Of a stretch of DNA of 64,000 nucleotides, positions 1 to 64,000 are shown in pieces. The number at the start of each line of letters is the position of its first letter. Position 1 is the first letter of the stretch. The notes under the pieces were generated by a model. It was not told the DNA's origin and ran no database searches. It worked only from the letters and a program-made list of their open reading frames with translations. A program made the position numbers and the translations under genes. Location of the stretch: NCBI GenBank assembly GCA_038087875.1, contig CM075978.1, positions 174,902,001 through 174,966,000 of the forward strand, read 5' to 3'. The stretch is from Malacoraja senta (Eukaryota).

Positions 1-404
1 ACTTTGGATTGATTAGCTGCAGTTAGTTTTGCGTACAGTTCCTGTTGCCCCATTACAGGAATGATGTGGATGCATCGGAGAGGATGCAGAGGAGGTTTAC
101 CAGAACGTTGCCTGGATTAGGGAGTTTCAGCTACATGGAGAGGTTGGATAAACCTGGATTATTTTCTCTGGAACGTCAGAGGCTGAGTGGACAATAGATT
201 AAAAAAAAATTAAAATATGACGGGCATAGATAGGGTAGTCTGTCACAAATGTTATCTTAGGGTGGGGAATGTCCAACTTTAGAGGGCATAGATATAAACT
301 GAGTGGGGGAAGTTTAATATTGATGTATGGGGCAAGCTCTTTACACAGAGATATGTTGGCAGAGGGGTTGGAATGCATCATGCCGATCGCGGTGCCCCAT
401 CTGC

Positions 405-2485
405 ATTAGTACCATCTGCCGGCGTTTGGTCTCCAAAACCATCCATGTCCTGTTCAAATGTCCTTTAAATGTTGTTGTAATTTCAGCCTCAATAATCTCA
501 TCTGGCAGTTCATTTCATATCCCCACTATCATGTGGAAAACGGCTCCCCAGCTCCTGATACAGCTGTAACAACATCCCAAATTCTATACTCATTACCCTG
601 ACTGATGAAGGCCTGTGTGCCGAAAGCCTTCTTAACCACCTTGCCTACCTGTGACACCACACTCACGGAACCATGTACTGTACCAGCATACTCCATGGCG
701 TTTTGCCGTTTATTATACAAGTCCTGCCCACATTTGACTTCCCAAAATACAAAACCTCACACTTATCTGCATTAAACCCATTAACCATTGACCAGCCTAC
801 TTGCCCAACTGAACAAAATCCTGCTGTAACCTTTGATAACCATTTTCGCTATCTACAATATTACCCAATTAAGTCGTCTGCAATCTTACTAATCTGGCTT
901 TGTATGTTCTCATCCAAATCGTTGATGTACAGTAAGCCACAAACAACAATAGGCCCAGCACCGATCCTGGAGGCACACCACTATTCAGAGCCCTCCACTC
1001 CAAACCATCTGAAGAAGGGTCTCGACCCAAAACGTCACTCTTTCCTTCTCTCTAGAGATGCTGTCTGTCCCGCTGAATTACTTCAGCATTTTGTGTCCAT
1101 CTTTGCTTTAAATCAGCAGCTCCAGTTCCTACGTACACAATTGTCACCCTGCAATCTTCCGACACCTCACCCATAGTTAATGATGACTCATATATCTCAG
1201 CCAGGTCACCTGCAATTTGTTCTCTAGCTTCCCGCAGTGCTCTCGGATAAATCTGATCAGGCCTGGAGGATTTCTCTACCTTTTACACGTTAGGACGTTG
1301 AGCACCTCTATCGTAATACCGATTGCACTCAAGACACTTTCATTGATTGCCCCCAAGTTCCCAGATCTTCATGTTTTTCATGCAAGGAAAAGCCTAGGAA
1401 CTATAGATCTGTGCCTGACATCTATGGCAGATACGTTACTGGAGAGTATTCTGAGATAAGGTATATATGCAGCTTTATGAGCAATAGCTGATCAGTGAAA
1501 TTGAACCTGGCGTGTTTACGAAGGTGATATAGCCTCACGTATGACCAAGAGTTTTGAAGAAGCAACTTAGAAGGTTGAAGATAATGTTTATGTGGAAGCA
1601 TGTTCTGCATGCCAAGTTACCCTGGAAAGCTAGATGAGCTAGCATAATGGGTAGAAAATCTGAGTTATGGACGGAAGTAGTTTAAAAAAATTCAGATTGA
1701 AGGCTGTGACTCTTGCTGGATCGGGGTTGGGTCCATTGCTGTTTGTGTTTTATATTAACAATTTGGATGAGAAGAAACAAGGCATGATTACAATGTCTGC
1801 AGATGCCATTAATGAAGGTGGTATCGTAGACAGGGTCGGCACGACAGCGCAATGGTAGAGTTACTGCCTTACAGCGCCATATACTCTGGTTCGATTCTGA
1901 ATACGGCTGCTGTCTGTATGGAATTTGTACGTTCTCCCTGTGACCACGTGAATTTTCTCCGAGATCTTTAGTTTCCTCCCACACTCCAAAGTAGTACAGG
2001 TTTGTAGGTTATTTGGCTTGGTCTAAATGTAAATGGTCCTTAGTATGTGCACGACAGTGTTAATATATGGGGACTGCTGGTTGGTGCAGACTGAGTGAGC
2101 TAAAGAGTCTGTTTCCACGCTGTACCTCTAAACTAAAAAGACTAATCAGTGAAGACGGTCATCAAAAATTACAGCAGGGTCAGTTGCGCACATGGATTGA
2201 GGGATAGCTAATTAAGCTTAATGCAAACAATTGCGAGGTGTTGCATTTTGGGAGTTCACCCCAGGGCAGGACATTTACAGTGAAGCCTGGGGAAAGTTAT
2301 AGAGCAGAGGGAACTAGGCATACGCATACATGGTTACCTGTGTATGACGTCACATGTAGATGGGTTAGTAACGAAAGCTGTTGGCACATTTTCCCGTGAA
2401 GGGCCCATTTCCCGTGCTCTATGAGTCTATGCCACTATGACAGGGCTGTTCTAGTGCTGCACGACTCTGTGAACCTTCCAAAATC
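405..2485 (+). repeat. Segmental duplication copy A (upstream flank of gene A)
   Basis: Collinear with about 49130-62697, sharing the same deletion junctions, short-repeat insertion, strand switch and SINE insertion. Confidence 0.85.
1833..2136 (+). mobile_element. HE1-like tRNA-derived SINE
   Basis: tRNA-like head (GGCACGACAGCGCAATGG...GGTTCGATTCT) and tail ...GTTTCCACGCTGTACCTCTAAACTAAA. The copy at the equivalent position of the duplicated segment is at about 54035-54328; further copies lie at about 4195-4455 (+), 12440-12745 (-), 26170-26438 (+) and 38880-39060 (-). Confidence 0.8.
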
Positions 2486-4933
2486 CTACAGAAAGCAATA
2501 CTTCCAACCACATTTCTCCTACCATGATATCCCCGCAATCTCACGATGGTCTGGCGAATCTTCCTCGTAGTCCAATTAATGGAATTGTTCACTTTTGGAG
2601 TAAATAAGCTAAACCGTAACAAATTAGGCCGGATGTGGTCTCAACTTGGCCTATGTTGCTGTAAGATGACAAGTGTATTCTGGTACAGAAATTCTATAGC
2701 AATAACAAATTGGAGGAACAGCATCTCATATTTCGCTTGGGAAACTTGCAACCCGGTGGTATGAATATTGATTTCTCTCACTTCGGGTAGCCCGGGCCTT
2801 CCCTCTCTCTCTATCCTCCCCCACCCAGGTCGCACCAGCTTCTCATTTCCACCCGACAGCTTACAATGGCCTGTTTCTTTTATCATCGTTACATGTTTTG
2901 CAGAACTTTCATTAATTGTTCTTTATCTCTCCACATCACCGTCCATATCTCTCGTTTACCTTTTCCCTAACCTGTCTGCAGAAGGGCCTCGACCCGAAAC
3001 GGCACCCATTCCTTCTCTCCAGAGATGCTGTCCGTCCCGCTGAGTTACTCCAGCTTTTGTGTTTAAGAAAGAACTGCAGATGCTGGAAAAATCGAAGGTA
3101 GACAAAAATGCTGGAGAAACTCAGCGAGTGAGACAGTATTAATGGAGCGAAGGAATAGGTAACGTTTCGGGTCGAGACCCTTATTCCTTCGCTCCATAGA
3201 TGCTGCCTACCAGCTTTTTGTGTGTATCTAACATTAACGACTTGCTTGTCGAACCTCACTGTTTGGTGGAAATGAATAATGAATAGACTTCGGTGACTTG
3301 CAGGTACCTTGAATATCAACATTTCCGCATATCTTACCCTAAAAAATAATAATCGGCACCTGTGCACTGTCTGTGCATAATTTCAATTTCTCCTCATGGT
3401 ACATCTGCCACGGCATTTCCTCATTGTATTTCATCTGTCGTGACATATTACTCACCGCGTATTTTTAAGGCAACGCTAAACCTGGCCACTTTGCCGAATC
3501 CATTGATTAAACCTGTTCATACTTCAATAAAGGATCATTTTATTTTCATTGGGCACGAGCTTCCACATTGAGAAGTGTCTGTTTATTCCGATTCATCGCT
3601 TTCGAATCATCAATCAAGTCACAATTCACACGTCTCTGCTGATCCCTATTCTATGTGCTCTTTTCACCGAGCTCCGATTTTGAAAAGCATTCGGAAGATT
3701 GAAAGTCTGCGGAAACCCCAAATAAGCAGCAGCCACAGCGGTCGGAGCACTTTTTCTGGCGATCCTCGGTAAAGGATCTCCGGCTTCGCGATGGTAAATC
3801 CGCGCCGCACCCGCGGCTGAAGTTCCGGGCCGGTATCCAGGAAAACATAGAAACATAGAAACATAGAAATTAGGTGCAGGAGTAGGCCATTCGGCCCTTC
3901 GAAAGGCGCACCATTCCAGGTTGTTAGGCCGCAAAGGGGGAGGGGGGTGGGGGGGGGGGGCGTATTGCGACACGGAGCAAATCGCATCTCCGTCGAGATA
4001 AGTGACTGAAACAATGTTTTTCACGTTTGCTATTCAGAACTATCCAGGAATAATTACTGAATCTATAGAACCTCGGAGGCTAATGTCCAATATATATATT
4101 TCAAAATTCTACAAATCTGTGAATATAGAAGTCCAGCTGATTGGAATTCATCAATGCTTGGGCGCATAAATCTCTTCAATGTTGGTAACTGGTAGAGATG
4201 CTGCCTCACATTGCCGGAGATCCTCGTTGGATCCTAACGTCCTTCGGTGCTGTCTGTGTGGAATTTGCAAGTTCACCTTGTAACCACATAGGTTTTCTAC
4301 GTGTGCTCTGATTTCTTCCTACATCCCAAAGACATGCTGGTTTGTTGGCTGCTGTAAATTGCCCTTAACGTGCAGGTAGTGGGTGAGAAAGTGGGATAAC
4401 ATGGAATTGGTAGCAAGGGGTAATCGATGGTTGGCGTGGAATCGATGCTCCGATGGGACTGTTTCTATATTCTCTAAATTCTAAACTCTTTAGTAACATT
4501 TAGGTTTTGAAAGTATTTATTTTCGCGTATCCTCTGCCCCCGTCCTTTATTCACCGGCATATCCATAAGCCTTATTTGTCTTTTTCCCCAAGCGAGAGAT
4601 AATGTACAGTATATTATTATTTGTTCTACGCGTAAAGTTTTCGCCATTCTATTTGCTGCAGTATCTGTAAAGCGCTTAGATTTGACTGGCGAGACATTTC
4701 CTTTCGACACATTCCACGAATTCTATTTATGTATTTCTCGTTGCGTTACTTTGATATTCTAATTTTCATTGGACATATCATTTAAAGCACCTGTAAGAGT
4801 TAATCGGGTTTGTGACATTCGCGAAGCTGCATCAAATCAAAACTTTCCATGATACACAAAATGTGCCATATTCTCTAGATAATATCTGCAACGTCTGTGT
4901 TCTCCGTGACATTAAGTGTGCTTCTCAGCGCTA

Positions 4934-4950
4934 TGACGTCAAAGTGAAAC
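4934..4950 (+). promoter_or_regulatory. Overlapping CRE (TGACGTCA) and IRF-type element (AAAGTGAAAC) upstream of gene A
   Basis: Exact motifs seen about 110-125 bp before the ATG, with an ETS-like GAGGAAA near 5025. Motif match only. Confidence 0.4.
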
Positions 4951-5060
4951 AGAACCATTCGGGCCACGCGGTATTGCTGCAAGACGGTCGCCAACAAGCT
5001 TCACTGCTTGACTCGCTGTCAGAGAGGAAACATCGTTGAATTTCACTGTCTTTGTTCAGA

Positions 5061-5115
5061 ATGTTTAAGTTTGCCGTGCTGCTGTGTCTTTCGATCCTCC
5101 ACATGAGTTACACAG
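5061..5115 (+). CDS. Gene A signal-peptide exon MFKFAVLLCLSILHMSYT
   Basis: ATG at 5061, hydrophobic core, phase-1 donor CAG|GTTAAT, 195-bp intron to the V exon; similar to the gene B leader (LHMSYT vs LHVSCA). Confidence 0.85.
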
Positions 5116-5310
5116 GTTAATATATTTCTCTCTATTAAATGCAAATGGTATCGAAAAAGTCACTCCGCGAAAATTATAAGATGTACAACTTTCAAACTTC
5201 TACCCTACTTTACTCTTACCTTTCGGTCGATCTATTTCAGCCATTTGGATTTTTATCTATCAGTTCTTTGTCATTTCACAAGTTTAACGTTTGTTTTTTA
5301 ATTCTGACAG

Positions 5311-5634
5311 TAACTGACCGGCCCTTCTCGTTCAGTGTGCGTCAGATTCCCGATAAGGTAACGAAGATGAAAGGTGAAAATGTATCCTTATACTGTGCTT
5401 GGCAAAACGTCGGTCAGAAAGCATTGCTGGGTGTATATTGGAAGAAAGAGGGTCAAGAAGAGGCTTTGGCTCACACCCCAAACAGGAGGATGACAATGAA
5501 CAATGTCCTGAAGCGATTTGCTGAATTACATCTGTTCGACGTGGGCTTCCGTGACTCCGGGATCTATTATTGCAGTGTGAGAGACGGGAAAGGAAACAGT
5601 TCCAAAGGCAATGGCACGAGGATTATTGTACACG
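5311..5634 (+). CDS. Gene A V-set (VJ-type) Ig domain exon
   Basis: Acceptor ctgacag|; 324 nt open. VRQIP...VSLYC...GVYWKK...AELHLFDVGFRDSGIYYC...GNGTRIIVH carries the canonical Cys, Trp, DxGxYYC and a J-like GxGT in one exon. Confidence 0.95.
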
Positions 5635-8600
5635 GGTCTTACTTGATGTTTCGTATCCCAATAGAAACACAGAAATATGGTGTGCAACAGAGTTATAAAG
5701 TAGCAATAAACGAACCTTTGCTCAGTCTGAACTAGAGGTTTTGCTCCAATTAAGTGTTTGGTTTTTCGTGATTGTTGGACCATGAGATCTTTGGACATTC
5801 ATTATTCTTTAATTTCATATCATTTACTTATCATTTTTATGTCTGGAGATAATTTTCTAGGCGGGACCTCAACTGCATCCAGCGAAAGGAGTATAGATTA
5901 AGATTGCAGATGGTAGTCAATGAAATGGAAACCATCATATGTTGGCGAGTATTGTAGCTGCAGTCGTTTAGTCAAAAAAACATTGCATTCAGGTCGAGAC
6001 CTGTGATATCCAGATGATTGAACGTTCTTGGCAGATCACGAATTGAGCTATTTTGCAGAATATCCATGTTTGACCATTTATATAGCTATTTCTAGTCCAA
6101 CTAGTAAATGTTAACAAAACGTGTGTTGTTAGAAGAAACATTTGGTGAATAGTGAGCGTGATATATTCTAACCGCAATCTTGTGTAAGACTATTCCACCG
6201 TGATTTTAGGAATTCATAGTTTCAAAGAAAATCAATGATAAAATACGAGTCACAACATATCTGCGACTACAGAAATTAGTTTCTGCCGAGAACGTTATAG
6301 CGGAAGTACCAAAAGTTCATGATGAAAATTGTTCAAGAAATTCAGACGTATAGCAAGGAAGAATAGGTGGGGTGCGTGGTGGCGCATTAATGTGGGTGGA
6401 AGACAAAAAACATGACATGATAAACGGGGGAAAATCTGAGAATAATGCAACAAGTCACAAAATAAGTAAACAAAGGAGATAAATGTAGTACCATAAATCA
6501 AATGATTAAATTGCAAATTGAGAATATTAATCAAAACGTTATCCGTCAATTTACGTTGAGTTTCATTGGAACCCAGCAGAGCGTCGAGTGGGAGAACAGA
6601 AGCTTCAATACGAATGGCAATTACACGTCAGTGTCATACTCGATTTCTTGGTGGAAATATGCCAGAAAGCTTCACCCAACTGAGTACGGTCTTCCCACGC
6701 ACATTTCAATCCCACATGAACAACTACTGAATACACATAGTCACGCTACCATACCTTGTCCAGTTTAAGTGCCGTGACAAATACCTAAAGCACCCCATCA
6801 TTTTCGAAAGTTATAACTGCTCAAAAACCAATCAACAACTCCTAAACATAGAACATGAATAGGCCCTTCGGCCCACAATTCCAGTGCGCAATATGGTGCC
6901 AAACTAAATAAATCTCCGCTCTGTGTGAGACATATCCTTTCATTCCCTGTATGTACCTATTTAAAAATATCTACGATGCCCCTATCGCATCTGCCTCTGC
7001 AACTACGCATGATGTAGTTAAGCTGGAACGGGTATAGAGCAGATTTACGAGGATGTTGCCACCACGCGAGGGTCTGAGCTATAGGGAGAGCCGAAGCAGG
7101 CCAGGGCTTTATTCTATTGCAGCGCAGGAGCTATCTGATCATGACCGGAATAAATCGGTAATATGCAAAGCCTTTTACCCGGAGTAGTGGAATCAAGTCC
7201 TTGTAAACGAAACATTTCACCGCATTAAATTACAATAACCGAGGAAAAGAAGTTTGCGTTGCAATTGAGAGATCAATTATGTGCCCGCCACCAGGAAAGC
7301 GAAATTGTCAGTCCCATGTACCCTTTCTTTCTTGGAACGCTTAAATTGCTTTCCACCAGGTGTTTAATTAATTTATTTCTCACGGTTTGATTGGCTCTGC
7401 TTCCAGCACATTTCCGATCACTACTTGTGAAACATCCCCGGAAATTCTCTGGTGAGAGCACTTGCATAGATCAGTTTGGGATGGAGATCAAAGATTTACC
7501 CACCGATGTGGAGATAATGCTTTTGTTACGTGGACGGGAGCAAAATGATGACGCTCCTTTGCCTTTATAGATGGTGTCCTATTTGGTGTTAAGTAATGGC
7601 TGTTGCTAAACATTTCATTCTATTAAATCACACACCACCCCTCCCCGATCAGCCCCTTTTTAATCAAATGCATACATATTTTATCCCTCTAAATCCTTTC
7701 CAGTGGCCTTCCTACCACAGACTGGTTTACAGTTCCCAGGCATATTTTACATATAATACAAAAATAACTAAATTTACGATTTAATTAACGCAATTTTCCG
7801 TTTGATTGGACCACCTTGAACTCTGCTTTGTCTGGTGTAGCAACGTTGCAACGTTGTAGGTAACCTAAATCGTCCTATCACCAACTAGAGAGAAGTCTAG
7901 TCCTACCATCTACCATACAGGAGATTATCAAACTATCTTTTTATCGGACTTTACTGGACCTTATCTTGAACTAAACGCACTCCGGTAATATTGAATCTGT
8001 ACAATGTGGACGGCTTGATCGTAATCATGTGTAGTATTTTCGCTGATTGAATAACACACAACAAAAAACATTTCACCGTGGCTCGGTACACGTGAGAATA
8101 AACTGAAACTGTGTAGCACAAAAAAAATAGAATCGCCCATGACAAGGAAATCTCGGAGGCAAGGTAGCTTTATCAAAGAGAGATGACCGAATACTCTGTG
8201 CTCTATTTCACAGAGACTTGGCTCACCCATCCTCCCCAGACTCACCCAGACTCCCCAGCCGTCCATGCGGATAGTTTCTCCATTCGTCGCATGGACTGAA
8301 TAAAAAGCGTTGGGGAAAGTGATAGGTGGTCACACCTGCCTCACATAGCGCTCAGATATAGTGGTTCTGTCCAACTGCGTTATAACAAGTGTTTACTGTA
8401 TTATATATTTCCAACAACGTAGCTGACATACTGTCTGTCTGAAGAAGGGGTTCGGCCCGTAACGTTGCCTATTTCCTTCGCTCCATAGATGCTGCTGCAC
8501 CCGCTGAGTTTCTCCAGCATTTTTGTGTACCTAGCTGAAATACTTTACTATTTAAGGAACGCCCAAGAAGGTATGGTATTATCCATTTCGAAAGCGATTC

Positions 8601-8659
8601 TGTTGTCTTCTAAATAAACATATAAGGGTACTAACTCCTTTGTCTTAAATTGTTTACAG

Positions 8660-8939
8660 TGTCACCGACGCCTTTGAAGATTAAACAGATGGACACCTTC
8701 CCTGGCCCTAAACTGTACAACTGCTCCGTTTTTCCCGGAGGACTGTGAACTTACCTGGTATAAAGATGACCATGAAATCACTTCTGGAATAAGTACCACT
8801 AAAATACGGAACGATGAGGGCTTATACCTTGCTTCCAGCTTCCTGCATGTAGTGGATAGCCGATCGGTTTATAGTTGCCACGTATCTCACGTCACCCTCC
8901 TGGTTCGGACCATTGAAACTCACAGATTTCCTGGAATCG
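8660..8939 (+). CDS. Gene A C1-set Ig domain exon with +1 frameshift
   Basis: Acceptor tttacag|, donor G|GTATGA, 280 nt (3n+1). The 5' frame reads VSPTPLKIKQMDTF; a second frame reads LALNCTTAPFFPEDCELTWYKD...GLYLASSFL...YSCHVSHVTL, showing the C1 motifs FxP, LxWxK and YxCxVxH. Confidence 0.9.
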
Positions 8940-10013
8940 GTATGAGGTTTATACCTTCAATAACGTCCCGAGATATATCACTGTTTTTTATGTCAAGGAA
9001 TTTCATGAATTCCCACCCAAAACTTACGCCAGACCGTTTTTAAGTATTTGAATGGAGATTGTGGGCATGCCTTTGTTGAAATGGAAAGGTATGCCAGTCT
9101 ATGAAATTAGATACTGGTTAGTAAGAGATATCGCGCAAAGATGACAGTTGTATTTGCATGTATGTATAATAGCGGACGCTGGAACTCGCTGTTTATCTCC
9201 GATCATATAGATCTCTACAGAATGGAAGCAAGGCCCTTCGGCCCGCCCCGTCCACGTCAAGCAAATTGCCATTCTGGCCTAGACCCATCTCTCCGCATTT
9301 GACCATTTCCCCTCTAAATCTTTCCTATCCAAATATCTATCCAAATATCATTTGAAAATCCGCAAATGTATACGCTTCCGTAGCTTCCTCGGAGAGAAAT
9401 TGCCCCTTGGGACCCTCGTAACCTTCCATGTTAGGAATCCATTACCCTGGCAAAAACGACTGTAAGCATTCACTTTCTCTACGCCCTTTATAATTATATA
9501 TACTTGAATTAGGTAAACTTGCTATGCCTCATGGGAAGAGGTCACAACCTATGCAGCATCACCGGATAACTCCAGCCATGAATTCCAGACAATACCTTGG
9601 TGAATCCTTTCTGCACCTTTCCAAAATAATGACATGCTACGTATAGCAGGATGACCAGGACTGCACACAGAACACCAACGAGTCGTCTCAGCAAATACTT
9701 GTAAAGCATAATAAGGGCACTGGTTTCTGTTTATATGTAAATTAATCTTCAGTCTAATCGCTGTAACATTGGAGACTGGAGAGGGGTTGTAATCCAACAT
9801 ATTACAAGTTCCAAGGGACCAAAACAACAATACAGAGACCAAGGGAGATTTTATGGCATTAACACAGATGATTTATTTTTCATTAACTCAGATGATTTAT
9901 TTTCTCATCGTTGCTGATCTGTGATGAGATTCAAACAAAAGAGGAAAATGAAAAGAAAGGAGAAATAAGAACATGTTCGAACGGTCATACACACAATACG
10001 GATAAACGATAAT

Positions 10014-12141
10014 TCAGGCTGATGGGCGTTCCTCTGAACGGTCTGATCTGTTCTGTGCTCCCAGACATATCAAGACAGATTCTAAGATGAGTAGGAAGCA
10101 ACCGTGGCTGACAAGAGAAGTGAGGGATATAATAACATTAAAAGAAAAGATGTATAACACAGCAAAGAGTAGTCGGAAGCCAGAGGATTGGGAAACTTTC
10201 ATAGGACAACAGAAGGAAACAAAACAGGCAATACGGGCTGAAAAGATAAAGTACGAGGGGAAGCTGGCCAGGAATATAAAGAAGGACAGTAAAAGCTTCT
10301 TTAGATATGTTAATGGAAAAAGAGTAGCAAAATCAGATGTAGATCCCTTGAAGGCAGACACGGGCGAAATTATTATGGGGAACAAGGAAATGGCAGAGGG
10401 GTTGAACAGGTACTTTGGATCTGTCTTCAGTAAGGAAGACACAAACAATCTCCCGGAAATTCTGGAGGACAGGGGATCAAAGGGGGTAGAGGAACTGAAA
10501 GAAATTATCATTAGGTGAGAAATAGTATTGGGTAGGTTAATGGGACTGAAGGATAATAAATCCCCTGGGCCCGATGGTCTGCATCCAAGGATCCTCAGGG
10601 AAGTGGCTCTAGAAATAGTGGACGCACTGGTGATCATTTTCCAATGTTCAATAGATTCAGGATCAGTTCCTGTGGATTAGAGGATAGCTAATGTTATCCC
10701 AATTTTCAAGAACGGAGCGAGAGAGAAAACGTGGAATTACAGACCAGTAAGCCTGACTTCGGTGGTGGGAAAGATGCTGGAGTCAATCATTAAAGCGGTA
10801 ATAATGGGGCATTTGTATAGCAGTAGAAGGATCAGTCCAAGTCAGCATGGATTTATGAAAGGAAAATCATGCTGGAATTTTTTGAGCATGTGACAAGCAT
10901 AATGGATGAAGGGGAGCCAGTGGATGTAGTGTATCTAGACTTTCAGAACGCCTTTGATAAGGTCCCGCACGGGAGACTGGTGACTAAAATTGGAGCACAT
11001 GATATTGGGGGTAGGGTGTTGACGTGGATAGAACATTGGTTGGCAGACAGGAAGCAAAGTGTCGGAGTGAACGGGTCCTTTTCAGAATGGCAGGCAGTGG
11101 CGAGTGGAGTGCCGCAATGCTCGGTGTTGGGGCCGCAACTGTTTACAATATATTAATGATTTGGAAGAGGGAATTAGGAGCAACACTAGCAGGTTTGCAG
11201 ATGACACAAAGCTGTGTGGCAGTGTGAACTGTGAAGAGGATGTTAGGACGTTGCAGGCTGACCTGGACAGGTTGGGTGTGTGGGCAGATGCGTGACAGAT
11301 GCAGTATAATATAGATAAATGTGAGGTTACCCACTTTGTGGCAAAAACAAGGGGACAGATCATTATCTCAATGGGGTTAGGTTAGGTAAGGGGGAGGTAG
11401 AGCGAGACCTGGGTGTCCTTGTACACTGGTCACTGAAAGTTGGCGTGCAGGTACAGCAGGCAGTGAAGAAAACGAATGGAATATTGTCCTTCATAACAAG
11501 AGGATTTCAATAGAGGTGTAGAGAGGTTCTTCTGCAGTTGTATAGGGCTCTGGTAAGACCACATCTGGAGTATTCTGTACAGTTTTGGTCTCCTAATTTG
11601 AGGAAGGACATCCTTGTGATTGAGGCAGTGCAGCGTAGGTTCACGAGATTGATCGCTGGGATGGCGGGACTGTCATATGAGGAAAGATTGAAAAGACTAG
11701 GCTTCTATTCCCTGGAGTTTAGAAGGATGAGGGGGATCTTATAAAAACATATAAAATTATTTAAAAAAAGACTGGACAAGCTAGATGCAGGCAAATAGTT
11801 CCCAATGTTGGACGAGTCCAGAACCAGGGGCCACAGTCTTAGAATAAAGGGGAGGCCATTTAAGATTGAGGAGAGAAAAAAACGTTTTCACCCAGAGAGT
11901 TGTGAATTTGTGGAATTCCCTGCCACAGAGAGCAGTGGAGGCCAAATCACTGGATGGATTTAAGAGAGAGTTAGATAGAGCTCTAGGGGCTGGTGGAATC
12001 AAGGGGTATGGGGAGAAGGCAGGCACGGGTTATTGATTGGGGACGATCAGCCATGATGACAATGAATGGCGGTGCTGGCTCGAAGGGCCGAATGGCCTCC
12101 TCCTGCACTTATTTTCTATGATTCTATGTTTCTATGTTTCT
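10014..12141 (+). mobile_element. CR1-clade (HER1-like) LINE, about 2.1 kb 3' portion, frameshifted
   Basis: QPWLT...[32 protein letters not shown], followed by the 3' UTR and (TCTATGTT)n tail at about 12113-12141. Confidence 0.93.
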
Positions 12142-15100
12142 AATGTATTGTTAATTTTATGCGCCCAGCATCTGGAATTTATCCCATTATCTTCATTCAT
12201 TGAACTGCCAGTTTTCATCCAATTTTCTGAAATTAGTGAATTCGTTGTTCAGGTCTAAAGTTTTAGTGCATGCATTTGGAAGATATTTCTTAACGTTTTT
12301 GTGTGACTTTGTTGAGCTAGGACGAGATTCGAAAGAAAGTAAATTGAAAATCTAAGATGGATTAGGATTTGAGGTGACTGGGAACTGGAAATTGAATTAA
12401 CATCTTCATATTGACAGTTTTAGTTTTGGAGATATCGCGTGCAAACGGAGCCTTCAGCCCACCGAGTCGACGGTGATCATCGATCACCGGTATATAGTTC
12501 TCTGTTAGAACACTTTTTCTTTCACTTCCTACACTGGCGGCAATTTACAGAAGCCAATTAGCCTACAAACCTTCACATCCAATGGATGTGCGAGGAGACC
12601 ATATCACTCGAAGAATACCAACGGGGTCACATTGAGATCGTACAAATTCCGCACAGACAACATCCCTGGTTAGGTTCAAACCCGTGTCTCTCGCGTTGTG
12701 AGGCAGCAGCTCTACCGCTGCACCACTGTGCTGCCGCAGCTCTCGTTTGCATTTTGTATTTCCCTAGTAAAATAGACCTCACCCAATATAGTAATTGAAA
12801 TCGGAAATCGCCAAATCTGGCGGGAGTGCGCAGGTCCCCGGATGGTGTAAATGGAAGTTTTGAAAGGGCAAACATTATATTATCTATCGCTGAATGCGAA
12901 GGTATGGTGAGAAGGCAACTAGGTGCACAGGAGAGTGAAGGTGGTTTGTGATGAAATAATGCCTTTGCGATAAAAAGAAAGTAGAGGGAGAACAGTTGTC
13001 AGCTGGTGCCATAACCCCGATGGTCGCTTAAAATACATAGCATGATTCCGTGAGAATAGAGGGTAGTAGGATGGAAGATTACAAGAATAATCCCAGGAAT
13101 GAGTAGGTTAACCTATGATGAGCGTTTGATCGCTGGAGTTGAGAAGAATGAAGGGGGGACTCATTGAAGCATACAGAATAGTGAAAGGGTCGTGAGTGCA
13201 CGTGGGGAGGATGTTTCCACCAGCGGGAGAGTATAGGACTAGAGGTCATAGGCTCAGAAATAAATTAAAAAAAAGTCCGTGGAGGCCGTCAGTGGATATT
13301 TTTTAGGCAGAGATAGATAGATTCTTGGTTGGTACAGGTGTCAGCCGCTATGAGGAGAAGGCAGTAGTATGGGGTTAGAAGGGAGAGATAGATCAGCCAC
13401 GATTGAATGGCGGGTAATTATGATAGGTCGAATGGCCTAATTCTAATCCTATCCTGTAGTCTCAAGTTAGAATTGAACCTGTATATCTGGTGTTGTGAAA
13501 CAGTAGCTCTACTAGATGTGTCGCTGTTGAGCCCAAGTTGGTGATTGCCCTTCTCAATGAACACAAGGCCTGTTAAATCATCCTACTGAATGTTTGTCTG
13601 CCTCGGACTTGCTAAATGGCACTCATTGTTTTATTGGTCTGAGAGTTTCAGGTTAACAATTGAAATAATGGGATTTTTTTCGAACTCATTACTAATGCTT
13701 GCAACACTTAAAATTACTTAAGATTACTTACAGAATATCGGTGAATCTGTGGGATTATTTGCTACAGAAGGCTGTGGAGGCCGCCAGTGGCTATTTTAAA
13801 GGCAGAGATAAATAGATTTTCGATTAATACAGGTGACAGAGGTTAAGGAGAATAGGAAGGAGAATGGGGTTCGGAGGGAGAGATAGTTCAGCCATGGTTG
13901 AATGGCGGAGTAGACTTGATGGACCGAATGGCTTAATTCTACTATTACTTATGACCGAATGACCTTATGGACAAGAAGAAAGCTCTTCTTGTTCAAGGTG
14001 GGTGTCGGAACAAGATTTCAGAGCAGCAGACTGATAAATTGAGCATGCATGGTTGAGGACCAAACTAGGATGGAGGCAAATATTTTGAGGTAAAGGGTGC
14101 TGATAGAAACAGCAATACAGAATGTGCGATTATCAGAAAATGTCAAACAATGTCTCAGAAAACACATATAGATAATGGAGGCCGTTCACCTGGCTGAGTC
14201 GGAGGAAATGGGCTGGAGATAACTGTGGGGGTACGCGGGATTTTTATAGGGATTAATAGCACCCCCCCTACCCCCCACCACCCCCCCCCCCGATGAGTGT
14301 GGAAAATTTGAGTTTGCAAAATGGAAAGCTAATGTAGAGAGAGCATTGTAAAGATTGGTCGAAACGTATTTGCCCAATCTTGCACTGGACGTACTTCCTA
14401 TCCAAACGCAATGGCACAATCTCCTTGCTTTTACGTTAGTTCTTTCTTGATAAATAATAAGGATGCAATTAACTATGTGCCTGCCTTAACTTTAGTTACC
14501 ATTATGAAATACTCTCGATAGGTACCCCCCATTGTATATTTTGTTATTTTGTTTTTATAAATGCAATCGTTTATTCTTGGTAGTCTCTTCATCGTTTGGG
14601 GGTTCATAAGGTACAAACGTTGAATATCAAATTTCCACTTCCCCGCTATTATGAATAATAAGCTCAATCGCAGCTACGGAGACTGTATACTTTTCTCCAG
14701 ACCCAAAACCAACGGTTCGAGTGTTTTATGTGGTTAAATGAAGAAAACAGGTCCTTGGGTTCTGCTAGTCCCTAATTGTACGAAATCTACAGTCGTCCCA
14801 ATTCATTCCCTACACAGTCCCATCAACTCCCCACAAAATGATTTTCACATTAATGACGAATATAGACTCAAAATACTGGAGTAGCTGAACGGGACAGGCA
14901 GCATCATTGGAGAGAAGGAATGGGTGACGTTTCGGGTCGAGACCCTTCTTCAAACTTAATGACTATGTATAATGGCCAATTAACCAACAATCTTGCAAGT
15001 GGTTGAGATTTGGGAAGATGTTAGAGTACCCTAAGAAAGTCACGTGATCACCGTGGGGATATAAAAACTCCAGAGAACACTGGAGGCTAGAATTGATCCA

Positions 15101-15929
15101 GGGTCTCTGCAGATGTGAAACAGCAGATTTACTAACTGCGAAGATGTGCCAGGAGTGGATCCAGAGTGTCACTTTCTCGGGATGGTATAACGTGACTAAC
15201 GTCTATATTGTTCAAACCATTTTGAAAGCTGGGATAGTGCACGTGTAACATTTCGATGGTGAATCAATGATTGGTTCGCCAAACCCTCTCAGAGATATAT
15301 CACAACTCAGAATACTTCTGATCTCGTGTTGATAAATGAATCCTATCGACTGCAGTTATCTTTCCAAAATAAGTCTGTCTATAGTTCAATTAAATAGGCT
15401 TTACGACATCAAAGGTCCCAACACGAAGAAGACAGACCCGAAACGTAGAATCATTTATTTTTCCGAATACAAAGTACATTACAGATCGTGCGCGAGAAAT
15501 CGTGTTTATTATGCCCAGTGGAATTCATTTTTGGTGTTTTCACTCCAGGTATTTCGTTTCCTTAAAGTTTATATTTTGATTGCCGGAAAGTTGGAGGATT
15601 CCCCCCTGTCACCAGTGACACGGCGGAACGAGGAGATGGGGTGACAAGCGCATCCGTGCAATGTCAAAATAGTATGTAGACATCAAATATGAAGGAGAAA
15701 CAAAGGAAAATGTTTGAGATTCGCAACTATCAGACAGTATATATGAAGAGTAAAACAAAGCTCAGTCCTTTTTAAATGCTACTGATCGATTTTTTTTTTA
15801 AATTTAGAATTAAGGATGAAGTTTCAGGTACTTGGCACATGATAAAATATGCAGACGTCAGCATGATTTTGTTAAGGGGGGATCTTGCCTGACCAATCTT
15901 TGGGGGGGGGGGGGGGGTTGGGGAGATAA

Positions 15930-16360
15930 CAAGCGGGATGGACGAGAGAGAGAGTCAATGAGCGTCGTTTACTTTGAATTTCAGTAGGCCTTTGATAAGG
16001 TGCCCTATGTGAGGCAGCTAAACAAAATAGAAGCACATGGCATTAGGGGCAAGTAATTAGCACGGATTGAAGATTGGCTGGCTGGCAGAAGGCAAACCAT
16101 GGCAATAAAGGGGGCTTTTGTGGTTAGCTACGTTTTAATAGTGGTATTCTGCAGGGGTCGGTGTTGAGTCTGCTACATTTTACATTATATGTTAATTGTC
16201 TGGATGATGAAATTGATGGCTTTGTCGGCAGGTTTTCCGATGAAATGAAGATAGGTGCAGAAAGTGTTGAAGAAGCAGGGAGTCTGCAGAAGGACTTGGA
16301 CAGCGGGAGCGTGGGTGTAAACAAGTGGCAGATGGAATACTGTGTAGCAAAGTCATGCAT
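15930..16360 (+). mobile_element. Degraded CR1 RT fragment
   Basis: Recognisable AFDKVP, GSVL and FSDE-like remnants with stops. Confidence 0.7.
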
Positions 16361-16479
16361 TTGAGAGAAGAGAGAAAATGTAGAATCCGTCGTGTAATTC
16401 CCTGCTTCGTGTAATCTGATTATAAAATGAAGTTAACCTCTCTGAAAAATTCTAATATTCAGCTTTCATTTCCCTTTAG

Positions 16480-16590
16480 GAACAAGCGTTAAACTCATCT
16501 GCTTTCGGGCGGGTGAATTTGCCATATGTGTTTTAATTATTCTAGCGCTGGTATTTTTTGTCAGGCGGTACGAATTAGGCAGTACTGAAG
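16480..16590 (+). CDS. Gene A transmembrane exon GTSVKLICFRAGEFAICVLIILALVFFVRRYELGSTE
   Basis: Acceptor tccctttag|, donor AAG|GTAAGA, 111 nt phase 1-1. Hydrophobic stretch followed by an RR stop-transfer; the RAG motif is shared with the gene B TM. Confidence 0.85.
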
Positions 16591-17519
16591 GTAAGATGCG
16601 ACTTTACCCTTGTCTGAAATTAGCGACATAAGGAACTGCAGATGCTGGAATAATTCGGCTATTTATGTAGTATCTGGAGAGGCAATGGATAGGGGGGTTT
16701 GCGTTTGAGTCACATGTAAGGAAGGGTCCCGACCCGAAACTTCATCTATCGATGATCCCCGTAGACGATGCCTAACCCGCTGAATGACTACAACACTTCG
16801 TGTTTTCTCCGAAAATAGCATTTCAATTGAAGGAGCAACGAGATGAGCTCATGTAACAAATAAAACAACAGGGCCTTTTTCTCCGGCCGTAGCATTATGT
16901 GGATAACAACATTTTAACCCGTTTAAGCCGTTGGCTGTAAAAACATTGTTATCGTTTGTAAAACAAGATGGCGCTGTAAACACTATGTGAAATGCTGCAG
17001 ATGTCGGGTTGTTTAAATAAGTTCAGTTATCACAGGAAAGCGTACTCAAACCAGAGGTTTTGAACTTTCCGCGTGCTTTTCCTCAGCAGTAGGACTAACG
17101 AGGAGAGGATTTGTTCAAATAACAAAACTAGCATGACCGCAATGATCATATTCTGCAGCCGAACGAATCTGGTCACAACTAGATTCTCAACTGATTATCG
17201 GCCGGCAGGTTGTGACATGTTGATAATTCAATTTGGTCGTTTATGTTCTCTGCTAGCCCCAGAAAATATTGAGGACATAACCCACTACTTTGAAAACACG
17301 TGATTTTCTTGATGGTATTACAAGATATAACCTGTCGTATTATGTTCTGCAAATGGACGCCCGTAATTATAATCACATTAATGGGCGAACAGGATGGTTC
17401 CATTTTACGTGGAACTCTCTATGTGCCTCGTTTGCAATTTTCATTATCCACCCGTATTCTTATGATATAGTCCATGATCGTCAGTGACGTGCGTTTGCTT
17501 ATCTTTCTCCCAAACAGTT

Positions 17520-18045
17520 ACATAGAAACATATAAAATAGGTGCAGTAGTAGGCCATTTGACCCTTCGAGCCAGCACCGTATTTTAATATGATCATGGCT
17601 CATCATCCAGAATCAGTACCCTGTACCTGCTTTCTCCCCATATCGCTAGATCCTAGAGCTAAATCCAACTCTCTCTTGAATACATCCAGTGAATTGGCCC
17701 CCACTGCTTTCTGTGGCAGATAATTCCACAGATTCACAACTCTCTGGGTGAAAACGTTTTTCCTCATCTCAGTCCTAAATGGCCTACCACTTATTCTTAA
17801 ACTATGACCCTTGGTTCTGGACTTCCCCAACACGGGGAACATTTTCCTGCATCTAGCCTGTCCAATCCCTTAATAGTTTTATATGTTTTTATGATATCCT
17901 CTCATCCTTCTAAATTCCAGTGAATACAAGCCCAGTCGATCCATTCTTTCATCATATGTCAGTCACGCCATCCCGGAAATTAAACTGGTGAACCTCCGCT
18001 GCACTCTCACAATAGCAAGAATGTCCTTCCTCAAACTAGGACACC
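17520..18045 (-). mobile_element. CR1 3' fragment
   Basis: CATAGAAACATA tail and the MFPVLGKSRTKGHSLRI peptide. Confidence 0.85.
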
Positions 18046-18625
18046 TAATACCTGCATGCTTACTTTCAGTCTATGTCTAAGAAAGAACTGTGGATGCTGG
18101 AAAAATCGAAGGTAGTCAAAAATGCTAGATAAACTCAGCGGGTGAGGCAGCATCTATGAAGAGAAGCAATAGGCGACGTTTCGGGACGAGACCCTTCTTC
18201 AGACTGATCATACTGAAGAAGGGCCTCGACCCGAAACGCCGCCTATTCTCTACCTTCAGTTCATGTCTAATCCGTCTGTGTCAAGCGAAGCATCCGTAAA
18301 GCATCATCACCGAAGCCCAGCCTGTTCCAATTCTGAGCCCAGAAATCGCGCCACCTGGATATTTTCCCAGAAGTTATCATCCAACAAACTTTCGGTCAGT
18401 GTTCTGCACCATGCGTTTCACGATTTGGCTAATAGTCACTAATTATTCAGGAAAACCAATTAGATACGAGTTGCTTCAATTACTTTTTAGGAATCTTATC
18501 ACAGGGAAGTAGCCATATATAGCGTATATCATACCCAACTTTCACCCCATTGTTTTATGTTTGCTCGTCTTCGCAGTTGTTTGTAAATGCTGAGTTTATT
18601 TCCCTTCAAATAAATGTTCCCTCAG

Positions 18626-18712
18626 AATCCAACGTACGCAGATTTGAACTTCAGCGGACAGAAGAAAACTGAGAAAAACAGACGGGACGAAAAACAAACT
18701 GCCTGTGCCCAG
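18626..18712 (+). CDS. Gene A cytoplasmic exon with ITIM-like PTYADL
   Basis: Acceptor ccctcag|, donor CAG|GTAAGA, 87 nt phase 0: NPTYADLNFSGQKKTEKNRRDEKQTACAQ. Confidence 0.8.
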
Positions 18713-18809
18713 GTAAGATAAAAGCGGGAGGGTGCTCCAAGGAACATTCGCGTACGTCGCCCATATAGGCGAATCGGCAGCTCATGATCTCTGATTATTT
18801 TTTCGATAG

Positions 18810-18974
18810 GTCAAAGAAGTGTCTGAAAATAAACTGACTTACGCAACTCTGGATCTCATCGCTTCTCCGAAAGATCCAAGAACGGAGAAGAATAATGTAA
18901 CAGAATATGCAGGAATGAAGATTTTAAAATGGCTGCGAAATCATCAAACGTTCATTAAAGGTCATCCAATTTAA
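18810..18974 (+). CDS. Gene A terminal exon with ITIM LTYATL and ITSM-like TEYAGM
   Basis: Acceptor ttttttcgatag|, phase 0: VKEVSENKLTYATLDLIASPKDPRTEKNNVTEYAGMKILKWLRNHQTFIKGHPI-stop (TAA 18972-18974); 97-bp intron upstream. Confidence 0.85.
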   Translation, partial: VKEVSENKLTYATLDLIASPKDPRTEKNNVTEYAGMKILKWLRNHQTFIKGHPI

Positions 18975-19409
18975 ATTACATAAACCTGACTAACATTATG
19001 TCACAGATCGCACAGATACATTAGCATTTACAAGAGAATCAGCAGTGAGCAGGGGATTTTAATGAGATGTTCTACTCTGATAAACGTTACTCTCGTTAAC
19101 GTCGATAGAATTACGATTAATTATCAGACTCTCGTCGCAATTCCTAACTAACCACATAAGACCCTTATCTATCCACTTTTATCCCATCTAAGTGCTTGTG
19201 GAAATGCCAGCTAAAGGGTGTGTTTGTGTCTGCCTCCACCAACTCCTTGCCAGCTCGCCCATGGTAGTCACCATATTGTGCGTACATAATTATCTCACTC
19301 TATTCCACTCATCTCATCTGAAGCATACGCTCATCAGTTAAATATTTCTCCACTATATTAAGAAAAAGACTGAATATCTATCCTGCCTGTACTCCCCATA
19401 CTTTAAGAA

Positions 19410-19950
19410 AATTGAACAGGTGCACCGTAGAAAGCATCGTATCGGGATGTATCCCAGCTGGTTTGGAAATAGCTCCATCCAAGACCGCAAGAAATTGCAG
19501 AGAATTGTGGAACAGCCCAGACCATCACGCAAACCACCTCCCTGCCATTGACACCATCTACATTCCACGCTGCCTCGTAAAGCCACCAGCATAATCAAAG
19601 ATGGTCTCAACCCGGACACTCCCTCCTCTCCTCTCTCCCATCAGTCAAAGGGATTACAAAAGTATGAAAACGCACAGTGCAGATTCAGTGACAGTTTCTT
19701 TCCAGCTGTTATCAGGCAACTGGACCATCCTACCACCAACTAGCGAGCGGTCTTGTGGTCACCTTCGGACTATCTTTAATCGTACTTTACTGGACTTGCA
19801 CTAAACTGAACTCCCTTTATCCTGTATCTGTACACTGTTGTGGCTTGAATGTAATCATGTACAGTCTTTCCGCTGATTGGATAGCCCACGACAGAAAAGA
19901 TTTTCACTGTACCTCGGTACACGTGACAATAAACTAAATTAAAATAAACT
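19410..19950 (+). mobile_element. Rex1/Babar-like LINE 3' end
   Basis: RCTVESIVSGCI...RKKLQR remnant plus a 3' UTR ending GTACACGTGACAATAAACTAAA; a similar 3' end lies at about 7800-8110. Confidence 0.75.
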
Positions 19951-20650
19951 AAACGTTCCGATGCGAATAAACCCATCACTCTTAACCTCTATTTATAACA
20001 GAGGTTATGTCTGGCGAATGGCTCCTGCACTCTCCTGATCCCTTTAAACATAATCATGCCATCGCCAAAGGTAAATCAGCTAAAGCCAGGCAGAGTCGTC
20101 AAATAGAAATAGTCCCAATTGTGCGTTAGCCCTACTGTTCATTACGTCGACGAAATTGAGTTCTCATTAAACAAAGAAGATGATGTTTTCGGAATAAAAT
20201 TGCCTCTTTAGATCTACCTTTACCTGTTGTCTTTCCACACACCCGTCAATGCGCTCTGTTCCAAGCTACTGTCATATTCCAAGACGCATTCAGGGTGCGT
20301 CTTTAAGTTCCTTCGATAACTGCCAATCTTTAGTAGGAAAAATAGACGTAATCAATGAATGGAAAATAAAGAGGCCGTATTACAGATTCACAATTATACA
20401 GTCGGACACAAAAAGATCTTCATACAATGGAGACACAACTGTCTGGAACCTTGAGCAAAAAATGGAGTGTCGGAGTGTCTATTCCGCAGGCCAGACAGCT
20501 TATGTGAAAGGGAAGGGAAGACGGGCCCTTCTTCAGCTCTGCACATAAAATATCAAATTGCTCAAGTAGAATTATTTAACTTTATATTTTCATTTTGATA
20601 TGCAGCTGAAGAATTAGCAATGTACATTCTTTGAAACCTGTCATATGAGT

Positions 20651-20678
20651 CTGAAGAAGGGTCTCGACCCGAAACGTC
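20651..20678 (+). ncRNA. Minimal type-I hammerhead ribozyme core in a Penelope-type short repeat
   Basis: CTGAAGA-AGGGTCTCGACCC-GAAACGTC matches CUGANGA, stem II, GAAA, palindromic ACGU and a GUC cleavage triplet. Confidence 0.7.
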
Positions 20679-20865
20679 ACCCATTCCTTCTCTCCAGAGA
20701 TGCTGCCTGTCCCGCTGAGTTACTCCAGCATTTTGAGTCACGACTCTTGGTCTATCGTGCAGGGATTTTGCTAAATTGGTCCATTTTTATGGCATTAGTG
20801 TCACCTGCATAACCCATTTGTTCATATTCCATTCCTCAATTCTCACGTTCAAGGCATGCACAGTC

Positions 20866-21430
20866 AATAGACAATAGACAATAGGTGCAGGAGTGGGCCA
20901 TTTGACCCTTCGAGCCACCGACGTTCAATGTGATCATGGCTGATCATCCCCAATCAGTACCCCCGTTCCTGTCTTCTCCCCATATCCCCTGACTCCGCTA
21001 TTTTTAAGAGCCCTATCTAGCTCCCTCTTGAAAGCATCCAGAGAACCTGCCTCCACCGCCCTCTGAGGCAGAGAATTCCACAGACTCACCACCCTCTGTG
21101 AGAAAAAGTGTTTCCTCGTCTCCGTTCTAAATGGCTTACTCCTTGTTCTTAAACTATGCCCCCTGGTTCTGGACTCCCCCAACATCGGGAACATGTTTCC
21201 GGCCTCTAGCGTGTCCAAGCCCTTAATAATCTTATATGTTTCAATGAGATCTCCTCTCATCCTTCTAAACTCCAGAGTGTACAAGCCCAGCTGCTCCATT
21301 CTCTCAGCATATGACCGTCCCGCCATCCCGGGAATTAACCTTGTAAACCTACGCTGCACTCCCTCAATAGCAAGAATGTCCTTCCTCAAATTAGGGGACC
21401 AAAACTGCACACAATACCACAGGTGTGGTC
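20866..21430 (-). mobile_element. CR1 3' fragment, (CTATTGT)n-tailed subfamily
   Basis: ORF 20934-21449 RPHLWYCVQFW...GHSLR; tail AATAGACAATAGAC on the + strand. Confidence 0.88.
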
Positions 21431-22738
21431 TCACTAAGGCTCTGTACAACGGCAGAAGGGCCTCTTTGTTCCAGTCAGATGGCCAATTAATGGTATACTT
21501 TGAACGGAGGAAGTGCCATTATCCTCCATTATGACTGACAATTAAACCACGTGAGGAGCATTATGTGCAATTCTGGTCGACAGGGTGGGTCTATTTACGC
21601 TGGTCATAGTGCAGAGGTGATTCAGTGGTCTGTTGCCTAGATTAGAACATTTTAGTTATGAGGTGAAATTTGATCGAATTGGAATGTATTCCTCGAGCCT
21701 ACGAGGCAGAGTGATGAACTGCTGCACGTATGTCAAATTATTGGAGGCATAGACAGTGACGACAGTCAGTATCTTTTCCAATTCAAGTCATATAGGAATC
21801 AAGAAGGCAGAGACAATATGCAACACTCAATTGACGAGGAAACGCCGACATGTCCCGTAGTCAAAAGTATTAACCGTTTTCGTATGTACCCGGCTTCTAC
21901 TCGTGCCGATGAAGTCATTGACCCAAGACCAGCATGAGCGGTCTAACTTGAAGAGTCTATTTTTAATTAGGAAGCATTTGAAACGTTTCATGTTCGATAA
22001 TATATGACCCCTGAGTAAAAAACATCTCCACGTCAGTTCAATGCAGATCCTTACGTTTGTTAATGGGCAAGGTGTATGATCTGAAAGATGAATCCTAATG
22101 GTAAATTTCATAACTGGAATTGTCGCTTGATTGGGTTCAAAGGAGCATTTATTTGAGTCAGTAATAGCTTGAAACAATCCACATTGTTTGCAGAATATCC
22201 GAGTAAATTTGTTTATTTTTAATCTATAAGGAATGCATGGATCCATAAATAAACTGAACAAAATCCACCAAATACAGAACTCCCGGCGTTAGTACCTGAA
22301 TATACCAGAGCATTTGAAAATATGACTGCCTCGACACTAAATATTCCTGCGAATTTTTCAGAGTGTGGTAGATTACAATTTTACAGTTTGGTTTATGTTT
22401 CCTGTATTGATGTCCATTCCTTCTACCACGCGTTCAGGTCGACGATGTGTTGTATGTAAAATAGTGTTTCATAAGAAAGATCGTCGTCAATTCATTTCAG
22501 CTTTTGCTTTGACAGCTGTGTCTCAGTAACTACGCCACCAAAATAAATGCATGGATCCATAAATAAAGACAATGCATTCCGTAACACTGAATTGAAAATA
22601 AATATCCTCTCTCAGCTCTCGAACAATTTATTGGTAAATTATCCCTGATCAGCTTGATTTCATCTTGTTTAATTCCTTTTATCTTCAAATTTATTCAGTA
22701 TTTCGTGACTAAGAAATTATATGATGTTTCAGCTTCTA

Positions 22739-22883
22739 NNNNNNNNNNNNNNNNNNNNNNNNNNNNNNNNNNNNNNNNNNNNNNNNNNNNNNNNNNNNNN
22801 NNNNNNNNNNNNNNNNNNNNNNNNNNNNNNNNNNNNNNNNNNNNNNNNNNNNNNNNNNNNNNNNNNNNNNNNNNNNNNNNNNN
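22739..22883. other. Assembly gap (145 N)
   Basis: Run of N. Confidence 1.
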
Positions 22884-23169
22884 GCATTTAACTTTCGATT
22901 TCATAAATGCACTCCTCTCTAGATTTGGTCAATTATTTCCCCAGATTTTGAATAAAATTGTTCACAAACTGCTGGCATGAGTCAATGCCACCTCACAGAT
23001 GTCCAATCACAATGGACCTCATTTACGTATATGACATCACAATGGGACAGGTGTGGGAGATTGGAACCTTCACGTGGTCCCACTAAAATCAAACTGCTGC
23101 ATGAGTCAGTGCTATGTCACAGATGTCTAATAACATGCATCTCATTTACATATGCCATCACAATGGGAC

Positions 23170-23900
23170 AGGGGGTGGGAGATCTCTCCCCTTCCCTCCC
23201 TCCCCTTCCACCCCCGTGCCTATTCCCCCACTCCCCCCTTCTCTCTCTCCCCCTCTCTCTCCCCCTTCCTCTCTCTCTCTCTCTCTCTCTCTCCCTTCCC
23301 TCTCTCCCCCTCCTCTCTCCACCCCTCCTCTCTCTCCCCCCCTCCACTCACTCCCTCTCCTCTCTCTCCCACCACTCTTCTCTCCAGCTCCCCCCTCCCC
23401 CTCTTCCTCCGCCCTCTTCCTCCCCCTCTCCCCCTCTTCTCCCCTCACCCCTCTCCTCTCGCCTCCCCCCTCTTCCCCTCTCCTCTCCCCGCCCCTTCCC
23501 CCACCGCTCTCTGCCCCCCTCACCCATCCTCCCCCCTCCCCCTCTACCGCCCGCCTCCCCCCTACCCCTGTCTCCCCCCTTCACCCCTCCCCGCTCTCCT
23601 CCCCTCCCCATACTCACCCCCCTCCCCTCTCCCTTCCCCCTCCCCTCTCCTCCCCCTCCCCACTCTCTCCCCATCTCCCTCCCCATTCTCTCCCCATCTC
23701 CCCCCTCCCCCTCCCACTCTCTCCCCATCTCCCTCTCCCCGCCTACCCCCCCACCTTCCCACCCTCACCCACCCATCCTCTCCTCCTCCCCTCCACCCCC
23801 CTCTCTCTCTCTGTCTCTTGCACTTCTGTCTCTGCCCCTCTCTCTCTCTGTCTCTCCCCATTCTCTCTCTGCCCTCACTCTCTACCACCCACCCTCTCTA
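23170..23900 (+). repeat. About 730-bp C/T-rich low-complexity tract
   Basis: Almost purely pyrimidine on the + strand; it generates the spurious Pro/Ser/Leu and Gly/Glu/Arg ORFs at 22977-24005. Confidence 0.95.
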
Positions 23901-25499
23901 GACGCGCCTGCGAGTTGGGGGCTATGCGTCAGTGGAATAGGGCGGATATGGGGTAAAAGGAGCAAAATTAATAATATTAATATAATATCAAGGGGTGGTA
24001 GTTAGGCGGTGTGTGCGGGGGTGGTAGTTAGTGTGTGTGACGCCCACATGCCCCCCCCCCCCGCAACCGCACGTTGGGGGAACAACGTCTAGTAAATTAT
24101 ATTTTTGTTGCTTCGTGTCGAGAGTAATTGAATCTTCTAAAAAGAAATAGGCTATTTGGCCGATCTTATCCATACTGGTCAAGCAGCTCTCTGCACTTCA
24201 CCATCACCACCATCCTCTCCATTTTAAATCATCAACATTAGGCATTTCCTCAAGATGGTGGCATCTATCGTCCAGGCTCCCAACCATAAGGGACATGCGG
24301 TTTCACGCCTCTACCATCCTGCAGGAACCGCAGAAGCCTAAAACCCCACGCCGCCAGGTTCAGGAACAGGCACCTTCCAACAACCAAAAGGTTCTTGAAG
24401 TAGCCTGCTCAATCCTAATTCTACCTCAACAATAAAACACGATGGCACAACTATGAGCTTGTTTTTTTTAATTGTATTTTGCATTAATTTATTGTTTTCT
24501 GCCACGTTTCTTTATTCTTGCCATTGCCAAGCAGATGTTACGTATAACTTAAGAATAAGTATGTATAATTGTATGTTGGTGAGGCTGCATTTGGAGTATT
24601 GTGTTCGATTTTGTTTATCCTGCCATTAAGCTAGAAAGAGTGCAGAGAAACTTTACGAGAAAGTTGCTAGGAGTCGAGCGCCTCAGGTAGAGAGAGAGAG
24701 GAGCATTGCAGGAGACTGAGATGTTATCTTACAGAATGCATCAAATCAAAGAGGTGAAATTATAGGATAAGTCCACAGATACTATTTATATCCAAGGGGA
24801 GGAGATCAAGAGCTAGAGGACATAGGTTGAAGGTGAGAAGTGAGAAATTTGTAAGGAACCTGAGGGGCAACTTTGAGAAACTTGTTGAGGCAAGTACAAT
24901 CACTAGATTTAAACGACATTTGGAATATACTTGGTTAACAAAGTTTAATGAGATATGGGCCATAGGCTGCATCTTGACATGCGGAATCTGGACAGAATGG
25001 CATATTTCCATGATCTATGATTCCATGACTATGTAATGAGAACAGGTTAATAAACAGTTTTACGCTAGAGAAGATCGAGCATAACATAACAGAATTCTTC
25101 ATTAAGGTGGAGATTGGGGGAGTCGTTAATTTGAGATTAAGGTCCTGAATTTAATTAAAAAATAAGGTATAAACAATATTACTCAATGAGATGAGAATGG
25201 ATAGGTAATGATAAAATTAAACGAAAAACATGCATGTTACAATTGCTTTCTTCTGTCTGGACCCCCAAAAAACTGGTTCACCATGGAGTTCCATCCAATT
25301 TATGGATAACATTAGAACAAAAACAAAGAATGATAAGTACATGGTGGTCTCTTCAATTGCCAGTTGTGCAGCCAATCTATCAAATCTCCACGGATCAAAC
25401 GAGCCACGATCTTCTGGATCAGTTACCACGAGGAAACGTATTCAAAGCGTTACTGAGATCCATATATACAACATCCATCGTTTATCTTCCTCAGCTGAG

Positions 25500-25790
25500 A
25501 GTGAACCTGTGGAAGGCAACTCGCCCAAGACGGAGTTCCTAGCTGCGCCCTTACGACATGCGCGGATCAATTGGCAGAGGTATTCAAACATCTCTAACCT
25601 CGTTATTCTAATCTGAGGTCCTCACATGCTTCAGGAAGATGACTTTTGTCCCATTGGCAACGAACAGTCAGGTAGCATGCCTTAATGACTGCCGCCCACA
25701 GGCTCTGACATCCACCGTCCTGAGCGAGGCTTGTGATGATGCACATTAACACCAGCCTCCCAGTCAATTAGGCTGAGGTTTCTTGGGTTG
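25500..25790 (+). mobile_element. Highly degraded Rex1-like RT fragment
   Basis: One frame reads ALTTCADQLAEVF...ARLVMMHINTSLP with stops, matching LKTCADQLAGVF...ERLIMAQINS of the 60-kb element. Confidence 0.6.
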
Positions 25791-27881
25791 TCGCAAGTTC
25801 TCTGGTAGGTCGCCTGAATTGGGTAAAATGATCATTGTCAATGCCTCAACAGTTCCCTCTTTTGCTTCTCAAAACTAAGCTGGGATGGATCCCCCGTCAT
25901 TATATAAATAACCTCTAAAATATCCATATATCTCATAGATCTCGCTTTCCTCAATTGCATCAATTCGGTGACTACTGATGCGAAGTGCACGCTTGATACC
26001 CCAGGCAACTTTTCTAGCTCCAGGTGTAATTGTCTTCCTTTGTCCTTGAGTGGCCATAACTCAATCCCTGGTTGCCTTCTTGTTTTTACTATATGTATAT
26101 AATGCCTTGGGATTTTCTATAATCCTACTCGCTAAGGATATTTGATACCAGATTATCCAAGACCACTTTGTCTGCCTTACAGCGCCAGAGACCAGGAATC
26201 GATCCTGATTACGGGTGCTGTTTGTACGGAGTTTGCACGTTTTCCCTGTGACGCCCTGGGTTATCTCCGGGTGCTCTGCTTTCCTCCCGCATTGCAAGGA
26301 CTTGCACGTTTGTAGATTAATTGGCTTCTGTAAAATAAATGTCCCCAGTGTGTAGGATACACGTGTAATCGTTGGTCTGCGCGGATTCAGTGGGACCAAG
26401 GGCCTGTTTCCACGCTGTATCTCTAAACTAAATTAAAACCTAATTTCCTGTTGAACCTCATCCCTGTTTTCTTTATATTCCTCAAAGACATTTAATCGAA
26501 CGGGTGCTACTCTGCCCTTCCAGATTTGGATTGCTTATCGCGTATTCAGCTATTTAACTTTTCAATGGCTGTGTTGTCGTATTCCAGTGATTCCAGTGAT
26601 AATAAGTTCGTAAGTTCATAGGTTCTTGGAGCAGAATTAGGCCATTCGGACCATCAAGTCAACTTCGCCATTCAATCGTGGTCGATCTATCTTGCCCTCT
26701 CAACACCGTTCTCGTGCCTTCCCCACGTAACCCCTGACACCCTTACTAATAATCCGTCACTCACCGCTTTAAAACATCAATTGGCTTGACTTCCACAACA
26801 ATGAATTCCACAGATTCACCACCCCCTGACTGATGAAATGCCTCCTCATCTCATTTCTAAAGGTACCTCATTTTATTCTGAGGCTATGGTCTCTGGTCCT
26901 AGGCTCTATAAGTGGCAACAACCTCTCCATTTTACTCAAGCCTTTCACTATTTGGTAGGTTTCAATGGGATTCATAATGAAATATCACAGGATTAAAATG
27001 GGCTTACCTATGATCCTTTTGATCAAAATCGACCAAACGTTTACCAAAATGTAATACTTTAAACACTTAAAGCATAAAGGACATATGGGCCACTTTCTGA
27101 TTTTGAAGCTCCCTTTCAAAATGTCGGCACCTAACCCACCACGAGACCCGAAGTTTACGCCAGAGTCATTACAATCACGTTGTTTGAATTTAAAAAACCC
27201 GACGAATGCACCCCCCCCGTTATAGCGCAATATATAATATTCACGACGTTACTCAACGGGGGACGGGGGGACGGGGGGGGGAGACAACATACAGAATTAA
27301 ACATCGCTATATATATAAACGGCTACTCTGCTTTTAATTAACACATTTAACACGTGACCAAATTGACACTGCTACTCACGTCCTGTTGCAAAAACTTGGG
27401 GCATCAGAAAATCCTTATCGGGTGAAAAATGATTAAAAAATCATAAGCATAATCAGAATTTGACTTATTTAATTGCAAATTTAATGTAATCTTTCTGGTA
27501 TAAATTAGCCTTAGGGTTTGATGAAATCCTGCTTGAAAAATGTCACCAAAAAATGGCAAGAACACAGGGACATATCAGATATTTTTCTTTGTAAAAACAG
27601 GTTTATTTATTTTTGCTTCATCTCATTATTTTGGTTATACTCCATGATTTATACTACTTAAAATACAGGGCATGAAACAATGGGAAAATTACATTAATAA
27701 AATCAAGGACATAATCTGGAAGTTTGGAACATAATCTGGAGGTTTCACTACTGAGTGCTGTATTTACGGTAACGCCTATATCAGTTCCTCTCTATTCCGC
27801 TAGTAGCGAGGAAGTCTACAATATAGCCCACATAGTCTACAAAGACATCCACAGAGCAGTAATAAAATATGGCTGGAAAAC

Positions 27882-30800
27882 TGTAGATGAGATATGCATG
27901 TGCCTTTAACATAGTGACCTCACACCCACTAACCACTCCCCATATCACAAGTATAACTACAACCTCCACACCCACAGATCGCTCTCTAGTTCCTGTGACA
28001 GACCACGTACAGCTAGTGCAATGTATAATGATCCAGTATGAATAAAGATAGTAAAGTAACGATGCCTGGTTATCAATCCTTTACATGGTGTCAAATAACT
28101 TACCTTGCGCCTCCCGTTTATCGGTTTATCATTTAATTTTGACCCAGTTTTTTGTTTCCCCCCCTAACTGTTTTGTTATGGCCTCTTCTGCCCGTAAGCC
28201 CGATGCGCTCGTTTTCGATTTCGACATCGCCCTTCGATGGGACATATTCAAACGCGACTTTGAACACTATTTCACGATTGCCCATCCTGGCGCCACCCCC
28301 GCTCTCAAAGCCTCACTGCTTCTCAACTTGGCTGGTCCCAACGCCTTGACTCGCTCTGACTTCTTCGTCTACGCTCCTGGAGAATCAGCTCGGGACCCGG
28401 CATGTCTGTTGGCTAAGTTTGACGCTATTTGTGACATTCCGACTAATTGCATTTTAGAACGTTTTAAACTGTTCGCGCGGCGTCAGCTCCCTGGGGAATC
28501 TGCTGAGAACTATGTCATTGCGCTGCGGGACCTGGGCAGGCACTGCCGCCTCGAGACGTGGACACCCGACAATGTCATCAGGGACCTACTGGTTTACGGT
28601 CTCCGTGATGAGAAGCTCAGGTCCGAACTACTTCGCAAGCCGGATCTGACCTTGGCCGATGCAATGCACGCTACTCGCTTAGCCGACGCTGTTTCCGCGG
28701 CGGCGCCGCCGGCTGAACAGGCGATCAACTTTGCCAGCACTCCTAGCTATCTCATGAACGCACCCCAGTCGCGACCCCCGGTGTCGCTCGCTGCTCGAGG
28801 GGGACGCGCCCCGGGGTTCGGTGGTGCCACAAGGGGAGGCACCCAGCAAAGGTGCCCTAATTGCAACTTCACAACTCATCAGTTCAATGTGTGCCCTGCG
28901 CTGGGAAAGAACTGCAATTCCTGTAATAAGTTGAACCATTTTGCTGCAGCTTGTCGTTCCCGTGGGAAGCCTGTCGCTGCTCGAAGGCAAAATTTAAACA
29001 ACCTTCTACAGTCGGATAATGATCTCAGCTCCCAGCACTATTCCGATGAACATTCTGTTCCTACATCTAACTCCTCTCAGGGGGAAACCAGCTTGTTTAC
29101 CGTGGTGGACGCACCTGCTATGATAACGGATCCTTCTGTGCAAGTCACTGTGAACAACTCGACCTTCACGGCCAAAATCGACACTGTGGCGGTTACCAAT
29201 GTTATGTCAACATCTCTTTTCAACCAGATAAGGACTAATGAGAAGATATTTTCTCAGAGCTCAAACCTGCATGCCTACGGTGGGGAGATCCTTACTCCTG
29301 TGGGCAAGGCCACACTACACTGTAAGATACTGAAGGCCACTCGGCCCCTCACCTTCTTTCTCCTCAATCGACGTTGCATTCCCCTGCTGGGGATCCAGGC
29401 ATGCCAGGAAATGGGACTGGTGTCCTTCCACCGGGACATCCACCACGTGCAGGCTCTTATGGACCCGCTGGCCGAGTATCCCGACCGCTTTGATGATAAG
29501 CTAGGCAAACTACCCTGCAGCTACAAGATTGAAGTGGACCATAAGATCATTCCTGTGGTCCATGCTCCTCACCGTATTTCCTTCGCCATGAGGGACAAAG
29601 TGGAGGCGACCCTACACAGTATGGTACAAATGGGCGTCCTAAAGGCGGTCGTCGAGCCCACCAGCTGGGTCTCTTCCATGGTTGTTGCTGCTAAAAAGGA
29701 CATGAGTGAGATACGCATCTGCATCAACCCCAGAGACCTCAACCTGGCCATTCGGCGCCCTCACTACCCTATGAGAACGGTGGAAGACGTCGCTGCACGG
29801 GTTGGTCCAGCAACGGTCTTTTCGGTCCTCGATGCCAAGAGTTCATTCTGGCAGATACCACTGGACGAGCGGTCGTCCATTTTGACAACCTTCGCCACCC
29901 CCTACGGAAGGTTTCGGTTCCTCCGAATGCCCTTCGGAATCAACTCTGCCAGTGAGGTATTCCAGCGAATCATGGAACAGTTGTTTTCAGATCTGCCTTG
30001 CGCCATAATTGTTGACGACATCCTCGTTTACGGTAAGGATGTTGCCGAACACGATGTCAACCTCCGCCTGATCCTGGACCGGGCCAGGCAAATCAACTTG
30101 AAACTGAACCCCAAGAAGTGCCGATTCCGCGTCTCGGAGGTCACCTATGTTGGACACGTATTCACCGCTGAGGGGCTAAAGCCAGACCCGCAGAAAACGA
30201 CTGCCATCTCAGGGATGCCTCCTCCTACTAACGTGGCAGGCCTGCAACGCTTCCTCGGCTTGGTAAACTACCTGGGGAAGTTCATCCCCGACCTAAGCGA
30301 GCTCAGCGCTCCCCTGAGGGATCTGATCAAAAAGGACACTTCCTGGCTTTGGTTACCCAATCATCAGAAGGCATTTGACATTCCCAAGTCTAAACTGATC
30401 AGCACACCCACGCTCAAGTTCTTTGACCTGCGGCATCCCATTGTCCTCACCTGCGACGCCTCTCAATTCGGACTTGGTGCAGCCTGCCTCCAGGTCCATG
30501 ACGGCCTGCAGCTGCCTGTCTCATTCGCGTCCCGCACCATGACCGCCACCGAACAGCACTACGCGCAGATTGAGAAGGAGCTACTGGCCGTGGTGTTTGC
30601 CTGCTCCAAATTCCGGGACTACATCGTGGGCAACACTTTCACCGTTGAAACTGACCATCAACCACTTGTTACCATCCTCAACAAACCGATCCATGTGGCC
30701 TCATCACGTCTGCAGCGCATGCTGCTGCAGCTCCAGCGTTTCACGTTCACGGTGGTTTATCGTAAGGGGAAGGACATGTTCGTAGCCGACACGTTGTCTC

Positions 30801-32613
30801 GCGCCCCGCTGACGTCCACTGCTCGCCACCAATACGAAATGTCCGAGTTACTAGTAGTACGATTGAACTTCGTCCCCTCGCCACAGATGAAGTCCCTGGT
30901 TGAACACACTACCAACGACCCTGCCCTGCAACAGCTGTCTGCCGTCATCCGGCAGGGCTGGCCTAACCGTCGCTCGGCACTGCCGGCTGGAGCCGTGCCC
31001 TACTTCCTGATTCGAGATGAGCTCGTATTGCACGACGGCGTGGTGGTGAAGGGTCACAAAGTGGTCGTGCCCTCGGCGCTGCATGACCACTATTTTCAGG
31101 TCGCACACCGCGGTCACACTGGGGCCGAAGCCACTTTGTCTCTCGCCAAGGCACAGTTCTATTGGCCGGATATGGCAAAGTACATCCGGGAGAGGGTCTC
31201 ATCGTGTTCCACCTGCAACAGCCGCGCCCCCCATCAGCAGCGTCAGCCGCTTCTACAGCAGCCCGCGCCCGGACTGCCCTGGATGGCGCTCGCCACAGAC
31301 ATTTTCGAGTGGCGGGGCAAACATTTCCTGGTACTCGTCGACTCCTACTCCAGCTGGTTTGTGGTTGACCGGGTGCCTTCCGTGACCTCTTCGGCCGTCA
31401 TCGACAGGTTGGACCCTCACTTTAGCACTTTTGGCCCCCCGGCAAGCTTGCAGTCGGACAATGGCAGCCAGTTCACGAGCTCCGAGTTTAAAGCGTTCGC
31501 TTCCAGATGGAACTTTCGCCATTTCACAAGCAGCCCGGAGTACCCGCAAAGCAACGGTTTGGCCGAGCGCGCGGTCCGCAGTGCTAAGCACCTGTTGGAA
31601 CAGTGTGGTGGCATTAACTCCGACTTCCACCTGGCCCTCTTCAGCCTTCGGAACATTTCTCGCGACCCTGCCATGGGTTCACCTGCTCAGCGGCTCCTGT
31701 CTCGCGCTACCAGGCTCCCACTCCCGGTGGCCCAGCGATCCCTCATACCCTCGGTCCTTCCACCTGCGGCGGTTCAGAAACGAATTGCCTTCAGGCAAGA
31801 CGTCCAAAAGCGGTCCCATGACAGGTCCTGCCACCCGCTGCCGCCCCTCTTCCCCGGTCAAGTAGTCCGTATGCAGACCACTCCCGGTCACTCCAAGCTC
31901 GCTACTGTCGTCGGCTCTGCGGGGTCGCCCAGGTCCTATTTCGTCGACTACGCTGGGACCATTTACCGACGGTCCCGCCAGCACCTTCGGCTCGTCCACG
32001 AGCCGCGTCCTCCTGCCGCCGATCCCTTTGCTCCCCCGCTGCCTGTTTCGCGTCCGGCCGTTGCCCTGCCCGTGATTCCCTACATGCCTCGCGCTGCTCC
32101 TCCTTCGCCCCCTCCGCTCCAACACACTCCGACTAGCCCTCGCACGCCCCCCCGCGCTCTTCCCGGTCCCGGCCCCGCATCCCCTCCGGTTTCGGTGCCG
32201 CGATCTCTTCCGTTTCCTCCCGTTTCTCCCTTTCAGGTTCGTCTGTCCCCGCTGGTGCCTCTTCCTCCTCCAGGAAGGGTGGATGGCGAGACGCGAACCC
32301 GGGCGGGACGTCTGGTCAAACCGCCTGACCGCTATGGCGATGTTGCCTAGCTATCCTAGCGCATGAGCCGTGGTCGCCATGTCACCTTTGTATTTGCCTG
32401 TCGTTTCGGGGAGGAAGGATGTAGATGAGATATGCATGTGCCTTTAACATAGTGACCTGACACCCACTAACCACTCCCCATATCACAAGTATAACTACAA
32501 CCTCCACAGCTCTCTAGTTCCTGTGACAGACCACGTACAGCTAGTGCAATGTATAATGATCCAGTATGAATAAAGATAGTAAAGTAACGATGCCTGGTTA
32601 TCAATCCTTTACA
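27882..32613 (+). mobile_element. Full-length Gypsy (Mag-like) LTR retrotransposon, young
   Basis: LTRs 27882-28085 and 32420-32613 (TG...CA) differ by one substitution and a 10-bp indel. 5-bp TSD AAAAC, PBS-like TGGTGTCA, PPT GGGGAGGAAGGA, and a single gag-pol ORF. Confidence 0.97.
28178..32350 (+). CDS. Gypsy gag-pol polyprotein (Gag with Cys/His knuckles, protease, RT, RNase H, integrase)
   Basis: The supplied ORF 28085-32350 is open; the likely start is MASSARKP at 28178. Motifs: CxxCxxxxHxxxxC, KIDTVA, IVDDIL, CDAS/EKEL/TDH/ADTLSR, HRGH...CSTC, D-D-E (ATDIF, SDNG, LAER), and C-terminal TRAGRLVKPP. Confidence 0.95.
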   Translation: MASSARKPDALVFDFDIALRWDIFKRDFEHYFTIAHPGATPALKASLLLNLAGPNALTRSDFFVYAPGESARDPACLLAKFDAICDIPTNCILERFKLFARRQLPGESAENYVIALRDLGRHCRLETWTPDNVIRDLLVYGLRDEKLRSELLRKPDLTLADAMHATRLADAVSAAAPPAEQAINFASTPSYLMNAPQSRPPVSLAARGGRAPGFGGATRGGTQQRCPNCNFTTHQFNVCPALGKNCNSCNKLNHFAAACRSRGKPVAARRQNLNNLLQSDNDLSSQHYSDEHSVPTSNSSQGETSLFTVVDAPAMITDPSVQVTVNNSTFTAKIDTVAVTNVMSTSLFNQIRTNEKIFSQSSNLHAYGGEILTPVGKATLHCKILKATRPLTFFLLNRRCIPLLGIQACQEMGLVSFHRDIHHVQALMDPLAEYPDRFDDKLGKLPCSYKIEVDHKIIPVVHAPHRISFAMRDKVEATLHSMVQMGVLKAVVEPTSWVSSMVVAAKKDMSEIRICINPRDLNLAIRRPHYPMRTVEDVAARVGPATVFSVLDAKSSFWQIPLDERSSILTTFATPYGRFRFLRMPFGINSASEVFQRIMEQLFSDLPCAIIVDDILVYGKDVAEHDVNLRLILDRARQINLKLNPKKCRFRVSEVTYVGHVFTAEGLKPDPQKTTAISGMPPPTNVAGLQRFLGLVNYLGKFIPDLSELSAPLRDLIKKDTSWLWLPNHQKAFDIPKSKLISTPTLKFFDLRHPIVLTCDASQFGLGAACLQVHDGLQLPVSFASRTMTATEQHYAQIEKELLAVVFACSKFRDYIVGNTFTVETDHQPLVTILNKPIHVASSRLQRMLLQLQRFTFTVVYRKGKDMFVADTLSRAPLTSTARHQYEMSELLVVRLNFVPSPQMKSLVEHTTNDPALQQLSAVIRQGWPNRRSALPAGAVPYFLIRDELVLHDGVVVKGHKVVVPSALHDHYFQVAHRGHTGAEATLSLAKAQFYWPDMAKYIRERVSSCSTCNSRAPHQQRQPLLQQPAPGLPWMALATDIFEWRGKHFLVLVDSYSSWFVVDRVPSVTSSAVIDRLDPHFSTFGPPASLQSDNGSQFTSSEFKAFASRWNFRHFTSSPEYPQSNGLAERAVRSAKHLLEQCGGINSDFHLALFSLRNISRDPAMGSPAQRLLSRATRLPLPVAQRSLIPSVLPPAAVQKRIAFRQDVQKRSHDRSCHPLPPLFPGQVVRMQTTPGHSKLATVVGSAGSPRSYFVDYAGTIYRRSRQHLRLVHEPRPPAADPFAPPLPVSRPAVALPVIPYMPRAAPPSPPPLQHTPTSPRTPPRALPGPGPASPPVSVPRSLPFPPVSPFQVRLSPLVPLPPPGRVDGETRTRAGRLVKPPDRYGDVA

Positions 32614-34548
32614 AAAACGTAGCAAAGTTGGGGATTATGAGAACTTTAGGCTCTAGCTACGAGGTTAAGGGTAGTTAGAAGGGTAGATGTAGAATATAAG
32701 ATGAAGCTTACGGATATTTAACCACTGACTGCAAAAGCTTCTATGTATAAGTGTCTGTATGTGAGTGTGTGCGTGTGTGTGAAGAGGGAAGATAGATGAT
32801 GGAAATCTTAAGTACCTACAGTCAGGAACGGTATCATTTATACAGAATTTGAATTATAAATTAATAAAACAAAGAAATAGCAGGACAATTAAATATGCCA
32901 TTTCATTAGCTTGAATGGGGGATTTAAAATGGCCTTGGATCTCTGTGAGAAACACCTTGTCGAGTCGAGGGGAGGAACTAAGTGAAACCAATACTAGTGG
33001 ATAAACGATGTCTGTAGAATGAAGGTGACTGGCACCAATAAATCTCGAGGACCCAAAAGGCTCCACCAAAGTAAAACTTAACAAAATAGCTTTGGAAGTA
33101 ATTGAGCAAGGGGAGTTAAAAATAGAATGGGGGGAAAGCGACCGCTCAAAGCAAACGTCAATTTGTGAAACGGCGATCATGCTTGACAAGTCTATCGTAT
33201 TTTTGAGGAATTAACAAGCAGAATATGTGCGGGTGAGTCCGTCGTTTTAGTGTATTTATACGCCCTGAAGCATTTCAGTAAAATCTTACCGAACAGACTA
33301 GAACAAATTAAAGGTTAGCATGTTGAGAGCAATCAGCAATTAGTTGGCCAACAGAAAAGAAAGAGTGGAAATAAACAGGTATTTTCCCCCCTAGTAGCAG
33401 GCATTGACATTGCTGGGATTTCAGCTAGTCACGATATATATTGATAATTAGATCATGGAATTAAATTTATTGTATAGCTGTTTATCGACAGCATCAAACT
33501 GCGTGAGAGGATGAGCACTCTGGTGGATGCTGAGGAGCTTCGTTTTGAGAGAAAGGACAGACTCACGGCGGATGGAGTGCAATCTTAATAAATGCGAGGG
33601 TTTCAACTTCGGTGATAATGACAAGAAGGACGATCATTGTCTGAATCCCGATAGATTATGAAACGCAGCAAAGCAACGAAGGAGGCAAATTATAGAATGT
33701 TCTTCATATCATGAGGATTCCACGATAGAAGAAGCATTGTATCAATGCAGTTGTATAGACATCGTTGATTGCTCTCCTTGAGAGTTGAGTGTATTTTTGT
33801 ATATTTGACTGTGAACAGATCTTCATGTGATGGTGTGAGTCAGTGAGATTTCAACAGGCTGGTAGACTGCGTCAAGACTGACGTATGCATTGGATTCAAT
33901 TGGGGTACTTAGTTTAAAATATGGAAGCCTAAGAAGGTAGCCCACAGAATGCTTAAATATCCACGGTCTAGGAAAGATATGATGGAGTAAGTTTGCTCCC
34001 GATTGATGGGAAAATCAGTACCAGGGATCATTATCAAAAAATAAGGGAAAATCCACTTCAGACTGTGATGAGGACCGCGTTCTTCTCTAGGAGATGAGAA
34101 AAATCTACATATTTCTCTATATCATAAATCACTCGAATCCAAATGATTAAATACATTAACAATGGAGTACATATTGTTATAACATGATAGAGACCTACAG
34201 CAGTAAACACATATCTGGGATCAAGGGACATTGGGAGAAAACAGGAGCAGGACATTGAATTTGCAAGTTGATCCATGATCATAGTGAACGACCAACCAGG
34301 TTCGAAGGATCATATGGCCTATCCCTTCTCTAAATTCTTCGTTCCTATCTCAGTGCTTCCATAAATATCATCAGGTACATAATTGAGCCTACAACAGTTA
34401 TGTTTGCCGAGGACATTTAATTTGTTCTAATTTCTCCACGCAATTTGACTTGCAGTAACATTTGAAAGCCAAACGAAGGTAATAATTGGGAGAAAGTCCG
34501 AGTGTCGTTCGAATGTATCTGCAGTATTACACGTGTCTATTAATTAAT

Positions 34549-34613
34549 TCATTCATTCATTCGTCTTGCCTTCGTTTTCTGATCGGCACTTTCTTTCGAT
34601 GTTCTGCACGTCC
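34549..34613 (-). CDS. Gene B candidate terminal exon GTCRTSKESADQKTKARRMNE-stop
   Basis: Strong pyrimidine tract ttttttctctctaaattacctccctatag|; in phase 1 it gives a short, charged, tyrosine-free tail. Other short-tail acceptors exist near 34779. Confidence 0.5.
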
Positions 34614-35282
34614 CTATAGGGAGGTAATTTAGAGAGAAAAAAATCACTCTTGGCCTAGACAAAGCGTAGTAGCCAGTACATCTAGCAGCATATAAAACGT
34701 TATATTTTTTCTGATTACTTTTGTGTATTGTATACATGTATGCAGTGAAACTAATATCACGATAACAATAGTTAAAAATCTATGGAAGATGAGTCCTCTT
34801 CAAGTTGTCGAATCGAAGCAGAATCAATTGCAAAATGAGTTTTTGCATCACCGACCCATTTTCTCAGACTCCACCCCTTATTCCACAACCTGGCCCACAA
34901 CACCAAGCATCAATCCTTCATGTACAAATCGGTGACTAGCTCAAAGGTTAGCTTCCGAGAAACCATGCACCTAATGAGATGCGGCGGGTGTATTTATAGA
35001 TCAGCTAACCGCGCTGTGTCCGATCCAATAAAACTCTCAAACATTATTTTCTCCAGTATATCTGGTTCCCCCCCCAGAGATTTACAGGTTTGTAGGTTAA
35101 TTGGCTTGATATAATTATAAATTGTCGTTAGTGTGTGTAGGTTGTGGGGATCGCTGTTCGGCGCCGACTTGGTGAGCCGAAGAGCTTGTTTCCGCGTATC
35201 TCTAAACTAAACTAAAATATTGCTGAATTCCGATTGGTTAATTTTACAACAATCTAGAGATCAAATAGCTTCGGAGTCTTAC

Positions 35283-35375
35283 CTTTATACATCACAATGA
35301 AAATAACGATTATGATAGGTATCAATCCTGCTCTTATGTAACCAAAAAGCGTGTTATGAAGTGGATTAACAAAAA
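35283..35375 (-). CDS. Gene B transmembrane exon VFVNPLHNTLFGYIRAGLIPIIIVIFIVMYK
   Basis: Acceptor ttgtttacag|, donor AAG|GTAAGA, 93 nt phase 1-1, RAG motif. Confidence 0.85.
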
Positions 35376-36189
35376 CTGTAAACAATAAAAAAGATAGTGG
35401 TCAATTTTAACATATGTACAGTATTATATAATAGGACTGGCAATCAGTTCAACAGCGTCATTCTGTCTCATAAAAAAAAATATCGATTTGACTTTTCGAC
35501 GCGAAATAAACAGATATGAACATTGCCCATGAGCGCAGTTGCTGTTTCCATTTCTGTCCAATCCCAGTTGTGTGCATATGACTCATACAATGAAAGCATC
35601 ATTAAGGTGCAGAAACCCCCCAAATATTTGGCTACAACCAATACTAATCATTTCGAAGTGTGTCTGTAGCCATGTTGCAGAGCGTAACATGTAGTGATGT
35701 ATAGCTGTGTCGGTACAACAGGCCATCTTGTGGAATATCCAGAAATGGGAAATTATAAAAACACTTATTTACTCTTCATCATGTGATTATACAGTGAGGC
35801 TGGACAATATTCCACGCCGTCATTACGTTTATGACGGCTCTGATGTGCCCAAAGCTGAGTTCCAGACGATGCAATATTCGTAGAATATTGGGAATGTAAT
35901 TATGGAAATTGAATTTTGCTGTGAATTACGATCCCAAATCGGCAGGAATCTTTTAAATTAAATTCAAGAGAGTGGGTGGATAATCCAAGGTAGATTTCGC
36001 TCGCTGTGACTGAGCAGTTACAAATGAGGTATCGTACAACACAGAAATACACATTCCTATATTTTGTTTATTTTTTAATCCAGGGTGCCGATAGAAAATC
36101 GGTCTTTTGGACCCTTCATTATATAGATGTGCATGACTTAGTAGTTCACTTCCAAAGGTGGATTGATGTTCTCTGTGTTCAGGGTGGCA

Positions 36190-36400
36190 CGGTGACCATC
36201 TGCTTCAGAGGGCGGTGGAGGCCGGTTCTTTGGATACTTTCAAGAGAGATCTAGATAGGGCTCTTAAAGATAGCGGAGTCAGGGGATGTGGGGAGAAGGC
36301 AAGAACGGGGTACTGATTGGGGATGATCAGCCATAATCACATTGAATGGCGGTGCTGGCTCGAAGGGCCGAATGGCCTACTCCTGCACCTATTGTCTATT
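36190..36400 (+). mobile_element. Short CR1 3' end, (CTATTGT)n tail
   Basis: GAAGGGCCGAATGGCCTACTCCTGCACCTATTGTCTATTG. Confidence 0.8.
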
Positions 36401-39399
36401 GAAAATCGATACAATGAAAATGCACAGTCGACAATGCGCCTTTCCTGCAGAATATCAATGAACTACCTGGAGGGGTTAGATATTGCGGCAGCTTCACATT
36501 ATCCCCTCTAAACACAGAATATTGTTATTAATTTGAGGTAATTAATTAATATCAACCTATCAGCAGTACTATTAAATTGCATTAAATATGCAATGATTTG
36601 GAACGGCATACCCGCGCATCTTTATTGAAAGGATGCGCACATAACAATTTCCGTCCTGTCTCGTGATCTTATTTCAAATGCATCAAATGACAACAGACAT
36701 CGGTCAGCTTTTATCTTTGATTGCAAGTTTTGTAAGAACCGTGAACTGATTACTTAGTGGACCTTATTACATCCATCCTTTCGAACCCGGATAATCGAAG
36801 AGCAACGTCCTATTCCCCGCTTTTTCTTGATTACTCTCTCCATCACTTTCCTTCGTATGCATCCCTGAAAGCTCGTTTATTTATTAGTTGCTTGCTTTAT
36901 TCCTATGAGCGACAACTTTAATAACCAACATTTTGTTTGAAGCTTTGTCGAATCCTTTTCTCAAAAATCCTTATTGACGTCATCTACATCAATTATTCAT
37001 CAAATTGTCTTGTTACTTCATCAAAAAACCATTTGTCCAATATATAGACACACGGGAATTAATTGTATAATTTGCTCGTTAGACTTTCTCCATTATGTAC
37101 AAAAGTCTCTAATGTACAAGCAATGGTCCTTATTCGGGCATGAAACAGCATGCCCTCATTATATTTACAGAAATTCTGGCGTAGGTTTTCTAATGCAGTT
37201 ATTTAACTTCAATGATGATGCTGGCAGATCATGTAACCATGACGAAATTTTCAAATGTCTCTAATTTAATTACATTGACACCATCTGTTAGATTTGTTTA
37301 ATCATGGGCGGACGCTGCCTACTTTTAGCGAAGAAGTTCATTGGAATTCATTGGAAATTGAATTCTAACAAGTAAAGTAAGTGAACCTGGAATTATGTAA
37401 CGCAATTCATTTGAAAAATGGCAATTATAACCGATCGTGTGAAATCTGCAAGCGAAGGACAAGGTCCCAGCGCAAAAAGTAATTTATGGAGAGCATAAAT
37501 TTCAAGAATAATGGTAAATAAATGAAAAACACGCAGAATTACTTTGTGGAATGTTGCCTTCCCCTGCCTCGACAGGTTTAGAAATCGTGAAACACGAATG
37601 GGCAAATCCCTTGTAAAGTTTAAAGAATCTCACTGGTTGTGAGTGGATTGGTGCAAAGGAGAATAAGTCCAGTCCAAATCTGAAGAAACATTTTGAGGGA
37701 AGAGTAAAACACATGCCGGGCGAAGCTAACGTCATGTGCCAGGAGTATATTTGCATGATAGGTGAGGCCATATGCAGAAAGTGTGACGTTTGCACAAGCG
37801 AACATTCGTTCGTATGCCGAGGTGAATCGTCCTGTTTGACATCTCTAGCTGAAGAAGATTGTAAATCAATCATTTATGATGGAAGAAGCATTTTACATCG
37901 GTTTATTGCTCGTAGGACTTCTATGTCAATGTGTTCCTCTCATTGCTAGCATTTATGTCTTGCTTCTACATTCGTTCACAGGCGGACGGGAGACAATAAC
38001 TTTAGCAAGTGTGTGTTCCTGATACATGAACCGTCCGCGTTAAAACTGAGATTTCTAAAATATAACCTTAATTCATTTAACGGTATTCATGACTCCCCAG
38101 GTGCGGAACCTGCCAGACAAAGCCAGCTCTTCAAATACGATCAATGTTGTTGTCGTAATTGCCTTAGCTAATCAATAAATATTGTCCATGCACTAAGCTA
38201 TGTTCGAAACTCGTTGAGTGGTAAACTAGTAACTCCACAGCAGACGGCTTTGCGAAATCGACAAGGCTGGTTGGGAATCATGGTATTTTGGTGCGCGTGC
38301 TGAAGATGTGCTGAAAGGAGCGCTGTCACTGAAACAGGCTGGCTACTATCCGCTAAATGCCTGTGTTTTGCTTCAATTACGCAAAGGAATGACAGTTGAT
38401 GAGCCTCACGTCAGTGAAAGGGAAGTTATTGAAGATAATAATTCGGGATAGATTTTCTTGGCATTTGGAAGCAAGGATTAATTACCGACGGTCAGCATGT
38501 CCACGGCAAGTCAGACTGATCGAGAAAATTAGGATGCATGGGATTCAGGGTGAATTGGTCCGAGTTGGTCGTCTGGATTCAGAACTGGCTTATTCATAGA
38601 AGACAGAGGGTTCGGATAGAAGGGTGTTATTCTGGATGGAGGTCTGTGACAATTGGAGTTCTACAGAGATCAATGTCTGTGATTTCTATATGAATGACGT
38701 AGATGTAATTGTAAATGAGTTGGTGATTATGTTTGCAGACGACACCAAAATGGGCGAAGTTACGGACAGCCAGGAAGACTGCCAATGTTTTAGATGCACT
38801 CGGACCAACGTGTCAAGGGTGACCAACGATCACTTGTTTACACATTCTATATTATCCCATTTTCTCATACATTCTCTACACATTGCGGACAATTTTATAG
38901 AGACCAATTAATCTATACACCCGTACATCTTTGGAATGTCGGAGGAAACCGCAGCACCGGAACGAAGCCCACGCGATCATTGGGAGAAAGTGCAACCTCC
39001 ATACAAACAGCACCCGAGGTCAGGGTTGAACCAGGGTTTCCAGCGTTATGATGCCGCACCTCTGCCAGCTAATCTACATTGCTGCATTTAACCACGATGC
39101 TCTCTGGATTAGAGGGTAATGGGCATAAGGAGAGGTTGGAACAGAGGTTGTCTCCTCCCGAACGATGGAGGCTGAATGGATTCCGGATGGAAGTACATGT
39201 AATTGTGGCATCATATGTCAGATCCCTTTTCTCATGTTGTAAATGTTAAAGACCAGAGGACGTGGGTTTACGTTGGAGGGGCAACGTTTAAATGAGATAT
39301 GCCGAGCAAGTGCTTAGCACAGAGCGTGGTCGGTGTCTGAAGCGTGCTGCTAGATGTGGTAGTGTAGAAATATACAAAGATACAAAGGTACAATAGTGA

Positions 39400-39990
39400 T
39401 ATTTAAAGTAAAAGTAAAGTAAAGTAAGTTTATTTATATAGCGCCTTTCAATCAGATTACTGAAACCAAAGCGCTTTACAGACAATTAACCATATAAATA
39501 AAAAATAAAAAGGTAGAATAAAAAAGACACGACACACTATTTAGAGATTCAACATGAACATTCCCCCATAGCAGAGTCGACACTCTCCACCGTGAGGGAA
39601 AGGCACCAAAGTGTCCAGTCCTCCTCCTAGTCCACCCGAGATCGGGGCCAGTCTGAGGGCTCCGCAGCCAGTCGCCGCAACGGCAGCCCGATGTTGTAGG
39701 CCCCACCCGCCGGGAAGCTGGAACACCGGCATCGGGTGGAAAGTCCTCAATGGCTTGGAAGTGTCTGGAGGGGCCGCTCCCTCCCCGGAGACTGCGACGC
39801 CCGTAGTCCTCAGGCCGCGCCGGTTGGAGCTTCGACTCTGACTCCGCGGTGTTTTCGACCCAGTGCCGCCCGCCAGTGGCAGGACGCCTTCAGACCGCAG
39901 ACCGCAGCTGCTTGATGTTGGTGGTCGGCGGTCACAGCACTCCGGAGCGGCGACCCGGCAAGGCATCGCCCGCTCCTTGTTGGTGTCCCA
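39400..39990 (-). mobile_element. GC-rich repeat with an L2/SINE-type 3' tail
   Basis: The + strand shows (TAAAG)n then TTTATTTATATAGCGCCTTT...AAAGCGCTTTACA, a typical L2-derived tail, followed by a CpG-rich body. Confidence 0.5.
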
Positions 39991-41591
39991 GCACTGTGCC
40001 GCCGAAGCTGTAAAAATACATGAGGTTGATCTTAATATCTTTATGATGCGTAGGTGCGGTCATTTTCCGAGGGTGGAAAGCGTCAATACTAGAGGGCATA
40101 GCTATAAGCCGAGAGTGGCAAAGTTCCATGGAGATGTGCGGGGCATGTTTTTTTACTGAGAGTATTGAGATCCTGGGACGGATTGCCAGGGATAGTGGTG
40201 CAAGCAGATACGGTAGTGGCGTTTAACTAGCTTGTCGACTGGCGCATGGAAGTGCGGGGACTAGAGGAATATGGATTAAGTACAGGCAGATGAAATCAGT
40301 TTAACTTGGCATCGTGTTGTGCACAAACATTGCGGCCGAATGTATGCCAGTGTTGTACTTGGTATGATTTTTGTTCAGCCTCCGCTACACAAGCGAAAAA
40401 AGGCCCAGCCAATCCAATCTCCACCCTATAACTAAAACCATTCTGATCTGATTATATCCTCGTAATCGCCTTTGTACTGTTTATACCCTTCCACGGCAGG
40501 GTGACAAGAAGTGTACACAATTCAGGATTATTCACGTTTAGTACACTTGTAGTGTGTTTCATGTACTCGATATACCGACTGATGAAGACAAATGTATGCC
40601 TTCTTCGTTACAACTATCTACTTCTGCCGCAACTTCCATGGAACCATATACATGTGCGCCTAGGCTTCTCTGTCCCACAACACCCACCATGGCTTTGCCA
40701 TCTATATTATGTCTGTCCTATTTTGTTTTCCGAAAAATCAACACTGCATTGAACGTAAAGAGTGTAAAGGCGATTTCGAGGATATAAGCAGGTCAGATTG
40801 GTTTCAGTTATAGGGTGGGGGTTGGATTGGATGGGCCTTTTTGCGTTAGTGTAGAGGAGACTGAACATAAAACATACAACAGTACAACACTGGCTTACAT
40901 TCTGCCCGCAATGTTTGTGCACATCACGATGCCAAGTTAAACTGATTTCATGTGCCTGTAAATGATCCATATCCCTCTACTCCCCGCACTTCCATGCGCC
41001 TGTCGAAAAGCTTCTTAAACGCCACTACCGTATCTGCCTCCAACACTGTGCAATTGTCATTCCTCAGCCCATTGGCCGACTTGACCAAGATGCCGTTGTA
41101 ATTTTTGATAAACTACTTCATAGTCCACCAAACCACCATTTATTTGTGCTACCCGCAAACTATCCTTGCATGCACATCCAAATCGTTAGTATAAAAAAAC
41201 AGACAGTGGACCCAACACCGATCCCTGTGGCATACTACTCATCCGAGACCTTTAACCATAGAATCAATCCTCTACCATTAACCATCTGCCTCAAGACAAT
41301 TTCCTATCCAATTCCCCGGATCCAATGCGAACTAACCATTCCGATTTGTTAACCAATACCTTATCAAATTACTCGCTAAAGTCTAAATAGGCATAGCATC
41401 GCAATTCCTGATCAATGTTCATGGTCACCGCTTCAAACCCCTTTCCCAATTTCGTAAGACGCGAATTTCCACGCACAACCAAAATTTGACCCTCCATGAT
41501 CAGTCCATGGCACCCCAAATGCATGCCGACCCTGTCCAATGATTCCTGTTCCTGTGGCCAAATTGCATCGGAAATGTATCGTTATTCTTAC

Positions 41592-41894
41592 CTCGACTGT
41601 AGAAAGTATAACTGATATTGGTTGGATTCGGAAGAGAAATATGAGACACCTGGCAGGTATAAACTGTCCCGCTCTCCACATGGCCTGTCTCGGTCAGGCA
41701 GCTCCAAGCTTCGTACAGTCCTGCTGTTGTCTGCGTTTTGTTTGGATCAATCTTCTGTATAATATCTGACCCATTTTTGTACCAAGTAATATTCAGATCA
41801 AGAGGAAAGAACGTTGCTGTTTTACAAATGAGAATTAGAGCAACTGATGTGTTCACTGGCAGCATGGTGGTCAAGCTCAGAGGAGTTGGGCGGT
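41592..41894 (-). CDS. Gene B C1-set exon (intact)
   Basis: Acceptor ttttccag|, donor GAG|GTAAGA, 303 nt: RPTPLSLTT...LICKTATFFPLDLNITWYKNG...YTCQVSHISL...SYTFYSR; five NxS/T sequons. Confidence 0.92.
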
Positions 41895-44003
41895 CTGGAA
41901 AATAAAACGATTATTAAATTTCACCAGTCCGGTGATTTTCGTGACTTGAATCAAATTTCATTGTAGCCTCGAAAATAATCTTCATTGAACCATATTTTTT
42001 TTCAGCCTAGTTGTATAACTAATGCACTTAAAGCGATTTAAAACTGCTATGTTTGTTCCTTGTGGTATAAACTAACGGCTAATTTCATTCCTTTTAAACC
42101 TTTTTATTGTATGCCCTGATTTTACAGTTTGCGTCTATTATACAACAGTTACCTTACTTCATAAATATCATATCGTTTCTGTTTCTACTCGCAGCGCAAG
42201 TAAATGATGCGTTCTGTTCCATGCACAGACATTAAGAGCCAAAGCATTAACTTGAATTTTCTAAACGTCTTCACGATTTTTATTATAATTTGGTGATATC
42301 ATTGTACAAAATGTAACCCATAATAACAGCTCGACTATCAAAATGTTACAAATATATTCTTTACCGTTGTTGAAATAAATAAATCGTGCAGAAGATTTAT
42401 TCAGCAGTAACTTGAGGTCAAAAATATGTTTGAGTTAGAAGGTCAGAAAAATGTGTGTCCTTGTGTGAAACAATATTGTAAAGTTGGACCAGAGCGTACA
42501 GCTTGCTATTTACAATTCCGTTAAGCACAGAAGAAAGTAATTGCATTACTTCGAGAGCAATTATCCCAGCACCAACACATTCCCTTAAGAATTTGGATGG
42601 TATGTTAAGGCCTCCGACACACTATATCAATGACATTCATTCATGGAAAAGTCACCAACCCTTTCCATTTACAACAGCTCAAACAGTGATCAGCGTCTGC
42701 GTACGCCGCCCAAAATGTAGGCTTGAGATACAAACTACAAGTACATTTGCACCAGTTATAAACAATCCTTTTTCAATATCTATATGATCTTAATGCCATT
42801 TCCATCGCTTGGAAGGTGAGCGGAGAATACACGTTAATGCAACAATGTGTAGGAAGGAACTGTAGATGCTGGGTTAAACCGAAGATAGACACAAAAAGCT
42901 GGAGTAACTCAGCGCGCAGAAGGCATCTCTGGATAAAAGGAAAAGGTGACGTTTCGGGTCGTGACCCTTCTGCAGACTAAATGTAACAATATAGATCTTG
43001 AATTTTGCATTCCTCAATGATTGACTCGATTCACGGCTCCTATATAATTTCAAGTAATCCGGGACAATCAGATGTGTGACCAAACTTATACTACGGTTAA
43101 ACATGGTACCAATTGAGCAAGTGCAAAAGAGGTTCACCAGAATGTTGACTGAAATAGAGGGCCTTTTTATAACGAGACATTTGGTAAACTGCGTTTATTC
43201 TCAATGGAAGGAAGGAAGCAGAGTAGTGACTTAATAAACGTTTTTGTTTTAAATATCGGGGCCACATAGCATAGACGGGGTATTTTCCTCAGAATAGTGG
43301 AATTAAGAACTATGTGGCACGGTTTTTAGGTAAAAGGGGGGAAATGTAAATGAGAAGAGGAAGTTTTGCATACCTGGAACATCTACCACCGGAGAGGGTG
43401 CAGTACAATAATAACATTTAAATTGCGTTAGACCAGTAATTGCGCAGAAGCGGTATAGAGCGATATGGGCCTAATGCAGGCAAACAGCATCAACATACAC
43501 AATTAGCACCGTCGGCAGAGGCGACGTGGGCAGAACGGGCCAGTTGTTGTGTTGTATGATTCTATGATTCTGTAATTCCTTACACTTGTAATTCCTTACA
43601 CTTTAGATAAAAAAAGATGGCAGCTCCAAATAAATCAATTAAAAAAATAATATCCTTGATCAGTACCACATTCGGAACCCTACATATTTTCAATTTCAAC
43701 TACCTGTGCCGTGTGTCGTTGGTTTCAGTAACACCATTCCCTCTGCGTTGAAGCAATTCTCAAATATATGCGAAAGGTTCTATAATTCTGTCAAGCAGAT
43801 GTGGAAGGCGTAATTTACTCTCTCCATCAGTCTATTCGGATTCTTTGGTAATTGCGTCAAAAATTCTATCTAACCAATCACACAAATCATATTATTTCAA
43901 AGGACACAGATGAATAAAGCGCAATTTCTTCAACGTGATTGAGCTTTTCGCTTTGAGTTGGTGAAGTTAACCGATCTGGCTTACCCCTCTCCCCGAAACT
44001 CAC

Positions 44004-44280
44004 CTTAAACTACCAGCTTTGTACCATTCCCGTTTAAAACGTTGGTACGTGTCAAGCTGCAAAAATAGAGCCCAGCGTCCTTCACTGTCACGTCCTCCAG
44101 CCGTAAGACAGCGCTTCCCCCTCTCAGGAAATAAAACTGGATTCGTTTATCTGCACCAATGCACTTTGTACGGCCTGTTGTCTGAGAAGATTGGATAAAT
44201 GCAGTAAAGCACTGCCGAGTCACCCCGCATCAAAACAGCTTCTGGAACTTGTGTTACGGTCAACGGGCCATCGTCACCAG
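44004..44280 (-). pseudogene. Gene B V-set exon, frameshifted, with terminal TAA
   Basis: Frame 1 reads AGDDGPLTVTQVPEAVLMRGDSAVLYC...YKVHWCR-stop. Frame 2 reads GADKRIQF...SAVLRLEDVTVKDAGLYFC...GNGTKLVV-TAA-G|GTGAGT. Length 277 nt (3n+1). Confidence 0.9.
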
Positions 44281-44480
44281 CTGTCGGGAAACGAAAAATG
44301 AAACTATAAGGCTTAGGATTAAACTAATGACCAAATTAATTGAAAATTTTACGTAACGAGAACAAAAATAAAGATAAAGGGTCAGCAAACTTATAAGTTA
44401 ATAATTAAGTTAATTTATAATATTTAAGTTATAAATATTTATAACTAAATTTATAATAATTAAGTTAATTTAAAATATAC

Positions 44481-44532
44481 CTGCGCAGCTGACGTGAAGA
44501 ACAATCAATTGCAGTAAGACACGTGTCATCAT
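44481..44532 (-). CDS. Gene B signal-peptide exon MMTRVLLQLIVLHVSCA
   Basis: 52 nt, phase-1 donor CAG|GTATAT, 200-bp intron to the V exon (195 bp in gene A). Confidence 0.8.
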
Positions 44533-47500
44533 TCACGGCAAAACTGCAGAGAACAGTCGAATGAAACAAGTGTCGAATAAATAGTGAGAGAGGAATACCG
44601 CGAGTATGCTTGGGTTCAGTGGGTGTGCCGGGAAGTGAGTCTGCTCATGCTCATGCCTCTCTGCGCATTGACGCGGATCAAAGGTCAAGTTAGTGGCTGC
44701 TCACACATTTCCGAAAACTTCACAAAGCATTTGCTGAACAACTACAGAAATTCAATGCAGCTAGAAATTGCTGCCATTGCGCTTTAGCCCATGCTCTCTA
44801 TTAAGCAATGTCCTCGTACTGATCGTCCCGAATATGCTGTCCACGGTCGACCTTTGTGAAAATACAGTGACGTGTCGCAGATGCGCCCTGCTTTGATTGC
44901 GCAAATACTTTCCATTCAACACGCCATGATGCTAAGCAAGCTAAGTCATCATGGAGTATCAAGCAAGTACATAGAGCCTTTGTCGAAACAGTTCAGCCAC
45001 CTCCTCCTCCACCCTTTGCCCAGCCTTTGCTACATTTTACTGCGGTATGACATGCAAAGCGCCAGAGGTTCACATTGTTGAGTTCATTGGCGAATTGAAA
45101 GGCGAGCGATTCACATCATGCTCAAAACTGGCAATTAATCGAGGATGTACATAAGAGAGTATTTCTGTCATCCAAACAGACCTCAGATCGGCAAGATTTT
45201 GCACTTCTGCGATGGTCCGCGTACATCCGAGCAGAGGCAGGAGTGGGGTGTCGAGCATAAATTCGCCTGAATGATGGGACCAATTTAACTCCATCCCCAT
45301 TTCTCCGTTGTCACAGGATTTAAAAAAAAGATCGCTTTCGATTCGGTAAAAACGGTAGGAGTCAAAAGAACAAGAAATACAACTGAAGATACACACAAAT
45401 TGCTGGAATAACTCAGCGGGACAGGCAGCATCTCTAGAGAGAAGGAATGGGTGACGTTTCGAGTCGAGACTGAAGAAGGGTCTCGACCTGAAACGTCACC
45501 ATTCCTTCTCTCCAGAGATGTTGCCTAGCCCACTGAGTTACTCCGCATCTTGTGCATACCTTCGATTTAAACTATAATCTGCAGTACTTTTTGACACATT
45601 TTGCCCGCTCCACTGCGAAATCTCCTCAAGGTATGTCTCGTTTGAAGAAGTAAAACTGTCTGAAGAAAGGTCTCGACCTAATGCGTCACCTTTCCCTTCT
45701 CTCCAGAGATGCTGCTTGTCCCGCTGAGTTACGCCGGTTATTTGTATCTATCTTCCGCAAAACTTAAACGTTAGGAACAGGGAATATGCCATCTGAACAC
45801 TCAAGGCTGCCTCGCCATTCAGCAAGTGTTTAATCCAACCTTGCCTCAAATTCTCCTTCTATGCCATTTCCCCATAGCCTTCCATCCTCTGATCTTTCAA
45901 ATTAAATATCGGTAAATCAATTAAATGCTTTCAATAATCGACCTTCATAACTCCATAGGGAAAGGAGATTCAGCTCCTTCCGTTAAAAGCAATTCCGATG
46001 CGACTCGATTTTAAATAGCTGTCCTCTTTTCTTGAAATTAGTATCTTCAATTGAGCAGAGCAGACAGCGCATTTGGTCAGAACAGAGACAACAACTGGGG
46101 CACTGGAGAAAGCAGAACTGTTAGTTTAATTTAGTCACCTTTTTTCTCCAAGGAAATCCTACCGACCCTATCATTCTGCGGCGAAATCCGCCATTCTGCT
46201 GACATGAAATAATACCTCTTCTTCTATGTTCCAAGACTACACTGTAGTCTTCGATTTCCGTGCCTACAGCAGAACCGATCTGCTCTGTATGGTTAATTCT
46301 GAAATCACACTGTCAAATTTACTGAACATTCCCTGCATTTCTGTGGCATGTTTTCCAGCACTTATGCGCTCCAGTCCTATTCGAAATGTCCCCTTTGCCG
46401 TTCTAGCCGTCCCACATTTTCTGCAACTTGAAACTAAACTCCTTTCCCTCTTTGTCATTTTGCTATTGAGAATGAGACCGGAAGCTTTTTTATTTTAATT
46501 TATCTCTCGACTGACGCTGCGAATGTTGAATGCGGACTGTTCCGGTTGTTGAAAGAATACGACCCTGAAAGTTCAGAGCTATAAAAGTTATTTGTAACTC
46601 AGAAGCCGAGGACGGCTGTGTAATTCTAATTCTCAACTTGCCACAATACGAATCGCACAAAAATACGTGTTTTTATGGCGGGATCATCTTGGGTTTTATT
46701 TTTGATTGATTCATAAATTCTTGGAATTTATTCTTACATTTCAACATAAATACTACTACAGAAGATGACAACTGAATTGTTCGGAAAGGGCCGCTTAATC
46801 ACCGTTCGTTTTTGTGTTAACTGATGTCAGGTTGACAGAAGATACAGTTGATTGCAATGGGAGTAAGCAATTTAATAAAAATCAGCAAGTACTTCTGCTT
46901 CTGCCAATCCGTTTTGGAAAATGCATGCTAGTGAGTGCATAATACTCGGGAGAGTGACACGTTTGGCTGCCGTATTTTTCAATTAACTATTCCATGGAAA
47001 CGCATTGCCTCGACATATTGCAGACATATTAAATGATTAAATACCGCGTTTCCTTTTCTTGGATTGCTGTGAGCTTCCGAATCTGTCATTTCCCCTCAGG
47101 TCAGTTAGTCTGATCAAGTTCATTGATTGATGAAACACATTAAACAGTTGGACAAATTCTTCCCTTTAACCACATGCAAATGTTTCAATTGAAACTTGAT
47201 GAAAACGAGTCATTCCTCAATATGCGTGTGTGGTTTTTTCCAATGACATTCACGCCGCAGACAAGAATGAATAAGAAAAAAATTGATAACGCGATCGGAT
47301 CTCCCCATTCATTCATCCCCAATCTCACAACGGGGCTCTCAAATCCTCTTCAGAAGGCATATGGCTTAACTAAACGGAGTAGATATCCTGTGGATAACAG
47401 ATATCATCTGGGTTTTGGAGATAGTGGGAAAGTTAGTCGTACTGTGGTGTCATTTCATAGAGGGGGAAATGACAGGGGAACTGGTACATCATAGGGGGTC

Positions 47501-48329
47501 ACCCACTACGATAGTTGCACATGTCTTTTCCGTATTCACAACGGGCACTACAATTTTACAATGAAATGTGTTATGCTGTACTTTGGAAATAAACTTCCGA
47601 TACATCTTCCGATACATCTTCTTTATACATATCAGCATGCAGACCATCTATGGTATGATTTACAATTTGAAATATTTATGATATTCATATGGCTGCATGA
47701 ATGATTCAAATCTGAACAACGACATTACTTGCGGGGTAATCTCACAGTCGCGAAATCGCATTCGTTAAACGTTTAAACATACTTACCCAACACAACTAAA
47801 GTCGTCCCGGTACCGTTGCCAACTAAAGTGCCCCGGCGGGTAATGGTACAATAATACACTCCTGCATCGTGTAGACTCATTTTGACTATTTTCAGTAAGC
47901 CACTGGATTAAGGAATAATGCCCGAAACCTTTCTCCCGTCGGGGCAATGGATGAAAAAAAGCGATTGTCATCCTGTTTCCACCAATGTATGCTTACGCGG
48001 GGCCCTTCCCGAAAGAAGGGATGAGAGGAGTGAAAATAAGCATGTTGGCCCTTCGGGACTTTCACTACTTAATGAAGTTGAGTTACTTTTTCTGAAGTTT
48101 CACCAGATCGTGAAGGGAAAAAAAACACGACCGATTTAGTAATATTTCACCCCAGAAGGCAAAACGCAGGAGCAGGGCTAATTGCAAATGAAAATAAAGA
48201 CACGGATTAACGAAATCTTGAATAGATGTAGGTTTGTATAAAAGATGTAGGAGTGTATAAAAGATTTATGGACTGTCAAGTACCTGTGAAAATTATCCCC
48301 CAAAAAGGGAAACAGCGAAGTGCGGTGCT

Positions 48330-48830
48330 GGTCAACATATCTGCAGCAAGTGTTCACAGGGCGTGAACCGTTTTTGAAGGTTGGATTGTCAGACGATGAA
48401 GCACGTCACTCCTTCCGTGACTCTAGCGCGGCAATGTGGCGACGTTTTAAGTTGGATTTTCAAGTCTCCATTGGACAAGCTTATGGTAATGGATCAAATA
48501 TGTTAGGAAGGTATAATGGTGTACAAGCAGTTGTACGAGAGCTTAATTCAAACTGCATTTTCTCTAGCCGTGGAAATCATACACTAAACCTTGTGGGTGT
48601 TGACTGCGCCTAGTCATGCAAGGAAGCAGTTACTTACTTTGGAAGATTCAACAAATGTACAAAATGTTCAGCAGCAGTCCACAAAGGTGGGAAATTCCAA
48701 TGCGACATCTTATTGTTTCTCTGCATGGAATGTCCAATACTAGATGGTCTGCACGTATCGACGGTGTTAAACCTATTGTACAACATTTAGATTCTGTAAG
48801 AAAAGCTTTAACTGAGCTTGAACCTCTAAA
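48330..48830 (+). mobile_element. hAT-superfamily transposase fossil (ZMYM1/Tip100-like)
   Basis: GQAYGNGSNMLG...GVQA...NHTLNL, FSSSPQRWEI, SNTRWSARIDGV across two frames with stops. Confidence 0.8.
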
Positions 48831-48831
48831 T

Positions 48832-49130
48832 CAGGGGTCGGCAACCTTGTTCTGCATCGGGGCCAGGACCCATGTCTGTGAGCGGATAGCGTGTCACATC
48901 TATCGCCTTTGTTAATAAATGGAGGTAATAATACAGTCGTAGTTTTGTTTAGAAGGCGCTGTATTTAGTGGAGGGAGAGGGAGCCTGGTCAAAGCCAACC
49001 TCCCTTGCTTCCACGGAGCTTTCATTGCTCCCAGTGACGGAGGGCGAGGCGGGGGATTCTGGGACCAGGAGGGCGGCTGCCTGCTCGGAGTGACGGGCCT
49101 ACCGGCGTCCATGGTGACCATGGTGCTCCA
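48832..49130 (+). mobile_element. hAT/Charlie-type non-autonomous element, left end only; right boundary approximate
   Basis: Begins CAGGGGTCGGCAACC (Charlie-type TIR), preceded by CTCTAAAT, which resembles the NTCTAGAN target. No matching right TIR was found. Confidence 0.55.
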
Positions 49131-50385
49131 TCTGCACTCGTCCCATCTGCCCGCGTTTGGTCTCCTAAACCATCCATGTGCTGTTCAAATGTTCTTTAAA
49201 TTTTGTTTTAGTTTCTGCCTCAATAATCTCATCTGGCAGTTCATTTCATATCCCCACTATGTGGAAAACGGTTCCTCAGCTCCTTACACAGCTGTAACAA
49301 AACATCCCAAATTATATACTCAGTACCCTGACTGATGAAGGCCTGTGTACCGAAAGCCTTCTTAACCTCCTTGTCTACCTGTGACACCACTCTCAAGGAA
49401 CTATGTACCGTACCAGCACACCTTGACCCCTCTGCTTTACAAACTCCCAAGAGCCCTGCCGTTCACTATTATGGTCCTGCCCACAAAATGACTTCCCAAA
49501 ATGCAAAACCTCACACTTATCTGCATTAAACTCCATTGACCATTCATTAGCCCACTTGTCCACTGATCAAGATCCTGCTGTAACATTTGATAACCATTTT
49601 CGCTATCTACAATACCACCCGATTATCAGTCATCTGCAATCTTACTAATCCGGCCTTGTATGTTCTCATCCAAATCATTGATACACAATACGCCACAAAC
49701 AGCAATGGGCCTAGTACCGATCCTGGAGCAACACCACTCGCCCTCCATTCCAAAAAAACAATCTTCTGAAGAAGGGTCTCGACCCGAAATGTCACACATT
49801 CTTTCTCTCCAGAGATGCTGTTTATCATTTTGTGTCTATGTTCCTGGATCCCATGTGATCTCGCCGTCCAGAGCACCTACCTTGTCAGTCAGCTTGCTGA
49901 AATCCAGTTACACATCTACAGCTCTGCCGCCATCAACATTTTTGGTCACATCTTGAAAAATTCGACCAGATTCGTGAGGCACGCTGTTCCACATGCAAAA
50001 CCATGCTGGGTAACCCTAATCGGCCCTTGTCTATCCAAATACATCTATAAATTATCCTTCAGAGTACTGTCTGGAAAAGCCTAGGAACTATATATTTGTG
50101 AGCCTGACATCTATGGCAGATATGTTACTGGAGAGTATTCTGAGATATGCAGGTTTATGAACCATTGCTGATCAGTGATATTGAACCTGGTGTATTTACG
50201 CAGGTGATATAGCCTCACGTATGTGATCAAGAGTTTTGAAGAAGTAACTTAGAAGGTTGAAGATGGCAAGGCCATAGATAATGTTTATATGGAAGGTTCT
50301 GCATGCCAAGTTGCCCTGGAAAGCTAGATGGCATGAGAACTAGCTTAATGGGTAGAGAATCTGATTTATGGAAGGAAGTAGTTAA

Positions 50386-52333
50386 TGTAAATCACATCAA
50401 ACTGTTTAAGATTTACACACAGGCTTGTTCAGGATTGTCACCAGTGGTTGGTGGTCCGTCTCAACCGTGAACGTGTTGCCATGGACGAAGTCGTGGAATT
50501 TGGAGCAGGCAAAGACGACAGCCAACAGTTCCTTTTCGATTTGCGCGTAGTGCTGCTCCGTGTCGGTCATGGTGCGAGAGGCATACGCGACAGGTAGTAG
50601 GGTGCCATCATCAGACGGTTGCAGGCAGGCTGCGCCGAGCCCGAATTTCGAGGCATCGCAGGTGATCACCACCGGACGTTTCAGGTCGAAAAAAGTCAGG
50701 GTCGGTTCACTGGTCAGTTTGGATTTTAGAACATCAAAGGCATCCTGATGTTGCTGGAACCATGACCATGCAGTGTCCTTTTTTGTCAGCTGCCGCAGTG
50801 TGGAGCTTAGTTCGCTGAGGTTTGGCATGAACATTCCGAGATAGTTTACCATGCCCAGGAAACGTTGCAGGCCTTTCACGTCAGTGGGTGCAGGCATTTC
50901 TGTGATGGCAGTAGTTTTCTTCGGATCCGGTTTGAGGCCATCAGGGGTGAAGATGTGACCGACGTAGGAGACCACTGGAACCCTGAACTTGCACTTGTCA
51001 GGATTGAGCTTGAGGTTGATCTTGACAGCACGCTCCAAGATGAGCCTGAGATTGTGGTCATGTTCTGCTGCGTCTTTACCATAGACAAGGATATCATCGA
51101 CAATAATGGCACTAGGCAGATCCTCGAATAATTGCTCCATAATTCTTTGGAAGACTTCACTGGCGGAGTTGATCCCGAATGGCATTCTCAGAAACTTATA
51201 TCTGCCGAATGGGGTGGCAAATGTGGTGAGGTTTGATGACCTCTTGTCCAGCGGTATCTGCCAGAATGAGTTCTTTGCATCTAGGACAGAAAATAGGGTG
51301 GCCGTTCCGATCTTTGCCGCAACATCCTCTACTGTCTTCATGGGATGGCGTGGGCGCTGAATGGCAGTGTTCAGGTCTTTGGGATTAATACACAGGCGGA
51401 TTTCATCGTTTCCCTTCTTGACTGTGGCAATCATGGTTGAGACCCAGTCGGTGGGGTCGCTGACTGCCTCAATTACGCCTTTGGGGACCATGTCCTTCAG
51501 CATAGAGTGAACCCTGTCAGTCATGGCAAATGACAATCTGTGCGGGGCTCGGATTACGGGTGTCACATCGGGGTCAGTAATAACCTTGTAGGACACAGGC
51601 AACTTGCCTAGGTTGTTGTCGAAGAGACCAGGGAATTCATTCAGTGGATCAAAAGAAACTTGCAGTTTGTGGACAGTTTTATCAAAGGAAATCAGCCCCA
51701 GTTCACAGGCACGATTGGCAAGCAGAATAACTGAATTAAAGTTCAACACATGGAAGGTCAATTATATTTGGGGTAATGGAAGACGGGAACAAATTGAGCT
51801 CATCTCAAAAGTCAATTTTTAATTATGGTTTAATAATAGCAAAAAAATTAACATTGAAATTTTGGAAAAATACACCAATACCAACGCTCAAAATGTGGAT
51901 TGCAAGTATGTTGGATACCGCACATCTTGAGGAAATGCGATTCCTCCTAATAGATAAATTTGACCAATTCATAACGAGTTGGTCTCCATTTGTCGTCTTT
52001 TTGGAAACGTATGGTGCAAAACAGGTGTAAAAGCTAATCCGTGACTGCGGATGGTCAAGATTATAAATGATCTTCTATTTTCTTTTCTTCTTTTCTTTTC
52101 ATTTATTCTCTTTCTTCTATTTTCTATGTCTCAACTTTCTTATTTCATTCTTTATTTTTCTTTTTCACACACTATATATCTCACATTTTTCTATTTTTCA
52201 TTATCTAACTTTTTTCTTTTTCTTCTTTATTTCAAAAAATTTTAAAAATAAGAAGCTGTACATAAAAGGTATTATGAAAATATGATTGTATACAATTGTA
52301 CTTACTTCTAATAAAATAAAAATATTAAAAAAA

Positions 52334-52372
<39 letters not shown>

Positions 52373-53868
52373 AAGGTCAATTCCCTCGTTGTTTTCTTCA
52401 GTACACATTTCAAGTTGGTTTTGCCCAGAGGAACTAGCACCTCCCCACCAAAAGCATGAAAGTGGACGCGTCCTTAACAAGTGGCTCGTTAGCTCTAATC
52501 TTGTTAAAAAGGGTGATTGACATTGTATTGACCTTCGCGCCCGTATCCAGTTTCGCGCCAAAAACAACATTGTTTACAGATATCGTCACTGTAGGATCAG
52601 AGTTCTTGGCAGCAGCATGCTGTAACGTGTAAACAGTCGGGTCGTCTTGCGAGTTAATTGGAATATATTTGGGGGCGGCTTCGAGCTGGAAATTGGGAGT
52701 CAGTATGTTGCTGTCTCGTTGAAAAAAATTGAGATTAGACTTGGGACTGGGCGCATTCTTTCCTCGGGCCTTGATTGCAGCCCGACAGACTGAGGCAAAG
52801 TGATTTAGCTTTTTGCAGTAATTACAAGCCTTCCCGAGGGCGGGGCAGGTGGATTGCCTGTTGTGTAGATAGCCGCAGTTAGGATATTTCTGTGGAGGAC
52901 CGCTGAGAGCTGCCTGGCTAGCTTGGGTCATAAATCGGCTGTTATCTGTGTATGTCCGCTGCCTAGTGAGGCCCGTCAGATTGATGGTATTGCTTTCATG
53001 CGAAATGTCTATGGGATCGACAAGTTCAGCAGTTCTGCATGCGTGCACCGCATCCTCTAGCGATAACTCTGGCCATCTCAGGAGCTCTGATCTGAGCTTT
53101 TGATCGGTGATACCATTCACTAAAATATCCCTCGTTAACTGATCAGTCAACTGATCCAATGGCATTTCCTGAAATCGACAACGTTGGGCTAGATACATCA
53201 AAGAAGAAATAAATGAGTCACCTCGTTCCCCGGGAAGTTGACGACGAGAGAAAAACCTTGCCCTGTCCAAAATGTAATTTGAGGGCAGCTCACAGATCTG
53301 GGCCAGTTTACGCAGCAAAACATTAGTGTCAGTAGGAGACTCCGCCGGTGTAATTACCTGGTCATTGGAATCACGGATAGCCGGAGCATAACGGAATGTT
53401 CTGGATCGACCAAGGGCACCTGGTCCCGCAAGGTTGAGCAGGAGAGAGGCCTTGACAGCATCTGGTTCATTTCGGTGTACAATGTTCATGTAGTGCTGGT
53501 AATCAATTTCAAACATGGCCCAGCGTTCGCTGATATCGGCATCAAAGACAAGAGGCTCATGTTTCCGACAAGAAGTAGCCATTGTAAAGTAAAGCAAAAC
53601 TCACAAAAGATGAAATAAAAACCGTTATACAAGAGGAGTGGATAATACCACTTCTGACGCCAGGTAAATCACATCAAACTGTATAAGATTTACACACATC
53701 TTTAATCAGCACAGTAACTTGACAGCATTACAAAACGAGGTGTTGTCAGTTCATCCTAGCTGCTTCAACTAACGGTGCTGGGAATGGGCGTTAGTATAAA
53801 TGTTATAATGGGGTGGAGTTAGTGATGCTGGCTAAGTGTGATTGATTCACATGCATCATCAATCTACA
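50386..53868 (-). mobile_element. Internally deleted Gypsy LTR element related to the 27.9-kb copy
   Basis: 5' LTR 53663-53868, PBS TGGCGTCAGAAGTGG (tRNA-Leu-like), gag/protease (LDTGA) 52434-53582, RT/RNase H 50406-51761. Only 36 bp of the 3' LTR remain (50386-50421). 5-bp TSD GTTAA on both sides. Confidence 0.93.
51764..52370 (+). mobile_element. 5'-truncated L1-clade LINE inserted in the Gypsy pol region
   Basis: ORF2 C-terminus (LKFWKNTPIPTLKMWI), 3' UTR, AATAAA, A30 tail, 12-bp TSD GGAAGGTCAATT (51752-51763 and 52371-52382). Confidence 0.92.
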
Positions 53869-54415
53869 GTTAAAACATTTTTTTTCAGACTGAAGGCTGT
53901 GACTCTTGCTGTGTTCATGGATCGGGGCTGGGGCCCATTGCTGTTTGTGTTTTATATCAGCAATTTGGATGAGAAGATGCAAGCCATGATTACAATGTCT
54001 GCAGATGCCATTAATGGAGGTGGTATCGTCGGCAGGGGCGGCACAGTAGCGCAGTGGTGGAGTTGCTGACAGCGCCAAAGACACGGGTTCAATCCTGGCT
54101 ATGGGTGCTGTTTGTAAAGAATTTCTCCCTGTGACCGCGTGAATTTTTCCGAGATCTTTGGTTACCTCCCACACTCCAAAGCACTACAGGTTTGTAGGTT
54201 AATTGGCTAGGTCTAAATGTAAATTGTCCTTAGTGTGTGTACGACAGTGTTAATGTATGGGGATTGCTGGTTGGTGCAGACTGAGTGAGCAAAAGGGTCT
54301 GTTTCCACGCTGTAGCTCGAAACTAAAAAGACTAATCAGTGAAGACGGTCATCAAAAATTACAGCAGGATCTTGATCAGTTGGGCACATGGATTGAGGGA
54401 TAGCTAATGAAGCTT

Positions 54416-57400
54416 TAAAAAAAATTAATTTTTTTTATTAGAGGTATTGTACAGTACAGTGATCTCAAACAAACATAAAATTATACATTTCTTGTACCAC
54501 TTCCTATTTTAAACATTAATAAGACAAAGGGTAGAGAGAGTTAGCAGAGATAGTAAGTGAGTGAGTGAAAGAGTGGTCTAGGAACACCCATAGGGACCTA
54601 AACCACAAGAAAGAGTTAAACAAAAGAGAAAAACCAAATGAAGGAAGAAAACAACAACAACAAAAAGTAAGATAAGATAAGACAAGATAAAAGGGATGTA
54701 CCTACTTCATATCTTTACTCACCCCTCACCAGGTCCTGAAAACATTTATTATCAACATTTTGTTGCACCCTATATTTGTAATAAGTCGATAAATGGAGAC
54801 CAAATCTTTTGGAAATGGTCTGGTTTACCTGCTAAGAGGAATCTCATATCTTCTAGTTGTAACAGTTCTGACATATTAGAAATCCACATTTTTGTCGTTG
54901 GCGTGGGAGCGTTTTTCCAAAATTTCAGTATACGTTTTTTTGCCGTTATTAAGCCATAATTAAGAAAGCTCCTTTGAAACGAAGACAGCTCCAAACTGGC
55001 TTCGATTGTTTAAAAAATGATCAGTTCTGCATTCGGTTTCAGTTTTATTTTTAATAATTTCGTGAAAATTTCAAAGATTTAATTCCAAAATTTTTGAATT
55101 TTTATACAAAAAACAAAAGAGTGTGCTATATTTGCTTCTTGGGTTAGACATTTATCACAGATAGAAGAGACATTTGGGTAAAATTTACTTATTTTAGCTT
55201 TTGAGTAGTATAATCTATGTAAGATTTTAAATTGAATTACAATGTGTCTTACGTTAATCGAGCATTAATGTACATATAACAAGTGTTTATCCCAACTCGA
55301 GATTTTTATAGCTAGTTCTTGTTCCCAATCTCTTGTAATCCTATCAGATGATGGTATTTCTATATTTAGGATGGTATTATACAGGTATGATATTAAATTA
55401 GTCGATTCTGCTTTTATATTCATTGTCTCGTCTAATAAGTCTGGAGACATATTTTGATAATCTTGTGTATATTTTTTTAAATAGTCACGTATTTGAAAAT
55501 ATTTAAAATATTGATTACTACTCAAATTGTATTTAAGTTGTAGTTGGTGAAATGTTAAAAAACTTCAATTTTCATACATATCTCCAAACGTTTTAATTCC
55601 TAATCTATCCCAGTATGTAAACGATTTATCTATCGTAGAAGGTTTAAACGAAGGATTATTCATTATAGGTGAAAGAAGCGATAGATTTCTTAATTTTAAA
55701 GTTAATTTTAATTGTTTCCAAATTCTAATTGTACTATGGATAATTGGATTCTTACTATATATTGTATTCTTCAATTTTGTTGGTGAGAGAAGGATCGCTC
55801 CTATATTTAATTGGGAACAATTCTCTCTCTCCACTACTATCCAATCCACCTTCTGGGCTGAGTTGTCCAACAGGTGAATCATATTTTTGACATTTCCGGC
55901 GCAGTAATAATACAAAAAATTAGGGAGTGATAATCCGCCAAATTCTTTAGGTTTGCACAAATGTCTTCTTTGAATTCTATGGGATTTATAGTCCCATATA
56001 AAATTTGTAATATCAGCATCCAGTTTAAAAAAAAAAATTGGTAAGTATATCGGTATTGACTGGAATAGATATAAAATTTGTGGTAAAAAAAAAAATCATT
56101 TTTATAGCATTAATTCGGCCTATTAGAGACATCGGGAGAGTTTTCCAAAATTTAGTCAGTATGTTTAGTTTATTGAGTAAGGGCATATAGTTTGCATTAA
56201 ATAAAGATTTATATTTTCTAGTAATTTCAATTCCCAAATATTTGAATTTTTCTGAAGCGATTTAAAAATGGAATTTTAACAGGTGTGTTGGGTCTTGAGG
56301 TTTTATCGTCATCATTTCACTTTTATTCCAATTTATTCTATATCCTGAAAAGGATCCAAAATCCACTATTAGATTTAATTAGAAATTTGTGATTTTGTAA
56401 TATATAATAGTACATCATCTGCATATAATGATATTTTATTATTTGAGTATTTTGTATTATAACCATGGATGTTCGGATGTATTCTAATACTTTCCGCTAA
56501 CGGTTCTATTACAAGAGCAAATAGCAGAGGTGATAATGAACATCCCTGTCTATTTCCCCTTGATAATTGAAATTTCGGGGACAACATATTATTAGTTAAT
56601 ATTCTGGCAGTAGGCAGTAATTTTACCCAAGCGATAACATTCTCTCCCATTTGAAATGTTTGCAATACTTTAACAAGGTAATCCCATTCCACTTGATCGA
56701 ATGCTTTTTCTGCGTCCAATGAAATAATTGATAAGTCTTGTTCTTCGGTTTTATATGAGTGCATTATATTAAACAGACGTCTCAAATTATTGCATGAATA
56801 TCTCTTGGGTATAAACCCCGTTTGATCCGGATTTATTAATTTACTAACATATTTACTTAATCTTCTAGCTAATGTTTTCGTTAATATTTTTGATCTGTAT
56901 TTAACAGTGCAATAGCTCTATGTGGTGAATCTGTGGAATTCTCTTCCACAGAAGGTAGTTGAGGCCAGTTCATTGGCTATATTTAAGAGGGAGTTAGATG
57001 TGGCCCTTGTGGCTAAAGGGATCAGGGGATATGGAGAGAAGGCAGGGATGGGATACTGAGTTGGATGATCAGCCATGATCATATCAAATGGCGGTGCAGG
57101 CTCGAAGGGCCGAATGGCCTACTCCTGCACCTATTTTCTATGTTTCTATGTTTCTATAAGAACCCGGGTCTTATAAATCTTTATCTTTTTTAGGTATAAG
57201 TGTAATCGTTGATTCCGCTAGTGTTTCTGGAAGTGTATGTTCTTTAAAAGCATATGTATACATTTTATGTAACCGTGGTGTAATTATCTCGTAGAATATT
57301 TTATAAAATTCATTACTAAAACCATCTGGTCCTGGTGTTTCTCCATTCTTTAATGAATTTATTGTTTCTTCTATTTCCTTAGTTGAGATTTGTGCACCAA

Positions 57401-58521
57401 ATTCCTCTTGTTTGATCAAATTAAGTTTTGGGAGATTACAATTATCCAAGAACTCTATAACTTTAGTACTATCTGCTAACGCTTTAGATGTATATAAATG
57501 TTGATAAAATTGAGCGAATCTTTTATTAATATCCTTAGGTGGTGTTAACAATTCCCCTTTATCTGATTTAATCTTTAAAATCGTATGATCTTTTTCCCAT
57601 TTTTTCAGTTGTCGGATCAAAAGTTTGTGTGGTTTATCCCCAAATTCAAAATTTTCCTGTTTTGTAATTTGAAATAATCTTATAACATTTGCTGATAATA
57701 TTTTATTTAATTTAAATTTCAATATTGTTATTTTATTATGTTTATCTATAATTGGCTCTTTAGCGTTATCTAAATCCAATTGTCTAATTCGTTCTTCTAA
57801 CTGCCTTTGTTCATTCTTATTCTTTTTATTTAAAAAAGCTTGGTATGAGATTATAGATCCTCTAATAAATGCTTTGAAAGATTCCCATAGTAAGGTTGGT
57901 GAGATCTCTGGGATATTATTAGTTTTGAAAAAAAGTTCCATCTGTTGTTTTAGATATATTTCCCCTTGTAGGTCATTTAGGATTTGAGGATTAAACCTCC
58001 AAAACGATTTATTAGTAGGCATTCCTTCTAATTTAAAAAAAAAAGTTATCGGGGAGTGATCAGAAATTGTACTATTGTGGTATGTTGGGTTTAGTGTATC
58101 GAGAATTAATTTTGTATCCACTAGAAAATAGTCGATACGTGAATAAGTTTTGTGTACTATTGAATAAAATGAGTATTCCCTTCCAACAGGGTTAGCGATC
58201 CTCCAGACATCTGTTATATTTGTGTTTTTTATGTATGTATTTAAGATTTCCCTGGTTTTAGATTTTGTATTACCCCTGTTCTGTTTTGAAGATTTATCCA
58301 AGTATGGATCTAAAACACAGTTAAAATCTCCCCCAATTATCACATTTTGTTAATTGAACTCTGAAATTATATTCAGGATTTTATTAAAGAATTGGGGATT
58401 ATCAAAATTAGGTGCATAAATATTTACCAATTGGAGTAGCATGAATCTCTCAGGTAACTATAAGGTATCTCCCTTCCTTATCTATTATGATATTCTTTGA
58501 TTTAAATGGTATACCTTTGCT
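54416..58521 (-). mobile_element. L1-clade LINE, 5'-truncated within the endonuclease, multiple frameshifts
   Basis: EN motifs GGDFN, YSRIDYFL, SDHSP; RT motifs LDAEKAFD, RQGCSLSPLLF, YADD. 13-bp TSD GCTAATGAAGCTT (54403-54415 and 58522-58534). Confidence 0.92.
56922..57157 (+). mobile_element. CR1 3'-end fragment nested in the L1
   Basis: CR1 3' UTR GAAGGGCCGAATGGCCTACTCC and (TCTATGTT)n tail; TCTAT on both sides. Confidence 0.88.
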
Positions 58522-58966
58522 GCTAATGAAGCTTAATGCAAACAATTGCGAGTTGTTGCATTTTGGGAGATCACCCCAGGGCAGTCCATTTACAGTGAAG
58601 CCTGGGAAAAGTTATAGAGCAATGGGAACTAGGCTTACGGATATATCGTTACCTGCACATGGCGTCACAGGTAAGGAGAACCTTTAGCACATTTTCGTTC
58701 AGCAGTCAATGTATTTAGTCTAGAATTTGTATTATGGTAAAGTCGGAGGAGACGATGGTGAGGTCACATTTTGAATATCGTTTTCACTTTTGGACACCCT
58801 TCTGCAGGAAGGGTGTCATTATGCTGGAAATAGTGATTAGAGAAGTTTAACATATGTTTTCAAGACTGGAGGGCCTGAGCTATGGGGTGAGGTTGGGCGG
58901 ACTAGGACCACAGGAGGCCGAGGGTGATATTCTAGGTGTATATAACACCATGAGAGCAATAGACAA

Positions 58967-61900
58967 GTCAATTCAAGAGAGTTCATTGTCATGTGTTCCA
59001 GATAGGACAATTAAATTCTTGCTTGCTGCAGCACAACGGAATATTGTAGGCATAAATACATATCAGATCATTGTGTCCATATACCATAGAATATACATAT
59101 ATATAAACACACACACATAAATAAACAGACACAGTGCAATAGGCTGTTATAGTTCATAGTTTGTTCGAAGTTGTGTTTAATAGTCTGATGGCTGTGGGGA
59201 AGTAGCTGTTCCTGAACCTGGATGTTGCAGATTTCAGGCTCGTGTACCTTCTACCTGATGGCAGCGGAGAGATAAGTGTGTGGCCAGGATGGTGTGGGTC
59301 CTTGATGATGCTGGCAACCTTTTTGAGGCAGCACCTGCGATAGATCCCTTCAATGGTAGGGAGGTTAGAGCCGATGATGGACTGGGCAGTGTTTACAACT
59401 TTTTGCAGCTTTTTCCGCTCCAGGACACTCAGGTTGCCATACCAAGCCACGATGCAACCGGTCAGCATGCTCTCTACTGTGCACCTGTAGAAGTTCGAGA
59501 GAGTCCTCCTTGACATACCGACTCTCCGTAATCTTCTCAGGAAATAGAGGCGCGGATGTGCTTACTTTATGATTGCATCAGTGTTCTGGGACCAGGAGAG
59601 ATCTTCAGAAATATGCACGCCTAGGAATTTGAAGTACTTGACCCTTTCCACCATCGACCCGTTGATATATACGGGCCTGTGAGTCCCCGACCTACCCCTT
59701 CCGAAGTCCACAATCAGTTCCTTGGTTTTGCTGGTGTTGAGAGCCAGGTAATAGTGCTGGCACCATTTGGTCAATCGGTCGATCTCACTTTTATACTCTG
59801 ACTCGTCTCCATCAGTGATACGTACCACAACAGTGGTGTCGTCGGCGAACTTGATGATGGAGTTCGCACTATGTCCGGCTACGCCGACATGAATACAGAG
59901 TGAGTACCGCAGGGGGCTGAACTCACAGCCTTGAGGTGCTCCCGTGCTGATTGTTATCGAGGATGACACATTTCCACCAATACGGACAGTCTGTGGTCTT
60001 TGAATGAGGAAGTCGCGGATCCAATTGCAGAGGGATGCGCACAGACCCAGTTCTGCGAGTTTGGTAACCAGCTTGGAGGGGATGATGGTATTAAATGCCG
60101 AGCTGTAGTCAATGTATCACAGCCTGACATATGAGTTTTTGTTGTCCAAGTGGTTCAGACCGGAGTAGAGAGCCAATGAGATCGCATCCACCGTTGATCT
60201 GTTGTGGCGGTAAGCAAACTGCAGTGGGTCCAGGTTTTTGTCAAGGTATGAGTTGATTTGCGCCATGATCAGCCTCTCAAAACACTTCATCACCACAGCC
60301 GTTAGTGCCACTGGTCGATAGTCATTGAGGCACGTCACCTTACTATTCTTGGGCACCGGTATTATTGATGCCCTTTTAGAGCAGGTGGGAACCTCAGACC
60401 TCAGAAGTGAGAAGTTGAAAATATCCGTAAAAACTCCAGCCAGTTGGTCTGCACAGGTTTTTAAAACACGCCCGGGTATACCATCAGGTCCAGACGCTTT
60501 CCGAGGGTTCACCCCTCTGAAGGATTTTCTGACGTCGGCCTCTGTGACTGTGACCGAAATACTATCACGGAGAATGGGGGCATGGGAAGGCACATCAGTG
60601 TTCTCCCTATCAAAGCGTGCATAAAACGCATTGAGCTCATCAGGGAGTGATGTTTCGCCGATATTCGAGCTGCCTCGTGATTTCGCCTATAGGAGGTGAT
60701 TGCATTCAAGTCCCGCCACAGCTGCCGAACATCTGTCTCATCTTCCAGCTTGGAGCAGGTCCCTTTTGGCCTTTTTTATGGCCTTACCAAGGTCGTATCT
60801 GGACTTCTTGTAGACCTCTGTATCTCCAGACCTGAATGGCCGGGATCTGGTCTTCAGAAACATAGAAACATAGAAAATAGGTGCAGGATAAGGCCATTCG
60901 ACCCTTCAAGCCAGCACCGCCATTCATTGTGATCATGGCTGATCGTCGCCAATCAATAACCCGTGCCTGCCTTCTCCCCATATCCCTTGATTCAACTAAC
61001 CCCTAGAACTCTATCTAACTCTCTCTTAAATCCATCCAGTGACTTGGTCTCCACTGCCTTATGTGGCAGGGCATTCCACAAATTCACAACCCTCTTGGTG
61101 AAAACGTTTTTTTCTCACCTCAGTCTTAAATGGCTTCCCCTTTATTCTAAGACTGTGCCCCCTGGTTCTGGACTCGCCCAACATTGGGAACATTTTTCCT
61201 GCATCTAGCTTGTCCAGTCCTTTTATAATTGTATATGTTTTTATAAGATCCCCCCTCTTTCTTCTGAACTCCAGTGAATACAAGTCTAGTCTTTTCAATC
61301 TTTCCTCATATGACAATCCCGCCATCCCAAGAATGCAGATCTTATGGTTCATCCAAGGCTTCTGGTTAGGAAACACTCGGAAGGTTTTTGTTGGGATGCA
61401 GTCCTCCACACCTTTTTTTATGACGTCTGTAACGACTGTGGCGAATTCATTCAGGTCCACTGCCGAGTCCATGAACATTGCCCAGTCTACAGACTACAAA
61501 CTGTCCTGGAGTTGTTCCTTTGCCCCCCCACCCCACCCCCCCGACCAGCTCTGTACAGTCCTCACTTCTGGGGGTGCGCTCATCAATTGCCGCCTGTGGG
61601 CAGGAAGAAGCAGCACCGCGGTATGGTCGGATTTACCGAAGTGAGGGCGATGGATAGAGTGATAGGCATCCTTGTTGGTCGTGTAGTAGTGGTCGAGGAT
61701 GTTTGGTCCTCTGGTGCTGCAGGAGACACGTTGGTGGAAGTTAGGGAGCGATTTCTTAAGGTTGGCTTTGGTGAAGTCCCCTGCTACGGCGGTGAATGCT
61801 TCGGGGTAAACCGTCTGGTGCTTGTTGACCACAGCGTGCAGCTCCTTCAGTGTCAGACGGACGTCTGCCTGGGGTGGGACGGCACTTCACCGCCAGATGT

Positions 61901-62325
61901 TCGCGGTGTGGGGAGCAGGTGTTGGATAGGACTGTCACGTCCGAGCACCACGCAGAGTTGACCATGAGGCAGACACCCCCTCCTCTCCCTTTCCCAGATG
62001 CCTGCGTACGGTCCATACGGTGGATGGAGAACCCTTCAGGCTGGACTGCTGAGTCTGGGGAGCTGGGGAAGCGCCATGTCTCTGTGAAACAGAACACAGA
62101 GCATTCCATCAGCTCCCTTTGGTAAAGCAGCCTTGCGTTTAAGTCCTCCACTTTGTTTTCTAGTGACTGTACGTTGGCCAGTAGGATGTTAGGGAGAGGG
62201 GGCCGAAGTCCCCTATGCTTCAGTCTTACTTATAGCCCTGCCCGACGGCCACGTTTCCGTACTCCATGAAGCCCTCCTAGGTGTTTAAAGGTACAGTACT
62301 TACGAGTCTCCGTGAGGTTGGAGAT
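58967..62325 (-). mobile_element. Rex1/Babar-like LINE (EN + RT), degraded; boundaries approximate
   Basis: CFTETW, VAGDF, GKSDH, KASGPDG, YRPVALT...KCFERL, PLQFAYR, GAPQGC, FADD, YRCTVESMLT across ORFs 59154-62151. Confidence 0.88.
60857..61330 (-). mobile_element. CR1 3'-end fragment nested in the Rex1-like LINE
   Basis: (CATAGAAA)n tail at 60857; [20 protein letters not shown] in frame; the host sequence resumes after 61330 with AGAA microhomology. Confidence 0.88.
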
Positions 62326-62696
62326 AGGTTGAATGCTCAGAGTCATTTACCCAAGGTTGTGAATCAAGAAGCAGAAGGCAACGTTTTATGGTGAAACGGG
62401 AAGCTTTAATAGGAAACCTGAGGGGCAACTGTTTCACTCGGATGGAGGTGGGTGTATTAAGCGAGCTGTTAGAGGAGATAGTTGGAGCAGGTATAATAAC
62501 AGCATTTAAATGACACTGGACAGGTATTTGGATAGAATATTGTAGAGGGATTTGGGCAAACGCGGGTAAATGTTAGCATCTTGGTTAACGTGGACCAATT
62601 GGGCCGGAGGAACTTTTTTCCGTGCTCCGTGACTCTATACCACTATGACAGGCCTGTTTTCATGCTGCGTGTCTGTGTTAACCTTCTAAAATCTCG

Positions 62697-64000
62697 GGAA
62701 TTAACCTTGTAAACCTATGCTACACTCCCTCAATAGCAAGAATGTCCTTCCTCAAATTAGAGGACCAAAACTGCACACAATACTCCAGGTGTGGTCTCAC
62801 TAGTGCTCTGCACAACTGCAGAAGGACCTCTTTGCTCCTATATCCGATTCCTCTTGTTACAAAGGCCAACATTCCATTCGCTTTCTTCACTGCCTGTTGT
62901 ACCTGCATGCTTACTTTCATAGACTGATGTACAAGGACCCCCAGATCCCGTTGTACTTCTCCTTTTCCCAACTTGACGCCATTTAGATAGTAATCTGCCA
63001 TCCTGTTTTTGCTACCAAGGTGGATAACCTCACATGTATCCGCATTAAACTTCATCTGCCATGCATCTGCCCACTCACCCAACCTGTCAAAGTCACCCAG
63101 CATTCTCATAGCATCCTCCTCACAGTTCACACTGCCACCCAGCTTTGTGTCATCTGCAAATTTGCTAATGTTACTTTGTATCCCTTCATCGAAATCATTG
63201 ATGTATATTGTAAATAGCTGCCGTCCCAGCACCGAGCATTGCGGTACCCCACAAGTCACTGCCTGCCATTCTGAAATGGACCCGTTAATCCCTACTCTTT
63301 GTTTCCTGTCTGCCAACCAATTTTCTATCCATGTCAGCATTCTACCACCAATACCACGTGCCCTAAGTTTGCCCACTAATTTCCTATGTGGGATCTTATC
63401 AAATGCTTTCTGAAAGTCCAGGTACACTACATCCACTGGCTCTCCCTTGTCCATTTTCCGAGTTACATCTTCAAAAGATTCCAGAAGATTAGTCAAGCAT
63501 GATTTCCCCTTTGGAAATCCATGCTGGCTCGGACCGATCCTGTTACTTATATCCAAATGTGCAGCTATCTCATCTTTTATAATTGACTCCAGCATCTTCC
63601 CCACCACCGATGTCAGGCTAACTGGTCTATAGAACATTGGAAAAATATCATCAATGCATCCACGATTTCTAGAGCTACTTCCTTATGTACCCTAGGATGC
63701 AGACCATCAGGCCCTGGGGATTTATCAGCCTATCCAACACCATTTCCTGCCTAATGTGGATTTCCTTCAGTTCCTCTGTGACCCCAGATCCTCTGGCCAC
63801 TACTATAGCAGGAAGATTGAAGGCAGATCCAAAGTACCTGTTCAACTCATCTGCCATTTCCTTGTTCCCCATAATAAATTAACATTTTCGGCCTTCAAGT
63901 GTCCAACTTTGGTCTTAACTATTTTTTTCTTCTTCACATACCTAAATAAGCTTTTACTATCCTGCTTTATATTCTTGGCTAGCTTACCATCGTACCCCAT
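62697..64000 (-). mobile_element. CR1-clade LINE RT region, continuing beyond the window
   Basis: YRPVSLTSVVGKMLE, QHGF, YLDFQKAFD, VPQCSVLG, FADD, RPHLEYCVQFW in ORF 62720-63637. Confidence 0.93.

Follow-up and report, generated by a model that had tools for sequence, protein, structure and literature searches.

Organization of the Locus

The window, which is the whole stretch of DNA analyzed here (64,000 nucleotides of Malacoraja senta, GenBank assembly GCA_038087875.1, contig CM075978.1, positions 174,902,001 to 174,966,000), carries two convergent immunoglobulin-type receptor genes, gene A on the forward strand and gene B on the reverse strand, and a fragment of a third, gene C. The exons were found at the positions that an earlier note on this DNA had proposed, and both convergent genes share the plan it described, namely a leader, an intron of 195–200 bp, a VJ exon with an internal GNGT J-like motif, one C1-set domain and an arginine-bearing transmembrane (TM) exon; Pfam recognized the V-set domain in gene A and the C1-set domain in both genes. 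Base-level alignments were made against the intact copies in the Amblyraja radiata locus L001, which comprises the inhibitory-type genes A1 and B1 and the activating-type genes A2 and B2, with A2 covered downstream of its C1 exon. The features are as follows.

5061-18974, + strand: gene A; split leader, germline-joined VJ exon, one C1-set exon, Arg-TM exon and tail exons
5061..5115, + strand: gene A leader exon; ATG at 5061, phase-1 donor CAG/GT, followed by a 195-bp intron
5311..5634, + strand: gene A VJ exon; open frame, YYC...GNGTRIIVH, Pfam V-set 8e-9
8660..8939, + strand: gene A C1-set exon; Pfam C1-set 3e-12
16480..16590, + strand: gene A TM exon; phase-1 donor AAG/GTAAGA
17257..17299, + strand: gene A small cytoplasmic exon; 43 nt, found by homology to A1
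18626..18712, + strand: gene A putative fossil tyrosine-motif exon 1; PTYADL, second Tyr replaced by Cys (TGT 18704-18706)
18810..18974, + strand: gene A putative fossil tyrosine-motif exon 2; LTYATL and TEYAGM, stop at 18972-18974
22739..22883, no strand: assembly gap; in intergenic sequence separating the 3' ends of genes A and B
27875..32613, + strand: young Ty3/Gypsy LTR retrotransposon; intact 1421-aa ORF, LTRs 96-100% identical
44532-34549, - strand: gene B; same exon plan as gene A, tail to tail with it
44481..44532, - strand: gene B leader exon; ATG at 44532, phase-1 donor, followed by a 200-bp intron
44004..44280, - strand: gene B VJ exon, broken; YFC and a J-like motif of the GNGT type, 95.6% DNA identity to the intact B2 exon
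41592..41894, - strand: gene B C1-set exon, intact; Pfam C1-set 4e-11
35283..35375, - strand: gene B TM exon, Arg-bearing
34549..34613, - strand: gene B terminal exon; 44-nt exon extended to a stop, short tail without tyrosine
48284..48338, - strand: gene C leader exon; beyond the region covered by the earlier note
47787..48091, - strand: gene C VJ pseudo-exon; TAA stop, frameshift, first Cys lost

In agreement with the earlier note, no RSS-like heptamer or nonamer was found near any V exon in the window. The gene C pseudo-exon is not followed by a C1 exon, and the second half of its V sequence is 82% identical to the skate C-type V, compared with 59–61% for the first half. The assembly gap lies 3.8 kb past the gene A stop and 11.7 kb past the gene B stop; no exon abuts it, and both of its flanks have the same order and orientation as in a paralogous skate locus. 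It adjoins a LINE fragment and a CT-rich simple repeat. The Ty3/Gypsy element sits between genes A and B and is missing from the A. radiata copy, and the remainder of the window contains transposon ORFs only, with no flanking host gene usable for synteny.

Sequence Lesions in Genes A and B

The leader of gene A is 83% identical to that of A. radiata A1, and alignment to this intact copy located two ectodomain lesions: a 3-nt deletion at 5635-5637, by which the V splice donor G/GTGAGT is gone, and a 2-nt deletion between 8695 and 8696, which shifts the frame of the C1 exon. The frame of the V exon is still open, so that the inactivation would be recent, or possibly an allele-specific null. A phase-2 junction between the V exon (GG/GT) and an internal AG at 8687-8688 was weighed as a compensating splice, but we rejected it: its donor is itself the product of the 3-nt deletion, no pyrimidine tract precedes its AG, and the gene still has its strong ancestral acceptor at 8659. 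When the gene A V exon was used as query in a word-indexed search, no matches were returned.

In the 3' part of gene A, the TM arginine is encoded by CGG at 16506-16508; A1, the inhibitory paralogue, has a leucine codon (CTG) at this position. The small cytoplasmic exon measures 43 nt, compared with 44 nt in A1, B1 and Callorhinchus, owing to the loss of 1 nt in a run of A; this loss brings the TGA at 17301-17303 in frame, so that the protein stops upstream of the tyrosine motifs. The earlier note had assigned gene A an ITIM/ITSM tail. The motif exons are indeed there, at 18626-18712 and 18810-18974, but they stand in the wrong frame relative to the upstream exons and are, as read from the DNA, predicted to be untranslated fossils. 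A further candidate exon at 16818-16852 ("QLKEQRDELM") was discarded, its phases being a misfit and its conservation no better than that of the surrounding intron.

In gene B, the leader is 100% identical to that of A. radiata B1, and the V exon carries a 35-nt deletion at about 44157-44154, leading to a frameshift and a TAA at 44149-44147, as well as a second stop at 44007-44005 (TAC>TAA), immediately before the donor. The TM arginine is AGA at 35334-35332, where the inhibitory paralogue B1 has GGA (Gly). As the donor of the 44-nt exon has changed from GT to GC, this exon reads through to a stop, which gives the short, tyrosine-free tail (34613-34549) that the earlier note had thought probable. 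GC donors can sometimes splice. The C1 exon (90% amino acid identity to A. radiata B1) is intact, as are the TM and tail exons, with 84–94% identity to the A. radiata copies.

These intact exons could suggest that gene B is expressed without its V domain, as a leader-C1-TM-short tail protein, or that gene A yields a truncated product, in either case with a regulatory or decoy role. Leader and C1 exons of gene B are both phase 1, so that skipping of the V exon would keep the frame, and NCBI predicts V-less models for A. radiata and Mobula relatives. The A. radiata V-less model, however, is a chimera across two blocks, and intact short exons are what would be expected of a young pseudogene. We consider such a product unlikely.

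It is very unlikely that the assembly introduced the frame breaks and that the animal itself carries intact genes. The loss in the 43-nt exon does sit in an A-run, and the V frame of gene A is open, but the lesions also include deletions of 35, 3 and 2 nt, the last outside any homopolymer, and a substitution to TAA; the A-run loss is found also in the independent assembly of another copy, and the 4.3-kb ORF of the retrotransposon, which lies in this window too, is free of frame error. For the single 1-nt lesion, an assembly error is possible. With the stop, frameshift and lost Cys of gene C, all three copies in the window (A, B and C) are predicted to be broken.

Comparison With the Amblyraja radiata Tandem Blocks

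A. radiata has the two-gene unit twice, in tandem, as a first block of inhibitory genes (A1, B1) and a second block converted to activating type (A2, B2). The 1-nt loss of gene A, the GT>GC change of gene B and both TM arginine codons are common to the window and to the second block, and the ITIM exons kept in B1 are gone from both B2 and the gene B of the window. The window thus appears to match the converted A. radiata block, as its orthologue or as a further paralogue. V domains of B1 and B2 are 96% identical; those of genes A and B are only about 30% identical, and A and B belong to two old, distinct lineages. The match with the converted block implies that the true pairs are A1/A2 and B1/B2, formed between the tandem blocks, and not A/B. 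The inhibitory partners of the window genes would lie in the adjacent duplicate block.

The earlier note had interpreted gene A as a working inhibitory receptor and gene B as its working activating partner. Every exon type is present and in the correct order, the tyrosine motifs at 18626-18974 can be read, and gene B has both a short tail and an arginine in its TM. Nevertheless, a functional pair within the window is hardly credible: the tail exons of gene A are out of frame past the 43-nt exon, gene A has the TM arginine as well, so that both genes are of activating design, and both are broken, A by the lack of a V donor and a frameshifted C1, B by the V deletion and stops. Moreover, the low identity between the two V domains argues against a shared ligand-binding face of the paired-receptor kind.

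The reading that we favor, with a probability of roughly 0.8, is that the window holds one tandem-repeat unit of a skate VJ-C1 cluster, in which both genes would be activating-type derivatives that were subsequently pseudogenized. An inhibitory A+B unit would have been duplicated, the unit in the window comprising one gene of the A-lineage and one of the B-lineage, tail to tail. In each gene a single base change would have created the TM arginine, and a lesion of the 44-nt exon would have removed the tyrosine tail, namely the loss of 1 nt in A and the donor change from GT to GC in B. Later, in M. senta, the ectodomains would have been inactivated, in A by loss of the V donor and the C1 frameshift, in B by the 35-nt V deletion and a nonsense codon. 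Codon comparison with A1 and B1 indicated that the TM arginines of genes A and B are derived within skates, and in shark relatives the arginine positions are occupied by Gly or a hydrophobic residue and the tails are long, from which we infer that the change probably ran from inhibitory to activating. By analogy with SIRP-alpha, the tyrosine tails may recruit SHP phosphatases, and, like NKp30, the Arg-TM forms may associate with an acidic ITAM adaptor, for example FcR-gamma or CD3-zeta.

At the level of the locus the result is mainly corrective, what seemed a working pair now being read as the probable decayed copy of one block, the activating one, within a larger cluster. For A1/A2 and B1/B2, the relation between activating and inhibitory partners can be followed at single-base resolution, through the gain of an arginine and a lesion in a small exon, and the skate cluster would offer a clean natural example of the origin of activating from inhibitory receptors.

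The VJ-C1 Family in Cartilaginous Fish

A phmmer survey returned 524 relatives, dozens of which, from chimaera, sharks and rays, are built on the L-VJ-C1-TM plan. This upholds the proposal of an expanded, non-rearranging VJ-C1-TM family of cartilaginous fish with activating- and inhibitory-type members; the family is not, as had been thought, invisible, since public gene sets already predict its members, under inconsistent names (SIRP-alpha-like, PTPNS1-like, tapasin-related-like, Ig-lambda-like). Our literature search found no paper describing it and apparently no curated name, and the family, known from public gene predictions, thus appears to be undescribed.

The ectodomain signature comprises a phase-1 split leader, a single VJ exon with GxGT and one C1-set exon per gene, which starts near PTPL and carries YxCxVSH; genes A and B have all these features, with 40–57% identity to shark and chimaera members and about 70–96% to skate copies. 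A tandem C1 duplication was seen in one skate C-type model only. Downstream, the family has a phase-1 TM exon, a 44-nt exon (phase 1 to 0) and phase-0 tyrosine-motif exons. This plan, including the 44-nt exon and its phases, is conserved in Callorhinchus, A1 and B1; the window copies keep the exons, with lesions, and neither gene A nor gene B has an ORF intact across all exons.

The tails of intact relatives are of two kinds, either long, with ITIM/ITSM-type tyrosines numbering up to four, or short and accompanied by a TM arginine. The arginine occurs in 13 of the 51 TM-bearing entries surveyed (a table that counts isoforms), and 10 of these 13 are short-tailed without a real ITIM, nine with tails of at most 35 aa. 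The remaining TM-bearing entries mostly have an uncharged TM and one to four tyrosine motifs. One ITIM-like exception was noted among the short-tailed Arg-TM entries, VRYVQL in three isoforms of one gene.

Relationship to Known Receptor Systems

Among known systems, SIRP comes closest to this family, which is restricted to cartilaginous fish. For the V+C1 fold, Ig light chains were the top PDB matches, and SIRP-alpha was the top Swiss-Prot match in Foldseek. In SIRP, too, a V domain carrying a J-like motif stands at the N terminus and C1-set domains follow, and paired inhibitory and activating members exist; the inhibitory tails share four tyrosines in an xTYAxL / TxYAx pattern, and SIRP d2/d3 match the C1 exon at 1e-10. 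In contrast, SIRP has two C1 domains and genes A and B one each, and sequence identity is just 15–20%. The TM charge of SIRP-beta is a lysine in the middle of the TM, whereas the arginine of the activating VJ-C1 members is near the outer leaflet.

NKp30/NCR3 shares the non-rearranging, VJ-type V domain, the V of gene A aligning end to end with that of the solved NKp30 structure (E about 3e-4), as well as a TM arginine in an R-A-G context and a short tail; it lacks, however, the C domain that genes A and B each have as a C1-set exon. A shark NCR3 family was reportedly published by Kinlein et al. in 2021. Like Ig light chains, the best PDB match over both domains, and TCR, the family has a two-domain V+C1 ectodomain, but the skate genes are germline-joined, with no separate J, and are membrane-anchored with signaling tails of their own. 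A PDB profile search with the V domains of the family returned mostly multi-Ig proteins as top matches, and with these swamping it the search does not rank NKp30, SIRP and TCR.

UrIg and UrIg2 of elasmobranchs are also non-rearranging, with a split leader and a single VJ exon; their C domains number from several to eleven, and they show no dichotomy of ITIM and Arg-TM forms (Flajnik et al., 2023, 2025; PMC12227049). The skate genes resemble them in the split leader, in the single VJ exon followed by a C1-type domain, in being non-rearranging and in their occurrence in elasmobranchs, but differ in having one C1 domain rather than three or more and in forming a multigene, paired-receptor-like cluster.

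The family is significant as a large, fast-turnover cluster of germline-joined V+C1 receptors in cartilaginous fish, and it is a candidate relative of the antigen-receptor precursor as well as of NKp30 and SIRP. We offer only tentatively, and as a rather doubtful extension, a wider scenario. In skates the A1+B1 unit would have been duplicated, and the two genes of the copy would have been converted to the activating type independently, by the same two steps. Uniting a V and TM like those of NKp30, a V+C1 ectodomain of the antigen-receptor kind and a tail resembling that of SIRP-alpha, this apparently undescribed family may, in the same scenario, stand near the common ancestor of NKp30 and SIRP, and might then bear on the origin of antigen receptors from a non-rearranging precursor. 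As for an MHC linkage like that of NKp30/NCR3, a single white-shark family member lies on a 193-Mb record, whereas the white-shark MHC is on chromosome 19 (PMC10751288), an indirect comparison by record size.

Exon anatomy of the window genes

Using the two obvious Ig exons as tblastn queries, we located three V exons and two C1 exons across the window, which is transposon-rich vertebrate DNA with a single N run (22739-22883). Pfam called the V exon of gene A as V-set (8e-9) and both C exons as C1-set (3e-12 in gene A and 4e-11 in gene B). Together with an exon-by-exon reading, these searches confirmed the exon anatomy and coordinates that the earlier note had proposed for the two tail-to-tail VJ-C1 receptor genes, A and B; the lack of RSS was likewise borne out, no RSS-like heptamer/nonamer pair being found near any V exon of the window.

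Exons of the receptor genes in the window
5061-5115, + strand, gene A leader, followed by a 195-bp intron
5311-5634, + strand, gene A VJ exon
8660-8939, + strand, gene A C1 exon
16480-16590, + strand, gene A TM exon
17257-17299, + strand, gene A small cytoplasmic exon
18626-18712, + strand, gene A first tyrosine-motif exon
18810-18974, + strand, gene A second tyrosine-motif exon
44532-44481, - strand, gene B leader, followed by a 200-bp intron
44280-44004, - strand, gene B VJ exon
41894-41592, - strand, gene B C1 exon
35375-35283, - strand, gene B TM exon
34613-34549, - strand, gene B terminal exon
48338-48284, - strand, third-copy leader, just beyond the span of the earlier finding
48091-47787, - strand, third-copy VJ exon of the 'C' lineage, broken, also just beyond that span

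Downstream of its leader and VJ exon, the third copy has no C1 exon within the window. Intact skate relatives of its lineage include one V-C1-C1 protein of Amblyraja radiata.

Inhibitory and activating blocks in A. radiata

The protein closest to the window, an A. radiata model 91% identical in C1, pointed to a 78-kb locus (L001) with which the window is colinear twice, at 77-93% DNA identity for block 1 (most segments 83-89%) and 87-93% for block 2. The arrangement of the window, one gene of B type and one of A type set tail to tail, recurs in each block. In block 1, the V and C1 exons of both genes are intact. The TM of A1 is uncharged (Leu, CTG), and its 44-nt cytoplasmic exon, which lies between the TM and tyrosine-motif exons, has a good donor, with the tyrosine exons in phase; B1 has Gly (GGA) at the key TM position, the donor AAG|GTAAGA at its 44-nt exon and ITIM-bearing exons downstream. 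Block 1 is thus predicted to be of inhibitory design. Since a 44-nt exon of identical phases (1 to 0) also precedes phase-0 tyrosine exons in a Callorhinchus gene, this structure is ancestral.

In block 2, the TM codon is AGA (Arg) in B2 and CGG (Arg) in A2. The donor of the B2 44-nt exon is GC, not GT, so that a stop is reached after seven further codons, and no ITIM exons were found downstream of it. In A2, one A is gone from the A-run of the 44-nt exon, which puts a TGA in frame; the donor is lost and the second tyrosine of the downstream exon is mutated. Block 2 is of predicted activating design.

The NCBI model XP_032892406.1 ('H-2 class I ... alpha chain-like', 145 aa; L001 10001-67858, CM021382.1) is chimeric, as it fuses the C1 and TM exons of B1 to the B2 terminal exon 52 kb away and leaves out an intact V exon. 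At the outer edge of the TM, many family members carry a conserved Gly-Cys (GC.G.GL) that could form an interchain disulfide; the Cys is kept in gene A (16497-16499) and in B1 and B2, and is Tyr in window gene B.

The window as a probable decayed activating block

The window has every derived feature of block 2, including both Arg codons, the GC donor in B and the 1-nt loss in gene A, which here places a TGA in frame at 17301-17303. The earlier note had read gene A as an ITIM/ITSM-tailed receptor, a reading that fails since its tyrosine exons lie behind this stop and are fossils. In view of the features common to block 2, a 'hybrid' of TM-Arg and SIRP-like tyrosine tail was rejected as a real design. 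The second tyrosine was lost by different substitutions (TGT in the window, AAT in A2), which fits exons already untranslated when the copies diverged.

Further lesions are private to the window. In gene A, a 3-nt deletion changes the V donor from G|GTGAGT to GGGT, and the loss of 2 nt between 8695 and 8696 puts C1 out of frame. In gene B, the C' region of V is missing through a 35-nt deletion that has GTG microhomology at its flanks and disrupts the frame, and the Tyr codon ending the J motif is TAA; the Arg-TM and short tail noted for this gene stand. A TAA and a frameshift also interrupt the third V exon, whose first cysteine is lost. As these lesions are not of the homopolymer-miscall type and a 4.3-kb retrotransposon ORF in the window is uninterrupted, we read them as real. 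The window is thus most probably a decayed activating block whose genes most likely make no functional receptor; it is conceivable that gene B still gives a V-less product.

Pairing between blocks

B1 and B2 are 96% identical in V and 87% in C1 at the protein level, the expected signature of a paired receptor, whereas V identity between the A and B types is only about 30%. In a quick tree A and B form separate lineages, A grouping with shark sequences and B with Mobula. These data argue against A and B as an inhibitory/activating pair, as first suggested, and indicate that the true pairs run between blocks.

The family across cartilaginous fish

An exhaustive phmmer search found 524 relatives of the gene B C1 exon, among them dozens of 220-420 aa proteins, 40-57% identical, that follow a leader-VJ-C1-TM-tail plan. 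They occur in a chimaera (Callorhinchus), sharks (Heptranchias, Heterodontus, Scyliorhinus, Carcharodon, Chiloscyllium, Hemiscyllium), rays (Mobula, Hypanus, Hemitrygon, Pristis) and skates (Amblyraja, Leucoraja). With a family profile, the best non-chondrichthyan match was 1.6e-19, compared to 1e-75 to 1e-148 for most in-family matches. A TM arginine is present in 13 of 51 TM-bearing entries (scripted table of fetched sequences, isoforms counted); ten of the 13 have a short tail without a real ITIM (≤35 aa in nine), the exception being one gene with a VRYVQL match in three isoforms, and the remaining TM-bearing entries mostly combine an uncharged TM with 1-4 ITIM/ITSM-type tyrosines. The predicted activating/inhibitory dichotomy is therefore a property of the family. 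An expanded family with both receptor designs was thus correctly foreseen, though not a hidden one, as public gene sets already predict it.

The shark activating-type members P0042, P0103, P0121, P0176 and P0029 have a conserved TM type (..R[LF][IL]L.[FV]L..) unlike the R-A-G type of skates, which suggests more than one origin of activating forms in the family.

Family names are all automatic and inconsistent ('tyrosine-protein phosphatase non-receptor type substrate 1-like', that is SIRP-alpha-like, 'SIRP beta-1-like', 'tapasin-related protein-like', 'Ig lambda-1 light chain-like', 'NCR3 ligand 1-like', 'CD276 homolog'). The AlphaFold model of one shark member, confident over V and C1, accounts for them: in the PDB it matches Ig light chains best, over both domains, and among reviewed proteins the four mammalian SIRP-alpha entries come first, followed by CD276, B7H6, SIRP-beta, butyrophilins, Ig lambda and TAPBPR. 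The gene A V exon aligns end to end with the solved structure of NKp30 (E about 3e-4), and its matches to VNAR and TCR V domains are about as strong. UrIg and UrIg2 differ from the family in carrying many C domains (PMC12227049). No paper describing the family was found in the literature searched; it may overlap with the published shark NCR3 family.

Proposed mechanism

To the observed architecture, lesions, block duplication and base changes separating the two designs, a mechanism may be added by analogy with SIRP-alpha, KIR, Ly49 and NKp30. A1/B1-type tyrosine tails would recruit SHP-1/2, and B2-type proteins, with Arg-TM and short tail, would signal via an acidic ITAM adaptor. Activating forms would descend from inhibitory ones, a direction supported by shark relatives, whose tails are long and whose residue at the Arg positions is Gly or hydrophobic. 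The present analysis adds the identification of the window as a probable decayed activating block, the assignment of pairs between blocks, and conversion steps from inhibitory to activating that can be read at single-base resolution.

Assembly gap and transposons

The gap at 22739-22883 lies between the 3′ ends of the convergent genes A and B, far from exons, and adjoins a LINE fragment and a CT-rich simple repeat; its flanks keep the order and orientation of the paralogous skate locus on both sides, and it bears on no reading frame. The repeat, long and right beside the gap (23100-23950), probably gave rise to it. The last 16 kb of the window contain no host gene; the - strand at 50406-53597 and 55565-63637 carries another Gypsy-like element, which is degraded, and several fragments of LINE reverse transcriptase. 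A complete Ty3/Gypsy LTR retrotransposon occupies 27875-32613. Its gag-pol ORF (28085-32350) encodes 1421 aa, and its LTRs, about 210 bp long, share 96-100% identity; the homologous A. radiata block lacks the element, which is therefore a recent insertion.
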